From Amoebophrya sp. A120 (Eukaryota; Protista; Dinoflagellata), in the NCBI GenBank assembly GCA_905178155.1, contig CAJINV010000017.1, forward strand, positions 1,686,139 through 1,750,138: DNA of 64,000 bases. The letters are read 5' to 3'. Below the pieces are notes generated by a model, which worked only from the letters and a program-made list of their open reading frames with translations, did no database searches and was not told the DNA's origin. How positions within the stretch are numbered: position 1 is the first letter of the stretch; the number at the start of each line of letters is the position of its first letter. The translations under genes were made by a program, and so were the position numbers. This document shows, piece by piece, positions 1 through 64,000 of this stretch.

Positions 1-1316
1 GGCCTGTGGGGGTATACTTGTGAGCGCCAACCTGCAGGACCTGAAATCGAAGGCGAAGAAGGATAAGAGGGCCGGAGGCTGGTACAAAGCCCTGTTTGGG
101 GTTTTGCACGATAGCGGCGTCCGCTGCTGCGGACCCTGGCTCCGCCCGGTCTTTCTGGACAACAAAACTCCGGCGGAGATGCACGAGTGCCTTGCGGGGA
201 TCGATGTCATGCAGAACCTCAAGGACGCGCGGATCGACGTGCACAAGAAATTGGCGAAGCGCATCGAGGGCGGGTCGTGGAGCGTGTATTGTTATTGTTG
301 CGTAGGAATGGTTTCGAGTTTCTCTGAGTATTGCTTCACATGCCGGGAGAACGATAGATGTTGCGCGACTTCTTTGTGTATTTACATTGGTCTTTGCCAG
401 GGGGGGTCGCGGTAATCATGGCGTGACGAGCTAACCGGCTCTACTTCTTTTAGATTATAGCTTGCTCCTCCACTGCGATGCGGGGCACCGGTTTAAAAAA
501 GAAAACACATCTTCAAAACAGCCAGGCTCTTTCTCAAGCAGGCCACCGCGAAGAAGGCGGGCGACCTGCCTGCCATTTCCTACGACCTGTTCCTGCTGGA
601 GAAGGAGGTGAATCAGATCGACCGGGACCAATACAAGCTTCTGTCGGAGTGCAAGGACGAGTACGCCGAGGACAAGAAAACGTGGACGCGTGGTGGGAAA
701 TGGGACACGGCTTCGGAAAAGATGAGCAACTGGCTGGCCCTCTCGTACACCGGCCGGCAGGAGGCTATCAAAATGGGAGCGGGCGACGACGAGACGGCCC
801 AGCTCGTCAAGGACTACGGTACCCGCCTCGCGAAGGCGCAGAAGGTGAACCTGAAGGCCGTCGCGCCGTTGCTCAAGAAATTCGTAGGCATGGTGAAGGT
901 GTTGGACACCAAGCCGACCGAAGCACGTGCTTCCAACTTCGATTTTTTATAATTGCGTAGTGGCGCTATGAGTTCCTTCCTATCTCGTTTCCTCCTATTT
1001 CGCTTTCATTCTCCTAGTGCGCAGCGGTGTTATGTTTTTTCCTATTTCGTTTTGATTCTCATCCGCTGGAATTTACGAGTACAGTGCCCGTCTCCAACTA
1101 TGAAAATAATAATCATTCACAGTTGCCAAGACCGCCCAGGACCTGCACACGATGCTGAAATACTCCGTAGTGTATTTCACCGAGAAAGAGGACGAGGAAT
1201 TCGACATGTACGCGAAGAAACTCGCCGCTTGGGAGCAGAAGCGGAGCAACATAACCGACCGGAAGGCTGCCAAGAATCGCGGCACTTTGAAGGCCGCGCG
1301 GGCAAGTGGGAAGTGA
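1..1316 (+). CDS. 5'-partial hypothetical protein with conventional introns (GC-AG 270..521, GT-AG 927..1122); may continue through small exons to ~1.7 kb
   Basis: Joining ORF 20..415, ORF 608..952 and an exon from 1123 gives one frame (KRIE|ARLFLKQ and PTEA|LAKTAQDL). The introns are AT-richer, end in CAG and have no TIRs. Confidence 0.55.
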
Positions 1317-2492
1317 TGGGCTGTGGGGAACCGGTCGGCCGGATTGTTCTGCAGCAGTTTCTACTTGATGTCCACACTTAGTTTTTTTACGTTATCTTCT
1401 AGAGAGTATTTATTTCCATGTCTACTCTCACCAGGACCATGAGCTCCGGTCTCTGGAAAACGAAAGAACCGCGATCGTGTTTCTCTTTGGGATTTTGAAT
1501 GTGTGACTACAATTCTTATTAGCAGTGCGCTACACTCCGAACTATCTCAGCTTTTTCGTTAGTCTTTACGAAGAGAATTCTCTTGATTTTCACCGCGCGA
1601 GGAATGCACCTCAGGGACCTGGTCCAACAGAACACGAATTTGAGAAATCTGATATGGCTTTGCATGGCACCAACGAGCGACTTCGTCGGGTAGAAAAGAA
1701 GCTGGGTTTTTCATGAATGAGCAAGAACTCCTTGCATGTTTCACCATGCAACCACAGACCGACAATTTCTTTGTCCACACGACGAGCACTTTTTGAAAAT
1801 TGACAAAACGAAAAGGCCGATGACAAAACCGATGATGAAGCTGTCTCTCAAGTCCAATGCTATGAATCCCGACAAGGGCCGGGGAGTGGGACAACATTGC
1901 GAAATGTTGCGGCACAATGACCACCAGCCAACATCTTTTGAAACCATTTGGACCAGATCTAGAACACATCAGTCACCACGCATGACAGATTCGCTGTTTT
2001 TGTAGTATAGGCTTGCAAGAATGGTGGCACTCAGCTGGTTGACATGCCTGAGCCCATTCGCCCGCGTAGTTTTGATCGCGTTTTCGTACTGCGTGTGGCG
2101 CTTCCGTCAGACAGGCATCTTCTCGTGTGTTTGGGTCCGAGCCCGCTGGGCCATCTTGCGTTTCTTTCGCAGAGGCTCTGCAAGGCTGCTCGGACGGGGC
2201 CTGAGCTTCGTGCTGCGAGGCCTTTTCCGATTGTAAAGGGACGACTGACAAAAAGGCCTTCTTCCCGGCCCTTCTCTGTCATGACCCCTAGGGCCCCTCC
2301 CCTTCATGGAAATTTCGCGACTATGGGCCAGCCACAAACCTGACAAGACCCACCTCCTGCGGCGGGTTTGCGCAGTGGCACGGGCCGGGCCCCTTTGCGC
2401 CGGCGAACTTGTTCGCCTCGCGGCCCCACGAACAGGCTTTCTTTTTTGAAAATCCCGCACGGGATAGCGCCTTAATAGGCGCCCGCCGCCGC

Positions 2493-2519
2493 CCCGGGGC
2501 CTCTGACTGAGGCCCCGGG
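2493..2519. repeat. Perfect 11-bp GC hairpin
   Basis: CCCGGGGCCTC-tgact-GAGGCCCCGGG; a 6-bp stem GCGCCT/AGGCGC lies just upstream (2467-2482). Confidence 0.8.
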
Positions 2520-2928
2520 CACTGTAACTTGTCAGCACATCAAACCACCGGCGTTCCATTGGATGTCAAAAGAACGCTGCGAGCAAGCGTGCGTGCGAGA
2601 ATGGAAAGAGAACTGAGAGCGAACTTGTGAAGATCCTCGCGCTATCGTCGTTCGCTGAACAACAAACAACTGCGAAGCAAATGTGAACCCTTTAGGAAAG
2701 AGAAAGATTATTCGTGTCGCCAACACGCCGGCGCGGTTGGCAAGAAACTGGCCAGACGAATTTGTGTCGTCTGTGCGTGTACGCTGCTGCTGGATCGCGC
2801 AGCTTGTTCTTCGTAGATCTGCAGTGCATTCGTTTGCGTTTCAAGATGATCACGAAGACACACTACGTGTAACTACCCAGTTACAGGCACTGGATGCTCC
2901 ACGACTTGCTGGCCAATCTTGATCTCCG

Positions 2929-3097
2929 TCCATCGCCCCGACCCGGGGCGCTGGATCCATGCTGCCCGACCTGCCGGCCAGCCTCGACCCCCATCCAACG
3001 CCCCGGCCCGGGGCGCAGGAAGGATCCGTCAGGAGCCGGTGGGCACCCCCAGTCGCTCTCCATCCAATGCCCCGGCCCGGGGCGTTGGATCCATGTC
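2929..3097. repeat. Three imperfect ~65-70 bp-spaced copies of a palindromic GC unit
   Basis: CCATC..(C/T)GCCCCG(G/A)CCCGGGGCG near 2935, 2999 and 3068, each followed by GGATCC; CGCCCCGG-c-CCGGGGCG is self-complementary. Confidence 0.75.
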
Positions 3098-4420
3098 GCT
3101 TGGTCGCGGCATCAATGGCACAGGGTTTATCCCCTTGGCCATTTTTATCAACTGCAAATAATGTAATTCCGAACCCGTCATCTTCTCGTCGTGCTCCTGC
3201 TCGTGCACAAGCACAAAGGAAGTGAGTCATAGAAAAGTCTATCACTATCTCTATCATGTAGTTGACGGTAATGCACGTCTTGCAAACCCAAATTACCGGC
3301 TCCTTTTTGATGTCCACACAAGCAAGGCTGGCCTTAGTTGCGCAAGACCGATACAGGCATCGATGACCCTAAGCAAAATCTTGTAGAGCTTGTATGCAAA
3401 CACAAGCAGCAGCAACAGTTGATGCGACTCAGCGACACTACTTGCAGTCGATAGCGCGCTCGTCCGTTGTAAAAAGTTTCTTCATCCTCATGATCCTGTT
3501 CCTGATCGTCCGTATTCTGTGCAAAAGTATCGTAGAGTCGTCTCACTGCAAGATTACGGCTTTATTGCAGAGTGCTTTTCTTTCTTTCCCCGATTGCTAT
3601 TCTTCGAGCACGAGCATGATCAGGGTAACAAACTCCGTTATTGCTTCGTCATCGTCCCCACCAAGGTGAATAGAAATTAGGCGTTTGCTGTAGTGCTAAT
3701 GTTGCTAATCTTGCTTTTATCTTTATAGATCCTCCATCTAGAATTACGATATTTTTTTCCGTGCATAACCCGAGGAAACCGACGACTTGCTGTTGCTGCG
3801 CTCCGAATCGGATCCAAAACTCGGCCCTTGTTCCAGATCCTTGCTTTGTCCACTGCTGGTTTTGCTGCCATTCTTCTCGACACCGGAGGACGTCGTGGGG
3901 GTTTGCCGCTCCTGGCCACGGGAAAGACTGCGCCCGCCCGATGCGTGCAGTGGTACCTTATTTATCATAGCTACGGACATTTACGTTTTGTTGTTAAGCT
4001 ATAGTAGAGCTTCCAGAGTCAGATCATTCTTTCGCAGCAATAACGTGCTCACTGAGTAGTTCTACCTTTTTTTTCCCTTTCGGTGGAGCACATGTTCCGG
4101 TGAGGTTCTTGCGCTTCACCACGGAAAACAGGATGAGGAGAATCAGCAACAGGGTGACAACAAAGAGAAATGAGGAGGCCGGGTGTGCAAAAACGAAGTC
4201 GGTGGCGTGAAGGATTACCTGGTGGCGAGTGTCAGTTGGTGTAGTTTTTCCTGCATGGTGCGTGCAGCGTTGTTTCCTTCTTCCCAACAGGAAGGAATTG
4301 TTACGGAACAGGCAAAGTGAGATGAGAAGCAATTTAACACCTCCAAAAAACCAAGGCTAGCGCTAGGCACAGTCGTATGCAGCATGGAGATGGAAATCAA
4401 TGAAAAAGTACTTATATTTA

Positions 4421-7033
4421 TTATCCGCAGAGGCAGATGGTGCAACCATTGCAGTTGTTCTGCTTCTGTACCTGTTCGAAGCTCCCAACAACTCGCATCA
4501 GAATCCCACCAGTGAAAACATTGCCGCCTGCGTGCCCGTTTGAATTCGCGGCGGCCGGTAGTAGATTGGAGTTCGAGTGGCCTTCACTTACCGGTCCTTC
4601 CGTGCGCAACATCTGTTTGCCGGCTGAGGCTGAGGAAGAACTGAGTGAAGAAATGGAGACAGAATCGTGTTTGTAGGAGGCTGCGGCCGTGTTCGGCTTC
4701 TGCTCTTCATCGTGCGCCACATCCCCTCCTCCACCAGACACCGTTGCAGCTTCGGCACCGAGCTTCGCAGTAGATGATGTCCCTCGTGTGGCTGAAGAAG
4801 CGTCTTTCGCCACGGAAGACGGTGCGGCGCTCGTCGCCAATGGCGCTGTTGGTTTAGTCACTGCAGTGGCGCGACTGTCACGGCTTCTCGCGTTTTTCGA
4901 GTATTCTGAAAAAACAGCTGACCCTGACGCCGACGCCGACGCGGACCGCTTTACCGATTGTTCCCCCGGAAACGTTTGCTGCGCTGCTGTAGATGTAGAA
5001 GCACGGTCACGGAGAGCCGGCGGCGCCATGCCATCTGCCTGGATTTCTCTTCCTATTTGCGACTGCGCTTCATCTGACACTGTGCTGCGGGCGCCGGCAC
5101 TTGATGTTTCTCCACCGGGCGTCGCTGCAGATGCAACTTGCCGAGACTGACCGAGGCCCTTGTTCGTCGTCGGGTTTCTATTGGCGTCCCCTGTGGACGA
5201 CCCCAGCGCAACGCGCGGCATAGCAGTGTCCGCACCGGGTGGCGGCGCCTGCTGCGGCTGTGTTTCCGCGGGGGGGGTGCCCTCGGCTCTTGGGCTTGCA
5301 GGCGTTGGGGCCAGTGCTGCGGCAGCTGCATCTTTAGCGCCCTCCAGCTCCACGAAAGAGGCCAATCGAGCTTGCTGCCTTGCTTGCGCGTTTTTTTGTT
5401 GTTGGTCTTCGTTGCGCGCCCGAACCTCTACCTGGATTCGTTCGCGGATTTGTCTGACCGCTGTCTCCGGGCCATCGCGGTCCAATGCTGGCTCGTCCAT
5501 TGCCAGATTTCTTTGCGGAGCGAAAATTGCGCTCAGCACGTTACCGGCGAGTGGCCTCAGTACCGCGGGGTCAATCGGGAGAAGGGGATCCACCAGCCAC
5601 GCCTGGGCGTGCTGGATGACATACACATTCTGGTCGACGACGTTCACTGGTGGCCGGAGCTGGACCTTCTACATCAAGTTACTGCGCGGCTGCAACGTGC
5701 CTATGTTGTTGAAGCGGGGTCCCGCGGCCTGGGGACCGGACAGCAGCAGTGGTTTCCAGCCAAACTGCTGCTGCTCCTCCACCGGGGCGTGGGACAGTTC
5801 GAGCATCTGCATATTTATGAGATGGAACTTCTGGTCTGTCTGCGTCCCCTGAAGGATCGGCTCCGGTACCAGAATATTAAGCTTGCTCTTGACTGTGTAC
5901 GTCTGCTCGACGCCGCCAGCAACGTCGCCGGCGGCGGTCTTAATTTTTTGCGTTAGCAAATAATTCCAGGAAGTGCCTTCGGACTCGGCGACCTCGATGG
6001 TCGAGGAGTAGCCTTCTATGACACGACCTTCCCCGACACCAGGGTAGGGCACTCGCCCCGAGGCGGGTGCTGCGGGCGCGTCCCCCACTAGCTGAAGGTT
6101 TGCGTTTGGTGGAATCGGAATTCTGCGCTTTACTTCCTTGAAGTTGGGATCGTTGTCGTCCAGTGGCAGAATCTTCAGTCGGTTGGTATGTTGGTCCCCG
6201 GGCGGTGATTTGGAATATGCCCACGCGAGGATCGGCGTGTGATAGAAAGCACCACAGACGATGCTGTACATGACAGCTGTATGCAGGGCAGGGACTAACT
6301 TGTTCTGCACATACGCCATCGTTAACGTTTCATCCGCTGCCGCGGCCGCCGTTGTAGTTGTTCCAGAGCCCATCACTCTACTTCTGATGGCAGCTACCAC
6401 GCTGGCCTGCGTCTCAAGTTCTGACGTCGCCTTGCTTGCTTCTCGGTGTACAGTTCCTGTCGACATTTTCATTTGTTGATGATTGGTTGGGCTTTGCTGC
6501 AACACATCGCCCATGGCCATGCTGACCTCGGGTGGGTGTGGGTTTACATTGGAGTCCTCGACGTGGCTTGTTGCGCGAGGAAGAGATGATGAAGAAATAT
6601 GCTGCCTCTTTTTTGGAGCTTGATCATGATCCTCTTGACTTGCACTTGCTGAGGCACCACCAGTGGTCATAGCGTATTCTTCATGATCCTGGATGTTGTG
6701 CTCCGAGGTGGCCGCGGTGCTGCTTTCCGTACTAATCATTCGTCCTTGCGCCGTCGGCAAGACCGGCGGAACTGTATCTGTGCGAGGAATGGGGGAGCTA
6801 CTCAGCTCATTCTTGTTGGGATAAGATGTTGTCGAAGGAGATGTCACTTGATGTGTCTCCGGAGATTTTACACTACTCGTAAGTTGTTTCTTGTCCTCGC
6901 CGCTGCTTGTCACCGGACTGCGATCCTGAATTTCGGCCGCACACCTTCCGCACCAGCTGCACAGAACCGCGAGCCGGATACAGCTCCAGGTAAGGCGCAA
7001 TACGTGCGGCGGCATCCTGGCGGGCTTCGTCAC
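4421..7033 (-). CDS. Ser/Thr/Ala-rich hypothetical protein with probable signal peptide, interrupted by one in-frame TAG (5669-5671); possible pseudogene
   Basis: ORFs 5669..7033 and 4421..5647 are in the same frame (PRSNLM*KVQLRPPVNVV). N-terminus MPPHVLRLTWSCIRLAVLCSWCGRCAA is hydrophobic. The true 3' end is uncertain. Confidence 0.5.
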
Positions 7034-7877
7034 CTTGCGACGGACGCGCTGACGCTGAGAGGGGAGTCCAGCAAACGTCTCACAACCGTGTAAAAGAGCT
7101 GCGGGTGGAGAACCACAAGGCCGGTTTGCCTGCGTTATTAAGTGACGGAACTTTCGTTTGTCCCAGCAGGCTGCATTTCAAGCGTGTTGGTGGCTTCTCA
7201 GATACTGAGTAGACCACTGCCGCACCCGGAGTCAGGAAGTAACTCTAGCCCTATCTTTCAAGGCTCGCCGAGAATAAGAATACTAACTTGAGGATTACTA
7301 ATCGTGATCAAGACATTTTCGCTCAAATACTCGCATCATGATCTTCTCCACTTGAACCGATGCACTCAAATGACAGAAAAGCAAGAATGACATCCTGCAC
7401 CATGACGATACTAGTAGCCTTAGCCTGTTTCTGTTTCATCTGTTTCGCCCAGCGAACGCTTTTCTTGTTACATAATTGCACTCATTCTCATGCGCTCGTT
7501 CTCCCACCGGTTTCTCATCTGAATCTGATGTGTACGCAAAATTTTCGTTTCCGTGCGAACTTCATGATCATGAAGAGACTAAATACACTGCTGCGGCAGG
7601 CGCCGATAAGCACCAGAAAATTATTCAATTCTAAATTCCGTATCCGTAGCCGTCGGATAGCATTTGCATTATTTGCTAACAGTGCTACTAGACAAGCCTA
7701 TTTCATCGACCTTCATCTCCACGGACTTTTTTGAGGCAGGTCCGGTATTTGTTACTCATGATCTCCGTGAATATTGAAAAGAGAAGAATGAGCTAGAAAG
7801 GTACTTCTAGTTCCTTCGGGGAAAGTTTTTCTTGCGCCGATCCACTAACTAAGTAATCGCAGCATGATCATGTATCT

Positions 7878-10800
7878 TCATCTTGCGCGTCCCGCGCCTC
7901 CTTTCCCACCACCCAGCAGCTGATTTGCGTCCGCAGGTGGCGGCCTCGCGAAATTTTCTTCAAAAAAGAAAAACGCGTCGAAAATGTCCATGTCTTCCGC
8001 CTCATCGCCGACAAACAGGAAATATGAAAGCGCTTCACAAACCCCCTGCTTACCTCCTTTTTTTTTTCGCTTCCACAAGACAGATTTCGCTTCCACAAGC
8101 CAGATGATTCCACGTCCTCTAGGCAGAAGAGCTGCTTGATGGGGTGCAGCATGTTGTGATGCAAACTTGGGCTAAAACTAAAGGAAAAAGGCAACGTCTC
8201 GAATTGTGTTGAAGTTGATATGATGCCTTAGCCTTTCATCGGATCTGCATGACAAATTAGGTGGAGGTAGGACACTAATCGTGCACTCTCATAGCGACCC
8301 GGCCGCCGGGGCCAGAAAGTTGAAGCAGGAAGACGGTAGCATGTTGTCGCCGGACAATCCCCACTTTTCCGCCCCGCCGGGGGCCTCCCACCGGGTACCG
8401 TGAATGACAAGTCCCTCGCCCGCGCCAACTCCGCGGCGACCGAACACGCTACGGAGCTGCCGGACCTGCGTCGCCACTTCCCAGCTGACGACTTTCTCGT
8501 ATTTCCACGAGTGTAGCTGCATCGCCTCGCCGAACGGCCCGATCACATCCTTGAACAGGAAGCGGTGCTTTTCCGGGAAAACCAAAAAGTCCCGAGGTTT
8601 TCGGTAGGCCAATTGCAGTTTCTCGTAGTCGAGGAGCACGCGCGGCTGCTTTTCTCGCAACTCCGCGGTTGCTTCCCCGGTGTCAGCGTAACGAAATTGG
8701 TCGCTGCTGTCGACCATCCACCAGCCACCGCTCCAGGACTTGCCCTCGGCGGTGTCCAAATTTTGCGTGGTGGTTTGCGGCTGTTCGCTTCGCCCGATGA
8801 TGGCGGCGGAAAGGAACCGGTACAGACTCTGTATCAAATGTAAAAATGTCTGGGTCTGGAAGATTCATGCTGTTTTTGCATGACACGGAAGGTCTGGCAT
8901 GGAAGCTCTAGCATCACAGGTTTCGAGAAGCTTCCGCAATGCCGAACCCGCATGAGAAATCCCCCACTTTGGTGACAGAAAGTGGGCAGCTTTTGCTACC
9001 TATGCATGAGAGATTTTTCTGTGTTCGAAAATGCGCATCACAAGTTAGGATCCTTCCAGACCCAGACATTTTTGCATTTGATACTCTGCGTGTCCGCGCA
9101 ACCGACTTTGAACTTGAACGGAGGGGACATTTTCAGGCCGTAATGCAGCGTCAATTCCTCGTCCGAGATCTTCAAGTGCTTGTCGATTTTGCCAGGAAGG
9201 CTCAACTTCCAATAGTGAATCTCGTCGTAGGGGATGCTTCGCCACCTGGACCGCGAGCCTTGGGATATGCACGAGAAAAAGTGCGTCAGTGTAAGTCTGT
9301 GATGCGAACAATAAACATGCAAGTAGAGAGATGCGTCTGTCATGCTGGATATGGATTAGAGAATGAATCAAGTCGAGTAGCGAGCGCGCGTTTTGACGTC
9401 CTATCTGCGCAGGACATGAAGAGGTTTTTGCTTTTATACCGGATAGATTTGAAATGCTGTTCCACCAAGTGACACTTACACACGTGTTTTCTTGGATATG
9501 CGAGGTGAGCTGTGTGGAGGAGAAAAATGTTGACGCGGTGTTGTCATAGTCACGATGCAGGATGCGGAAGCTGGTAAACATATGGAACCGCCAGGAGGCT
9601 CGAAATTAATGACAAGAGTGAACAAGAAAGTAAGGACTTGCAATGCCGATGCATGAAAGGCAGCCAGGCACAGAGTGCCTGTCCTGCAGGAGTTGCAGTA
9701 GGGTCAGAGTCAGAGATGGACGAGCAGCCTGTGAAAATAAAAAATGACAAAAAAAGGTGTCTTTGTTTCCCCAAACAGCATCAGAGATTGGATTTAATAG
9801 GAGCGTCCGAAATTTGTGATGCGCAGCCTCGAGATTCAAGTTGGGTTTCCGATTGGTATCATCTATCTTATGCACTCCAGCAAATTATTTCAACTTTCTT
9901 TGTAGTCCATTTCGAGCACCATGACGCATCCATAAAACAGCAAGATGTCGTGCCGGTTCTGTGCGGTGAAGCCGAAGTGAATCTTTTCACCGGGAAGAAA
10001 CAGGTGCAGCCCAGGATTGTTCTTGTCGTTCTCGCCTCCGCTCGGAGTCGATTCCGTTCCTTCCAAGGTTCGCGCCATCAGAAGCTGCTTGACGGTTTCC
10101 GGTATCAAATGCATATATGTCTGGGTCTGGATGAAGATTCTGAGATTTGTCATGCAGTTTTTCCAAGCTCCGCTAAGTCTGGAATGCAGGGCCTAGCATC
10201 GGAGGATCTGCAGTCGCTTACCCTTTGTGATGCCTGTTCTGCATGAGAAATGCCCTGTCAGCATGACCAGAAATGAGCACCTTTTGCAAGTCACGCAACA
10301 CAGATTTTTGTATGATCCGCAACATGCATCACAAGTTCGCATCCTTCCAGACCCAGACATATTTGCAATGCATATCCGGCTCCTCCTGGTAGTACTGGTT
10401 TGCCAACCACGACTATCGCAAGAAAAAAGTCGTGTTGCAGTTCCACATTGTGATGCTGCAGGACCGGCATGACAGACAACCTTTGTCATGCGCAAAATGC
10501 TTGCGGGCTTGGCTTCATTCATGTTTTCCCGTCTGAGCTCTGCATTGGAAGATTTCTCTGATATGCAAAAAGAGTTTGTAATGTATTTTTGAAGTACATC
10601 AAGTAGTTCTTACAAACAAGTGTGTAACGGTAAAACTTTTTCCCCGGGATAACGACACTCCGGACTGAAACCAGCTGCTCCCCTGTTCGCACACGTGCTC
10701 GTTTTCTTCCACAATGCTCCGCCAGGTTTTCGTATCTTCTTTTGGCGGGGCAACGGCGCCCTTCTTTTCGGATACCCGCGTGAGCCGGAAGGACAAGTAA

Positions 10801-13800
10801 GCGTGTACGGCGATATTGAGAGGAAAAATGCCCCCTCCCCATATTGAAAACGCATTCGTCTGAAAATTTGTGATGCAGATCTGAGGTCACAAATCCTCTG
10901 TGTCTTGCAAGAAGGCAAAGCCAGAGAGTCCGCCGCATAATGCCGGCGGTTTGTGATGCTGTTTGGCTTACAGAGCCGACGTCTGTCATGCTAGTCCCCT
11001 ACGTCAAAACCCCTCGACCCAGGCTTGGCATATGCCTGCAGTCCTCTCCAGCAAGACAGACCTGATTTGTGTACGCAAATCCAGCATCAGAAACTTTGTT
11101 TCGATATGGGGAGGGGGGATTTTTCCCTTTGATAGGCGAGCAAGGACTCACTGCCCCGAAAATCGACCATCACTTCTCTCAGCCCGTTGTTGAAATCCCA
11201 AGCTCTTTAATCGCAGGAAAAAAAGTGGATCGTGTCAGTCTAACGAGTGCAAGCGGACGCGGTGCTGGTCTACGTAAATCTAATTCTTAAGTTCATTTTT
11301 TCATATAATATTGTCCAGAATTACATGCCAGACTACACCCAGCACACGTATCATGTTGCCAACAAGAAAGAATGACGTATGAAAATGAGTGTCCCTTTGA
11401 GGCAACGGAAACGGATTTGATTTCACAGGCTAGATTGTACATGATGTTGACAGTGAAAGGTTTTTTTTTTTCAGCTGCATGACTGAGCATGCAGGGGACA
11501 CGAGAGTGAGACAAATCTTCTGAATGTGTAGGAAATTACTGCGATGTAGTTGTCAGATGATATCTTCTAAAGGAGCGCCAGCAGTTCCGACAGTAAGACT
11601 GACGCAATACTTCCTACTTGTCGGATATCCCGCCGCTCTGCACTCGTCAATATTCGTGCACCATCCAGCGACCGAATTTGCAAATTGCAGCATTTGTCCT
11701 TCACGTTCGCGCAATCCCAGTTCCTGCTTGCTAACCTGCGTGGCTTGCTGCTCGCGTTGCTGCGTCATCAGCGCCTGCGCCCTGGCGGACTCGGCCTGCT
11801 GATGTTGATGCAGTTCTTTCCGAGCGGCCTCATTTGTCCCGGTTTTTCTTGCCGTCTTGTCCCGATGTTGAACGAGATTTTCTTGTTGTTCTCGGTTGTT
11901 CATTGCGATCGTGTTGTCCAACTCCATGAAAGCGTTTCTCAGTGCTGGCGGTTGCTTATGAGAGTGCACAACTCCCCCTTCCCCACATTTGTATAGCATG
12001 AAGATGAACAGCAAAAATTATACAAACACCAGAACACGTGGAGGCTACGCATGACAAATTTGAGTACCTAATGGAGTATACTGTTTCCGTTTGGGCTCCT
12101 TCCGAAATTGGTCATGCAAACAGTGCTACAAGGCAACGACTGAATTTGGCATTTTGCATCACAAATGGGGGGGAATGGGATTTGTGCAATGTCATATTGC
12201 GAAAGAGCATGACGCAGCTCCCGATCCTCATCTTGTCCTTCATGAGCTGGCGACGTATTCGCTACTAGGCCTGTCTGATCAACATCTTCATCCTCGTTTT
12301 TCAGTCCGCCGAGTTGCAGATAGGAGTAGCTCTGTGAGCCCCCCTCCAGAACTTCGGCCACCGATGTGGATACTAAAGAAATCGGCGAAACAGAAGTCGG
12401 GGTTGCGGCCACGATGCTGTCGCCAGTGCGTGGCTCGACCTCCGACGACAGCGGAGAAGTAAGTCCAGCACGGGCTGAAGTTGACGAACTTCGGGAAGAC
12501 GTAGACATTGCGCCCGTCAGATGATGCTCCAACGCAAGATCTTCTGCGTCGTGGTCCTCCGATGGTCGCAGAGTGCTGCTTTTCACCACGACGCCTGCAG
12601 AAGTAGTTGGACTAGCGTGCTTCTGGTTCTTGGCTCCATCGTGGTCTACGACAGCATCATGTTCCACCTCCTTAACCTCGCTGAAAGAGAGGAACGAAGA
12701 AGACACAAAAGCACCCAACAGCTGCACACCCTCTCCAAGCAACTCGAGTCCCGCACCAACTTCCCCTCCCCCGACCCCGTCATGTTCTGGATCCGGAGGA
12801 GGAATGTAGACGCCCGGCACGTATGAAATGCAAAAGTGTCTGGGTCTGGAAGAATGCAAGATTTGTCATGCATATTTCTCATGACCCATGATGCCTGTAA
12901 TCCTTGACCTAGCATCGCAGACTTTTAGAGGGCTTCCTGATGCACCTTCCACATGAGAAATACCCTGTCCGTGTAGCAAAAACTGTACCCCTCTTGCTAG
13001 TCATGCAATACAAATTTTTTTAGAGTCCAAAAACAGCATGACAAGCTGCATTCTTCCAGACCCAGACATATTTGCACTTGATAGCACGTCGGTGGACACG
13101 AAGAGTTCGCCCTCGCTATCGTAAGGAAAAATCCCCCCTCCCAATATCGAGATGAAGTATCTGATGCTGGATTTCCGTACATAAATGCGCGCTGTCTTGC
13201 AGTAAGGCATCGCAGCCAGAAGATCCTCAGCCTAGGTAGGGGCTTTGGGTCTAGTTGTTTCGCACTACAAACGGCTGGCCCCTAGGCCCAACAGCATGCC
13301 AAATCGCTTCCATATTAATGGCGCGAAAGCCTCTGCGCTTGTCTTCTTGCAAGACAGGCGTGATGTATGGTCTCAAGTCAGCAACACAAATTTTCGGAAT
13401 CATACCGTTTCGATATAGGGAGAGGGGATTTTTCCTTTTGATACTCGCCCCAGGGCAACACCTTCTCCGTCGCCGCCTTTTCGCGCAGCGCGAAGGACTG
13501 AATGGCGTTGTAGCCGTATGCAAGAAAAAAACTGTGTTAGTGTAACTCTGTAAGTAATGCAGAACATGCAACAGGTTTACACCTGTCATGCCCCATAGCC
13601 ATGAAGTCCTCTTTTCAACATGTGTGTTTTTCTTACAAGCCACGTATGACAGGTTTTCTCTGTCATGTAGACCGAATTTCTGATGCTGTCAGCCAAAGAA
13701 AGTTAGGTTCACACGGTTTTTTTCTTGCACAAGTCGATGGAAATGTACTGCTCGTTCCCGAGAAACCCGCCCAGCAGGTTTCCAAAATCCACGAGCTTGT

Positions 13801-16508
13801 TGCGCTTGATTACCAGGCGTTTATTCGTGAAGGCGAACATCCCGGTAGCGGAGTCGAAGGCCATGTCCACCGTTTCGCCGGCGTCGGGCGTGAGGAAATT
13901 GTCCAGCATGTCCTGCACGATAGATTTGTCCCGGATTCGAATGCCGTTGTCCAACTGCAAAAGCCAGTCGAAAAAGCCCCCGCTCTATCCAGGAAAAAAC
14001 ACCCATCCACATCCAATTTCTTTGTCATGCAAAACATACATTCATAAAATTCTTATTCTGTGTCTGTCATGCAAAAAATTATATATGGGGATGCGATGAG
14101 TTTTTTTCTGTGGATACGCTCGCCTGCTCCGCACCAGCCCCTCCCGCTTCTCCGTCCACCAACGCCAGCAGCTTGTCGCCCATCTTGGCCGCGGGCGCGT
14201 TGCCCAGGACCCGCCAGGATAGGAGGTGCGTGACCAGCAAGGGGCTGGTGCCCACGCCCCAGAGCGTCTCGTAGCCAAAGGTGGTGCCACCTTCCCCGCC
14301 CCCTCGGATGTTCAGGTGAATGGTGCGCGGGCCGTGCGTATGCATTGCAAATACGTCTGGTGCGTTTAGAGTTGTGATACCGGACAAAAACAAGACCTGT
14401 CAATGTAGTGGATAAATGCATTGGCCGATTCCTGTTCGTTGTTCTCAAGGGCAATTTGTAGTTTACAACTCCAGACGCAGTTTATTTGCCTGTGATAGTG
14501 CGACCCGTCCCCCCGGCTTTCGTAGATTTTCGTGTGAATCACCACGGTACTGTCCCAGTCGAGAAAGGAGCCCGGCGTGTGAAAGGTCCAGGCGCGGACG
14601 GCGGAGTAGAGGTAGGAAATGTAGTTCGCCTTGCCGCCCGTGAGGTGCTTCTCGAGCAGGTCGGGGACGTCCTGCTTGAGAATCCGGTAATTGGTAAAGA
14701 TCACCGCGTCGCGAATGTTGGTATCCAGGTCCACCGCCCCGGCCTCCGACGCCAGCGCGAGTTCGACCCGCTCGTCGTGCAGCAGTACCTTTTTCTCCCG
14801 CAAAATCGCCTGCGTACACGCCGGGTCCACCTGTTTCATGCCCGCCTTCCAGAAGAACAACTGCGTCGTGCTCAGGATCCCGCCGTTCCCGTTGTCGTGG
14901 CCTTTTTGCTTGAAATTTTCCAAGTCACACGGCTCGTGCGCGGCGGCGAACCTCTTGCTGAACCCCGCGGGCTCGGGCAGGTGGAGCGAGTTGGAGGCGA
15001 GCAGCCGCCAGGACAGAAAGTGGTGCAGTTCGAAGGCTTGCTTCACGTCCACGGAAACGTTAATTTGCCGACTGTCAGTTTCCGTTTCCAGGGTGAACTT
15101 GGAGTCCAAATCCAGCCGCGTTCCCACCGGCTCGCTGCACCAGGAAAGAACCGCCGACCACCGCATGGCGCTAAATTTGGTCTGCGGCTGCTCCGTGCCG
15201 ACGGTGTCTTTCCAATAGTACGGCCACCCTTCTTTGACGTTGATGTGCAGGATCTGTATGCAATGCAAAAGCATCGTATTAGTATAATTGCATTACAGAT
15301 TTCCTCAGAATGACAAATGCAATTTGTAATGCTGTTCTACCTTAGGAAGAAGAGTTGCAATGCATATTTGCAATTAGTACGAGTACGATACTTTTGCACA
15401 GAGTAATCTGCTCGCTGGTCCAAAACATGACGTCCTGGCCCGCGGACTGCTTATGGGAGTGTCAGGATTGAAATCGACAAACTTGAAATAACTTGCATCG
15501 CGTAAAATCGATACCAGATGCAAGCCCAGTTTCCTCCAAGCGGTGCATGACAAATTTCGAGACCTTCGAAATCCATTTTGTCATGCTGTTTAGGGACAGA
15601 CGGCGTCTGTTGTCGTGCTGCTTTAGCAGCTCTATCGCAGACCCCAAACAGGCCGACAGTCGGCCTCACTTGGCATCCCTGCAAGAGAGGCGCTTCATGC
15701 CTATGCCTTGCAATTTATGCATGAGAAGTTATTTCATTTTCAACGTTGTCGATTTCAATCCTGACACCCCCATACTTCTCGAAAATGTAGTGCAGTTTTT
15801 CGCCCCGGTCAAGTAATTTCCGGTAGTTCTTCGGGCCTGGCTGCGGGTCGTCATCGCCCGCGCGGCGCGCCTGCATCACGAGGAAAAACTGCTCCACTGC
15901 TTCTTTCTTCTCTTTCATCTTGTCCTGTGGGACGAGATCCCAGATCAACCCAAAGAATTTTCCAGCGGAAGTCAGCACGGATCCACGCAGGTTGCGTTTC
16001 TGAACATTTTGCGTTGGATCGTAGTCGTACCAGAGTTTGCGAATATCACTGTTTGAATATTTAAATTCACCGTAGAGATGAATATGCATCATTCAGATTA
16101 ACATCATCAATCTACAACTACCTCCTGCTGTGCTTGAGAAGTCGCCTGCTTGTTTTCCACGGCCTCATCGAGTCGCCCGATTTCGTGCTGCAACGCGAAG
16201 GCGAAAATGTAAATGGTACTCGTCGTAGTGGGCGGAGTTCGAGTTGGAACAATTCTTGCGCCGTGGTTGACCATCAGCTCGTTGTTCTGCAGCTTTCCTA
16301 TCGTGCTCTTGAATCGGGAAGTAGTAGTAGGGGTGAAAAAACGGAAATGCTCTTCGAGGGGAACAAGGTCGGAAAACAAAAACGCGCCGAGAAAAGCTGC
16401 GGCACAAGACTTCATGGTGAATGTCCAGAAAGCGGCTGCGCACATTGACGAGACCGTGGTCTGCCCAAGGGCAAGGCTCGACTTTGAGCCGCGACTTGAT
16501 AACATCAT
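7878..16508 (-). CDS. Multi-exon protein (~1,400 aa) with about five tandem bacterial-type PH (bPH_1/DUF1696-like) repeats
   Basis: Exons join in frame after removing TIR elements (e.g. ADTQS|LYRF, LLF|TSFRIL, PWGE|GELFVSTDV|PGVY). Repeats such as LLHDERVELAL..IRDAVIFTNYRIL..YISYLYSAVRAW..PGSFLDWDS and LFLPGEKIHFGF..DILLFTSFRIL..SIPYDEIHYW..PG match the bPH_1 pattern. Junctions near 11.2 kb and 16.1 kb and the start codon are uncertain. Confidence 0.7.
8023..8293. mobile_element. Degenerate introner-like intron (family B-like end)
   Basis: Right end GTGCACTCTCATA matches the family B TIR. Flanks GGAAA/GCGAC match poorly, but removing element+5 nt gives AGSL|FVGDEAED in frame. Confidence 0.55.
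8832..9083. mobile_element. Introner, TIR family A
   Basis: TATCAAATGTAAAAATGTCTGGGTCTGGAAG...CTTCCAGACCCAGACATTTTTGCATTTGATA; direct repeat CTCTG/CTCTG; frame restored. Confidence 0.92.
9266..9498. mobile_element. Introner-like intron
   Basis: TATGCACGAGAAAAAG...TTTTCTTGGATA; direct repeat TGGGA/TGCGA; joins LTS|QGSRSRW. Confidence 0.75.
9581..9934. mobile_element. Introner-like intron
   Basis: TATGGAACCGCCAGGAGGCTCGAAAT...ATTTCGAGCACCATGACGCATCCATA; direct repeat AAACA/AAACA; joins LLF|TSFR. Confidence 0.82.
10103..10374. mobile_element. Introner, TIR family A
   Basis: TATCAAATGCATATATGTCTGGGTCTGG...CCAGACCCAGACATATTTGCAATGCATA; direct repeat TCCGG/TCCGG; joins QEEPE|TVKQ. Confidence 0.9.
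10414..10651. mobile_element. Introner-like intron
   Basis: TATCGCAAGAAAAAAGT...ACTTTTTCCCCGGGATA; direct repeat ACGAC/ACGAC; joins GVS|WLANQY. Confidence 0.82.
10814..11134. mobile_element. Introner, TIR family F
   Basis: TATTGAGAGGAAAAATGCCCCCTCCCCATATTGAAA...TTTCGATATGGGGAGGGGGGATTTTTCCCTTTGATA; direct repeat GGCGA/GGCGA; joins SLLA|VHAY. Confidence 0.9.
11208..11627. other. Probable intron, degenerate introner; boundaries approximate
   Basis: AT-rich gap between coding blocks with a weak inverted match (GTCAGTCT near both ends). No clear direct repeat, and the element+5 rule is off by one nt. Confidence 0.4.
11957..12196. mobile_element. Introner, TIR family B
   Basis: TATGAGAGTGCACAACTCCCCCTTCCCCACATTTGT...ACAAATGGGGGGGAATGGGATTTGTGCAATGTCATA; direct repeat TTGCT/TTGCG; joins ALSQ|PPAL. 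Confidence 0.87.
12822..13083. mobile_element. Introner, TIR family A
   Basis: TATGAAATGCAAAAGTGTCTGGGTCTGGAAG...CTTCCAGACCCAGACATATTTGCACTTGATA; direct repeat GCACG/GCACG; joins STDV|PGVY. Confidence 0.92.
13117..13443. mobile_element. Introner, TIR family F (opposite orientation to 10814..11134)
   Basis: TATCGTAAGGAAAAATCCCCCCTCCCAATATCGA...TCGATATAGGGAGAGGGGATTTTTCCTTTTGATA; direct repeat CTCGC/CTCGC; joins PWGE|GELF. Confidence 0.9.
13517..13731. mobile_element. Introner-like intron
   Basis: TATGCAAGAAAAAAACTGTGT...ACACGGTTTTTTTCTTGCACA; direct repeat AGCCG/AGTCG; joins YISI(D/G)|YNAIQSF. Confidence 0.85.
13986..14116. mobile_element. Introner, TIR family E
   Basis: TATCCAGGAAAAAAC...GTTTTTTTCTGTGGATA; direct repeat CGCTC/CGCTC; joins EQAS|GGFFDW. 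Confidence 0.85.
14339..14497. mobile_element. Introner-like intron
   Basis: TATGCATTGCAAATA...TATTTGCCTGTGATA; direct repeat GTGCG/GTGCG; joins DGSH|GPRT. Confidence 0.82.
15257..15405. mobile_element. Introner-like intron
   Basis: TATGCAATGCAAAAGCATCGTA...TACGATACTTTTGCACAGAGTA; direct repeat ATCTG/ATCTG; joins SEQI|LHIN. Confidence 0.82.
15452..15774. mobile_element. Introner, TIR family C
   Basis: TATGGGAGTGTCAGGATTGAAATCGACAA...TTGTCGATTTCAATCCTGACACCCCCATA; direct repeat CTGCT/CTTCT; joins IFE(K/Q)|SAGQ. Confidence 0.9.
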
Positions 16509-17305
16509 CAAGCTCCTTTCGGTCAATGATTTTTTCGTACTATACTTTGTAATTTCGGTACGTGGAAAAATGTGCAGGATTTCTTTATTTATTAGGATAT
16601 TGTAGTGTACAAGATCACAGGTAGGATTTAGAATTTCAATTTTTATTTTACTTTTACAAGATAAATTTAAATATACAATTAGCAATTTCTCCAAGTGGTT
16701 CTAGCATTTGCATTGCGGTATGATGTTCATGGTAGGATAGGATTTGAATTTCGTCAAAAAACCAAGTTGTCGTGTCTTCCTATTTTCAATTAGATCAATC
16801 CTACTGGTGCGCTGGTTGTAAGTAATTGCTGAAGTGTTAGAATGTTGCGTGGGCGCGAATTTGCAATCCCACCAAACGTCGAAGCCACCAAACGTCGAAG
16901 CAGGAGTCCACTGACTCCTGTTTAACATCATGAGCACGATACGAAAGAAAAATCTGTTTTTGTTGACTTTTTCCATTTCGCCCACGAATAAAGCTTCACG
17001 AAGACGACAGACACCCCAACGAGCGGGAAAAAGTAAATAGAAGATGATGCGACTTGTTCCAGCACGATAATCTTCTTGTTCACAACGAGTCAGTAGTTTT
17101 GGTGCTGTCAATGCAAAAAGCCCACGAGCAATGAGAGACCATCGACATTCCGGCGCGTCGATCAATGCGAAGATCTGTTCGGAAAGCAAAGTCATGCAGA
17201 TGCCCGGGCCATCAAGTCGTAGACAGTACACAGGCATCATCAATGTATTGTGATTGCAGATACAACCATACATCGCACCGAGGCAAGATCTTGAACTTGA
17301 TACTG

Positions 17306-17346
17306 ATACGCCGCGGGTGCTCCTGTCCGAGAACAACGACAAAGAG
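17306..17346. repeat. 41-bp dispersed direct repeat, copy 1
   Basis: ATACGCCGCGGGTGCTCCTGTCCGAGAACAACGACAAAGAG. Confidence 0.9.
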
Positions 17347-17933
17347 ATCTTTTGCATCCAAGATTTCTTGGCACAGATTTGAATGCTGTTTAGCCCTTCG
17401 GAGTAGATTTGTCATGCGAAATAGCTTGATTGTCTGGCTCTGGCGGCTTGAGGTAGTTTTGCGCATGACACATCCATGGAACTACATTTGAGAAGGTAAC
17501 CGATTTGAGAAGCTGTACTTATCCCATACAGCAGGAACAGGTCCTGGTGTCACCTGCCGTCCCATCACCGAGAGGTCTTGCGGCTGCGCTGCAGCGGACG
17601 AAGACGAGAGATGAACATGGCCGCTTGTTGTCCCGGCGTGCTGCAACGTCGTGCTCGAGTCAACAACACCTTGTTGTTGATTTGATACCAAGGTCGTGCG
17701 ACGCGTTTCCCTTGCGGTCATTAGCCGCTCGCCAACGCGGGCGAAGGAGCTAGCCGAACTTTTGCTGTAAGACGGCCCCTATGGACTGCGCGGGCGGAAA
17801 GTGGCGGTGCCGTGGACAGCGAAGATCCGGGTAGAGCCCCTTGATGGCCGCTGGTAGAAGAGCCAGCCCCCAGTTGTAGGGGGCCCCGGTGGTGCTGACC
17901 CCCCGTTCTGTACCCCTCCTTGCGGTTAGCCCT

Positions 17934-18023
17934 CGCCAGTTCGTACCCCCTCCGGCCTCTCTCCTCCGTCTCCGTCGCCAGTTCGTACCCCCTCCGCCCC
18001 CTCTCCTCCGTCTCCGTCGCCAG
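17934..18023. repeat. 42-bp tandem duplication
   Basis: TCGCCAGTTCGTACCCCCTCCG(G/C)C..CTCTCCTCCGTCTCCG x2; reads LATETEERGRRGYE x2 on the minus strand. Confidence 0.85.
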
Positions 18024-18639
18024 ATTGTCCATGTCCTTGTCCATGTCGTATGCAGATTTCGTAGATTTTGTAGAATTGTAGAACGCGACGAGGACGTCGC
18101 GAAGTGCGAGCATGACGGTTATGAAGAAGTTGCGCGGGCGAAGGGTGGAAACGTTGCATCGAAGACGATGTTGATAAGACTAAGTACGGAAGTCGAAATC
18201 ACGACGCGACGGCAGAAGCGCAGCAGGGGCACAGGTGTTTCTGTTTTTTGTTTTGTAGCATCCGATCAGATTTGTTTTTCAACCGCTGATGGAAAAAAAA
18301 ATTTGCACATGCAGACGAATCGCTTGTAAAAATCATTTTCATTGTGAACGGATGCTACAAAACAAAAAACAAAACGTCAGGTGGTTATGTGTTGAACGAG
18401 GACAAGCGGTTGAGGTGTGGGGTCGCAATGCAAAATGCAAGAGCACGGCGTTACATCAAGAAAAAAAAGCATGAACTTCAATAAATTGCTGAACGTGCTG
18501 CGCAGACCGAGCTTTTGCCTTCATGAAAAAGATAAGTAGTTGCAACGCAGCACGCAGAAATATCGAGAAACAGAGCGAAGCAATACACTTGCAAGAAGTA
18601 AACCGCGAGCGCCAAAGATGGCAAACAAACGCTTTGACC

Positions 18640-18680
18640 ATACGCCGCGGGTGCTCCTGTCCGAGAACAACGATAAAGAG
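18640..18680. repeat. 41-bp dispersed direct repeat, copy 2 (1 mismatch)
   Basis: ATACGCCGCGGGTGCTCCTGTCCGAGAACAACGATAAAGAG. Confidence 0.9.
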
Positions 18681-19468
18681 ACACTAACAGCTTGGAAGTG
18701 CTTCGCCGCCACATCGGGATCGAAATCCGCCGCCTTGGACAACTTTCGCTTCCGGGTTCGCTGGGATCGGGTGTGGAGGTCGGTGTTGAAATCAGATGCC
18801 TGGGTTAAGCGAAATTCTGCCCGCTCCGCTATCACGCCCGAGAGGTGCTCACACTTTTCCCGGTAAGCCGCGCCGGCCGCTGGGTCGTCTGGGTCGAGGG
18901 AGGCGCCGAGGCGCCGCACCTCTTTGCGCAGGATCTTGATGCGGAGGTCGAAACGTCTGCGCTTTTTGTAGTCGTGGCTTCGGTTATAGCGGCTGAGCTC
19001 CTGTTGCGCGGAGCCAGCTAGGATACCGCGCGCGGCGACAAGCGCAGCCGGGATGCGCGAAATCGGGATCGCCAGCGGCGCACTGTTTACTGCTGGGTCA
19101 GAGGCCGCGGATTCATCACCATCTGCAGGAGCTGGGAGCAACGTCTGCACAACAGCATCGGAGAACTGGTGCTTTGCTGATGGGGTGGCACGCCACAAAG
19201 GTGCCGCAGCGTCAACATCAGAGCGACGGCCCTCTAGGGTCGTAGCGTCAACATCAAGGGTCGTGGAGAAACTGTCAGGAGGTGCACTGTCAACAGCATT
19301 GGCATCGTAGGAAAACTCCGTCCCCAGTATCGCGTCGATCGGTGGGCCTCCCTTGAGATGAACATCGGCAAAATGCTGGAGAATTTGTTCTCTTTTTTCG
19401 AAGCGATTTCTGTTGCTCCTGCAGAGCAACGACGACAATTTTTTTGAAAGGCACCAAAATAGGTGCAC
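18681..19468 (-). pseudogene. Intronless basic/helical ORF fragment running into the 41-bp repeat; possibly mobile-element derived
   Basis: ORF 18521..19468 looks protein-like (KKRRRFDLRIKILRKEVRRLG...PDVAAKHFQAVS) up to the repeat. No catalytic motif recognised. Confidence 0.3.
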
Positions 19469-19595
19469 GGTCGCTTGTCACGTTGCGAAATGCCCCATGC
19501 GGCGCAGGTCACGTTGCGAAAATAATCTCTCATCAGACTAGATCACGCCACCTGTCCGACTAGATCACGCGAAAATGATCTCTCATCAGACCACT

Positions 19596-19636
19596 ATACG
19601 CCGCGGGTGCTCCTGTCCGAGAACAACGACAAAGAG
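19596..19636. repeat. 41-bp dispersed direct repeat, copy 3
   Basis: Identical to copy 1; preceded by short duplications (GTCACGTTGCGAAA x2, GACTAGATCACGC x2, ATCTCTCATCAGAC x2) at ~19477-19591. Confidence 0.9.
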
Positions 19637-20788
19637 GCACAGTAGACTTATCCTTATTTGAGCAGCGGTTCGCCTACGGCTTCTCGTTTGTCAAACACAG
19701 TCCATCAATTAGTGCGGCGCAGCCAACATTTACATTGAGCATGACCGCAAATGATAATGAAAATAGAAACAAAATTGCTACTTCTGCACCGCATCACATC
19801 TGCTGTGCAGGTCCAAAATGAAAAAGTGCAGATTTTTCTTTGTTGAAACCAAACCAGTACACGAATACGGACGACATAACTCTTCAGCTTTATTTCAGCA
19901 GGTGGCACGTTGCCTGGTTGCAAGAAATGCGCTACAAGAATTTCACCGAATAACTACGGTATGATGCCACGGATTGAGGATCCTATATGCAGAAAAATCG
20001 TCAGTGCTGTGTTAGTTTGAGTGCTTCTACTAGGAGGACCTAGTACGACGTGAAAGTTAAAGTACTATTTTCCTTTTTTTTTTTTAGGTCCACTGCTTGC
20101 GCAAGAGAGAAGGCGGGAGCTTGGGCCACTGCTATTGCTTTTCGTGAAGAAGTATTTAATGAAACCTTGATCTTTAAGGTTCGCTTTTGACAGTAGTTTG
20201 AAACGATGACACAATAAACAGTCTCTGTTTAATTGAAGTAACCTGCCTGCCGTCGTCGTCTCCGCGAAGCGGAAGTAACTTCGGACAAGAACGACGGGCA
20301 AGAGGGCAAAACATAGATCTGAAAATACATACGACCCTGGCGATCATCTTGAAAAAAAAAATACGTGAGCCTGGAGCCCACTGTTGTTTAACACGGCCAA
20401 GTCTGAAGTAGCATACAAGGAATAAAAATCGAGGACAAAAGTTGGATACATCGAACTGCGACTTTAGTTCAGATGAAGGGCACAAACCTTGGTTTACATA
20501 CGCACAGCCTTACCAAGGAATTACAGAAAGTGAAAGCTAGCAAAATTATTCAAAGGTCAAAACAGAATCGTATTTGATTTGGAATGCGTGAAGAAGACGT
20601 GATGTCTTAAGTTTCTTTCTCTTTCTCTTTGTACTGGTCCTAACTAAGCTAGATAGATCTTAGATCTAAATTGAAGAGTCCTACCTCCGTTGAAACCTAA
20701 ACATATAGGAAGCTGCGCGCTTTGAAAAAAAGATCTTCCAGTGTTCTAAGGCACAGACGTCGTGCTGCTGCTGCTGCACCGCGCATCA

Positions 20789-23700
20789 CTACACCGGCAA
20801 CCCTTGCGGCGACCTCGGATCCACGAGCTCGATGGGTGCAGCTATGGAAAGATAGTTAGTACGATACTGAGTTTTGATTTTTTCTTCCCGCGACATCACA
20901 AAGCCAAATTCCATTTGGCAAGGCCCAGGTGAACCCAAGTTGGAGGACATACATTCCGAAAGGCAGCAAAATGGCTGTGGTCCCCGACAAGGTAGAGTGT
21001 TAGGCGAGAGTACAAGCACACAGATGGACATGCTCTTGTACTGCCTTTGGACAACTCTGCTCATACTTCTATGTCTTCTGGTGCTTTGACTTATTCATCT
21101 TCATGCATTGCGGGCAATGAGTCAACGTGTTCAATCATGCCGCTGGTGTTGGAAGTACAAAGGAATTCAGTATCGTCTTTCTCAATTTCATACCAACCGT
21201 GACCAGGAAATCCGCGGTCGCGCCGGTTCCCCAACACAGATGGTAGTAGTCCGGCTTCGTGCGGTTTGTGAGCAGGCCGAAATCCAGAATTTCTGAGTCG
21301 TAGCGGACCACCGGCATACTGTCGATTCTGGTGGCGTTGCTCTCGCACGAAAGCAGGATAGTTGCCTGCCCGGTCACTGCGAGAGGTAGTTTTCATGGCG
21401 TTGATTTTTCTTTACCGGAAGCTTGACAAAAATGCGGGCCGCGGAAAAGAACAAAAAAGACTTCGTGATAAAAGCTGAAGAAGAACTGAAGGACTTATCA
21501 TTGTCGTGGTTCTACACCTCATCATGATCATGAAAGAACAACGCAAAATCAAGCGAAAAGATACATCAATTGAAGATAATATAATACCTCCCATCTGATT
21601 GGCGAAATCTAAGTTTCTGATGTTGTATCCACAGTAAATTTCCTGTACACGTACAAATGCGGTGTCTGCATGACAGAACTTGGCTTCGATGTCGATCCTA
21701 GTTTAGCATGACAAGTTTTACGCTCCAAATTGATGAAATTTGTATTGCATGTTGTACATGTACGGGAAATTTGTATTGCATATGTTGCACGGGAAATTCA
21801 TAACGCACTTCAATGTCGCCTCCAGCGTCCACTTCGTTGCCGCCTCGAGTTCCAGGTCGCCCACTACCAAGGGCTGGTAGCTGTTTGCGGGGTCGCCGTA
21901 GATCCTCTCGTACTCGGGCGTGGCTGCGGTGTAGGCTTCGATTTGGCTCCGGGCTTTCGCGCTGCCGAAAACGCAGCCGACTGCGCACCAGGCGAGAGAG
22001 TACCTAAGAAAGAGTGTGTAAGTGTATGTTCCTCGTCGACCACAACAGTTTCAGACGAATACAGATGAAAGAACAGTTGTGCGTGTATTCACTTTTTTGT
22101 TTCAGATTCAGTGTAGGAACACCGGTCGGCATACAATGGTGTCAATCCATTTTTCATTTGGTGTTTCACATGCAGCAGCAGCTACAGCTTGCTCTAAGGT
22201 TATACTTTCCGCCCGGAAGTGTGCTTTTCGTTGGAAACGTGAATGTCGCTGGTGCCATGCTGTAATTCGCTTGCCTTTCCACTTCCCAAGTTGCGTCGGA
22301 GGCGTTCTCTACAGTCTTAAAGTACTGATAGCGAGCATTGAACCTGTTTTGATTTGGTTTCTTTGCGATGAACAAAAATGAAAAAGCGATTGAGATTTTT
22401 GCAGATGTTGCATTGCAAGCTGGCGCAGTAGTCACAACATTGCCTCGCTACAAGTGTCCCGCCACAGCCACGGCTGACGAACATACCAGGCTTCAGCGAA
22501 TGCGAAAGTCTCCTTACCTCTCCGACTGCATTCTGAGACTGGCTTCCAGAATTTCGTTGGAGCTTTTTTCGAGGACGTACAGTCTCGATCCCGGTGTCGT
22601 GTTGAATTCCTGTACGTGCGTGATTCTCAGCGGTTCGCTGCTGTTCGCCTGCACGGTTTGCTGCGGGAGCTCAATGCCCTTGGCGTACAGCTTCCCGATA
22701 CTGATGCAAAAATCCTTGCCGCACCACTCGACCAAGTGGTCCCGTCCAGCTTGCATCAGCAGCGGTGCCGCGACGAAGGTCATCGAAGTCGCAGCGAGGG
22801 TAGAGGTCGGCAGAGACCGGTAGGCACGAACTTCCACCTGATAATAGTTCAATTCGGCAGATTAAGACTTGTTGTGAAAAATAAACACGGAGACGACATC
22901 GAACCGTAGAAGTGCGCTCACAACCTATCAATCGTACATCATCATCATGCTCAAGGTCCCGCTTCTCCGCAAATTGAATACTATGACTATCTATCACAAA
23001 TATGCGAATTCGAATTTCTTTACCGTCCCCGCAATCTTCAGGTAGCCCGGGTCTTTGGAAATCGGCGGCACAATAGGCGTCGGCTGCACTAAATGGTTCC
23101 AGTTCCCCCTCACCTCGAAATTGCACACCAAGCCCAGCTCGCACATGAACTCGTGATCGCCGAACGGGCCGTAGAGAATGACGTCGCTCAACTTCCAAAA
23201 GTGCACTGCGGTTGGATACTCGGCGGCCAAGGGTTGGAACTCGGCGAGAGTGGAGTTGGAACTCGACGTCGAGCTAGATTGGTCTGACGTTGCACTCCCT
23301 GTTTGCGATGAAGCTGAGTCAGATTGTACCACCCCCGATGTAGAAGTTGATGTCAGATTCGTGCCGTTTGTGCCATTTCCGAGATCCTCGCTTTCCCCCT
23401 CCTCTTCCGTGAGGTTTTTCTCTACCAACAAGGTCGTGAAGTTCGCTTCCACGTAACTCGCGTACGCTTCCACGTATAAAGCGTACGGCTTTTCGACCGT
23501 GGACCCGAGATACGGCAACTTCGCCCAAACGTAGGTTTGCCCCAGCGACTCCCGCCGGTCCGCCCTTTGCACTTTTTCCGCGATCCTTTTAAACAGCATA
23601 TCCTCTTTCGTCTCGTTCCACCCCTGGACCGAGCTGTTCACCCCGTAGGGGAAGGACAAATTGCCGAAAAACGTCTTTTCCTGCACGGTGACGTGTTCGG

Positions 23701-26700
23701 AATACAGGTGGGAAAACACCGTTTCGTTCCGGTAAAAGGGGTAAGAGCCGTTCGGGTAGAAGACCTCCTGGATTTTGAACGCCTCGTACTCCCGAACCGC
23801 GTCAAACGCGAGCATAGAAGGGTGGGTGGTAAACGCATAAAACCCGTTGTCGTCGATGTTGTCTGAGGGGATTGTGAGTTGCCCGGAGGAGGTCCTCGTT
23901 GCAGCCATCAAACGACGTCTGCGGTAGCCGTAAGAACTACCTGAGGAACTGTAGGAGGAAGACGAGCTCGTACTCGAGGCTGTTGAGTAGGACGACATAG
24001 AGGAAGAACTACTTGATGACCCGCTAGTGCCTCCTGTTCCAGAAGAAGATGAAGCTACTGAGGAGTAGGCACTTGATGACGACCCACTGGATGAGCTGTA
24101 CATCGTGCTAGAGCTGCTGGAAGTTGAACTGCCACTGCTTGTCGTCGCATCAAGCGCCATCGGAACACCGCTGCTTTCTACCGCGACCGCCGCGGTACTA
24201 GCTGCTCCTGACGCCGCACCTGCCGTGGCATAACTCCTCGAGACAACCGCCGTCGCGTCCAACGGATCGCTTCCGTCCCCGATGTTCGGGTAATCCTGCC
24301 TCGCCACCGGTAACACGTACGGCCCCGTGTAGGCCGCGCTGTAGCTGATCGGCTCTTCCTGTTCGTGATATTCTAATGGTGGGACGCTGAAGAGAATACT
24401 CGTGTCAAACGGGTCGGTGGTTAAAACCCGCCCGACTTCCGGCATCAAACCGAAGTACATGTTCGGCCCGAGATGCGGCCTGCTCGCGGTTTCGGCGGTC
24501 TCGTTGTTTGCGATGGACAGCAACGTGTGAAACACGTCCGGCTGTGGCGTCTTCGTAGTATGCTCGGACGCCGATGAAGCTCCGGTGTACACTAGTCCAT
24601 GTGGCGCTTTCGTCGTTTCTCCTCCGTTTTCTTCATTCGTCTTAAGAAATCCGTCGACAGAGATTTTGCAAACCGAGCCGACAATGCAGTACTTCTCATT
24701 TTTCTGCGGAATCCGCGGTCCGGTCACGTACAGCTGCCCGGCCGGCATGTAGGTTCCCTGCGAGAAAGTCACGTTGCAGGAATAGTTGCCGAAAACTTGG
24801 TCGTTGATGAGATCCTGCGGCTCGCAATTCTTGTACTCGGTTCTCTCGTTGTTCAGCCAATTGCTGTAGGTGGTTTGCAAGGCAGAGAGAGAAGCTGCAC
24901 TAGGTTTGCTGTCAACCGTTACAGAAGTTGCAGTCGTGCTATTGTCTGCTCCTGTGGAGGTCGTGGCGCCACCTATTGTGTCGTTCAACAATGAACTATC
25001 TTGCGGCACTTCCGGGTTGAAATACGTGTAGTCGTACGCTTTTTGTGCTTCGTATAGCGCATTTAGTGTTGGTTTCTTCCCGGGTAAGAGATTCAGTATC
25101 TCCGAAGAAAATCTCTTCCAACACACATAATACGGCGCGTCCGAAGCCTGCAGCGCTGGATTTCGCCAAGGGTGCGGCGTGAACTGAGCGCCTACTTTTA
25201 GAGTGGTTGTGGTGGCAGATGAACCAGAATTGTCCCCCTGCTCGTTCCTACTGCCAACGGTTACAAACATAGCGCCGGTTTCGTTACTGTAGGACACGTC
25301 GCCCGCTGCGATACTTCCGCCACTCGTCACTACCACTTGCGAAAAATCGACGACCGACTTCGGAGAGATCGCCGCACAAGGGTCTTTACTGATGAAGACA
25401 TAGTCGTTGTTGTTTGGACTCAAATCGTACCCTTCCAAATCGATCGTGCACGGCTTCAACCGTTTCTGCGTGTACGCTGTGGTGTTTATCACGACCTGCG
25501 GGTACTCGTTGGCAATTTCCTCTTCCGAAATGCCTTGGAGAAACGCATTGTATTTCCGCGGTGCGGACACGGAGTAGTCGTTATTGTTTTCCCCTTGCTC
25601 CGACACCCGCAGCATTGAAAGATCCAGACCGGGTAAGACCTGCTTGTTCTCCGTCTCCCCTAAGTTGCAAATCTGCACCCTCTGCGTATCAAAGACCCCG
25701 GCGACGTTGATCACTCCCGCGTCGGCGGAGAAGTCTAAGTGCGATTCGCAGATGCTGAAGGCCGGCTCTTGCAGCGGCTCTGGCGGGCCGTAGATGTCGG
25801 AGCTTAGCGAGCTGTAAGTTTCTTCTGGGTACACCGGATTGAATTCAGAAACGGTTAAAGGGAGGGAACCGGGGACGATTGTTGTCGTGGCGCGACTTGC
25901 GGTTGTAGTGGCTGAAGGCGCTCCTGTCGCTGCACTCGCCGTGGTCTCTCCTAATTCCATCATGGTAGTTCCAGCAGCTGCTCTCACAGTCGTTGTCATG
26001 GTAGTCGTGGTTGTAGCCGCTGCCCGGGATGTGGTTACCGGCGCTGCAGTAGAAGTCTGCTGACTGCTAGTACTTGTGGTCATGCTACTGCCATAAGAAG
26101 CGGGCGCCGGAGTCGGCTGTGAAGACGAACTAGAGGCGTAGGAAGATGATGAGCTAGAACCCGTCTCAGCACCGTGGTAACTCAACTTTCTCCTCCTCGG
26201 TTGTTCCACAAACTGCTGCCCAGCGCTCGTCGTCCCTCGAAAAACACCACGACTTGTCGTCCGGGAAAAAGAAAAACCAGTTCCAGCCTCCGCATGAATC
26301 TCCTCCAGCTGTCTTCTGTAAAACCCTTTCGGCGCGACGAATTCTGACGCCGACGTTCCGCCGTCACCGTGCAGTGCCTCGTTGTACCCCAGCGGTCTCG
26401 GGTTCGTAATCACGGACGCAGGCTCCACAACGTACGCGCTTCCATCCGGGTACTCCACGGTTCTCGACCCGGCCCACGTGTTCAAGTTGTCGAAACTGGG
26501 GGTCACCACCGCGAGTTGCGCGGATCTGTCCCCCGCGTATTTTTGGTACGCCTGCTCCAACGCGGATTGCGTGCTGTAGTACTTTTGGCCCCCGCCCGTG
26601 GTGGTAATCACGGAGGATAATCCGGGGGAGTAGACGATTTTATCCCACTCTGGGACCGGTTGGATCTGCCCGGAATTGTACAACGCGTCGTCGATCGCTT

Positions 26701-29700
26701 TTTCCCGCTGTTCACTACTGTAGAAAGTGGTTTCGGGGAAGATGAAGTTCGGTAAGTAGTCACTACTGTAGACCCTGTCCGGATTCGCATTCCAGTAGTC
26801 CCTTCTCGCGTACTGCGTCGGCTGGCGGTGGAGAGCAGCACTGTACCCTCCGCCGTCGATATTGGAAAACCCGGCGAGCTGCTGCTCAGAGCCCGGCTTC
26901 AAATAATTTTTTTCGTCGAAAAAGCTCGGCGACTTCCGCGGCACTTGCTGGTTTTCCGGTAGTATTGCAGCAGGTAAGTCTGTTTTCGGATCCAGTCTAT
27001 CAGTACTGAAGTAGACTATCTTCCCATCCGCCGTGGCAGTTTGGAGAAAATCCTCCTCGCTGTCCGTTTTCGGGCGGTAGTAGGACTGTATTGGATATTT
27101 CGTCAAGGAGTACTGGTAGCGGAAATCGATGTAGCGGTCCTGCGTCGCGATCATGGGCCAGCGCTTGAAGTTTCTCACCGATTTTTCCTTCCTCCGCGAT
27201 TGCGCCCGCAAGGAGCAGGTGCAAACCCGAAACGTGCCCCCCTCGGGGATCTGGCCGGCTTTCAGCGTCGCCTCTAACTTGCTCGATACCATCGCGGATT
27301 CCCCGGTCTGGGGGACTGGATCTAAGAGCGGGATGTTATCCAGCTCCAACGTGAAGGTCTTCAGGTGGCCGTAAATGCTTGTCTTTTTCATGTGCGTCCC
27401 CGGTTTTTGGACGACAATGCCCTGGAGTTCAATCGGCTTTCCGAAATCGATCTCGTAGTAGAGAACTTTGTCCACTTCGTATTTTTTTGTACTATACGTC
27501 GTGTTCGGCAGTGGACCGTAACCGGAAAGCGAACCGTACAGCGTTCCTAATTTCTGGTCCTTAATCGCCAGCCGCCCTAGAATCGGGTCCGAAATTTCCG
27601 GTAAATCCGGGACGCAAACAACCGCGGGGGTAACGATGGTTGTTAGCGTCGAGCAGGGCGGGCGCTGGAAATTCGTGCTGTTTAACTTGCTGTCGCTGGG
27701 CATTGATCCTGCTGCTGTTCCTGCTCCTGTGCAGATATTTCCACTCACTTGCGACTCCAACCTCGGTAAGTACGGTCTTTGGAAGCTCGCGTACCTGATT
27801 TCCCCCGGCGTGTTCCGGTCGGAAACCAAGCCGAAATCGGCCAACCCGCCGAAGCGGAAGCTCGGGTGCTGCTTCTCCCAAGTCAAGGGGTAGAGCCGGA
27901 CTCTGCGCGTCGCTTTCGGGCCTTCCTTGAACAAATGGAGGGAGTATTCCGTGTCCGGGAGGTCAACGAGGAAGTTGTTGTTCACCCCTATGGTTCTACT
28001 GGACGATTTTGAAGACGCCATGTTGCCAGTTGTACTCGCGCTAGTGCCCCCTCCAGCAGCTGCAGCTCCTACCGGATACAAAGTGTTGCTGAGCGCCTTG
28101 GTTCCCTCGTCGAAGTAGCTGGTCTGGAAAACAGTGGGGTACACCACGCCGCACTTTTCCGTACTCGGGATCGTCCGGATTCTGTCGCCCTCCTCCACGC
28201 CGGACTCCCTCAATTTGTTCAAAAAGCACGGCTGGCCCGTCGTGCACTGGAACACGTTGTCGGAAACCTTCGGCCCGACGATCTCTACCCTCTTGATAAA
28301 CACGTCGCCGTTCCAGCACAGGGCGTAGTTCCCCGTCAAAGTTGGCACCGGGAGGAAGGAAACGAGCAGCGAGATTTTCTTGGAGGAGTATTTCGTCTGG
28401 GTCAGGTTTCTCTGTGGCGGCGGCTGGTACAGGGAGGAGGCTGTGTGGAGGTGAAGATCTTGGGCTGATGAGCTTTCTTCATAACCCCCTTCTTGTTCAT
28501 TTTTACCATTCATCCTGTAGTGCATATCCCTCTCATCGAAGTAGTACTCTTGCAAATCCGTGGCGTGCGCCTTCCCGGTTTTCTCCCGACAAAGTCTCCT
28601 TCCGATGGAGTTCTCCCCGCCGGAGACTTGATACAATTCTGCCGCTTCCACCTCGTTCAAGTCCTTCTCCCGTGCCCTGAACGCGTTCAAATCTTGCGGG
28701 TCGGAGATGTGCGAAAAGTAGAAATAGTTTCTCCCAATCTGCGCCCCGCCGACCGTTTCGTTGACTGCGGTTTCCCCCGGGAGAATTTCGTTGTCTCGGA
28801 TAATGATGCTGTCTGTGGTCTTGTAAAAATCGCCGGAAACCCGGAATTGGCAAACCTCGCCCCATTGACACACCTGGAACAACTCCTTCGGCCCGACAAG
28901 GGAAGTGGCGGTAGTTGTTCTTGTGCTGGTGGTGGCCGCGGCAGGTTTTATTTGCGATGTGGCCGCTCCTGTGGCTGTGACAGCAGCTGTTCCGCTTGCT
29001 GTCGCGTTTCCACCGACAGTCGAGGTTGATGTCGTCGCAGATGAAGTGCTCCTCGCTGCAACAAACCCGCCCGCTCCCAACCTCGTCACCGACGCTTTCG
29101 CGACCCGCACATCCGGATACGCCCGTCCCATCCCGGTTTCGCGTCTCTGCCACCGCATCTCTTCCAAGCAGACACTTGGTCCGTAAACGAAAATCTCGCC
29201 GTAATCCACGTAGGAAAGCGGGTCTGTCGGGTCCACCGTCCAACACAGGTGGTAGAACCCGCCCTGCGAAACCACGAACCGCGGCATATCGCCATTCGAT
29301 GCTGCTGTCATCTCAGTGACAGGCTCGGTGACATTGTGGTAGTAGAAAGACTCCACGGAGGTTAAGGAATTGGGCTGTTTCAGTTGAACCTGCTTCAAAT
29401 CTGGCGGGTCGCGCCACATCTTTGTCGTGGCAGAAGATGCCATAGTTGTACTAGTGCTCCCGTTCGCACTGGTCATCGTATTTCTGGTGACCTCCACTCC
29501 GCCGTCCGTGGCAATCCAGTCGGAGACATTCACTTTCGCCAAAGCGCAGCTGTACCGCTGAAGCTTCAGATGCCCCTTGGGGAAATTCCCGCACTGTAAC
29601 CGGAAAGGTAACCCTGCTTCCAAGATTTGCCCGTTGTTCAAGACATTGCGGATACCGTGGTCGTATCTCGATTCCGTGTCCGCGATGACCGCTTGTCTCC

Positions 29701-32700
29701 GGCTTTCCAACTCAGCTGCAGTAAGTGGCGTGTACTGCTCCAAGTGCTTTTTGAAATAGTGCAGGAACGCGTAAGTGTCTTTGTGAATCGAGATGGCTTG
29801 CAGATTTTGCCTCGATCCCGGGTAGGAGGGGAACAGAAAATCCTGGCGCCAGGAACGAATTGCGGTCGGGGCGAGAGAGGAGATAAGAGAAGAAGAACCT
29901 CCCGATGCTGATGATCCCGATGACATTTGCAGATACCGGTCGTAACGGGGCGGGCGAGAAGCGCCGTCGGCTGAAGAACTAGTCGCGCCTTCTGTACTAG
30001 AGATCCCACTAGCTGCCGCAAAATCGTCCTCCTCGTCTTCGAATCCAAACAACCGCCTCTCTCGCAACATACCAGAAGCATTGCCTGTTGTAGTAGTGCC
30101 GTTTATCGACGAGGAATTCGCATCTTGGTACTGCTGTCCACCACCAGCAACATCAGAACTAGTTTCGTTAGAAGCTGCAGTCGCGTTGCTCGCATTTTTT
30201 CTATCACTATCACTAGCCACCTCAGGAACCGTCGTCGTTGTGGTACTGGTCGTGAACGCCATTTTCAACTTGTAAATCCGGATCCTCTTCCCCGCCAACC
30301 TCCGTTGCGAATACGCGAACGCGTCGTTGGACCAGAACAACTCGCCGGTTTTCACCAGCGACTCGGCACTGCCCCGCTCCGGCGACGGCTCGGACAGCAA
30401 GCCAAACCCTTCCGCGGACAAAGGCGTCGTGCAACAGACATCCTGGTCGCGAAACAGACCGATCCGGAACTGCACCGACGCGTTTTGCGCCTCGTGGATG
30501 TAGTGGGTTAGAGTGTGATACTCAATATCCTCCTCCGTCGCATTCGATCCGTTCGTCGAATTGACGTCAAAATCTTCGTCGTCTTGAAGAACGAGAGAGG
30601 ACCCTGATGCTGAACTATGGCTGCTCATGTTAGTCGTGTCATTTGAAGCACTAGTGTTCATCATTCCACCACCCATCGACGTGTTAGTACTCGTCCCATT
30701 TGATGTTTGTTGGTGCATCGTCAGCACCCTTCTGTAGTCGACGATCCCAACATCGCTGTCCGTGTCTTCATCGAACCCGAACTCGACGAAGTCTTCGTTC
30801 TGTTCCAACACTCTTGGTTGCATTTTACTTCCCATCCTGTTCCCAGCTACGGTCGTGTAATAAACCGTCCTGACCCGTCTTGCAGTCTGTCGCGAGATCG
30901 CATGGAAGATCAGTTTCGACAAGTGGCGATGCGCGTGGCAATGGTGATGATCGTTGCTCGTGAAGTTTTCGTTTGTTTCTCGAATTGGATTTGGCTCGCG
31001 GAAGAACAAGCTGTCGTACCCTGACTTGAAGAGCGGGTTCTTGACCCGGTTGAAAGCGCCAACAGAGAGGTACGGTTCTTGATTCGGCTGGAACAGCGTG
31101 TTCGAACTGGTTTCGTGAAGATGGAGCGAACTGGTGTCCTCTGAGTCTGTCGCACTGTTGGCCGTTGCGGTTCCATTTGCGTTCATTCCCGAAACGCCGC
31201 CACTGTGAAGTCTCTGCACCGCATGCGACGTGCCATTTCGCGCAGTGAGGTTTCTCTCCTCGATCGGCATCGCGCACATCGATGAGCTAGTGCTGTTTTC
31301 GCTCGCCACTCCTGTCGGAAACCCCTCGCCCAAAACCAAAGTCTCCCCGAGCACCAAGTCTTTTAAAGTTTTCGTGTCGACAAACCCCATATCGATATCA
31401 AAGTAGAAGTCGTAATACTGCGGCTCGCTTGCCACGTACGCATCGGCGGAGAAGTTCGACAGTTGATAGGTGAAATCCGGCGGCCCGTACGGCACTTGTC
31501 CACCAGGGAGGGAGAAAACATTTTTCTTGTCCTGCGACCGGAAGTTTTGGTTCATGTTCACTGTGCCAGTCATGAGGTCTCTTTCCATATCCACCACCTC
31601 GACACGCAACCCGCCGAAAAACCCCGGCTCGGCGTATTTGTTGGACACAAAGCTGGGCACGCCGGTGGATCCGCGGTAAAACCCATTTTTCCGCTCCGCA
31701 TCCACAACTGTATCCAACAAAACCTCATTTGGATCAGAAAAGCGGTGGATCGAATGCGGTCCGTAGTCCTCTGCTGGGACGGTGAGTTTCTTGATTCCAT
31801 TCCTTTCCTCGACGAAAACAGAACTCGTGTTGTGCTCCGCGTGCTCCCACGCCGGGCCGTCGTAGGAAAAAGCGGAATTGTCCACGGTGCCGTCGATTTG
31901 GATCGCGATTTCGGGGGAATAATACCCAACCCACTCGTTGCCGTACAACTCAACTTCGCAGATGTGCAGTGGAATAGGGGACCCCAGGCCGATCTCCTCA
32001 AGCAATGGATTCGCACTCGACGCGTTCTGGTGCGCCTTTCCAAACAACCGGAACGTCCGGCCCGTGATGTCGCAGTCTTGGGATAACGCAACAGAAGTTG
32101 TGGTCGTCGGCGTCGGGGAGATCATCGAGTTTGTCGCGTTTGTCAAATTCAGCTCAACGAAGTCCGTTTCTTGGACCAACGGGCATGCTTTCGTCCCGTC
32201 AACGACTAAAATTGTGTTGGACAGCATTGCTTGCATGTCGAACGAAGTCGTGGTGTCACCACCAGCACCGAAAGAAGATCCACCAGCACTTGGACCGCCA
32301 GAACTAGAACTAGAACTGCCAATCTGCCCCTGTTGCGGCCCATGCACCATGATCCTCCGCAACCTCGTCGGCCTGGGGAGTTGGATTTCCAACACCGAGT
32401 AGATGAAGGACCAATCCGTCGTTTCAAACCACTTGGTGCTGTTGTCAAATTCGTCCGTGTCATTTATGAGAGTGCACAGCTCGTCCCCCTCCCATTTGTA
32501 TAGCATGAACGGCAATACAAGCACCAGCAAGAGTGCCGGTTTTGCATGACAAATTTGCACTGGAGTGTAGTGTTGTTTGGGCTGCCAGAACTTGTCATGC
32601 AAGCGGTGCCATGAGGCAAAGGCAAAGGGTGGATTGGGTATTTTGCATGACAAATGAGGGGGAGGGGGAGTTGTGCACTGGCATATCGTTTGTCAAATTT

Positions 32701-35700
32701 GTATTGTTCGGGTCGAAAAACTATGAAATGCAAAAGATTCGTAGTACTCCTACTCTGAGTTGTGCAATACATATACAACTTAGCTTAGCATGACACATGA
32801 TATTTGTCATGCTGTTTTACCTTGGAAAGGACATTTGTCAAGCATAGTTGCGATTAGGATTACTACGAGAAGTACGATATTATTGCAATGCATAAAAACT
32901 CCTCCGTCACATTCGGCTTTTGCGTTGCGGCGATCGCAAGGATCTCCTCGTCTGTGAGGATGCGAGATTTGACGCAGGTCTCCCTATTTCCGTCCACCGC
33001 GTTCAAGTCTAGTAAACTGCTGAAATCCGCGGAATTCTTCTCCACCGTCGCGCGCTGGACGATCGACGGCAGCTGCCTCTGCAAAGCAGCCTCGACCACT
33101 TTCTCGACTGAGTACGAAACCGAGTCGAGGTCTGTCGGGAGCGTAGTGGAGTTTTGCTCCGCCAAAGGTAGCATCTTGACCGTGGTCTGTTTTCTCGCGG
33201 TGACCCACTGCTCCTGCTTCCGGTAGTAGATCGGCTCTTGGCCTCTATCCGGGTTCAGGGAGCTGCGGTCTATGATCTCTTCTGCGGTGAACAGAACTGT
33301 TTGTGAATATGTTCCAGATCCGGCGAAAACCTCCCCACCATCGGGATTGTTGTTCATCGCACTTATCACGTTGTTTTTCGTTTCCCGGTTGTTGCAGTGT
33401 TCGGTGGTTTTGAACCAAAAGACATTTTCCATCGGGTTCTGTACGAAACAACCGCAACTCTTGTCATTCAGGCACTTCTTTACCGCGTCTTCGAAATTCA
33501 TGTTGAAGTACGCGTACTGTAAGTCGTACTCGAGATAGATCGGCTCGCAGACCGGGGTGTCATTGAAATTCGTCATATTATCGACTTCTAGTTGCGGGAT
33601 GCAGTTGTTTTCCGTGTAGTTGCTGTCGTTTGATAGCAGTTGCATGGAGATGGACGTCGAAAATTGGCTGGAAATAACTCCTGAAGAACCAGCAGCAGAA
33701 CCTCCACCTCCTCCGACGTGAATCTGTGTTGCCTGCGTCGCGCCGGAGATTGAGGAGGAATAGGCAGACGATCCGGTCGCTTGTGTCGTATTTTGTTGCG
33801 CACCACCAGAAATGGCATCCAAATCTCCGCCAGGGCCGACAACCTCCCCCACGAATCCGACCATCTTGAAGTGCGGAATCCGAATTTTCGCAAATTCGTC
33901 GATCACGTCCGGCCAACTTGTGAAGGTCGTGGTTCGGGTATGGAAGCGGTGAAATCAGGTAGAGTAAAGAGTAGCAGCGAATATCAATTTGCAATTTTTA
34001 TGCAATGTCTTCTAATGCAGAAGCAAAAGCATGGACATCATCACGGAAACATACAAAGATTGACGCGTTGATTTAGTGTGGTAACATTGCAACTTAACTC
34101 GTCTACTGCAACAGAGTGCAAACAGAAACAAGATTTCCCCCGACATAAGTTGTGGTCGTCGACGTCGTCGTGGTTGTCGTTGTGGTCGTCGACGTCAATG
34201 TAAATCCCTCCGGAAAAACCGCCAGCGCTAAAGACTCCCCGGTATCGGTCGTCTGCACCAAATCCATCACCTTCACATCCGCAAAACCGATCGCAAAGGC
34301 ATCCGCACTCGCGGATAACACCGGGTCCGCGGCGATTGCTGTGGTTAACTCAGAGACGATTAACGAGCCAAACGTCTGGAGTTTCGAGTTGATTTCTGAA
34401 CTTATCGCCTCAGCGATGTTCACCAGTGAGGAAACGGAGAAGGACTCGTCCTGCGCCTTCAAGAACGCGTCTTTGTCTCTCGTATACAGCGCGTCCGGCT
34501 CAGCAATGCTGTCGGACTGGCCGACGGAGTTGCGAGAAATGGTCATATCGTACTCGACACTGAGCATCACCTGGGACGTGGAGAGAAGACGCTTGTTCTC
34601 TGCGTCTGATTCTGCTGCTTGTTGATGAAAACCTCCGCTTTGCAGCCTTCTTTTCTTCTTCTTCATTTTCTCCTCCTCATGCTCCCTTTTCTGCTTCGCC
34701 AAGTCCACCTGCGTCCTGACGACGTCGGATACAGCAGCAGCTTCAGATGAGCCCCCGGAATAGAAGTCCTCCCCGCCTGCAACTTCCGCTACTTGCTGCT
34801 TCGCCAACTTCCGCAACACCAGACTCGCTTCGTCGTCCGGGAATAGAGAATCTTCCCGCAGCGGCCGGGCTTCCTGCCGCGTCCGGATTTGCAGGTCCAA
34901 GTCATGGTCCGGCGTCGCCTGGTGGATTTCAAATTTTGAAGATAATTTTGACGGAGCTGATGCGAGGTGCTGTAACCCCCCCAAGTTAAAGCCAGGCTGT
35001 CCACCTCGTCCTCCTCCTTCCTGTAAAAGCGCCCTCGCCCGCAACGTGGCTAAAGACGTCACGACAATTGGCTTCGTCAAATTGAACTGGTTGCAATCTA
35101 GTCCCCCAGCCCCAGTCGCCTGCTGCGTGCTGTTCATGCTGTTCATCGCCTGACAGATCCCCAGCGCGATCGCCTTTTTGAACGCCTGACAGTCGGTAAA
35201 ATTTGCTTCCAAGCTGTTCATCTTCTCCGTCGTGTCGCAATTGTCACTCACCCCCGCTTGCAGACTGACCGCACCGGAGAGGACGATGTCGGAGACCGTG
35301 CTCATACTGACGTTGATAAACCGCAAGTCCGCGTTTTTGTTCAGCAACGTCAACGCATCCTGCTCTTCCGCGATTTTGACAAACGGAGGGGATTGGACGA
35401 CAATGGTTGAAACCGACAAGCCCCGGTTGCACAGTTCGTAGATCCCGCGCGGGAACCGGTACTCAATCACCATAGAAGTCATCAAATCCGCGGTCAACCC
35501 CGCGTAGTACGTGTTGTTCACCTTCACAGGGCCGCCGTACTGCGCCAAGTCTTCCGTTTCCGTGTTGGCCAACGGTTTCGCGCCGTTCATCAATCGTATC
35601 GGGTACTTGCACGCTTTGCACTCGGTTTGTAATTCCGACAAGCACAGGTCGACGAGGGATTGTCCGACTTTCATGTTTTTCCCCAGTAGCTGTAGTTTTT

Positions 35701-38700
35701 CCAAATTCCCAGCGTAGGGAAAAAAAGGCGCTTTGCCGATGCTGTCCGCAACACCGAGAACGCCGTTGATCCAGAAGGTACCGATGTCGATCCAGTACGT
35801 CGTCATATCTTCCTTATCGGTTGTCCAACAGGCACGGTATTCCCTGGCGCGGGTTTTGGACCCCTGGAACAGGCGGTAGTCGACACCAGCAACGCCCGTC
35901 CTGACCTCATCACAGTCATCTTTCGGGGAGATGATCACAATGTCCCCGCCGGAGGGGAGAACTTGCGCGTGGTGGGAGTCTGACTCGATCAGGGACTGTA
36001 TCATGTCGGCAAAGGTGTAGGGCTGTTTAGTCTCCTCTCCTGTTGTTCCCTGATCTACTCCTTCCGATGGGGCACTTTCATGTGATGTCGTCGCCATAGT
36101 ACTAGCACTTCCTTCTCCTCCACCAGCCGGCACCATCATATCCGGGATCGCGTGGTGCGGCCTGTCTGCGACCAGTCCGTCATACTCGAACGGTCGCAGG
36201 ATGTTCTCTTCCTGACTCGCGTAGTTCGGCGTCGGGCCGTGGACGTTGATTGCCGCAACTTTGACCCAGGACCGAGAGACGTTCGCCCGCGCGTAGCAGA
36301 TTTCGTAGTTCAGAGCCTCCATAAACCGGATATCGAAAGGGTAGATCATGATCGATCCGGGCTGGTCTTGCCCAGCCGCGCCGGCAAGTTGCTGACTGAC
36401 AGTTGAGACGTACCCGGGGCCGGAGATGTGTTTGTCGGCAACAACTGTGAGTAAATGCAAATCCGTGGATTCATCAAAGAAGTCTTTCGGTCCTAGCGCA
36501 TCTGTTTGCGTCCTGAAAATCTCCCCGGCTGGAGTCCTCGTCACGTTGATCTGCTGTTCGGTGGTGGTGTTTTGACAAAGAACGGAAGAGGACGACTGTT
36601 CTGAACTGTTTGAACTGTTCGCAGATTCCTCGTCATCCGACGTTGTACTGGTGCAGTTACTTGTTGTGACGTTCTGCGTTTCCAAATACGTCTCCACGTG
36701 CATCTTCAGCAACCACTGCTCACTACTGACATAGGACACCAACTGCTGTTCCGTGCCGCTTGTCGGGGTAAACCGGATTTTTTTACTGTGCGCCTTCGTC
36801 GGGTACCCACAGGGCTCCCCCGCGTCGACGATCTGCAACTCGTCCGAGCTCCGCAGATTGGTGCCGTGCAACACTAACCGATACGGGACACCAGGTAACA
36901 CTAACACTTCCTGATCGTCCAAAAGCGTCGACACTCTCGTGTTGTAGCTGTACGGCATGTGCTTGGTGTTCGTCCGCATAGCACTCGTCAAGTTGTAGGG
37001 GTCGACCAAATCGATTCCGTGGTAGAAGGGACCGGAAAGTGTGAACTCGCCGAGGAGAATTCCCATCCACTTCACTGTGTACCTCCCCCCATAGAGGATT
37101 TTCTGCATGAAACTGCTCTCCTTTCCGGTTAGTTGGTAGTTGACGTCGTAGTGGTTTTCGAAATTCTCAATCTGAACGATCGCATTCTCGCCCACATTGT
37201 AGCCGAGAATCTCGATTTTGATCGGAAGACCGGCGAGGAACTCGGCGTCGACATTTGGTGAAGATGAAACAGCACCCGGTCCCTGCTGCAAAGCCGCCTT
37301 CTCCTGCACCGAGATTTCCAACAAGTTCTGCGTGTCGTTGATAAAAAACTCTTTCGTCACCAACACTTCCGCTTCGATCTGCTCGCCCCACAGGTCCGTC
37401 CTGGTTTTCCGCTGGTACTGCGACAGTTTGAAACCTATCGGCCCGTCGACGTCGAGTCTCCCTGCCTCGATGATCCCGTTCCAGCAGAGCGCCAAATCCC
37501 GCACTCCCAAAGTGAACACCCCGGCCGACCAAGTTCTGGTCGTCGGATACGCGGCGTTTTGGGTCGGGATCACGTTTTGGAGTTGGTAATTGGGAAAAGA
37601 GAAGTCCGGGAGGTCCTGCTGCATGCTGTCCTCCTCGTCGAGGACGGATAAGGTCGAAAAGTCAGCGGATTGTGTCGAAAAGTTCATATCCACTCTGCGT
37701 TTTTTCTCCTTCGTGTACCACTCACAAACCGTTAGGGGAAGAGGCTGCGGCTCGAACAGCGCCAAACCCGTTAGATTCGCCGTCGCGTTGAGCTCGTCGT
37801 CTTCCTGAAGTAAAAGGAAAGAAGAGGTGGTCCCGTTGCTGGTGCCATTTGACGAAGCGTTTGGCGCGTTTGTCGCGTTAGGGTCATGATCCTGCGTACT
37901 AGCATTGAAACCTGTGCCGTTCGTTGTTGCGTTCAAATCTTCGAAAAGGTCCTGCTCAGACACTGTTTCTGTTTCGTTCGTCAAATTCAGTTTTCCCGTG
38001 TTAAATTTCACCAACTCCAACTTCCCCAAAAATTCTCCAAACCCAGACAGCTGCAAAGTGCACTGGAAAGACGCCCGGCACACGTGCTTCTGCTTCAAGT
38101 CCGGTCCGAAGAGCTCGAGCTCCTATCAAATGTAAAAGTGTCTGGGTCTGGAAAGTTGGAACTTGTAATGCGTGTCATGCATTCCTGGAAAATCTGTGTT
38201 GCATGAGCAGCAAAACGGAGGCTTTCTTTGTCATGCAAAAACGCAATTTGTAATGCGTGCTAGGCATCAGCAGACCTCTCAAAAACTTGTCATGCTTGGC
38301 TGCGATTGGAAGCGCTTCAATCATGCGCAATTCAGCATCACAAGTTTCCAGACCCAGACATTTTTACATTTGATAGCTCCCCCTTGGAGACGAATTTCTT
38401 CCCGAATTTTGGCGAATTGTCCCAGGAAGAGGATATCCTGAGTAAAAACGTACCCACACCAGAGCTGTCATGCAAATCTGCATGCCAAAAAAGTTTGTCA
38501 TGCGGAGCGCAATGAGAGGCATTTTCTAGTCGTGTTTTAGAATTTGTGATGCTATAATCCGCATGATATACTAGATCTGTGATGCTGCTGAACTACCTAA
38601 ACAGGATTACACTACGAGGAGAAACTTGTCATGCCAAATGACCAAAGCTGGCTGATTTGTCTAGCAGATTTCCCATCTTGACTCTGGTGTGGGGACGTTT

Positions 38701-41700
38701 TTACTCAGGATAGAGGAAAACAAATCCTCATCGTAGAAATCGTAGAGCGATTTCCTCGTCCCTTGATTCGCCGCAATTGTCAGCGTGTTGTTCTCGTCTG
38801 TGTTCAATACCGCCCCTATCAAGTGCAAAAATGTCTGGGTCTGGAAGAATGCAACGAACTTGTGATGCTGCGTTTGGGTGTCTAAAAATATAGTAAAAAA
38901 ATTGTGTTGCATGAGCAGGAAAAGGATTCTAATTTTTGCTACGCAGAGCGGCACTTGTCATGGGGAATAGGCATCAAGAATCCTTCAAAAAACCTGTAAT
39001 GCTAGGGCATGCATCACAGACATCATGGCTCATGCAAACCGTGCATGACAAGTCTCAGAATCTTCCAGACCCAGACACTTTCGCATTTGATAGCCCCGGC
39101 TCGCCAACAAATCTCGTACTCCCCGACAATCGCCGACATGTTGGTTGTGAACGGCGACTCGTAGAAGAAGTGCACCCCGGAGCAGTCGCACCGCTCAAAC
39201 TCGCAAGACCTTCGCGGTAGGCAGACCTCGCAGTCGCAGGGGTTGAGCCAGCCGGTGAAGGGGAGATCCGGTGGAGGGATTGTGGAGGTCGTGGTAGGGG
39301 CGTCATCTTCGAAGTCATCAGTCGCGTTGGTCGCGTTCGTTTCGTTCACTTCTGTAAATTCTTCTTCTTCGTCGGTGATGTTTGTGCCATTTGTCGTATT
39401 CAGATCATCCTCCTCCACTCCTGTTTCATTCGACTGGTTGCTCGTGGAAGTGGCTGCGAGATACCGGACAAACGCTTCAAAATCGTCGTCCGTTTCTTTT
39501 GGTGGAATGATTTCCACGTTCTCTGGGTGTGGTAGTTCGAAAATCCGGTCCGGGCCGGTGTATACAGATGACGCGGAGTTGTCAGATGTAAAATCAAGTT
39601 CTTCGTCAAAAAACAACCGTCTGCTCGTGCCGTTTTGCACCTGTACCAGGTGAATTCCAGCGCCGCTGAAATTGGTTGCGAAAGTACTGCTTCCGTTGGA
39701 ACTCGTAGTTGTCGTGTTTTCCCCTAGGGAAGAAGATGTTGGCCCAGAGTCGTCGTCATCAAACAGGGAAGATAAACGGCTTCCAGCGCTGGCGTTTGTG
39801 GTATTACCGGAAGATGATGTGTTGAAAGCGCTGAAGTCTTCGTCTTCATCCAACACCGAGGTTCGGGAAGTAAACGTACTTGTTTCATTAGTAACATTGG
39901 TCGCATTCACATCAATCGTGCTATCGACCACAGCCGCCTCCTCCTCCGGCGCGGAAACCACCGTCGTCGTCTCCCCGTCCACACTGACCGCCAGCACCGA
40001 CAGTTTCGCTGGCGTGACCGCAGAAACGGTGAAGTCGCTGGCCAGCGTCGTGTCGTTCGCCACCAGTTCCACGATTTTTGCCTGGAGGACTGTCGCAAAA
40101 TTCCCCAAATTCGTGTTCAAATTCGTCGACAAAGCGTTCGCCTCGGCCTGCGAATCCATTTTTACACGGTAATTCACGTCGAGTTTCACACTCGACGCCG
40201 CCAGTCTCCGCTTCGCCGCCTGCTCCAATCGGACAGCGTTGGACGCCTGCTCGGAAAGACCGGTCAGGGAGTGGAGAATCTGGTCCAGAATACTGGAGGC
40301 GGTGGAAGACGAAGCTGAAGCTTCCTGTTCCGTGGAGTCTACAACTTCGTCGTAGCTATCCGCCGTCCCAGCTACTAACTGCCGCCGCGTCGTTGCGTTC
40401 TGCACATTCACCGACGTCAAGTTCACAGTATTACAGTCCAAAGTCGGCTGCCCGGATTCCTGCAACGTCGTGCACAACCCCGTCGACAACGCGTTCTTGA
40501 AAGCTACACAAGTAACCGAATCAGAATTCATCTCTTCCGTCGTGTCGCACGCTGAGGAAACCGCCGCGGCCATCGCGAAACTGGATTCCAAGAACGTCAA
40601 GGTCGTGTACCCCACACAGACCGCCTGGGCGTGGAAAACGGGTGCGCCGTGTTTTGAATTGCACTTGCCAAAAATCGGCTCGTACTGCTGTAAAATCGGT
40701 TGGTAGAGGGTTGTCATGAGGATAGACTGCTCAGAAACATCAATATCACAAGTAATCTTCCCGCCACACAGAGCATTCAAGTAGTCCACCATCGGCGCGA
40801 CTTGCGACGTGCACGCAGCGTCATTCAAGGCGCACGAAGATTTGTCTGCTTGTCTGCACTGACCGTAGAGGGTGCTCGTCGTATCCTCGTTGCAAACGCC
40901 GTTCACTACCCCAACGGCACCGAACGTAAAATTTCCGATCACGCCTGTGAAAGTCTGCCCAGGGACTGGATTTTCGCAGGAAAATTTTATCGTGTCATTG
41001 ATTGCCTGCGCCGGTTGCGCAGACACACACGCGTAGCCGGCAACCGGCGCGGACGAGGTGGACCCAGAAGTCGTACTACCCGAGGACAGGAGTTGCACCG
41101 TCACCTGTTCTTTCACCCCCCGGAAATTTGCCACTGCCGGCTGCTTCCAGGAATCTGTCATCGAACAGCACGGCCGGAGCTGCTCCGCGTCGGACCTCTG
41201 CAAAATGCCGCCAGCGTTGTCGTAGTGCGCGACTCGGTTCTGCTCGTCCTTGTAGAAATTCTGCAGCTTTCGCATCACGTCGCCCTTGTAGCACGTTTTC
41301 GGCGCCCAGAAAAAACTGTAGTATTGGTCCCCGTCTAACTCAGGTGGAAGTTGACAGGTACTCGACCCAGACCGGGAATTTTTTTTCCTCTTCACCACTT
41401 CGGCGTGGTAGTGGTAAGCGACTTCGGCCGTCGTGCCGGCGCTTGAAGATGTTGTTGAAGATGCGCCAGGATGAACATCAAGCACGTGCGCGTGGCCGCC
41501 GCAGCTGTCTAACGGCAAATCATAGCCGATCACACCGTCGTCCACGTATCGGCCAAACACCGGGAACCCATCTAGCGCCCAACCGAGCTGAAAGGTGTGC
41601 GGATCGATCTTGTCGATGTAATTGTGCCTCGTGTACAGACAGCCGTACGGATCGCCCTGGTACCGGTACTGCCCATTGCTGTTGTCCACGTTCCCACCAC

Positions 41701-44700
41701 ACCCGCCGACCGAGCACTGCTCGACCGCATAGCAACCGGAATCCGCGTCGAGTGCTGGGTAAATCAAGACGCCCTTTGTCGTCACCCCGACCGGGCCCTT
41801 GTCGACGGTTTTGGAAGCGGTTGACGCGTCGACATTTGTGCCCGTCGTCGCAATCTGGTAATCACTGGCGTTGGTTAGGTGGGACAAGGGGATCTTGATC
41901 GTGTAGGACTGGGGTAAGGAAAATCGGGAAACGCAAGAACTACTAGCAACACTGCTAGCCGAGCTCGTTCCCGACGGCACCGCCGCCAAGCCCGCACTGT
42001 GAAGCGGCTGCCCCTTGCTGAAGAGGACCAAGTGGTTGTCGGTGCAGTAAGCCGCAACCATGTTCGACTCCGTCTCGTTTCCCAGCAGTTTGCTCAGTTC
42101 GAGTTCTGTGCACAGCGGCTCGGACAATCTTTGTTCGCAGGCTTTGCAGGGGAGTGTCGTTTCGATTGTCTGCTTGATCTCGCTCATCTTCTCCTCTTCT
42201 GTCGGACACGTGGAAAAATCAGTGCCGCAACTGCAGTCTCGGCTCGTCGTGGGGGAGAAGCTGCACTGGGGCGGGGAGCAGGAGAACGAAACGTCTTTCA
42301 CGAGAGTGGATGAGTGCAGCGTTGTTGTTGAAAGAGATCTTCTATACCCGTAGGAGCTACTGCTCCCGTAAGAGCTGTAGCTCGGAGATGGTGTAGGACT
42401 TGTGTACATTGGCGTGGGAGCTGGGGTGGGCGTCGGGGACGAATAAGCTGGCGTCGGAGCGGGCGTTGGTGCGATGTAGAGAGGTGTCGGCGCAGGCGCG
42501 GGACTGGGCGCTGGAGTTGGACTCTGCGCCGGTGCCTGTGTCGCTACGGGCATCGGCATTGGCGGCATCGGGGTTGGAGTGGGTTGCGATTGCGCTGCGG
42601 ATTGCGGTAAGAGGGAAGGCGAGGCGCCAGCCGGTAGTTGCGGCGGCGGACGGAGTGTCGTGGATTCAGTGCCTTGTCCTGCTGTGCCTCCCGTCCCGCC
42701 CAACATCCCCGCAACTTCATTCGCACTGAATCTCTCCACAACTACCCCATCACCACCGCCCGCCGAGCTTCCGTCGTACCTCGGTGGCGGCATTGTGCTG
42801 GTTGTAGTTGTCGTCGTGGTTGGCATCATCATCATGGAATCATCGAAAACTAGAGGCGGATGGACGTTGCCTAGATCCATGCAACTCACTGCACCGTGCT
42901 GCCCCAAATGGGTTCGTTCCTGCAACCCGATATTTCCTAAATACCGCCCCTTGTACGCACAGACCCCCTGGTCCGCGTGTGCCGCGGAGCTGTAGAGCGC
43001 TAGCGGTAACTGAGGCGACCCGCTGTGCTGCAAGTCAAAGGAAGAAACTTTGGTCTTTTTCAGCAGTTTAATCGCGCCCCCAATTTTTTGATCCCTCACC
43101 AGCATGCACTTCTCACTCAGCGTGCAGTTGTGATGCTCGTCGTACAAAGCGCCCGTCACTTGAACTCTGCCTACGAAAACGTCGTTCCAGCACAGTTGGT
43201 AGTTCCCAACCGGTACCTGCTCCGGCTGGAGCAAAACGGAAAACTCAAACTCCGCGGTGGTCCAGGATTTGTAAACTTTTGGCGAGCTGCTTGACTGCCC
43301 CTCTTTCAGCACCGCGTGGTCGATTTCCGTGGATTTCCCGGCGATAAACCGCGACTCCGCTAAATCCGCGCGGAAGAGAGAGGTTTTCCCGGTATTCAAC
43401 GGGATCATCGCACACAAACTCTCCCGCGCGACCTGCCGATACGCCAAGGATTTGGTGTCACTGGTCGCGTTCACGTTGGTAGGGTCCGAAATCAGGGAAA
43501 AGGTGGAAAACAGTTTGTTCTTGAAAAAGTCCAAGCTTTCGCCGCGGATCTTCATCGGACACAGCCCGTGGTGGCAGGAAAACAGGTGGTTGTTGAAGGG
43601 GCCTCGGACGGTCAGAATCCCGAAGTCCTGAAACCCCTTGTCGTAGCAAATCCGGTACTTTCCTGCGGACCCGGAGTCTAGTGTGCCAAAGCTGAAGTTC
43701 CGGTAGTACGCGAACACAGTCGCGTCCGCGACGGAGCAGCAGGCGGAGTAGGTGACTTTGGCCTCGTCGGGGAGGTTTTGCCACGGGATGTCGATGTTCG
43801 CGAGACTGGAAGTGGGAATGCTGTTGAAGCCCTGCATGCGGTACACTTGGCCGGTGGAGGTCGTGGTGAGTTGGCGAAGTTTCCGTAGGTAGTAGCCGCC
43901 GTACGAACTAGAACTACCTCCTCCGTACGAGCTTGCTGGCATGGGCGCGGGAGTTGGAGACGCATACGTCGGCGCGGGCATGGGCGCTGGGGCGGGGGCG
44001 GGGGGTTGGGGTGCCGGCGTCGGTGCTGTGTAGGCCGGTTGCGGTGCTGGGGCGGGTGTCGGCTGGGGGGTTGGCATCGCAGCGGGCATCGGCGTGGGCT
44101 GGGGTCTGGGTGAGGACGAACTCGTCCCAGCTGCAGGCGCCGGACCCCCGGCCGAGGACCCCAGGTAGCCAATGCTCGCTCCGGGCGTAGGGGCCGGCAT
44201 GGAAATGGTACTGGAAGATGCTGAACCACTTGCAGAACTGGAACTGCCGCTGGGAGGTGCTTGCGTCATCGAAGCCATGGTCGACGCAGCTCCACCTCCG
44301 CTTCCCGGCGCGCCTGTCGTTGCAGCTCCGGCACTTGTCCCTCCCGCGAGCAAAATTGCAGATGGTAAAGCCCCGGTCCCGACCTGGTAGTGGTCCTGGC
44401 CCCGCAACGCCTGGTCCGGTTGCGAAAAGCCCCGACTCTGCACGTTCAAGAAGGCCGGGTCAACGATAAACTGACTAGAATCCACACCCGCAGACAAAGC
44501 TGGATCCATTTGCTCGGCTATCGCGATTTGGTTCGGCTCTTTCCGCGCCAACTCGGCCTCAAAATTCGTGTCCAAGTCCGAACAAAACCGTGTGGGCTCG
44601 ATCAAGCTGATGTAGCTCCCCACCGGGAAAATCGGGTATCCGTCGCCGTTCAAATTCGCCACACACTCCTCCCCCAACTGACACTCGTTCTCGTCCGACC

Positions 44701-47700
44701 TGATTGGCCCTTCCAGCAGAACTCGGGAAATTTGCAGCTCCCCCCAACAAAGGACGTACTGCGGGCCGGGAAAGAGATGCTCGATCCTTGGCAGCGCGAA
44801 GACCCCCGTGCCGTTGACGACCGTTTTACTGGTGACGATCGCTGGTGGGAGCTGGATAACCGTTTGTTCTATTTGAACAACTTGCCCAAACTGATTTGTG
44901 CTGTTCACCTTGACCTGCATGGGAATCGCGCGACAGGATTTTTCCCGCAAAAACAAGAACTGCTGGAATTCCGGCTTCTGCGGCTTCAGCTCGATCGGCA
45001 GCGCCGCTTCAAACGGGGTCTCGTACTTGAGGAAATCAATGGACACCTGGCACTCCTGCCCGATCCGGCAGACGATCATCTGCTTCCGTTCGATCGCCAA
45101 ATTGGACGCGCGCGGAGCGGTTTGTCCGTAACCAAGATCCTCCGGGTGGACCACCCTCGGACCCTGGATGTACAGCTCCCCTGCGAGCACCACTTCCGGC
45201 TTCGACAACCGCGCGGCGTAGACCAACGATTGCTGCTCGTGGTTGTGCGTGGCGTGAGACAGTTGGTGCGCACCGGTCGTGTCCGCGCCCTCCCAGCAGA
45301 GGCGGTAGACTCCGATTCCGTAGGCGGAACTCAATCCGAACTCGTACTTCCCGGTCCTATCCACAGAAAAAAAAACATTACTCCCCTCAAGTTTTGCATG
45401 ACTGAGACAACCTATGCATCATGTTTTGCATGTCAGATTTTTGGGTGTAGTTTTTTTCTCTGGGTACATCCCCTGTTCCGCGTACGCGTCGTGCCACTCG
45501 TCGCCCACCGTCGCATTGCGGTTGCAGATGTAAAGGAGATTCTTCATTTTCAAACTCTGGACAGACACCTGCTCCGGCGGGGGGAAGAACATGGAGGGAG
45601 CAGAAGTTGAATTCATCACGTCGCTGTCGTTCGTGGCGTTGAGATCGTCGTTTCCCGCCGTACCAGCTTGGGTAGAACTTCCCGTCGCACCAGCACCATC
45701 GTCTGTTGTGCCAGTGACTGCTGCACCGTCCACCGTCATCGTGAAGTTTTCCGTGTAGTTCGCCAGCCAATTACCAGTCAAATCCTCGATGACACACTTG
45801 TACCCGGCGATACAGGTGTGGATGGCGGACAAGTGCGGACCAACGAACTCCAAAGTGCCCGCGTAAAACCCGTACTCCTCCGGGTCAATCGCTGTCGGCG
45901 CCCAGCAGATGTCCACTTTAAACGTCAACGCGTCCGCCCTCGCCAGAGCGATCGCCAACGTCGTCTGCGGATCGTACGGCCAGGAGCGGTCCGTTAAGTA
46001 ATTCCCGATAAACTCCTGCAGCAACCTGTGCCGCGCTTCGTCGACGAGGGCTTGCGGTAACGTTAAAACTGCTCCACCGTCGGAGGTAGGCTGAGAAGAT
46101 GATGAAGTGGTTGCACCTACTCCTCCTGCACCGGCACCGGCCATCATCAACCGTCTGGGATGCGGCCCGGTGACCGACTGCCAGCTGGAGGTCGTCAGAG
46201 GTGCGGCTGGCGCGGGTTCGCCGGCACCAGGGGAGCCCACGGAGCCCACGCCGCCGCGGTTGCCCGCCAGATAGCCACTGTACCGCTGGGTTGGCGGGGA
46301 GGGTTGCCGTCTGTCCGGAATTAATTTGGGGATTTGCCGCGCGCCGAGCTGTGGCGGCCGGGGGGGTAAGAGCGCGGATTGCGCCAGTCTTTCCGCGTCG
46401 GAGAACGGTGGGGGGATGTTCAAGGATGAATAAGTGACCCCGTGGTTGGGCACGCCTAAGTCAAAAAACGTGAACAAGTCGTCCGTCTTGGCAGTGTCGA
46501 AGAGATTTTTATGCGACTCCACGAACTCGGACTTCAGCCCGACCGTCGCGAACTCCCGTTCCCTGGCCCGCGCCCGCGCCTCCAGCCCGAAAGACTTTAT
46601 CGTGTCGAAAATGCTGTAGTCGTGCTGTAAACTGTTGCACGGCGCGCCAGGCTTCCTCAGCAGAATACTTTGCACCGACTCGTCCATCCCCGTCCCCGGC
46701 CCGAGGTCCAGCGCGCACTGCTCCCCGAGAACGCACTTTGCGTGCGTGATTTGGTTCGGGCCTGACATGCGCAAAATCCCGACGTACGCGGTGAACTGCG
46801 TCGGGTCCGTGCAGTCGAACTCCTTGCTGATGCAGTAGCAGATCGAGTAATACCCCCCGTACCCCATCGCCGGCGGGTCCTTGAACAGTTCCCCAAAATT
46901 CACGATAAACGTCGGCGCGATCCCGTCCCCACACTGCCCCCAGTCGGTCCCGGGAATCAGCCCGATGCGGTCCTTCTCGATGTCCATCCCCTTTCCGACA
47001 ATCTTCTGCTGTGCGGCCGCGTCCAAGGCGTAGCACGGCCGCCCCAAAACGCATTCCACCCGCAGGAACCCGGTCGGCCCCGTGGTCTCCAAAATGATCC
47101 CGATCTCGTAGCAGTAGACCGACCCGCAGGCTTTGACGTAGAAGAGGTTCCCTTTCCGGATGTTCTCGATCTTCACGGTTCTATTCACGATCGGGTAAAC
47201 GTACTTCTCCACCAGCGTCACCGTGCCGTTCTCGTCCGTGTGCTGCTCGGATAAGGTTAAGTTCAAGATCGTGCTCGGGTCCTGCGTGCCCATGTGGGTC
47301 ATGTCGAAGGGGCAGATTTCCCCGGCGGAGCACTCCCACTTCTCGCGAAAGTCCTGGTACGCGAAGCCGTACAGGGTTAGGGTCCCGGCAGCCACCCAGA
47401 CGGACAGCGCGTCGAGGCAGACAAAGAATTTCCCGTGGATCTTGTGTCCGTACGGCGGGTTCAACACATCGAAGGCGAAGGGGAGATCCCCTCGCGTCGT
47501 CGTGGAGTACGCAAAGGGCCCGCTGTGCGACGCCAGATCCGCAGTTTGTTGATTGCTGTTCTTGCGCCAAACCGCGAGGTTTTTCCAGTCGTCGAGTGTC
47601 GCGGTCGTGGACACGTTGGAGCAAGATTCGTCTTGGAACAGCCCGAGCCTACTCGTGAACATCTCGAGATAGGTTCCGACCAAATTGAAGGTACAGGGTT

Positions 47701-50700
47701 CGGACCCCTTCGTGCAAAAGTACTCGCCGGATGGCTCGGGCCCGACGATGATCACGTAGGTGTAGGTCCAGCCGTTCCAACAAACCCTCTGCAACCCGGA
47801 ATCGGTCGCGGTTACCTGGTACAGCCAACGAGTTTGGTCCGTGTTGGTCATCCGCAACCCATAGGGTTCCACCGCGGTGACGTCCATGTCGCAGAGGGAA
47901 ACATTCACGTTCTGCGGGTGCAGAACCGCACCAACGTTGGCCGGATCCGGGTAACTGTTGGATTGCACGTACAGCACTCCGAAGTCTAACTTCATCGGGT
48001 GGCCCATGAGAACCCCGGTGAGCGTGTAGTTGTAGGGCCCTTGGACGGGGAGATTATCCCAGAAGCTCCACCAGTTCCCGTCGGTGAGTTGCCAGCACAC
48101 CTGGTAGTAAGACCCGATCTCGAGAATTTGGTTTTCGAAAATGTAGTCCGTCACGTTGATTGATTTCGCGTCTTCCAAAGAGGAAAAGAACAACCGTAGC
48201 GGCCCGCGCTCCGGATCCTCGGTCTTGTACAGGAAAAAATCATATACGTCCACGTAGGGGAGGGAGGTGTTTTGGGTCATGTTGGTTCCGTTGGACGAAC
48301 TTGTGGTAGTCGCGGTTGCGGTGCTCGAGCTGGAAGAGGATGACGAGCCTGCTGCTCCAGAGCCTCCTGCTGATGTTCCGTTCGTGCCGTTCGGGTCAAA
48401 AACCTGATCCTCCTCCTCTATCCGGTAGTAAAACATCCTTTTCACCGCCGTGTTGCAATCGAGTTTTTGGTAGTCCGCGTGTAGACCCAGGTAGTCGTAC
48501 AGGATGAACATCAATTTTGGATTGGCTCCCACCGCGTAGGACCCGGTCAATGGTTGCGATAGTGCATCGCTGTCCGTCGGGCCGACCATGCCGCCACCCG
48601 TGGTCACGGACACAGAATTTCCGCTCGTCAAGGCCTTGCTCGGCACAACAACCGGCGCTGACAAGTCCGAAATGTCCAGACTCTTCGTCATGTTTGACAA
48701 CGAATACCGGCCGTCCATCCTATGGCCCTTGACGTTCAAAAACACCCCCGGCGGGCCGACGTAGGCATCCGGGACCTGCCCAATCTGTAAATCCGCAGCG
48801 GCGATTGCGTTGCTGTCCGCGTAGGTTCCGCCACCTAACGACAAGTACTTCGTCATGCCCTCGAAGTACACCAAATTCGGCCCTGTGACGTGCAAGGAAT
48901 CAAAAACCGTCCACCCGATGTCGTTGTTCGGAATCCGGTTGTAGGGCCCTTCCAGAGTGAAGTAGCAAAACTCAAACGGCCTTCCGCGGTCTAAATACAC
49001 CCCCTCCCAGGTCAGCATCGAGCTGGAAGTCGTCGCCGCGTCGGACTGCCGGTAAAAAAGCTTCAAGTCCGGGTATCGGGTCAAAACTGGGTCGTTCGTG
49101 AAGGTATTCGTGTCGTGGCAGTCGTTCGCTAAGAGTAAGGTATCCGAATAGCTGGTCGGCGTGAAGATGTTGCTGCCGCAGCAGAAGTAGTCCCAAAGGT
49201 GGAAGGTAACGACGATGTCGAACTTCTCGTGTGCGAAGAGCGTCACGGCTTCGTCCGCTATTGTCGCGTTGCTCGGGTTGGACATGACAAACGGGAAATT
49301 CCCGCTTTGCACCGTCAAATCGTCCATCAGCAACTTCTTCTGTTCCTCCAGACTCAAACTCGCGGTGTCCAGAAACCCCTCCGGGTCTGCCGTGGCAACG
49401 ACGGTAGTACTCCCGTTGGACGCAGCCGCTGCGCTTGCTGCGGAAGAGTACCGAGAGGGGAAGATGTAGTAAACCTTCTTCGGCCCGCGGATGTCGATTT
49501 TGAACAGCGGCCAGGAGCTCGGGTAGTAGATGCCGGGACCTTCTGCAACAACTGTTGCGTTCCCTCCTGTACTGTTTGCTGTCCCATTGCCGTCCGCATC
49601 CTCGGTCGCCGGGCTGCTCGCCGATGATGTTGAGGAGTTTGTTCCACCTCCTGCAGCTCCGCTGCTCACCGCAGTCTCCTCCCCCCCAGAGTAGTACGGG
49701 TCCCGCTGGAGCCCGAGCCCTGTGCTCCTAGTTTTCTCAAAGGGGTTTTCCCAGCAAATATGGTACTCCCCCGCTAGGTGGATGTCCACGTTTTTGAACT
49801 TCAGCGTCTTGTGATCTGAGGTACTGGCGTCGTAGTACTTGGAAATGAACAACCGTCCGAGTATCCGTGTGTTGGTATCGTCTAGTGGGTCCCGGGTGAA
49901 CGCCTCCTCCGATTCTTCGAACCTCGTTGCCTGCACCGGCTGGTCATCGTCCGTGGCGTTGGCGATGCGGCAACTGAAAGAACTGTGCTCGATCCAGACA
50001 TTTTTCACCACGTGGCTCTCGTTCAGACCGTATCCGTAGACTTCTAAATGGAAGTCCTCCGTAATGCGCGGCTTCTCCGTGCCGTAGTTCCCGAAGGGTT
50101 TGATCGCCCCCCCGTTCACCCCGTTCAACGTGACATACCGGGCGACGTAGTTCTCGCCGGACCAACCCTCGACGCAGAGCGCATATTCCCCCGCGGAGGT
50201 CGAGGAATTCAGTCGGTAGTTGATCTGTGCCTTGCAAAAGTATCGCACTCCTATCAATTGCCTTTACGCGTGACAAATCTCTTTCTAAACCTGAAACAGC
50301 AATACAAAGTCCACTTCTCTTCTACTTGCCGAAATTTGTGATGCTATTTGTACTAGTACGTTACTTTTGCCATGAATATGATCAGAGAGTGAACCAAAGT
50401 GTAGTTCTGGTTTTCCAAGTAAGTCCTTCCCAGGTTCGCGGTTTGAAACCGCGCGTCCCCGAAAATTGTGTCGTTCAAAACGCTGTCAATAGCGGCGCTC
50501 CCAAACGCGTTTGCGACGTCCTCAGGAGAAGATAAACTCCCATTATATCCATGCGCTCCGTCTTGGTTCGTGGGGTCGCAAAATCCAAACACGCCGCTTG
50601 TGTACCAGTTCGACGCCGCAGCGGAGTTCACGGACGGACACCGGGTTTCGGATTCCGTCAGTAAACTCCGCGGGACTAGTATCAAGAAGAAAGAAGGCCC

Positions 50701-53700
50701 CCCCTCGACGCCATAATGTTGAAATCGAAACACGGACAACTTCCTGGATGATTTGCCCTCTTGCAAGAGAGGCACGACTTGTGACGACCACACTTCACCA
50801 GCATCACAAATTTTCGGCAGCTGCATCCCGCTTCATCAATATGGGCGGGAGGGGGGCGAACAACTTTTTCCTTGCGATAACCAGGGTGACCCGATCCTCG
50901 TAAATGTTCGTTCCCTGCAGCAGCAGGTCGTCGACAATGCACTGGTTGATCAAGGAATCTCCCGTCTTCAAATTCCCAAAAGTCACGTTCGAAGCGTCTG
51001 CCCCGCCGTAAATGATCTGGGTTGGGAACAAAGCTTCCGTATTGTTGCAGGTGGAGGAGCCGGCAGACCCGATATTTGTTCCATCGTAGTACAAGTGCAT
51101 CCCCGCATCCTCGGAGAGCGCGTAGTTCTTCCTCTGCAGCTCGTACGTGTGGTCTGCGTCACCTAGAAAGTCGTCGCTGATCAAGACGTGCTGCGTGTAG
51201 GTGCCGTTCTCGTTGAAGGTAGATTTGAATTGGTCGTCGAGGAATCGTAACCCCTCAAAGTGTAAATACCCCCGCTCCTTTTTGAAATCGGTCACCTCGC
51301 TGCAGTCGTTTGTGGCGTCAGGTACACAGTTACAAATCGTGTAGATCCCCCCGGCAACAAGTTGCTGCTTGTCGTCCACTGTATCGTACCCCAAGCCCTG
51401 GTAGTCCCACTGCGCACACTTCGACGGGCCGACAAGCAAAGGGGACTGTCCGAACATCTATCCCCGTCTCAACTGTTGCATTCTCAACTGTCAAACGAAT
51501 TTCAATTTGTGATGCTAAACCCACCAGAGCCACAAACTATTAAATGGCTTTGCGATGCAACAATGGCAAAAGGAAAAGTGAAAGACCTTGTGCGTCTTGC
51601 ATCACAGATTTGGCACAGATCAGCAGCCTGTATGGCTCTTCGAGAATTTCGATGTGTCATGCAAAGCAGCTTGATCGTATCGATTCTGATTGTAATTTTG
51701 CATGAGAAATGATTTTGTAACAGTTGAGAATGTAACATTTGAGAATCCCATAACGTCATCTGCTCGGTCGTGTTCAGATACGCACCGGATTTTTGCTTCG
51801 GAAACATCCCGCAGGTCTGCTTCCCGTCTAGCAGCAGCACCAACCCCTGGTCGGGCTGCGTCCGGTTTTGGAATTCCTTCAGATCGTACTCCCCGCCCAG
51901 TTCCTTGCCGAAAGTCCACGACCGAAGTAGGCAGTAAGGCGCGGTGGCGAGACAGGTTTGCACTTCGATGCTAGGCCCGGTGGTGTTGAACCGAAGAACC
52001 ACTTCGTACTCCCGCCTAGTGCTGCTTGCCAGGTGCGTGTTCAGCTTGTAGCAGACCTCGTAGTAGTTTTGTCTTTCCCGGGTGGTCGACCTGGGGAGCG
52101 CCACGTTCTTCCACAAAACGTGCGAGCTGTTGGATGCGGAAATTTGCGCGTGGGTCAAGAGACTTGTCAGGTAGCTGTCGATGTCGTGACAGTCCTGCGT
52201 AATCAGAAATTCGTCGTCCTTCGTTGCCGTGTGTGCGTAATCCCAGTAGTGCATCGTGATTTCAATGTCGATTTTGGTGTCTAGACCCGCGTTGATGGAT
52301 TGCACAGAATTCACGTTCGGGTAATTGCTCGCCGCAGGGACGACACTTCCTGTCGGCGCAAACACATCCACCCGCATCGGGCCCCGGATGTCGATTTTCG
52401 TCAGCTCCCAGGCATCGTAGCCCGTTCTGTCCTTCGTGCTGTTGAAGTAGTTGTACGGGTTTTCCCAGCAGATTCTGTACTCCCCAGCAAAGTTCGCCGT
52501 GATGTATGCAATAGAAATTTCATGCAGGAGCTGCACACGTATTTACAAAATGCGTCACGCATAAGGTCACCGACTTCTTCTAGCACGCCACTTCTTGTCA
52601 TACTGAATAGGATTTTTGAAGGAAAGTCAAAGTGTTACCGTGCACAAAAAGCTGCATTTGTTTTTGTACGTACGTGTACGGCATCAATAAAATCAATCTA
52701 CTGTTGATAGGATGTCTGTAAAGACCAGAAGTGTCCCAGAACTGCTTTCCGCTTGGTAGTAGTCCGTCAAGTACTTCCTGCCGAGAATTTTTTCCCTCGC
52801 CGGGTCTGTACCGTCTATCGCCAATTCGTCCGTCGCGGTGTTAAATTTTCCACCTGCCGTCGCATTCGACTCGCAAGTGACCGGCAACGTCACTGACTCC
52901 AGCCACAAATTGTTGGTAGCAAACGCGTCCGTCAATCCGTAGCCGGTCACCTCCACCCGAAACGTTTCCCGCATCCTCGGCTTGTGCTCCGCCGGGATTA
53001 TTGAAGCGTTGTTCACACCGTGAATGTCCAAATGCCGCACCGCAAAATCCACCCCGGTCTGCAGTCCGGCGACGCACAAACTGTACTCCCCCGCCTCTGT
53101 GTCCGCCGGAATGTTGACGGGCAACAGTTGGTGGACGACCGTGAAATTTTGGTTCAGCATCCACGCGCCCCCGTAGACCGAGTCGTCCCAATCGGACGTG
53201 TTGAACGACCACGGGGTGGCAAGTTGCGTCCCGTTGGCGGCAAGGGAAAGCGCTAGGGAATTCACCGTTGAATCAAACGCGGCGCCGACACCGGTTTCGG
53301 CTGCGCAGTACCCGTACGTGTCAGCGGAATAGTACGTCGCTGGTGTTGTGCTTACTGCTGGGTACGCGCCACTACTACACCTGGAATTGTTGTGTGTCGT
53401 GCTGTTCCGCAAGACCAAGCGGAGCGAATTCACGTCGAGATTGGTCCCCTGCAAGATCAGATCGTCCACCCGGCAGTCGTTGACAAACTCAGTGTTGTCC
53501 TCTACTAGCGACGCGGTGTTTTCGCAATGCGTCTTCGACGCGGATCCGACCTCGTTATTGGTGTACACGCCGGTGAACGCGTAGTTGTTGCTGTTGATGT
53601 CTGTGGTTAACAGACCACCGCCGGTCAACGTATAGGAGGTACTGTCGACAGCTGTTGTAGTTCCTGTAGTTGTGTCGTTTGCAGAAGAAGAACTTGAGTC

Positions 53701-56700
53701 CGCTGGTGTTAAAAACCGCGGCCCTTCGAAGTGTAGGTATCCCCGGAACTCTTTGAAATCATTCAACGCTCCGCAACTCCCGACTTGGCAGTTGCAAATT
53801 GTGTAGATGCTTCCCGCGTTCACCATACCGGTGTCGTTTTCGTTCCCGTACCCCCCGGACAAATAAGAACTTTCCAAATCCAGCACCGTGCAGGGCCTCG
53901 GGCCCACCACCATCGCGTCGACGTTCGTTGTCGTCAGAGCGGCACTGTCAAATTGCCCACAGGTTTGCTGCCCGGGAGCGATTACCCACAAGCCGCGGTC
54001 TTTCGTGCTGCCAAAAGCGGATAAGCCGGAAACGGTGTACACTGCCTTTTCGAAGGACAGTTGGTGAAAAACACACTTCGCGTCCTCAAAGCCACACGTC
54101 TGGATGTTCAACTGCGAGCCGGCCAAGGCGCTGGAATCGGCGATATCGATTAAAACGGTGGCGACTTGAACCGAGGACGTGACGGTCAAGTTAGCCGAAG
54201 AAAGAAACGTGGTCACGGTGCTGTCCTGAAGGATTAAATTTGTGATGCTGGCGGACATGGTGGCCGAGGACAAACTGTCGTTCGTCGCGGCTTGGAAACT
54301 GGTCAAAATCGAGTTCGCAGAGGCTTGGGGTGCGATGATCGTGAAAACAGTGGTTGCAGATGCCGTTGTTTGCGCCAGTTGCCGCCTTGTTGCAGAAGGT
54401 GGTGGATCTTGTTGCTTTCCTTTTTTGCCTTTGATGTCTTTCCCCTTTTTATTCATCTTCCCGGAGGTGCCTTTGTGTTCTTGAGATAATTGCTGAAGAT
54501 CTCCAACTTCTTCTTCTTCTCCCAACAGTCTCCTCGAGATTCCGCTCCACGTGAAAGAGAACGTCGTCGAAACCCCATTTTCGCCACTGCTGCTGGTGCA
54601 ATTCCCCACGTTGCTGAAGGTTCCTGCTTCTATCAACGGTGCACAGGCGACTTCCTTCACGGCCACTTCCAGCGCATTCTTCAAAGCGACCTTCTCCCCG
54701 GCGGAGAGAGAATCCGGGTAATTCAACGAATTCGAAAACGTCGACTCCGCCTTGGCCGTGGTAAACGCCACGTTGGTGATGTTGAAACTGGCCAGCGTTG
54801 TGAAGACCCCGTGCTGCAGTTTGTAGCAAAGCTGGTATTCGGTAACGGAAGCGGTTTCCGCGAGCCCTTTATCGATCGACACTTGACTCCAAACAACCTC
54901 CTGGATCCGGTCGCTGTAGGGGTTGTTCACGTTCGTGGACGCGGACGTGTTTGTTAACACTTGCACCCCGCCAGCCGCGGTGAATACATAGGGCTGGACG
55001 CCCCCGGGGTAAGCGCAGTCGGGTGTGATGAGAAATTCGTCCGTGGTACTGTCGTAAGCGAAGAAAGAAAGCCGGATATCCAACAAATTTGGGTTCAGTG
55101 CGTTCGCCGCGGTGAGCAACAGCGAGCTCGACACATCAAAGTTGTCATGCGCAGAGGTCGTGGATGAGCTCGAACTACTCCCCGCGGGGGCCCCGCTCGA
55201 CGGCGTGAAAAAGTCCACCCGTAGCGGCCCGCGCACTTCGAACTCTGTGAGTTGAAACGTCTGCTCCACTGGGTTAGAAAAGCTGGACAGGAAACACAGG
55301 TGGTACGTGCCCGCGAAGGGGACGGCTAAGTCGGTGTACTGCAGGACTGTGTCGGTCGAGGCGGCGGTGTTGATGAAATCACTTGTCAAATAAACCCGCC
55401 CCAGAACGTCCTGTTTCAAGCTGTCGACCGGGTTCAAATACAGCTTCGAACTGTTGAACTGGGCCAGGTCCGCAGTGCTGTTAAAGTTGTTCGCAAAGTA
55501 CATTTCGTTGTTCATGCAGCTTTGGTTCCCGGACTCGATCCAAAACCTGCCGTCGCGGGAAAATTCGGTGATGTTTAAACCGTTGCCCAGAATTTGAATG
55601 CTGAACTTTTCCGTGATCTTCGGGCTGCTCGGCCCGTTCGGCACGGTTGTCGTGTACTGCATACTCGCGCTGTTCACTCCGTGAATATCGAAGTTGGAGA
55701 TAACGTACTGCTGACCGCTGAACCCGGGGAGGCAAAGCGCGTACTTCCCGCCATTATGAAATGCAAATATGTCTGGGTCTGGAAGAATGCAAGCTTTGTG
55801 ATGCAGGTTTTCCATGACCCATGAGGTCTGGAATGTGAGACCTGGCATGACAGATTCTTTGAGGTCTCTATCATGCCTTTCCTGCGTGAGAAACTCCCTC
55901 TCAACTTGGTCAAAAGCGGACAGCTTTTGGCACTCACGCAACACAGATTTTTGATTTTGCATCATTCAGATTTAGCATGACAAGTTCTAATCTTCCAGAC
56001 CCAGAGGACATTTTTGCATTTGATACCCATTCAAAGTCGACGATACTTGGTATGTGAAGCGGACCCCATCGTTCACCGTGTACTCCAAATCCGAAAGAAA
56101 ATAGGCCGCGCCGGAGTAACTGCTTGTCGGATTCACCACCGCAGCGTCAAACACGTTCACGTGCTGTGGGATCATCCAGAAGGAGGGGGCCAGGGAGGAG
56201 GTCACTTGGGTGCCGAAGGGGGGCAGACGGAGGAAATGGGGCGTATCGTCCGGGCACGTATCGGAATTCTGGAGCGCGGAGACCGTGTAGAGCGTGCCAT
56301 TGTAATTCGTTGTCGCAACTTGTTGCGCAAGCGTGCCGCCGGAGCTGCTGACCGCGGTGTTTGCGCAAATCGCATTGTCGTAGTGGAGACCAGACGCCGT
56401 TTCGCGGTTGACCACCGTCATGGTAGGGCTGTCCGCCGTGAGATTTGCGGTCTGCAGGTTCGTTCCCTGAATCTCAACACTGAAGGAACAGGCCAGGGAA
56501 CCGGACCTCTATGCACAGTAATTAATTTACCGTACAACTACCCGTACAAATTCTGCGCCGGCTTCTGCGGGACAAATGTTAGTTACGCTTCGACCCTCGT
56601 CTGCAGACGCATGAGAAGTGTTTCTGATTCTACTTTAAGATGGCGGAAAAATTTAAGTATTGTCATGCATTTTGTAGGTGGTGTACGGAAAATTTGTAAA

Positions 56701-59700
56701 TTGCATAGCCGCTGTGACCAGGCGCCGTCACTGAACTCGAAGAATCTGGAGGGCTGCGGCATGGTACAGAGGTTCGTGGGGATTGCCTGAAAAGAGGAAG
56801 AGGAGGTGAAAGCTAGACCACTACTTGGCAGCGCCCGATTCACCACCCCTGTTGTGCTGCTACCACCCTCGTACGTGGAAAGCGCCCCTGGGATTCCGGT
56901 TCCTGAAGAGGAGAACCGCGGCCCCTCGACGTGAACGTACCCTTTCGTCACCGAAAAGAAGTCGCTGCGTCCTGTGGAAAAACGTCCCCGCTCCAGAGTC
57001 AGCATGGGAATGCTGCTGCGGAAATCAACAAGCTTTGGCTGTTGCGTATGACAAGATCAGAGGGCTTGCAGTGTAATCGGGTATAGCTAGCGCAGCCGCC
57101 TCTTCTTCATACTACATCGAGCATCCTATTCTCATGCTGGAGTCACAAACTGCCAGACAGCACTAGAGAATGCTCCTCTTCCTCATGGGACGACGCAGGG
57201 CAAACATTTGAGGCTTGCGGATTTGCATGACAAGTCTGGGGTGCTGGGGACGTTTTTTTTACACAGGATACGCTGCTCGTCAGACTCTTCGTCGTTTTCG
57301 TTTCCGGGCTGCAAATGGTGAAGATACTCCCCACCGGAATGCGGTTTGCCCGTTTCAGGTAAAAAACCCGGTCCGTTGCTTCCTGCGTGCTCGCGCCGAT
57401 TTGCGTGTAGACCCGGCAGCGAGCAGAAGTGTCAGTCGTCAAAAAGCTGTAGTCGAAGCCGAGGCAGTTGGCCGTGCTCTCACACATGGCGGCGCAGGCA
57501 GTGACGGCTGGTGTTACAGTGGTTTTCCTTCTAGTTTTTCTTTCCCCGGCGATGAATGAAACATGATTTTATTGAAATCATGTTCATAGGCACGCAGAGG
57601 CAGACGCGTGGTCGACGTTCATTATCATTTCATACTATTACTAGACCTATTCCTGAAAAAATAAAAAGCAACAAAAAGAAAAAAGTCATTTACACGTCGC
57701 CGGATCTGCTCTGGCGCAGATCCACCCGTTCTCCACAATTTGGTCTGTGCACCGGACGTGCTCCAAGTACCCTCGTTGCGCCACAAACGGCATATAGTCA
57801 TGGTTCGCCGCCGTTCTTCCGCCGCCGATCGCCACGGCCGGCCAATCGTTGGCCGCGACGGTCGACCCATAGACCTTGTGGGAAGGCGTCGCCGTGAAAC
57901 CCGTCAAGTCATTGCACGATTTTTTCCCGACGACTAACGGGTAGGGAAAGTAGGTGTTTGTTACCGCTGAAGTATTCATTGTCGCACAATCCACAACTCC
58001 GTCGAAGAGCTTGATCAGAGCAGAATCCGGCGAGGAGGAGGAGAAAACGTCGTCTTCTACTGCGCTAGAAGTTGCACTGGAAATACTGCCCGTCGTCTGT
58101 TTTGCGGTGTAGAAATCTTTCTCGACCGCTAGGTCCCGCAAAACACACGCTTCCACAAACCCCGGCGTCTGATCGCCGGCGACGCAGGTGATGATTTCCA
58201 ACCCGGCTTGCTGTCCCGTCAGCTATCCTATGTAAACACGTCGTCCCGACCACAAAGTCATAGTGGGGATCTCGCAACACAAACTCAGCAGCCTGGGGAG
58301 TCACGCGTGACAAGCTTCTCTTCGTAGTGTAGTGCAGTTTAGCAATGACAGCCACATCAGAAAGCCATCTCCTTTATGCTGATTTTTACAGCATTACAAA
58401 TTCCGAAACACGTTTGAAAATTTCTCTCATATTGATGGGCATGTGCAGCACAATTCTCCCTGTAGCTGCACATCAGCGTGACAACTCTGAGGTGGGAACT
58501 TTTTTACACAGGATATCAGCGTGAAATTCCCGATCTGCTCGAACGTCCCGTTTGTCGCCAGCGAATTGCGCCTATGGAAGTGTCAGGATCGAAATTGGAA
58601 AAGTCGAAAGAATTTGCAATGCATAAAGTCGATGCCTCCAGTTGGGCCTGCAGTTGCCTCCAATGGGCGCATGACAAATTTTCCTGGCCTCTGAAGCAAG
58701 TCTGTCATGCTGTTTCGGGCAAGACGAGGACCCCCCCTGTCATGCTAGCCTGCAGCCCATCAATTCTTGCTCATGACCAGCATTACAATCTGCCTCCCTA
58801 CTTGTGTCCTCTGCAATGGGAGTCCGTCTTTGCGTCGCATAATTTTATGCATGGCAAATTATTTCAACTTTGTCGATTTTGAACCTGACACATCCATATC
58901 GCCAGCAGATTTCGTAACTCCGCTCCCCCCTCGCCAGCTTCACGTTTGCGAAGCTGATCGTCGTGGTGTTTTCCGCCAGTTGCTGGCCCGTCTGAGCGAC
59001 CACCGTCGCATCCGCCTGGCTGGTCAGGATGCCGCCTCGCGGGTGCAAGTAGGATTCCACGTTGGAGCAGTCGTTGGCGATCAGAATCTCGTCACCATAA
59101 GTTGCTGTTGACGAACTGTCCCACCCGACAAAGTTGATGTTCAGTGTGAAGGAGGACGCGGCTGGGAAGGACAAAGTAGGGGTAGTACTAGGAGAAGCAG
59201 CACCGGAATATGATGCGACGGACGCAGGAGGAACAGCGGCGTCAAATTGAAGTGAAATCCCCTGTGGGCCACGGATGTCGAATGTTAGCAGAGATTCCAC
59301 GGTGGTAACGTTCGGGAGTGAAGAGGTAGATGAACTGGACGAAGTGCCAGTACTGCTGCTAGCACCTCCTCTTGTGCTGTTCTGCGGGTTGAATTGGGTC
59401 ACCTTGATTTCAAACCCGTACAACTGCAGTCCCTCCAACGTGGATGTTGTTGATGGTGCTCCATCTTGCTGCGCCGGCTTGAAAGCGAAGAAGTTCCGGG
59501 GGCCCGCGTTTGCAAGAGAACCCGGTACCGCGATCCAGGGGGAATATTTTCTCGGCTCAGAGCCTGAAACATTAAACGCCTCAAACGGAACGAGAATCGG
59601 GTCACCGAAGGCAATTGACGCTGCTGCGGTCGTCTCAGGGGTTGAAGTAGTTGCGGAACTACTAGCATTCATCCCGTCCTCCGTTTCATTTGACACGTTG

Positions 59701-62700
59701 TTTGCCAGGTCGGTGTCATTAGTGCCTCCTGCAGAATCAAGGTCTGCTCCACTTGAACTTCCGCTTGAGATCAAGTAGTGAAAATTGTTACTCGTGTTCA
59801 TGGCAAAGCCATTCAAAAACACCTGCGCAAACGCGGTCGCGTTCTCTGGTGTCGCGGCGCTTTGTTCTCCCATTCCCATCGAAGAAGCGGTTGCGTTCCA
59901 GGAGTACAGAAGTCTTATTTCAACGTCTTGGTAAGGAGCGCAGTTCGCGACACGCCATTCCGCAGAATCGGACTCGGAGGAACCGTATTGGAAATACCAA
60001 CCGGAGTCTTCATTTGTTGAAGATGGGAATAAATCTGCCGCCTGACTGACCGTACCGCCAGTGCTGTAAAACCGCGTAGAGAAAACCGGAAAATTTGCGG
60101 AGCAGTTGGCCGCTGCTGCACCACTAGAAGTGCCCGACGCCGACGCGGCATCAGCAGTACTAGAAACTACGGGTTCCACCACACCAGTGACGGCCAGCGG
60201 GTTGCTATAGCAGACTTGATAGCGCCCCGCGAACGGAATTTCCAACCGATCAAACACAAGTTCTGCGTCCGAACTCTGGCTCAGTTTCTCTTGCGAAAGT
60301 TCCAACCGGCCGGAAACGGTCTTCAACGTTGAATCAGCAGCGGCTTCTAGTGTGAGAGTTGTCTGTGATGTTGCACTCATTTGCTCATCGCACACGGCAT
60401 GTCCGCTTTGCACCCACATTGCTCCGGACTCGAAGAGGGAACCGCGTATCTGGTCGAACCCGAACCCGGTCACCCGGACGGAGAATTTTTCATCCACAGA
60501 CGGGTAGTGCTGGTTTGGGTTTGTACTTGAGTAAAGCAAAAACGCGGAGTTCACTCCCCGGACCTCTAGCTTCCGCACGGGGTAGGCATGTCCAGAATTG
60601 TCGCCCGTGCCGTAGCTCTTTCCTTTCAAGCACACACTGTACCGCCCAGCGGCGAAATCTGACAGGTCCAATGGTGGGAGAAACGCGTCGACCAGCAGCG
60701 AGTTTGCGGTGTCGCGGCTGCTCGCCGGAGCTGTGACAAAGTTGAGATTTGTGGATGGCGTGGAGGAGGACGTGTAGTTTGTCGCAGCGCTAGGTGTCGC
60801 TGTGCTGTCGAACTCGTAAACACTCGTGGGCGAGGCTTGGTTGCCGCAGAAAGTGATCAAGCGACGCTGGTTGTAGTACATATTAGCACCAGGCACACTG
60901 CTCGTGGATACTGCATGATGATCGCAGCTATCCCCTCTGACAACACTCAACCAGGAAACCACCTCTGCCGCAGCAGGTTTCACCGTTTCGGGGTACAGGC
61001 TGAACCCCAATTGTTGCAAGTTGTCGCTCACGGCGGTCTCGGTGAAGGGGAGAACCAGGGGCGAAATCATAGTGTTCGACGTGCTAGTACTTGTTTGGTT
61101 GTCAACAGACGACGTGTGCACCAGCTCTGTGAACTCCAAGTTTGTTCCGGACACCGGCTCGACCAGCAACGTACAGGTGTTGGAACCGCTAGTTTTGTTG
61201 CAGTAGACCTCGGGAGGAACGAATTCCTGTGTGGTAGCTGGTGCAGCTGGTGTCGTGGCAGCAGCATTCAAGACAACTCCTTCAAACTGCAACAGCCCTG
61301 TAAAAAGGTTCGCATCGGAAACCGCAGCACAGTTCTTCCCCGCCTCGCAGGTGCACAGCGCGTAGGATTGGCCGGGAGTGACTAGGCTGGCATTGTAGGT
61401 CCAGGCGGCACACGTTGCATCTGTGCCTGTGGAGGTCCCATTCTGCTGCAAATAGATTGCCGGAAGCTCCTCGCTTGAAGAAGAGGACGCTCCGCTTTGT
61501 AAAGAAGTACTAGCCGCACAAGTGCCCGTGTCGCCGCCCGAGAAACTTGGTAGCAGCACCGCTTCGTTATTCGGCGATAAGTCTCCGATGCCGGTCAACA
61601 CGCAGGTGTTGGACTCCGCCGGACAGGTGTACAGAAGGTTGGTCTCAACAGGATTGCTGCTCGATGTTGATGAAAGTTGTGCCTGTACGACAAAGGGCAC
61701 TACGAGAAGTAGCGCAGTAAGAAACCACCTTTTTATCGCCGCTGGTCCTCCGACGAGATCTCGAAGCGAAGCTTTTGCAGAAATCGTTCTTACTTTCCTC
61801 CTCGGCGGGCAAGTGAACGGTTTCTCATTCTCTACACCGCGTTTTGGTTTCATCTGAGCAGACCGTGCTTGTAGTTGGCTTATTCCCGCGGCTGTCTCTC
61901 GCGAAATTTGGATTTGCCGTGCTTGTCGTGCTACAAAAAACGGTGACACTTTTTTCATGTTTTCGGCGTTGCTGTATTTGGTCCTCTGTGGAGATCCTGT
62001 TCCTCGTGCTGTGAACGATCTACTTCGTAGTACTGAGGGTGCTGTTCTTTTCGTGGTATCTGCGTCAAAAATCGTGCGCTCCTTCGCAGACGAGAGAATT
62101 CTGGAAATGAGCGCAGTTGTTGCGCTGATGCAGCTCCGTCCCCAGTGATCCTCTTTCTTGCTAGAAGTCCTGGTGCTACTTGTGTGCGCGCCCCTTGAAG
62201 ATTTTTTCTTGCGTCCACTTGCACGACCTCTACGCAGCGTTGATGCGATCGGATCTTCTCCATCATCCGGTAGAGCAACCGCTGCTGGTGCTGTGAGCGA
62301 GCTCCTAGTATTTCGTGCTTTCCTCTTCCTCCACTGAATCTGTTCGCGCAGGAGCTGCGTTGCGCTACTTGCGACCGGCTGTATAATAATGCAGGTCGTT
62401 TGTAGTTTTTGTTTTTCATCTTTGCTTGCAGCTGACATCGATGTAGGCTTCGACGCAATCTGCCTTCCGGCCAGAGTGCTTGTTCCGCGTCTGTTTTCAT
62501 CTCGCTCTTGTGCTGCCTGCTTCGCGGTCTCGCATGCGGACTCGTGGTTCCCTCCAATTTTAACCCTCGTCCGCTGGTCGTCTTCGTTTCCCGCATGGAA
62601 GCAGGCTCCATTCGTATTTCCAATCGTTGCATTGTCGGACGACAGCCTTCGTCGAAGTTCGGTTCTTCTTCTTGTTCTTCCGGCGATGAAATTTTGCTTC

Positions 62701-63923
62701 GTACTTCCCTCACATTCAACTTCCTGTGTTGCTCGTTTTGGATTTGGTCCGAACGATCCGACAACAGTATTTGGCTCGCTCTCGGATTGCGGTACGTCTC
62801 TGCTACTGCAACTCGGCGTCGGCGGCGAAACGGGAGTTTTTGATGGAACGGCAAGCTCGCTGGTGCTTGTCCGCCCATAATTCCGTCCTCCGGACGTGCA
62901 CCAAACGTTACCGTATCGAGGACTGGAACTCGAACTGCATTCGGTTCTACAGTTTCTGATGCGAAAAAATCGTGCGAGTTCTTCCGTACCCTCGGCCGGC
63001 GCTGACATCGTTCTACTTTCGATGTCATGATCTTCGCGCTGGTGTTGTCTGCTTCCGTTTGCTCTTGGTCTTCTCTTCTGGATAAGAACTTCGTGGTACA
63101 ACTCATCCTCGCAGAGTCCTCCGTGCCTACTATGGAGGTCACAGCTCCTTCTTTTCGTTGGACGTCTACTTCGTTGTGTTGGGAGCGGTGTTCCTCGTGC
63201 TTCGTAAAAACAAGACTGCGATGGCGTTCCGGAAGCTCCTGATACTTTCGCTTTATTTGTTGCGATAGCTGCTCCAGTGGCACGACCAAGTTGTTTCTGC
63301 GAACTGACGATCTTCTGCACGCTCTCTTGCTCTTGCTCCTGGTTCTGGGCCCTGTCATGGCACACGACCGACTCACCTTGCGATTCCGACTCGTCTGCAA
63401 CACTAGCACTGCCTTCATACGAAGATCCCGCTTTTCCGTCCTGCCGTTCTTCCACACAACGATCATGTGCCGTTTTGATCGTGCTCGACCAAGCCACTTT
63501 AACATCGTAGCATTTTTCCGGTGACGATCTTTTTTTTGAAGATGCAGAAGAACTTTCCGCGTTCTTCTTCTCGCCAGCTGGTGCACCGAAACCACTACAC
63601 GTCGATGGATAAAAGCAAGTCGCGCTCGCGCGACGATGTTCTTGTTCTTCAGGAAGCCCGCAGCCTTCTGCGGTGGTTGCAACGCCACAGCAGGAGCAAA
63701 CGACGACGACCTCTTGCTGATGTAGCAAGGACGAGAGCTGCCCAGCTCTTGTCTCCTCTGCAGAAGATGACAAGAAGCTGACTCCTGCACCACGACCACG
63801 TCGAGAAACATCTTCTGTTTCATCGTGCTCATCCTTTCTGAAGATGTCTCTGGTTCTACTTCCACTTCTACTGCCCTCCCACATCTCTCCTTCATCATAC
63901 CCACCTCGTGGACCACTGCTCAC
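20789..63923 (-). CDS. Giant (~12,000-12,600 aa) modular, probably surface/secreted glycoprotein
   Basis: ORFs of 1692, 171, 114, 140, 144, 1090, 344, 217, 157, 1612, 2113, 1331, 347 and 3219 aa plus micro-exons join in frame across the TIR elements from 63.9 to 23.0 kb (junction at ~57.5-57.7 kb unresolved). The protein has recurrent G-x-Y-x-[LIV]-C-W...G-x-[LIV]-x-[VI]-x-GP...C-x2-G-x2-C modules, S/T tracts, many N-x-S/T sequons and a hydrophobic stretch WFLTALLLVVPFVVQA (~61.7 kb). Exons below 23.0 kb and the start are tentative. Confidence 0.7.
22004..22205 (-). other. Canonical GT-AG intron in the 3' part of the giant gene
   Basis: GGA AA|GTATAAC...TTCTTAG|G TAC gives LPGGK-YSLAWC, matching the gene's G-x-Y-x-L-x-W module. 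Confidence 0.6.
27330..27925 (-). other. Discoidin/F5-8 type C-like motifs in the giant protein
   Basis: ATRRVRLYPLTWEKQHPSFRF and YYEIDFGKPIELQGIVVQ...LKTFTLE. Confidence 0.5.
31940..32400 (-). other. Fucolectin/F5-8 type C-like domain in the giant protein
   Basis: LEIQLPRPTRLRRIMVH...CDITGRTFRLF...LHICEVELYG. Confidence 0.5.
32465..32685. mobile_element. Introner, TIR family B
   Basis: TATGAGAGTGCACAGCTCGTCCCCCTCCCATTTGT...ACAAATGAGGGGGAGGGGGAGTTGTGCACTGGCATA; direct repeat TCATT/TCGTT; joins NLTND|TDEF. Confidence 0.87.
32722..32894. mobile_element. Introner-like intron
   Basis: TATGAAATGCAAAAGATTCGTA...TACGATATTATTGCAATGCATA; direct repeat AAAAC/AAAAC; joins TEEF|FDPN. Confidence 0.83.
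33939..34147. other. Probable degenerate introner intron
   Basis: TATGGAAGCGGTGAAATC...GATTTCCCCCGACATA; direct repeat not recognisable, but removing element+5 nt gives TTTT|TTTFTSWPDV in frame. Confidence 0.5.
38124..38375. mobile_element. Introner, TIR family A (reverse orientation)
   Basis: TATCAAATGTAAAAGTGTCTGGGTCTGGAAA...TTTCCAGACCCAGACATTTTTACATTTGATA; direct repeat GCTCC/GCTCC; joins SKGE|LELFGP. Confidence 0.92.
38434..38712. mobile_element. Introner, TIR family D
   Basis: 31-bp TIR TATCCTGAGTAAAAACGT(A/C)CCCACACCAGAG, one mismatch; direct repeat GAGGA/GAGGA; joins LFSS|SWDN. Confidence 0.92.
38817..39092. mobile_element. Introner, TIR family A (reverse orientation)
   Basis: TATCAAGTGCAAAAATGTCTGGGTCTGGAAG...CTTCCAGACCCAGACACTTTCGCATTTGATA; direct repeat GCCCC/GCCCC; joins CWRAGA|VLNT. 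Confidence 0.92.
40615..41035 (-). other. SUEL-type (galactose/rhamnose-binding) lectin-like domain in the giant protein
   Basis: YAC...IKFSC...FTFG...GVC...C...LNALCGGKITCDIDVS...FGKC...AQAVC cysteine pattern. Confidence 0.6.
41400..41925 (-). other. YHYH domain in the giant protein
   Basis: YTIKIP...GPVGVTTKGVLIYP...GCGGN...QYRY...LGWALDGFPVFG...LDSCGGH...YHYH. Confidence 0.8.
45358..45466. mobile_element. Introner, TIR family E
   Basis: TATCCACAGAAAAAAAAAC...GTTTTTTTCTCTGGGTA; direct repeat GGTCC/CATCC (3/5); joins EQG(M/T)|GKYEF. Confidence 0.78.
50226..50378. mobile_element. Introner-like intron
   Basis: TGTGCCTTGCAAAAGTATCG...CGTTACTTTTGCCATGAATA; direct repeat TGATC/TGATC; joins HSLI|NYRL. 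Confidence 0.8.
50680..50879. mobile_element. Introner-like intron (ends resemble family F and 10414..10651)
   Basis: TATCAAGAAGAAAGAAGGCCCCCCCTC...GAGGGGGGCGAACAACTTTTTCCTTGCGATA; direct repeat ACTAG/ACCAG; joins VTLV|PRSL. Confidence 0.8.
51459..51752. mobile_element. Introner-like intron
   Basis: TATCCCCGTCTCAACTGTTGCATTCTCAACTGT...ACAGTTGAGAATGTAACATTTGAGAATCCCATA; direct repeat ACATC/ACGTC; joins EQM(T/M)|FGQS. Confidence 0.85.
52505..52709. mobile_element. Introner-like intron
   Basis: TATGCAATAGA...TCTACTGTTGATA; direct repeat TGATG/GGATG; joins FTDI|(P/T)ANFAGEY. Confidence 0.72.
55755..56025. mobile_element. Introner, TIR family A
   Basis: TATGAAATGCAAATATGTCTGGGTCTGGAAG...CTTCCAGACCCAGAGGACATTTTTGCATTTGATA; direct repeat GCCAT/CCCAT; joins TLNG|GKYALC. 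Confidence 0.9.
56510..56707. mobile_element. Introner-like intron
   Basis: TATGCACAGTAATTAATTTACCGTAC...GTACGGAAAATTTGTAAATTGCATA; direct repeat ACCTC/GCCGC (3/5); joins WSQR|(S/P)GSLAC. Confidence 0.75.
56968..57270. mobile_element. Introner, TIR family D (left terminal TA mutated to CG)
   Basis: CGTCCTGTGGAAAAACGTCCCCGCTCCAGA...GGGGACGTTTTTTTTACACAGGATA; direct repeat CGCTG/CGCTG; joins LTSS|DFFS. Confidence 0.85.
57405..57500 (-). other. PAN/Apple-like motif in the giant protein
   Basis: CAAMCESTANCLGFDYSFLTTDTSARCRVY. Confidence 0.55.
58224..58515. mobile_element. Introner, TIR family D
   Basis: TATCCTATGTAAACACGT...GGGAACTTTTTTACACAGGATA; direct repeat TCAGC/TCAGC; joins NFTL|TGQQ. 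Confidence 0.85.
58573..58898. mobile_element. Introner, TIR family C
   Basis: TATGGAAGTGTCAGGATCGAAAT...TTGTCGATTTTGAACCTGACACATCCATA; direct repeat GCGCC/TCGCC; interior homologous to 15452..15774; joins EICWR|NSLA. Confidence 0.88.
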
Positions 63924-64000
63924 GCTCTGTATTTTACTGGTCTCTCATCTCCAGCATCCTCGCGCTTGTACGTGGCCTCACGGGCTTTTTGTTTTTTTTT

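What the first reader, a model, noticed from the sequence alone, without database searches (positions are those of the whole stretch)
8023..58898. A rule-governed system of TA...TA, TIR-bounded, non-GT-AG introns (element plus one 5-bp direct repeat removed)
Seen: 29 resolved insertions in two genes share one grammar: 5-bp direct repeat, TA-starting TIR, interior, TIR ending in TA, 5-bp direct repeat. Three have one mutated terminal TA. Removing the element plus 5 nt restored the frame at every one. Sliding within the repeats never gives GT-AG; one can be GC-AG (58573) and two GA-AG (38124, 45358). Known: non-canonical TIR/direct-repeat introners are described in Amoebophrya, but to my knowledge their excision mechanism is unresolved. 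Inference: these are MITE-like insertions removed precisely by a pathway that does not read standard splice dinucleotides.
Basis: partly seen in the sequence, partly recalled or inferred. Interest (0 to 1): 0.9.

Follow-up and report, generated by a model that had tools for sequence, protein, structure and literature searches.

The report
Amoebophrya transposon introns, fixed cut register
Two genes of the plankton parasite Amoebophrya A120 are interrupted by 34 small transposon-like inserts without normal splice signals; this intron class is already published, but where the transcript could be checked each insert plus five bases is missing, likely always cut one base before and four bases after it, a testable clue to a splicing mechanism that is still unsolved.

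Summary
Observation confirmed; class already known. The window is Amoebophrya sp. A120 (an exon is 100% identical to its annotated protein). The inserts are the introner elements of Farhat et al. 2021 (PMC7789003). I count 34, not 29: 16 in a 1,420-aa PH-domain gene, 18 in a 12,612-codon frame. Likely-RNA contigs lack element plus 5 nt at 9 junctions directly and 7 more by exact contig arithmetic; annotated proteins agree at 4 more. Fourteen rest on reading frame. A DNA-like run keeps the elements. In-frame GT-AG pairs lie near 15 of 34 and are not used at the 9 testable. Imperfect repeats leave one common cut, after repeat base 4: intron = N-TAT...ATA-NNNN. The lower bound rests on one junction. 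Families occur in both orientations, and removal holds where the repeat has decayed to 2 of 5. A remodelled spliceosome is likeliest (about 0.5), a protein cut-and-ligate system next (about 0.25); neither is shown. The scan reached the same rule before on other DNA of this genome (unreviewed); five paper searches did not find it stated.

The parts
7868..16508 (-). Gene 1, 1,420-aa protein with bacterial-type PH domains (PF08000); 16 elements and one GT-AG intron (16000-16121)
   Evidence: Model equals annotated A120 protein P0001 letter for letter for cuts after repeat base 3, 4 or 5; Pfam. Low coordinate taken from the stop-to-stop frame list.
20800..63944 (-). Giant gene: one open frame of 12,612 codons after removing 18 elements and 5 GT-AG introns; repetitive, likely secreted or surface protein (start codon not determined; low coordinate approximate)
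   Evidence: 3' part in one 5,639-nt contig; partial annotated pieces P0005, P0011; environmental relatives colinear across junctions
8023..8293 (-). Element, repeat decayed to 2 of 5
   Evidence: Contig joint skips 276 = element+5; cut after base 4-6
8832..9083 (-). Element, perfect repeat
   Evidence: Contig joint skips 257
9266..9498 (-). Element, 1 mismatch
   Evidence: Contig joint skips 238; cut after base 3-5
9581..9934 (-). Element, perfect repeat
   Evidence: Contig joint skips 359
10103..10374 (-). Element, perfect repeat
   Evidence: Contig joint skips 277
10414..10651 (-). Element, perfect repeat
   Evidence: Contig joint skips 243
10814..11134 (-). Element, perfect repeat
   Evidence: Contig joint skips 326
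11209..11627 (-). Old element, repeat 2 of 5, 3' end ATT, no predicted terminal stem
   Evidence: Removal of 424 fixed by contig arithmetic and P0001; in-frame GT-AG versions (415, 406) miss by 9 and 18; fold
11957..12196 (-). Element, 1 mismatch
   Evidence: Contig arithmetic and P0001
12822..13083 (-). Element, perfect repeat
   Evidence: Contig arithmetic and P0001
13117..13443 (-). Element, perfect repeat; opposite orientation to its relative at 10814
   Evidence: in-frame GT-AG (element+2) available and not used
13517..13731 (-). Element, 1 mismatch, 5' end TGT
   Evidence: Contig arithmetic; P0001 needs cut at or after base 3
13986..14116 (-). Element, perfect repeat
   Evidence: Contig arithmetic and P0001; in-frame GT-AG (element+2) not used
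14339..14497 (-). Element, perfect repeat
   Evidence: Contig arithmetic and P0001
15257..15405 (-). Element, perfect repeat, 5' end TAC
   Evidence: P0001
15452..15774 (-). Element, 1 mismatch
   Evidence: P0001 needs cut at or after base 3
20843..21192 (-). Element, repeat 3 of 5
   Evidence: Contig joint skips 355; cut after base 2-4; in-frame GT-AG (352) not used
21626..21782 (-). Element, perfect repeat
   Evidence: Contig joint skips 162, in the same contig as four GT-AG introns
32465..32685 (-). Element, 1 mismatch
   Evidence: Frame only
32722..32894 (-). Element, perfect repeat
   Evidence: Frame only
33939..34147 (-). Candidate old element, repeat 1 of 5
   Evidence: Frame only; GT-AG intron 33917-34106 also restores frame
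38124..38375 (-). Element, perfect repeat
   Evidence: Frame only
38434..38712 (-). Element, perfect repeat
   Evidence: Frame only
38817..39092 (-). Element, perfect repeat
   Evidence: Frame only
45358..45466 (-). Element, repeat 3 of 5, 5' end TAC, holds one in-frame stop
   Evidence: Frame only; GT-AG version 45357-45467 not excluded; mismatches at bases 4 and 5 make it the best single test junction
50226..50378 (-). Element, perfect repeat, 3' end ACA
   Evidence: Frame; relative P0007 aligns across
50680..50879 (-). Element, 1 mismatch
   Evidence: Frame; relative P0006 aligns across
51459..51752 (-). Element, 1 mismatch
   Evidence: Annotated piece P0011 needs cut at or after base 3
52505..52709 (-). 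Element, mismatch at base 5
   Evidence: Annotated piece P0005 needs cut at or before base 4; kept whole in DNA-like run X1
55755..56025 (-). Element, mismatch at base 5
   Evidence: Frame; relative P0004 aligns across
56510..56707 (-). Element, repeat 3 of 5
   Evidence: Frame; relative P0004 aligns across
56968..57270 (-). Element, perfect repeat, 3' end ACG
   Evidence: Frame; relative P0004 aligns across
58224..58515 (-). Element, perfect repeat
   Evidence: Frame; relative P0004 aligns across
58573..58898 (-). Element, mismatch at base 5
   Evidence: Frame; relative P0004 aligns across
21377..23023 (-). Four ordinary GT-AG introns of the giant gene (21377-21587, 22004-22205, 22344-22517, 22838-23023); a fifth lies at 57508-57693
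   Evidence: Four contig joints; the fifth from frame; all donors start GTA

Best explanation
These are the published introner elements of Amoebophrya sp. A120: short inserts with TAT...ATA inverted ends and a 5-base flanking repeat, likely non-autonomous DNA transposons, which are missing together with five bases from likely-RNA contigs and are likely cut out of the pre-mRNA in a fixed register by a remodelled spliceosome. Shown: anatomy, organism, removed length (16 junctions in contigs, 4 more in annotated proteins), retention in a DNA-like run, both orientations tolerated. Inferred from imperfect repeats: the 5' cut lies one base before the element and the 3' cut four bases after it, so the mRNA keeps repeat bases 1-4 of the upstream copy and base 5 of the downstream copy and the pre-insertion message is restored exactly at any target site. 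Inferred mechanism: the element's own ends are the signal. N|UAU is taken as a donor with a free first base, the paired or protein-bridged ends bring the far end close, and the acceptor is measured 4 bases past AUA instead of being read as AG; the invariant A at -7 is a candidate branch point. Confidence in class and RNA-level removal about 0.9, in the fixed register about 0.75, in the spliceosome as the catalyst about 0.5.
For: Organism. End motif TAT, 7 bases, AAA as published for A120 (exact in 16 of 34 5' ends and 20 of 34 3' ends). Removed length equals element+5 at 9 of 9 element joints listed and sums match two contigs exactly (1929 and 772). Register: 8023 allows cuts 4-6, 9266 3-5, 20843 2-4; P0001 and P0011 need 3 or later, P0005 needs 4 or earlier. 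All nine commonest A120 non-canonical end pairs in Table S4 start with NT, as a cut after base 4 predicts. Under the rule +2 is T in 34 of 34, +3 is A in 33, -7 is A in 34, +1 is uniform (9, 9, 8, 8), and all 6 ordinary donors start GTA. A25 elements start TTA plus two purines and its commonest ends start TT, again T at +2 and A at +3 (my inference). Terminal triplets differ at 7 of 204 sites against 26 of 170 in the repeats (Fisher p = 7e-5; 1.3e-3 without 5 CpG-type changes). A120 has U2, U4, U5, U6 and most spliceosomal proteins but no detected U1 snRNA, while a GT-AG-using relative has U1. A U2-type spliceosome removes TIR-derived non-GT-AG introns in Fritillaria.
Against: No lariat, branch point or spliceosome dependence was tested. 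T at +2 and A at -7 could simply reflect a conserved transposon end, and my search for elements was partly keyed on TAT. There is no preference for G at +1 and AG ends only 3 of 34. The donor would be buried in stems with z down to -14. G-U versus A-C mismatches in the arms show no strand bias (22 vs 20, 39 vs 35, 59 vs 63, 33 elements), so selection on an RNA stem is not shown. The bound 'cut at or after base 4' rests on one joint (8023; shorter side 28 letters, two runs of one sample). Only 15 of 40 joints were shown, X3 and X4 are RNA by guess plus controls, and the annotation may derive from the same RNA. Fourteen of 34 elements have no transcript evidence.
Confidence: 0.5

Rival explanations
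1. Same elements and same register, but removal is by a protein-only cut-and-ligate system (structure- or end-specific endonuclease plus RNA ligase) that makes a staggered cut 1 and 4 bases outside the terminal stem.
For: Signals are symmetric and work in both orientations (10814 vs 13117, 9581 vs 15452, 12822 vs 38817). First, last and second-last intron bases are free. Nearby in-frame GT-AG pairs are ignored at 9 of 9 testable sites. Euglenid non-conventional introns with paired ends are excised as circles without lariats and are thought to use a different machine.
Against: Three old elements with no better-than-shuffled folding (8023 z 0.7, 20843 z 0.3, 11209 z -0.1, the last with no terminal stem) are still removed exactly. 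No candidate enzyme was looked for. The register coincides with donor positions +2 and +3.
Confidence: 0.25
2. Spliceosomal or other RNA-level removal, but with no single register: the cut slides within the repeat from element to element, as the 2021 paper describes (variable sites relative to the hairpin).
For: 18 of 34 repeats are perfect and uninformative; most informative junctions allow three positions. Farhat et al. state that sites relative to the hairpin are variable.
Against: Every informative junction (8023, 9266, 11209, 13517, 15452, 20843, 51459, 52505) is compatible with one position, and Table S4 ends all start NT.
Confidence: 0.15
3. Programmed or transposase-driven excision from the DNA (like ciliate internal eliminated sequences) in the transcribing stage.
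For: TA-containing ends; exact scarless junctions; the DNA-like run was laid only on 45000-59600 and its life stage is unknown.
Against: X1 contigs run unbroken through 45358, 52505, 56510, 56968 and 58224, and none of its 8 listed joints is an element+5 deletion, though 52505 is absent from an annotated transcript model. Elements and GT-AG introns are missing from the same contig. Contigs drop rare variants, and X1 may be the window's own source.
Confidence: 0.04
4. Reverse-transcriptase template switching across a hairpin with direct repeats makes false introns; the genes are broken or the elements are retained.
For: Hairpin plus direct repeat is the classic setting for this artefact (recalled). 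All RNA evidence is cDNA-derived.
Against: Removal is exact where the repeat is 2 of 5 (8023, 11209) or 3 of 5 (20843) and folding is no better than shuffled. Keeping any one element shortens the frame in 31 of 31 tested. Environmental relatives align across the junctions.
Confidence: 0.03

Closest known systems
Introner elements among the non-canonical introns of Amoebophrya sp. A120 (Farhat et al. 2021, PMC7789003; abstract, passages, sections 11, 12, 16, supplement text parts 1-3 of 5; figures not visible)
   Same: Same strain; inverted ends starting TAT, 7 bases, A-run; direct repeats of 3-5 nt (5 bp in the Fig. S19 legend); RNA-validated non-GT-AG ends; repeated families; mechanism stated as open.
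   Different: The paper calls sites variable with no clear signature; here one register (1 before, 4 after) fits all informative junctions, the repeat need not be intact, and a shared internal motif is noted. Figs 3, 4 and S19-S25 could not be seen and may already show part of this.
A120 introners in Gozashti et al. 2025 (PMC12130899; passages)
   Same: Diverse TIR introners, tens per gene; some A120 TIR elements carry integrase-like frames, a plausible source of 5-bp target duplications (my inference).
   Different: Passages read deal with mobilisation and transfer, not the cut position; no autonomous partner was found in this window.
Non-conventional introns of euglenids (PMC12501133 passages and section 5; PMC11282704 section 6)
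   Same: TIR-paired ends, slidable direct repeats, no GT-AG, coexistence with ordinary introns, longer unpaired tail on the 3' side.
   Different: Their motif is CAG near the 5' end and CTG at -8; excised products are known to be circles; different lineage.
Fritillaria borealis non-canonical introns (10.1101/2025.08.15.670264 passages; PMC11282704 section 6)
   Same: MITE-derived TIR introns dominating a genome, removed by a U2-type spliceosome with altered selectivity.
   Different: They have preferred ends (AG-AC, AG-AT) and U1 is kept; here +1, -1 and -2 are free and U1 snRNA was not detected.
Introners of Polarella, Symbiodinium, Micromonas and Aureococcus (10.1101/2020.10.14.339549 passages; PMC11282704)
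   Same: TIR transposons removed scarlessly with one target duplication; some classes work in both orientations.
   Different: They supply or recruit G(T/C/A) and AG; these need neither, so any target site is tolerated (phases 14, 9, 11 of 34).

Membership tests
Amoebophrya A120 introner elements | Located in the A120 genome | tested here: met
   Exon 100% identical to P0001, named Amoebophrya sp. A120; P0005 and P0011 likewise
Amoebophrya A120 introner elements | Terminal inverted repeats starting TAT, 7 bases, then A-run | tested here: met
   TAT intact at 31 of 34 ends on each side; full motif in 16 and 20 of 34; published motif
Amoebophrya A120 introner elements | Direct repeat of 3-5 nt at the exon/intron borders | tested here: met
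   5-nt repeat, mean identity 0.85, perfect in 18 of 34
Amoebophrya A120 introner elements | Absent from transcripts with non-GT-AG ends | tested here: met
   16 of 34 in likely-RNA contigs, 4 more in annotated proteins; 14 untested
Amoebophrya A120 introner elements | Repeated families | tested here: met
   Relatives at about 65-75% identity inside the window; very high summed contig depth over elements in X1
Amoebophrya A120 introner elements | Assignment to one of the paper's 1,954 families | not testable with these tools
   Family profiles are not held
MITE (non-autonomous TIR transposon) | Short, TIR-bounded, no transposase | tested here: met
   109-419 nt, too short to encode one
MITE (non-autonomous TIR transposon) | Target-site duplication shown by an empty site in DNA | tested here: inconclusive
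   No empty allele seen; the spliced message and colinear protein relatives stand in for it
MITE (non-autonomous TIR transposon) | Autonomous partner with the same ends | not tested
   Whole genome not held; 10 window proteins had no transposase family in Pfam
U2-type spliceosomal intron | GT-AG (or GC-AG) ends | tested here: not met
   0 of 34 GT-AG at any slide; none GT-AG or GC-AG under the inferred cut
U2-type spliceosomal intron | Lariat with branch-point A; dependence on U2, U5, U6 | not testable with these tools
   Only contigs of the relevant runs are held
Euglenid non-conventional intron | CAG near the 5' end and CTG at -8 | tested here: not met
   Ends read N-TAT and ATA-NNNN; motif
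Euglenid non-conventional intron | Excised as a circle without lariat | not testable with these tools
   No excised RNA seen
Ciliate TA-bounded internal eliminated sequence (features recalled) | Removed from DNA leaving one TA | tested here: not met
   A 5-nt repeat copy, not TA, is left; DNA-like run keeps 5 elements whole; other life stages untested

The most novel reading that the evidence does not exclude
A120 has a second, non-spliceosomal mRNA splicing machine that reads transposon ends (TAT...ATA) in either orientation and cuts 1 base before and 4 bases after them, making tens of thousands of insertions invisible to the protein at any target site; the shared internal TGT(C/G)ATGC motif marks the substrate.
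Probability: 0.25. Interest if true: 0.9.

Novelty: already known. Interest (0 to 1): 0.45.

Why it matters
More than 60% of A120 introns are non-canonical and the paper that described them left the mechanism open. A fixed register turns 'variable splice sites' into one rule with sharp predictions: where lariat branch points or cut-end chemistry must fall, which bases matter (TAT...ATA, not the repeat), and how to annotate the genome (the giant gene is now held as partial pieces). If the rule holds, it explains how a transposon family can invade exons at any site and in either orientation without changing a codon, and it points either to the most relaxed spliceosome known or to a new splicing enzyme.

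Tried and rejected
No whole genome was held, so no genome-wide test or transposase search. Second read lay (45000-59600): X3-X5 had almost no cover, so junctions 45358, 55755, 56510 and 58573 stayed unresolved; this is not evidence of silence, and it served as the control that X3-X5 are not plain DNA. No listed holder is on record as RNA. Protein searches for a long giant-gene product (000 residues only) and for a piece across 45358 found nothing. Strand bias of G-U versus A-C pairs: none. Rfam: no match. First readings of 11203-11617 and 20839-21193 as ordinary introns were dropped once contig lengths and P0001 showed old elements there. A bulge-helix-bulge substrate was considered from recall and set aside: the repeats are direct, not complementary; not computed. 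Uneven mismatch counts along the repeat (3, 4, 9, 3, 7) were not pursued. A TIR-like pair at 3146-3453 has no repeat and was left out of the count; two strict-scan hits (9869-10115, 16644-17069) were left out because one overlaps confirmed elements and the other lies outside the coding frame, at the chance level. Place look-up of earlier findings gave nothing.

Full report
What is there. Scans for inverted ends with flanking repeats and gene modelling give 34 inserts of 109-419 nt, all inside coding exons of two minus-strand genes: 16 in gene 1 and 18 in a giant gene. Each reads 5-nt repeat, TAT, arm, interior, arm, ATA, 5-nt repeat. A strict version of this grammar gives 25 hits against 1.97 expected (max 6 in 100 Markov sequences), and flank identity peaks at 5 nt (0.85 against 0.20-0.41). 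Repeats are perfect in 18 of 34, have one mismatch in 10, and more in 6. One element (33939) is ambiguous with a GT-AG intron. Six ordinary GT-AG introns share the two genes. Keeping any single element shortens the frame in 31 of 31 tested (11209, 20843 and 21626 were not in that test).

Organism and genes. An exon of gene 1 is 100% identical to a 1,420-aa protein named Amoebophrya sp. A120, with bacterial-type PH domains. My model with all 16 elements removed reproduces that protein letter for letter if the cut is after repeat base 3, 4 or 5, and not for 0-2. The giant gene becomes one frame of 12,612 codons. The public annotation holds partial pieces of it (P0005, P0011), and environmental relatives at 25-57% identity align across seven element junctions.

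Are they removed, and from what. Contigs of X3 and X4 (one sample; RNA by the tool's guess) skip exactly element+5 at 9 of 9 element joints among the 15 joints shown, out of 40. One 5,639-nt contig skips two elements and four GT-AG introns together, which marks it as spliced RNA. Piece coordinates fix seven more: one contig has 1,929 bases before 14498, equal to the sum from 9935 with ten elements removed (start at 9935 inferred from contig overlap), and another has 772 bases after 12197, equal to 747 plus the 25-letter side of the next joint. Annotated proteins add 15257, 15452, 51459 and 52505. So 20 of 34 have transcript-derived support and 14 rest on frame, 7 of those with aligned relatives. 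On 45000-59600 run X1 covers every bin, keeps five elements whole, and shows no element+5 joint among its 8 joints, while X3-X5 have almost no cover.

GT-AG is not used. Frame alone cannot tell +5 from +2 or +8. In-frame GT-AG pairs lie within 12 nt of both ends at 15 of 34 elements. Nine of these have transcript evidence (9581, 10414, 11209, 13117, 13986, 15452, 20843, 21626, 51459) and all nine show element+5, including three where G-TAT...ATA-G would give a GT-AG intron of element+2. Contigs show the main form only.

Where the cut is. When the two repeat copies differ, the transcript tells which copy was kept. Counting in transcript direction, the joint at 8023 allows cuts after base 4-6, 9266 after 3-5, 20843 after 2-4. 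P0001 (at 15452, 13517, 11209, 8023) and P0011 need 3 or later; P0005 needs 4 or earlier. Only a cut after base 4 fits all: intron = N-TAT...ATA-NNNN. The upper bound has two supports, the bound at 4 rather than 3 only one joint (shorter side 28 letters). Outside support: all nine commonest A120 non-canonical end pairs in Table S4 start with NT, although mapper conventions could contribute. With +1, -2 and -1 free, about 64 end classes result, which would explain why the paper saw no signature (inference).

What is read. Under the rule +1 is uniform (9 C, 9 A, 8 G, 8 T), AG ends 3 of 34, +2 is T in 34, +3 is A in 33 and -7 is A in 34. Terminal triplets differ at 7 of 204 sites, the repeats at 26 of 170 (p = 7e-5), with the caveat that the search was partly keyed on TAT. 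Removal is exact with repeats of 2 of 5 (8023, 11209) and 3 of 5 (20843), so the offset is a distance, not homology; these three also fold no better than shuffles (12 shuffles each). Related elements sit in both orientations, including pairs with transcript support (10814 and 13117; 9581 and 15452), so the signals lie in the symmetric ends. Arm mismatches show no G-U bias on the transcribed strand. The motif TGT(C/G)ATGC or its complement occurs 58 times in 8,434 nt of elements, 3 times in 40,559 nt of exon and never in 1,081 nt of ordinary introns; a transposase or adaptor binding site is a guess.

Mechanism. I favour a remodelled spliceosome (0.5): the register lands the element's T and A on donor +2 and +3, matching the GTA start of all 6 ordinary donors; A25 elements start TTA plus two purines; A120 keeps U2, U4, U5, U6 and most proteins but no U1 snRNA was detected, whereas a GT-AG-using relative has U1; Fritillaria gives a precedent. 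The invariant A at -7 is a candidate branch point; the pattern is post hoc and weak. A protein endonuclease-ligase (0.25) fits the symmetry and free end bases and has a parallel in euglenids. Sliding cuts (0.15), DNA excision (0.04) and cDNA artefact (0.03) follow. No step of catalysis was tested.

What is known. Farhat et al. 2021 (PMC7789003) described these elements in this strain: inverted repeats starting TAT, 3-5-nt direct repeats, 29,850 repeated introns in A120, RNA-validated, mechanism open (supplement text parts 1-3 of 5 and a search of it; figures not visible and may bear on the register). I read passages of PMC12130899, PMC12005148, PMC11282704 (and section 6), PMC12501133 (and section 5), 10.1101/2025.08.15.670264 and 10.1101/2020.10.14.339549. 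Five full-text searches showed no paper stating the register or reporting excised products for Amoebophrya; subscription journals are mostly not covered. I noted the rule; the look-up then showed unreviewed notes of this scan reaching the same rule on other pieces of the genome.

Verdict. Real, confirmed, and already known as a class. The value lies in the register, the tolerance of decayed repeats and of both orientations, and named test junctions. Interest 0.45.

Noticed in passing
window 20800-63944 (-): One frame of 12,612 codons after intron removal, built of long internal repeats, with a signal-peptide-like hydrophobic stretch at residue 735 of the frame and a weak YHYH match. The annotation holds at least two partial pieces of it; relatives occur in environmental contigs.
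   Followed up: partly
inside the elements, e.g. window 38124-38712: Motif TGT(C/G)ATGC / GCAT(C/G)ACA shared by unrelated element families, 58 copies in 8,434 nt, both orientations, often 33-50 nt from an end. A search of the supplement text for 'motif' showed no mention in the passages returned.
   Followed up: partly
window about 17305-17350, 18640-18685, 19596-19640: Three near-identical copies of a roughly 45-nt sequence between the two genes; two likely-RNA contigs end at 19600 and 18644, at the edge of a copy. A 318-codon frame (18521-19477) between them has no Pfam match; no Rfam match.
   Followed up: partly
window 8832-8865 and 10291-10374: Raw RNA reads of run X9 (82 reads at one joint) carry ends of this element family joined to foreign flanks, with no reads on the exons: a related copy elsewhere appears unspliced or comes from DNA in that run.
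   Followed up: no
window 3146-3453: TAT...ATA pair with matching arms but no flanking repeat, outside the two genes; possibly an old insertion.
   Followed up: no
window 11205-11628 and 20839-21193: Two old elements have one canonical end under the rule (AT-AG and GT-TG), which may be drift towards ordinary introns.
   Followed up: no
window 18239-18374 and 2993-3090: Short inverted repeats outside the modelled coding exons that do not have TAT ends.
   Followed up: no

Follow-up and report, generated by a model that had tools for sequence, protein, structure and literature searches.

Introner elements of Amoebophrya sp. A120 occur in both orientations within two minus-strand genes

Introduction

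The introner elements and non-canonical introns of the marine parasite Amoebophrya A120 have been described by Farhat et al. 2021 (PMC7789003). According to the sections of that paper considered here, more than 60% of the introns in A120 lack GT-AG ends and are apparently removed without U1, and the route of their removal is treated as an open question. Nearly all spliceosomal proteins are present, together with U2, U4, U5 and U6, and U1 was not found (section 10). The gene models were derived from transcript alignments (section 25), and a hairpin model for the introners has already been proposed. Sections 10, 11, 12, 16 and 25 and the supplement text are silent on the orientation of the elements relative to the host gene; the same sections are also silent on exact removal of element plus direct repeat, on the cut position within the repeat, and on a shared internal motif. 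In Polarella glacialis and Aureococcus anophagefferens, several introner classes insert either way with a bias to one orientation (Roy et al., bioRxiv 2020.10.14.339549). Judging from these sources, both the elements and a hairpin model for them are already published, and introners in either orientation are known elsewhere. Here, we compare with these systems a stretch of 64,000 nucleotides of the A120 genome (the window).

Results

Element architecture

The elements generally run from TAT to ATA and are flanked by 5-bp direct repeats (TSDs), where the conservation of TAT and ATA is partly built into the scan, which in part required TAT. Terminal inverted repeats (TIRs) pair the element ends, as described for the A120 introners, and the 5-bp border repeats agree with the 3–5 nt direct repeats reported there. 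The window holds 25 elements, compared with none in each of three block-shuffled windows that served as chance control. The inverted-repeat rule (TAT, about seven variable nucleotides, at least three A) is clear in families A, B, E, F and J; family D has only two A, and families C and G are weak, without a clean A-run in the consensus. An A-run at about positions 11–14 after TAT is present in six of the eight family end consensuses, while the remaining TIR differs. The families are repeated across the genome, and in run X5 the element bins are far deeper than the exon bins. If retained, all ten tested elements would introduce in-frame stops. The elements are short, with TIRs, TSDs of fixed length and no coding capacity, as for MITEs, and by their sequence they are MITE-like, transposon-derived introners of Amoebophrya A120. 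A scan of viral contigs for the family A end pattern returned none. Internal GCAT[GC]ACA repeats are common to all families. Two candidate elements were dropped, one at 20843–21192, across which there is no coding frame, and one at 27927–28222, which lies inside an open exon.

Elements in the P0001 gene

The first host gene and its elements are as follows.

7881..16508, minus strand: host gene 1, identical to the public Amoebophrya sp. A120 protein P0001 (1420 aa, bacterial-PH-like domains)
8832..9083, plus strand: family A introner in reference orientation with a 5-bp TSD; 257 nt (length plus 5) removed in P0001
9581..9934, minus strand: family C introner, inverted relative to 15452 and 58573; 359 removed in P0001
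10103..10374, plus strand: family A introner, reference orientation; 277 removed in P0001
10814..11134, plus strand: family F introner, reference orientation; 326 removed in P0001
11957..12196, plus strand: family D introner; first sense base differs between the TSD copies
12822..13083, plus strand: family A introner, reference orientation; 267 removed in P0001
13117..13443, minus strand: family F introner, inverted relative to 10814 in the same gene; 332 removed in P0001
13517..13731, strand unassigned: family J introner; position 3 differs between the TSD copies, of which P0001 retains the upstream one
15257..15405, plus strand: family B introner; 154 removed in P0001
15452..15774, plus strand: family C introner; TSD position 3 differs, P0001 retains the upstream copy; 328 removed

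The public model of P0001 has 17 introns, 16 of the TAT..ATA type and one GT-AG. It drops all 13 pre-defined elements at exactly their length plus 5, among them the F and C pairs of opposite orientation. Since removal is exact and adds no residues, the use of cryptic canonical sites, which the preliminary description had considered, can be rejected. For the family D element, the exon must retain the upstream TSD copy, as the other copy gives TAG, and informative TSD mismatches show the upstream copy retained at positions 1 and 3. Codon likelihood and GC direction at TSD mismatches (39 and 56) did not single out a cut position.

Elements in the giant gene

The second host gene is a predicted giant open frame with internal repeats.

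~22994..63944, minus strand: host gene 2, a predicted giant open frame with internal repeats
32722..32894, plus strand: family B introner (self-BLAST, frame analysis)
38124..38375, minus strand: inverted family A introner, whose removal fuses stretches of 2157 and 1339 open codons
38434..38712, plus strand: family E introner, reference orientation (self-BLAST, frame analysis)
38817..39092, minus strand: inverted family A introner, whose removal fuses stretches of 2107 and 1390 open codons
50226..50378, minus strand: family B introner, inverted (self-BLAST, frame analysis)
55755..56025, plus strand: family A introner in reference orientation; shares its gene with the two inverted A copies
56967..57270, minus strand: family E introner, inverted, one end mutated (self-BLAST)
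58224..58515, minus strand: family E introner, inverted (self-BLAST, frame analysis)
58573..58898, plus strand: family C introner (self-BLAST, frame analysis)

After excision, the gene consists of four open stretches of 1876–3539 codons, the middle two of which overlap. A single database search gave no match to the giant gene, and an annotated protein against which the two inverted A elements in the window could be compared was sought and not found. The internal paralogy of the giant protein fails to span the family A junctions. For positions 38000–57999, the read table is dominated by repeat contigs from run X5 with almost no exon coverage: exon coverage is nil in X8 and X9, while X1 gives a few dispersed exon pieces at low depth. 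A listing of RNA data sets showed none for 36500–40500, and no spliced junction was seen directly in the reads; the transcript-based protein P0001 supports removal indirectly.

Both orientations in the window and beyond

The preliminary description had placed family A copies at six starts and taken two of them to be inverted. All six are present (8832–9083, 10103–10374, 12822–13083, 38124–38375, 38817–39092 and 55755–56025), each with TAT...ATA ends and a flanking 5-bp direct repeat. For 38124 and 38817, the interiors match those of the other four only as reverse complements in self-BLAST and alignment, with scores of 58–95 in the right orientation versus 23–28 in the wrong one, and the 37-mer quoted earlier is located on the plus strand within the 38817 copy. 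The proposed mutual inversion of the F elements 10814–11134 and 13117–13443 was confirmed. Both host genes lie on the minus strand as claimed (16508 to 7881, and about 63944 to 22994), and in each of the eight copies that had been named the frame is restored when the element is deleted with one repeat. Beyond the earlier claims, self-BLAST shows that families B (15257 and 32722 plus, 50226 minus), C (15452 and 58573 plus, 9581 minus) and E (38434 plus, 56967 and 58224 minus) are also two-way.

Alignment of the copies shows both orientations in related contigs as well as in the window. As for family A relative to the host strand in related contigs, the ratio is 53:40 (p=0.21), and under other strand callers 55:34 (p=0.03) and 36:16 (p=0.008), so there is possibly a mild orientation bias that varies with the strand caller. 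Frame restoration by orientation in family A is 33/41 versus 27/31, and junction scores are similar between orientations (p=0.55). KIN17 in L037 holds family A in both orientations, and deletion of 262, 298 and 267 nt yields the A120 protein; the A25 KIN17 orthologue is continuous through the inverted-copy site. Inverted copies are found within intact conserved genes such as KIN17, an SNF2 helicase and an ABC ATPase.

Splice signals

A GT-AG placement is possible in 16 of 246 elements, any G[TCA]..AG placement in 31, and a G[TCA]-AG pair occurs in at most 16 of the 246 at any single cut position. Whatever the cut position, the two ends of these elements do not conform to one fixed dinucleotide pair. 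Branch-point-like motifs show no sense-strand excess (19 versus 23 of 246); interior 3-mers are equal between strands, and differences among 4- and 5-mers are lost on multiple testing. Conservation is no higher in the 3′ T-run (85/91/92%) than in the 5′ A-run (84/88/93%), a parity that also holds at the family A ends and in 12 elements whose detection did not use the TIR, which implies that polarity has left no trace in the two runs.

It had been proposed from the inverted copies that recognition relies on the symmetric TIR stem and ends rather than on polar signals. The part that concerns the interior stands: both orientations restore frame, branch-point motifs are not in excess and canonical borders fit only 16 of 246 elements, which supports the view that the asymmetric interior cannot contain a required polar signal. 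The stem-based, non-polar part is unsupported, since a TIR element, whether inverted or not, presents TAT, some 7 nt and AAA at its 5′ end, and TTT, some 7 nt and ATA at its 3′ end, and a polar reading of the ends therefore fits equally well. Because insertion occurs in either orientation and removal is exact in the public model, the splice signals are likely to sit in the mirror-image element ends.

Discussion

Possible removal mechanisms

Alongside what is observed (TIRs, a 5-bp TSD, both orientations, frame restoration, exact removal of length plus 5 in a transcript-based model, and non-canonical ends), we see about an even chance that a U1-less, modified spliceosome reads the shared end motifs while a terminal hairpin holds the ends together, and excises the element with one TSD. 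A transposase would insert the elements into exons regardless of strand, and the RNA would always begin with TAT(C/G)..AAA and finish with TTT..(C/G)ATA, whichever way the interior faces. As the ends are mirror images, the machinery would meet the same two ends in either orientation, and its reading could still be polar. The cut would fall late in the upstream duplication, after base 3 or later, at a position set by the distance from the element ends rather than by GT-AG, and the stem may assist excision, with selection on pairing not detected. The role of the spliceosome is putative, and the shared end motif may be a mere transposase site. A more radical scheme, which we consider somewhat unlikely, is a pathway free of donor, branch point and acceptor that would remove tens of thousands of A120 introns: a factor would read the TAT..AAA end code in the hairpin, perhaps with help from the GCAT[GC]ACA repeats of the interior, and cut at a fixed distance inside the TSD. 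If so, transposon ends would be universal, orientation-blind splice signals, and this would be a third kind of nuclear intron removal.

The preliminary description favoured the stem itself as the signal. A structure-guided and possibly non-spliceosomal cut-and-ligate reaction, similar to the one suspected for euglenid nonconventional introns, would then measure from the hairpin base; we regard this as tentative and on the unlikely side. A strong stem is predicted for either orientation (z −8.95 and −6.52), the arm duplexes of the older P0001 introns still amount to −18 to −29 kcal/mol compared with −12 for the single canonical intron, the dinucleotides at the cut site are free, and U1 was not found in A120 in the part of the survey considered (PMC7789003). 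However, selection on pairing in the RNA, when probed directly, gave no overall signal. The transcribed strand shows no excess of G·U (203) over A·C (221, p=0.41), and arm duplexes are the same for the sense and the antisense strand (p=0.53); the only hint comes from the weakest-stem third, where the sense duplex is stronger by 1.0 kcal/mol (p=0.067). TIR complementarity is already accounted for by transposition, and it is lowest (43–74%) at TIR positions 4–7, the stem tip, yet the tip sequence is common to families, which suggests that sequence rather than pairing matters there. Removal in either orientation does not establish a reading of the RNA hairpin as such, nor do the orientation results alone establish a non-spliceosomal mechanism.

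That no pairing signature was found when sought would also suit the opposite view, in which pairing is irrelevant and a relaxed spliceosome reads purely polar signals supplied by the TIRs, without GT-AG. At the 5′ end the signal could be UAU, and near the 3′ end a U-run with AUA that would act as a pyrimidine tract, by analogy with the Polarella and Aureococcus introners. By sequence logic, symmetric ends supply identical polar signals either way, and spliceosomal introners in either orientation have a precedent (bioRxiv 2020.10.14.339549), but the parity of T-run and A-run and the absence of branch-point enrichment make this unlikely. It is very improbable that one orientation is poorly spliced, or that elements are removed at the DNA level, with frame restoration a trivial undoing of the insertion on paper. 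Any insertion with a TSD restores frame when deleted, family A may be mildly biased in orientation, and run X8 has reads with a family A end still joined to the flank of another locus. Nevertheless, the transcript-based P0001 model removes F and C in both orientations, inverted copies lie in the intact conserved genes named above, and X5 contigs pass through four giant-gene elements without a skip.

Comparison with known introners

Orientation-blindness, exact removal of element plus TSD, a late TSD cut and shared end motifs would confine the signal to about the terminal 15–35 nt, which makes a simple mutational test possible. A transposon could then flood exons cheaply, as every insertion, on either strand, becomes an intron. 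The elements resemble the A120 introners in the sections of Farhat et al. 2021 (PMC7789003) considered here, with an inverted repeat starting from TAT, seven variable bases and an A-run, repeats of 3–5 nt and non-GT-AG borders. As for the Polarella and Aureococcus introners, they are transposon-derived introns with TSDs that create introns in both orientations. Those introners carry or recruit G[TCA]..AG sites, one canonical site lying in the element and the other coming from the TSD, whereas the A120 elements do not show this arrangement, only the 31 of 246 noted above allowing any such placement. The euglenid nonconventional introns (PMC11282704) share non-canonical borders, a TIR stem, TSD-like repeats, a MITE origin and an unknown removal mechanism, but have another end consensus, and full-length circles have been reported for them. 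Fritillaria borealis likewise has numerous MITE-derived non-GT-AG introns bearing TIRs and TSDs (PMC11282704), which differ in that AG-AC and AG-AT ends dominate, while in A120 a fixed dinucleotide pair fits at no cut position.

Introner orientation and frame in the window

All eight introner copies named in the preliminary description were recovered by a scan for elements that start near TAT, end near ATA, and carry inverted ends between 5-bp direct repeats; a stricter scan gave 25 elements in the window, compared with none in each of three block-shuffled windows. The elements discussed here lie in two host genes:

16508 to 7881, minus strand: gene encoding the public protein P0001
22994 to 63944, minus strand: predicted giant gene (over 12,000 codons) containing weak internal repeats, frame breaks near 33955–34150 and 57560–57690, and no homologue in the one completed database search

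Self-BLAST and alignments bear out the earlier claim that members of one family occur both ways (names give family and start): A38124 and A38817 are inverted relative to A8832, A10103, A12822, and A55755, and F13117 relative to F10814. By self-BLAST, families B, C, and E are also present in both orientations. The accompanying claim of frame restoration holds equally, as excision of an element with one repeat fuses long minus-strand frames (2157 and 1339 codons at 38124; 2107 and 1390 codons at 38817), while retention introduces stops in 10 of 10 tested cases. The orientation feature is real, and the class of introner is already known.

Removal in the P0001 gene model

The exon at 8292–8828 is a 100% match to P0001, a 1420-residue protein labelled Amoebophrya sp. 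A120, which implies 17 junctions across its gene: one GT-AG intron and 16 of TAT..ATA type. For 13 of 13 elements whose ends were fixed before the protein comparison, the implied intron equals the element plus one copy of the target-site duplication (TSD), i.e., length + 5. Two mutually inverted pairs within this one gene, F10814 (326) with F13117 (332) and C9581 (359) with C15452 (328), are both excised in this manner in the gene model. According to excerpts of PMC7789003, A120 gene models rest on transcript and protein alignments, ab initio tools having failed, so that the P0001 excisions constitute indirect RNA evidence. Over 38000–57999, read runs X8 and X9 gave no RNA coverage on exons, and X1 gave low-depth exon pieces.

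At 55955–56005, about 15 RNA reads from X8 join a family A end to the flank of another locus, and may reflect a retained intron, pre-mRNA, or DNA. An X1 contig at 39397–40007 differs from the exon by 22 substitutions and several indels and is deeper than the exact pieces, pointing to a paralogue or a second strain. Two older P0001 introns (11209–11627 and 8023–8293) have decayed terminal inverted repeats (TIRs) and a downstream TSD that has drifted at three of five positions; length + 5 still fits.

Orientation and removal in related loci

The family A end pattern retrieved at least 157 loci on contigs with the prefix JACKZZ01, about half with long flanks; the loci listed and the window together hold at least 363 distinct elements, at least 283 of them with 120-nt flanks. 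Host strand was called from flanking tiles alone, which scored negative as expected in 25 of 25 window cases and agreed with junction calls in 113 of 117. Among the matches listed and the window, this gave 53 reference-oriented and 40 inverted family A copies (p = 0.21), with ratios of 9:5 for F, 6:7 for E, 19:13 for B, and 5:7 for J. Other strand callers put family A at 55:34 (p = 0.03) and at 36:16 (p = 0.008) among the matches listed, and a bias near 60:40 is therefore plausible. Again among the matches listed and the window, 156 of the 188 elements favoured length + 5 over + 4 and + 6, including 33 of 41 reference-oriented and 27 of 31 inverted family A copies, and junction coding scores did not differ between orientations (p = 0.55).

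In one related locus (L037), KIN17 contains three family A copies, one inverted and two reference-oriented. Excision of 262, 298, and 267 nt gives P0002, the A120 KIN17 protein; its A25 orthologue, P0003, has no break at the inverted site. Because P0002 and L037 differ at several residues, L037 represents a close relative of the annotation source and not the source itself; the comparison establishes what has to be taken out to give the protein, rather than an observed removal. A Pfam profile runs across the inverted KIN17 copy (positions 1–25, then 29–117), and in a TCP-1 chaperonin one spans a copy in reference orientation (245–341, then 344–438); of the cases tested, 13 inverted and 19 reference-oriented, only a minority had any Pfam match.

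Element ends and cut position

Splice signals were assessed in 246 sense-oriented elements from the matches listed and the window (247 strand-called minus one false candidate), of which 95 belong to family A. In every case with an informative difference between the two TSDs, it is the upstream one that stays in the exon. The difference lies at position 1 in D11957, where the alternative copy gives a stop, at position 3 in both J13517 and C15452, and at positions no later than 3 in two older introns. Since the upstream copy is kept through position 3, the upstream duplication is cut after its base 3, 4, or 5, in informative cases that include no inverted window copy.

Among the loci listed and the window, 81 of 168 elements have their first TSD base at a third codon position (p = 8e-5). 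Of 39 TSD mismatches, 23 are synonymous, including 9 of the 11 at position 1; a preference for certain targets or constraint acting on the two copies could underlie this pattern. The motif GCAT[GC]ACA and its reverse complement occur at 16.4/kb in elements of every family listed, against 0.68/kb in exons, symmetrically on both strands (window and related loci); in the window, 94 of 152 matches fall within 7.9 kb of elements. It may be a transposase-binding or RNA-binding site. Elements with 5-bp TSDs are associated with integrase-like transposases, a link that one literature excerpt makes for A120 family 38.

Recognition of the introners

The preliminary description attributed recognition to the symmetric TIR stem and ends in place of polar signals. 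Removal in both orientations does show that no fixed interior direction is needed; non-polarity itself does not follow, because an inverted TIR element presents the same A-rich 5′ and U-rich 3′ ends, and the inference is unproven. Were RNA pairing selected, G·U mismatches in transcript arms should outnumber A·C, and no such excess was seen (203 versus 221, p = 0.41). This is a weak test, given that copies are mostly young and that many mismatches arose before insertion. Overall, the sense duplexes equalled the antisense ones in energy (p = 0.53), with the sense duplex ahead by 1.0 kcal/mol in the weakest-stem third (n = 81, p = 0.067). Stems are predicted to be strong in both orientations, so the ends likely pair in RNA, needed or not. 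That the stem alone is the signal, possibly with non-spliceosomal removal, we regard as rather unlikely.

Arm complementarity is lowest at positions 4–7 (43–74%), and TAT and the A-run are common to most families, which fits a transposase, a splicing factor, or both reading the sequence. In the 246 elements listed, the 5′ end profile is almost the same as that of the reverse-complemented 3′ end (TAT, then C/G, with TAT/ATA partly required by the scan), and A reaches 84–93% at positions 11–13 of both ends. Exact removal would allow GT-AG in only 16 of 246 and any G[TCA]-AG in 31 of 246, and interiors showed no strand asymmetry or branch-point excess, among the elements listed and the window. 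Polar recognition by sequence only is an unlikely reading; inefficient splicing in one orientation, or loss at the DNA level, is a very improbable one. We give about an even chance to a U1-less spliceosome recognizing end motifs within the hairpin; spliceosome use we infer from the gene set reported in excerpts of PMC7789003.

Other features of the window

1–1400, plus strand: the sole apparent plus-strand gene, with GT-AG-like introns and without a TAT..ATA element
2894–3095: 39-nt GC-rich unit in three copies spaced 65–69 nt apart, with an internal palindrome
4421–7177, minus strand: open frames of 502 and 415 codons that share one reading frame, split by a single TAG (5669–5671) with no element nearby; pseudogene, assembly error, and readthrough are candidates
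17303–17350, 18637–18684, 19593–19640: a 48-nt sequence present in near-identical form at all three sites, outside recognized introners, the first copy adjoining a partial family G copy

Comparison with known introners

The window elements correspond to the introner elements of Farhat et al. 2021 (PMC7789003), whose excerpts describe A120 inverted-repeat motifs of TAT, seven variable bases, and at least three A, direct repeats of 3–5 nt, a non-canonical share above 60% of introns, failure to find U1, and a proposed hairpin joining exon ends. No statement on Amoebophrya introner orientation relative to host genes was found in the literature excerpts, and the finding on orientation serves as a useful constraint. 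Family copies had to align 5′ with 5′ in the pipeline excerpted from PMC12130899, whereas opposite-orientation matches were permitted in PMC9860276, so the datasets or supplements of these studies may hold orientation data. Excerpts of Roy et al. (bioRxiv 2020.10.14.339549) report that several Polarella classes make spliceosomal introns either way with one orientation favoured, and cite an earlier report of either-orientation Aureococcus introners, likewise biased to one. The Amoebophrya elements resemble these Polarella and Aureococcus classes in forming introns in either orientation.

Follow-up and report, generated by a model that had tools for sequence, protein, structure and literature searches.

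Amoebophrya is a marine parasite. The introners of A120 have been described as elements of ~240 nt whose inverted repeats start with TAT and run through some seven variable bases to an A-run, with direct repeats of 3-5 nt and a dense distribution in co-oriented genes (Farhat et al., 2021; PMC7789003). No transposase was reported in A120. How introners move, and how they are spliced with no consensus and with U1 undetected, are questions that the same study states to be open (PMC7789003). Its available text gives terminal motifs only and does not mention an internal box or a spacing rule. Most A120 families have since been listed as TIR DNA elements of unknown superfamily, with lengths similar to those of the families considered here (106-321 bp), and no internal motif is mentioned in the 56/58 A120 rows concerned (supplement file 8; Gozashti et al., 2025; PMC12130899). 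One of the listed families, fam38, is annotated "5-bp TSD, TA/TA termini" and contains an integrase-like ORF; as described, it resembles the elements reported below (PMC12130899).

The DNA analysed here, called the window, is a 64,000-nt stretch of the A120 genome. Its elements share TA..TA termini and little target preference with IS3EU/GingerRoot (PMC10045372, PMC6839031). However, that group makes a 6-bp target-site duplication (TSD), whereas the window elements make one of 5 bp, and removal of an element plus 6 nt restores no reading frames. TDD-4/5 (Ginger2/TDD) does have a 5-bp TSD (PMC10045372, PMC6839031, PMC2836005), but Ginger1 and Ginger2 have TGTNR termini (PMC2836005) and the window elements TAT. 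IS481EU has similar tips (TNT..AYA), with dissimilar TSDs of ~4, 15, or 25 bp. The word "subterminal" does not occur in the available text of these three papers (PMC10045372, PMC6839031, PMC2836005). Another comparison is with the ends of Tn7-like/CAST elements, which resemble the arrangement reported below in having multiple TnsB sites, asymmetric between the ends and spaced by the helical pitch, and at which the host bending factor IHF can participate (PMC10201428). These elements differ from introners in being bacterial, targeted, autonomous and not introns, making this an analogy and not a claim of membership.

Elements of the window and their host frames

By sequence, the window elements match the published A120 introners, having the TAT repeat and A-run, short direct repeats and families that interrupt coding sequence (PMC7789003). 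Thirty-two TAT...ATA elements were curated. TSDs were part of the curation, and a 5-bp TSD is perfect in 18/32 and matches at 4/5 in 10/32. Independent support for the 5-bp duplication comes from an empty site in a paralog (L006). No target-sequence preference was found in a flat target profile. All 26 consensus ends begin with TAT, at least one such end having been demanded by the element caller. Most also carry an A-run at positions 11-15, with A at positions 13 and 14 in 24/26 and 23/26.

Reading frames are restored when each element is removed together with 5 nt, and restored frames of at least 300 aa cross 28/32 elements. On the minus strand, a frame of 450 aa (7881..11206) is continuous across seven elements, one of 763 aa (12203..16092), with a PH-like Pfam match (PF08000) in one exon, crosses another seven, and four frames of 3518, 3497, 3496, and 1876 aa (22997..63944) are continuous across 14 in total. 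This frame restoration suggests that the inserts are removed from RNA. A host exon used as a query had no homologue, and no Rfam family was found within the window.

The elements are given here by family with TSD and boxes (the internal motif described below; positions are centres, and > denotes TTGT..TGC on the plus strand). Family 0 comprises 8832..9083 (CTCTG; same-direction pairs 8882/8915, 33 bp, and 9008/9039, 31 bp), 10103..10374 (TCCGG; 8 boxes; pairs 10151/10183, 32 bp, and 10299/10330, 31 bp), 12822..13083 (GCACG; pair 13009/13040, 31 bp), 38124..38375 (GCTCC; 7 boxes; pair 38167/38198, 31 bp), 38817..39092 (GCCCC; pair 39015/39047, 32 bp), and 55755..56025 (4/5; 5 boxes). Each family 1 element has a 31-bp pair: 15257..15405 (ATCTG; 15328/15359), 21626..21782 (TGTTG; 21744/21775, the second box lying in the TIR tip), 32722..32894 (AAAAC; 32808/32839), and 50226..50378 (TGATC; 50272/50303). 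Family 2 is found at 9266..9498 (4/5; 4 boxes), 10414..10651 (ACGAC; 5 boxes, including the opposite pair 10471/10487, 16 bp), and 13517..13731 (4/5; 5 boxes), and family 3 at 10814..11134 (GGCGA; pairs 10872/10904, 10955/10987, and 11055/11088) and 13117..13443 (CTCGC; pairs 13266/13298 and 13353/13385, 32 bp each). Boxes point mostly one way in two family 4 elements, 38434..38712 (GAGGA; 6/7 in one direction; pairs 38548/38581 and 38630/38661) and 58224..58515 (TCAGC; 5/5 in one direction; pairs 58278/58309 and 58449/58480, 31 bp each); a further family 4 element at 56968..57270 (CGCTG) has 2 boxes.

Family 5 occupies 11957..12196 (4/5; 4 boxes) and 32465..32685 (4/5; 32500>, 32516<, 32548<, 32596>, 32649<), family 6 51459..51752 (4/5; 5 boxes), family 7 15452..15774 (4/5; 4 boxes) and 58573..58898 (4/5; 6 boxes), and family 8 13986..14116 (CGCTC; 2 boxes in the same direction). 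The singletons are a TAT..ATA element at 8023..8293 (no clear TSD; 8036<, 8079<, 8158>, 8251<), 9581..9934 (AAACA; 4 boxes), 14339..14497 (GTGCG; only weak boxes), 50680..50879 (4/5; 2 boxes), the decayed 52505..52709 (4/5; weak boxes), and 56510..56707 (3/5; 3 boxes). Finally, 17340..17528 (17413>, 17467<) is the apparent right half of a family 6 element, read by eye against the family 6 consensus.

An internal box and its spacing

The initial annotation had proposed that one motif, TTGTSATGC or its complement GCATSACAA, recurs in both orientations inside otherwise unrelated introner families and is rare in exons. This has been borne out. The window holds 48 exact matches to TTGT[ACG]ATGC on its two strands, namely TTGTCATGC (14+11), TTGTGATGC (13+5), and TTGTAATGC (3+2), while TTGTTATGC has no exact match on either strand. 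Forty-four lie inside the 32 elements (7,952 bp, 5.5/kb), three in reconstructed coding DNA (44,505 bp, 0.07/kb), and one, at 17409, in the remaining 11,543 bp, within the apparent family 6 half element. In dinucleotide-shuffled elements, exact boxes average 0.54 (maximum 3 in 500). The box is not equally frequent in other DNA, canonical introns not being cleanly separable from other non-coding sequence. It is exact in 25/32 elements and present with at most one mismatch in 31/32, and its fuller consensus is AAW-TTGT[CGA][AT]TGC. The individual sites cited earlier were recovered to within 1 base (10147, 10326, 10868, 12049, 12156, 15545, 15578, and 58669). The cluster in 38124..38375 is also real, but its "about nine" variants are fewer: five are exact, and a weight matrix, trained on the same elements that it scores, finds seven at score 8 and eight at score 5. 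The matrix hits neither of two element calls that are doubtful (3513, 20843).

The same holds outside the window. In 669 kb of related contigs with 478 members in 13 families, 449/478 members have an exact box and all 478 retain one at no more than one mismatch. Box density is 8.17/kb in called elements and 7.94/kb in element-like DNA, falling to 0.06/kb in coding sequence and 0.22/kb in the remaining non-coding DNA. TGTCATGC is the top shared 8-mer, occurring in at least 30% of members in 12/13 families.

The spacing of the boxes is new beyond the initial annotation. Two boxes in the same direction stand 31-33 bp apart, or three turns of B-DNA, in 12/13 family consensuses and 23/46 units. There are 39 such pairs among the 46 units, against 5.5 on average under the null (maximum 14 of 2000), with modes at 31 (19), 32 (13), and 33 bp (7) and a mean of 31.7 bp. 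Opposite-direction boxes are 15-17 bp apart. The first inward box is mostly 36-37 or 46-48 bp from the element tip, that is, at distances one helical turn apart, and the distances of inward boxes from the ends show a 10.5-bp period (Rayleigh p 5e-5 in 13 consensuses, 4e-3 in 33 single units), although part of this end phasing follows from the 32-bp pairing. The spacers within pairs are neither tandem copies (identity 0.35) nor common to families (0.33). Each consensus has 2-8 boxes, with number, order and direction varying by family and mirror-image layouts in families 3, 7, and 12.

What might such an arrangement be for? As far as sequence can tell, the boxes are probably a helically phased, double-stranded-DNA binding array for the machinery that mobilises the elements. 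One protein would bind the boxes cooperatively, all from the same side of the helix. It could be an integrase-type DDE transposase, supplied in trans and acting through its DNA-binding domain, or a host protein that bends DNA as the transposase's partner. The bound array would help to assemble and pair the element ends. Cleavage would be signalled by the TAT tip that the families have in common. With the box shared, the outer inverted repeats would be free to diverge into many families, all served by one enzyme. Copies that lose boxes would cease multiplying, and removal from RNA would rest on the terminal hairpin and the target duplication, not on the box. No transposase was found among 141 scanned ORFs (128 of 220 candidate locus ORFs and 13 window ORFs; ~0.7 Mb sampled). 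Two aspects of the spacing count against the array: outward boxes show no periodicity in single units, and indels inside pairs are not significantly rarer (0.14 vs 0.19, p 0.10).

Conservation of the box and competing explanations

Box cores have 188/222 conserved columns, compared with 256/560 in the other interior, and are better conserved than the remaining interior in 13/13 families, albeit barely in family 12. However, rare variants strike box cores almost as often as other positions (family-stratified ratio 0.86; TIRs 0.92). This combination is as expected if selection acts on propagation. What does not fit is that private changes, identified by comparison with nearest neighbours, fall less often in box cores (ratio 0.37-0.50). 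Host-level selection would give the same result. A small excess of boxes in other non-coding DNA, partly as 32-bp pairs, also counts against the array.

It is possible, though unlikely, that the phased boxes are recognised in the gene by a host protein, either a DNA-binding or a chromatin protein, which tags the insert to be removed co-transcriptionally. Such a mark would do the work of the splice-site consensus that these introns lack and of U1 snRNA, which was not detected (PMC7789003). Strand independence and helical phasing are expected under this reading just as much, and it accommodates the depletion of private changes and the retention of a box by every one of the 478 members. A low excess of boxes persists even where just a short gap separates coding segments (6 exact in 10,583 bp), but decayed elements are visible in some of the gaps that bear boxes. 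The weak depletion of rare variants also speaks against a host mark. Furthermore, copies with mismatched TSDs have the same box divergence as others (0.107 vs 0.108), a comparison of low power in copies that are equally diverged elsewhere.

Could the boxes instead be functionless relics of one ancestral interior, or have spread by recombination between families? The TAT tips are common to families, two different TIR families enclose the same ~830-bp cargo, and family pairs 3-7 (z 8.5) and 4-5 (z 5.2) can be aligned after the boxes are masked, with four more at z 3.1-3.3. However, 72/78 family pairs have no interior similarity once masked, so that no single alignable ancestral interior accounts for the box. 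The "otherwise unrelated" of the initial annotation nevertheless goes too far, given the shared TAT ends, the usual A-run and the two alignable pairs. With box number, order and direction differing by family, and box cores better conserved than the rest of the interior, relics are improbable.

The proposal that complementary boxes pair along the intron RNA and close it into a long zipped hairpin, lengthening the terminal stem, has fared partly well. Predicted pairing is higher at boxes than in the other interior in 9/9 families (in family 4 just 0.60 vs 0.59), box-with-box pairing is predicted at 0.3-0.6 in 8/9 (6 copies folded per family), and the mirror-image layouts fit. In 7/9 families the interiors also fold better than their block-shuffled versions (z -2.3 to -8.4), which counts against the array. 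But family 4, with 184 forward and 14 reverse boxes, has a predicted box-with-box pairing of 0.07. Nor do left and right boxes co-vary at the variable position of the box: outer boxes are concordant in 47/178 cases in family 0 against 80.6 when shuffled, and in 2/14 of family 5, where pairs are mostly mismatched; only family 3 is marginal (33/38 vs 31.3, p 0.038). A zipper requires complementarity, not an identical 9-mer across families, and leaves the same-direction 31-33 bp spacing unexplained. As a general explanation it has little chance of being right.

Families with one-way boxes insert both ways relative to the host gene, and orientation is mixed in families 4, 8, and 2 (sense:antisense 12:15, 3:5, and 11:16), which together with the lack of left/right covariation disfavours both a general zipper and an RNA signal. 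A single-stranded RNA signal for a splicing factor or a guide/snRNA is thus highly improbable, even though one box sense includes UGCAUG, the RBFOX hexamer, and family 0 has an orientation bias that counts against the array (41 sense, 73 antisense; p 0.0035 uncorrected, 13 families tested), as boxes divide 706 to 630 by transcript sense, 49/306 stranded elements have boxes of just one sense (28 of one and 21 of the other), and the hexamer is disrupted in the G and A variants. The suggestion of a common site for one trans factor is supported: the box is the top 8-mer, conserved within families and of fixed spacing across families with dissimilar spacers. Its DNA-level forms, a transposase or chromatin protein, fit best, and the splicing-factor option is disfavoured.

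A shared internal site across introner families

With multiple conserved short sites near the ends, at helical-pitch spacing, the elements resemble subterminal protein-binding arrays, and a binding role is suggested by analogy. The hAT and CACTA elements, with their subterminal repeats, offer another parallel. Searches of published text, figures aside, did not find the box, either as exact strings (matched as whole words, which misses embedded strings) or under introner and internal motif. As a common phased internal site, it joins introner families that were previously treated separately. The array can also be used as a signature in searches for autonomous partners and decayed copies. As a defined double-stranded bait, with controls already available in its spacing, it could serve to purify the protein responsible.

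Perhaps mobilisation and removal are linked. It is conceivable, if rather unlikely, that a single DNA-binding protein reads the 16/32-bp box lattice genome-wide and serves both transposition assembly and the flagging of chromatin for excision from nascent RNA. If so, this dual-role protein would amount to DNA-level definition of introns, with neither splice-site consensus nor U1, and would account for the genome's tolerance of tens of thousands of introns that lack signals and lie in either orientation.

A shared box in the introner elements

The initial annotation reported one internal motif in otherwise unrelated introners (small mobile inserts interrupting genes), and matches are present at the places that it cited, offset by at most one base. 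Its three 9-mers have 48 matches on both strands of the window. Thirty-two elements of 131-354 bp, bounded by TAT..ATA inverted repeats, were curated here, two of them doubtful (3513 and 20843). The 5-bp flanking duplication is perfect in 18 of the 32 and carries one mismatch in 10. Forty-four of the matches fall in elements (5.5/kb) and three in coding DNA (0.07/kb), and the one that remains reads as lying within half of a family-6 element (families 0-12 are our numbered clusters). Shuffled elements average 0.54 matches, with at most three in 500 shuffles. We infer that the window elements are spliced from RNA. Minus-strand frames of at least 300 aa are joined across 28 of the 32 once the element and 5 nt are taken out; removal lengths in this frame class cross 24-26 of 30 elements, other lengths 15-17 of 30.

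The window has three copies of a repeat some 40 nt long (17309-17349, 18639-18681 and 19594-19637), the first of them adjoining a broken family-6 element at 17340-17528; ORFs near the repeats have no Pfam matches. Three successive minus-strand frames of near-equal length (3518, 3497 and 3496 aa) occupy 22997-57568, and the exon-length pieces of them that were scanned gave only a weak YHYH match in Pfam. A search with one host exon found no homologues, and the window contains no Rfam families.

The sample was enlarged with the terminal inverted repeat (TIR) pattern of family 0, which retrieved 143 loci from JACKZZ01 contigs; family sizes are biased by this selection. Dropping 12 overlapping loci and trimming three left 131 (668,646 bp), among which L053 has an exact internal duplication that may count a few elements twice. 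Their elements resemble most window elements (identity up to 96%), and the masked loci have no long matches to the window. An element caller blind to the motif recovered 23 of the 32 window elements with zero extras and found 480 further elements in the related loci; on reversed sequence it made 16 calls vs 224, which is not a proper null. Grouping of the resulting 512 elements gave 46 clusters, and the 13 that have four or more members are families 0-12. An empty paralogous site in one retrieved locus (L006) holds a single copy of the 5-bp target, and insertion targets have no sequence preference.

The 8-mer most widely shared among elements is TGTCATGC. The 9-base box TTGT[ACG]ATGC, in either orientation, is exact in 449 of 478 family members and present with at most one mismatch in all 478, as it is in 30 of 34 unclustered elements. 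Weighted by family, the consensus is AAW-TTGT[CGA][AT]TGC (alignments used 60 of 205 members of family 0 and 60 of 63 of family 1). Box density is 8.17/kb in elements, 0.06/kb in coding DNA and 0.22/kb in other non-coding DNA, a class that includes canonical introns, not separable from it. A composition artefact is rejected by the shuffles and by permuted control motifs, which are near zero in every DNA class. The residual non-coding excess includes visible decayed elements and some 32-bp pairs. Pairs 32-33 bp apart outside the sampled families (L015:3295-3327, L021:3383-3415, L022:5947-5979 and L045:4652-4685) may represent unsampled families, decayed elements or host use.

Box spacing and the putative mobilising machinery

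Spacing was counted on one unit per cluster (n=46). Same-direction boxes 31-33 bp apart number 39 vs 5.5 expected (maximum 14 in 2000 randomisations); such a pair is present in 12 of 13 family consensuses, 23 of the 46 units and 14 of the 32 window elements. Boxes in opposite directions cluster at two distances, 15-17 bp with 31 pairs and 47-49 bp with 18; family 4 is exceptional in that its same-direction boxes also show gaps of 49. The mean pair distance, 31.7 bp, fits three turns of B-DNA. For most boxes reading inward, the distance to the tip is 36-37 or 46-48 bp, and inward positions are periodic at about 10-10.5 bp (p 5e-5 for consensuses, 4e-3 for single units), later end-distance peaks being partly a consequence of the 32-bp pairing. 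Periodicity of outward boxes is weak or absent. A 12/23-like rule, with one end at 36 and the other at 46, was rejected, most families being symmetric. In two family-1 elements of the window (15257-15405 and 21626-21782) an outward box is scored at the very tip of the TIR, with the neighbouring box at a distance of 31 bp; this hints that related domains may recognise both tip and box.

Tandem duplication was rejected as the origin of the pairs, since the DNA following paired boxes is only 0.35 identical. Nor are spacers shared between families (identity 0.33), and indels within pairs are rarer, non-significantly (p 0.10). The possibility that one alignable ancestral interior explains the motif, which the initial annotation had raised against itself, finds no counterpart in 72 of 78 family pairs, whose box-masked interiors do not align; families 3 and 7, and 4 and 5, clearly do.

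We favour, with some reserve, the reading that the boxes are putative double-stranded-DNA sites for the mobilising machinery. Close to either end of an element, a candidate protein would bind them cooperatively along a single face of the helix. An analogy is offered by Tn7-like elements, which have several TnsB sites with helical spacing (PMC10201428, accessible portion).

Host, relic and RNA readings

A host-read mark on DNA that assists splicing is unlikely. Conserved columns make up 188 of 222 in the box core vs 256 of 560 in the rest of the interior. Rare variants in conserved box columns occur at 0.86x the rate of conserved interior columns (TIRs 0.92x), and this near-equal rate leans toward selection acting during propagation. 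On the other side, boxes are depleted (0.37-0.50) of changes private to one copy, as judged against the three copies nearest to it, and redundancy among boxes could hide host selection. Taken as an age class, copies with mismatched target duplications (TSDs) do not differ in box divergence, a comparison of low power. It is improbable that the boxes are a relic.

The initial annotation also proposed that complementary boxes zip the intron RNA into a long hairpin. Such hairpins can form in some families: in folds of six copies per family, predicted box-with-box pairing is 0.3-0.6 in eight families, and seven have stable interiors. However, in family 4 pairing is 0.07 and the interior fold has a z of -1.0, and the outer left and right boxes of family 0 do not covary (47 of 178 concordant vs 80.6 when shuffled); a zipper therefore cannot explain why the families have the box in common, and we consider it improbable. 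Outer boxes of family 5 are mostly mismatched pairs; family 3 alone has a marginal excess of concordance. A single-stranded RNA signal is very improbable: among the 306 of 512 elements with an assigned host strand, 28 carry boxes of one sense only and 21 boxes of the other sense only, and families whose boxes run almost all one way, family 4 (184:14) and family 8 (0:19), insert in both orientations (12 sense and 15 antisense; 3 and 5). The one orientation bias is that of family 0 (41 sense, 73 antisense; p 0.0035 uncorrected).

Relation to known elements

The elements themselves are of an already known kind. With the Amoebophrya A120 introner elements, as far as described in the part of PMC7789003 available, they share TAT followed by seven variable bases and an A-run, 3-5 nt direct repeats and a length of about 240 nt, an agreement that points to Amoebophrya as the probable host. 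Published A120 families have lengths as here, and most are catalogued as TIR DNA with the superfamily unknown; among them, fam38 is noted to have a 5-bp TSD, TA/TA termini and an integrase-like ORF (PMC12130899, accessible portion). An enzyme of the integrase-type DDE class is suggested by the 5-bp TSD, the TA tips and the lack of target preference. The accessible descriptions give IS3EU/GingerRoot a 6-bp TSD and Ginger TGT ends, whereas the elements here have 5 bp and TAT, and they are therefore placed in no superfamily. Pfam detected no transposase among 141 ORFs (13 from the window and 128 of 220 from the loci, the longer ones with non-host codon use). Two ORFs with non-host codon use encode a C-5 cytosine DNA methylase domain (L013:2635-4584) and an RNA polymerase Rpb1 domain (L069:3479-4327). 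Viral contigs gave 0 matches to the family-0 TIR, to a two-box pattern and to a three-box pattern, the last a strict one that matches 7 of the 143 loci.

Most of the long TIR elements detected contain cargo or secondary inserts, and their scanned cargo ORFs have no Pfam matches. One GC-rich cargo, about 830 bp long, is present at both L016:505-1608 and L076:11772-12919, in one element with its own TIRs and one of family 4, which suggests that interiors are swapped between TIR families. Secondary inserts of 100-700 bp (L044:571-1051, L045:3862-4492, L066:5794-6297, L066:18195-18462, L066:18504-19006 and L069:10001-10972), one of them poly(A)-tailed, have direct repeats of 8-19 bp on either side, in which part of a box is included. 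Breakpoints coincide with boxes in 6 of 8 cases vs 3.4 expected (P about 0.05, a crude estimate, the automatic repeat finder having mis-picked some). Perhaps boxes are hot spots for breakage or insertion, although the indication is weak. At L012:1604-2035, a family-7 element has a small, palindromic TAT..ATA element nested directly ahead of its first box.

The shared box with its 16/32-bp, end-phased layout was not found in the accessible parts of the literature searched (text without figures; Roy et al. 2023 lay outside the coverage). Through the shared box, two questions still open for these introns, how they move and how they are spliced, can be put to a direct test.
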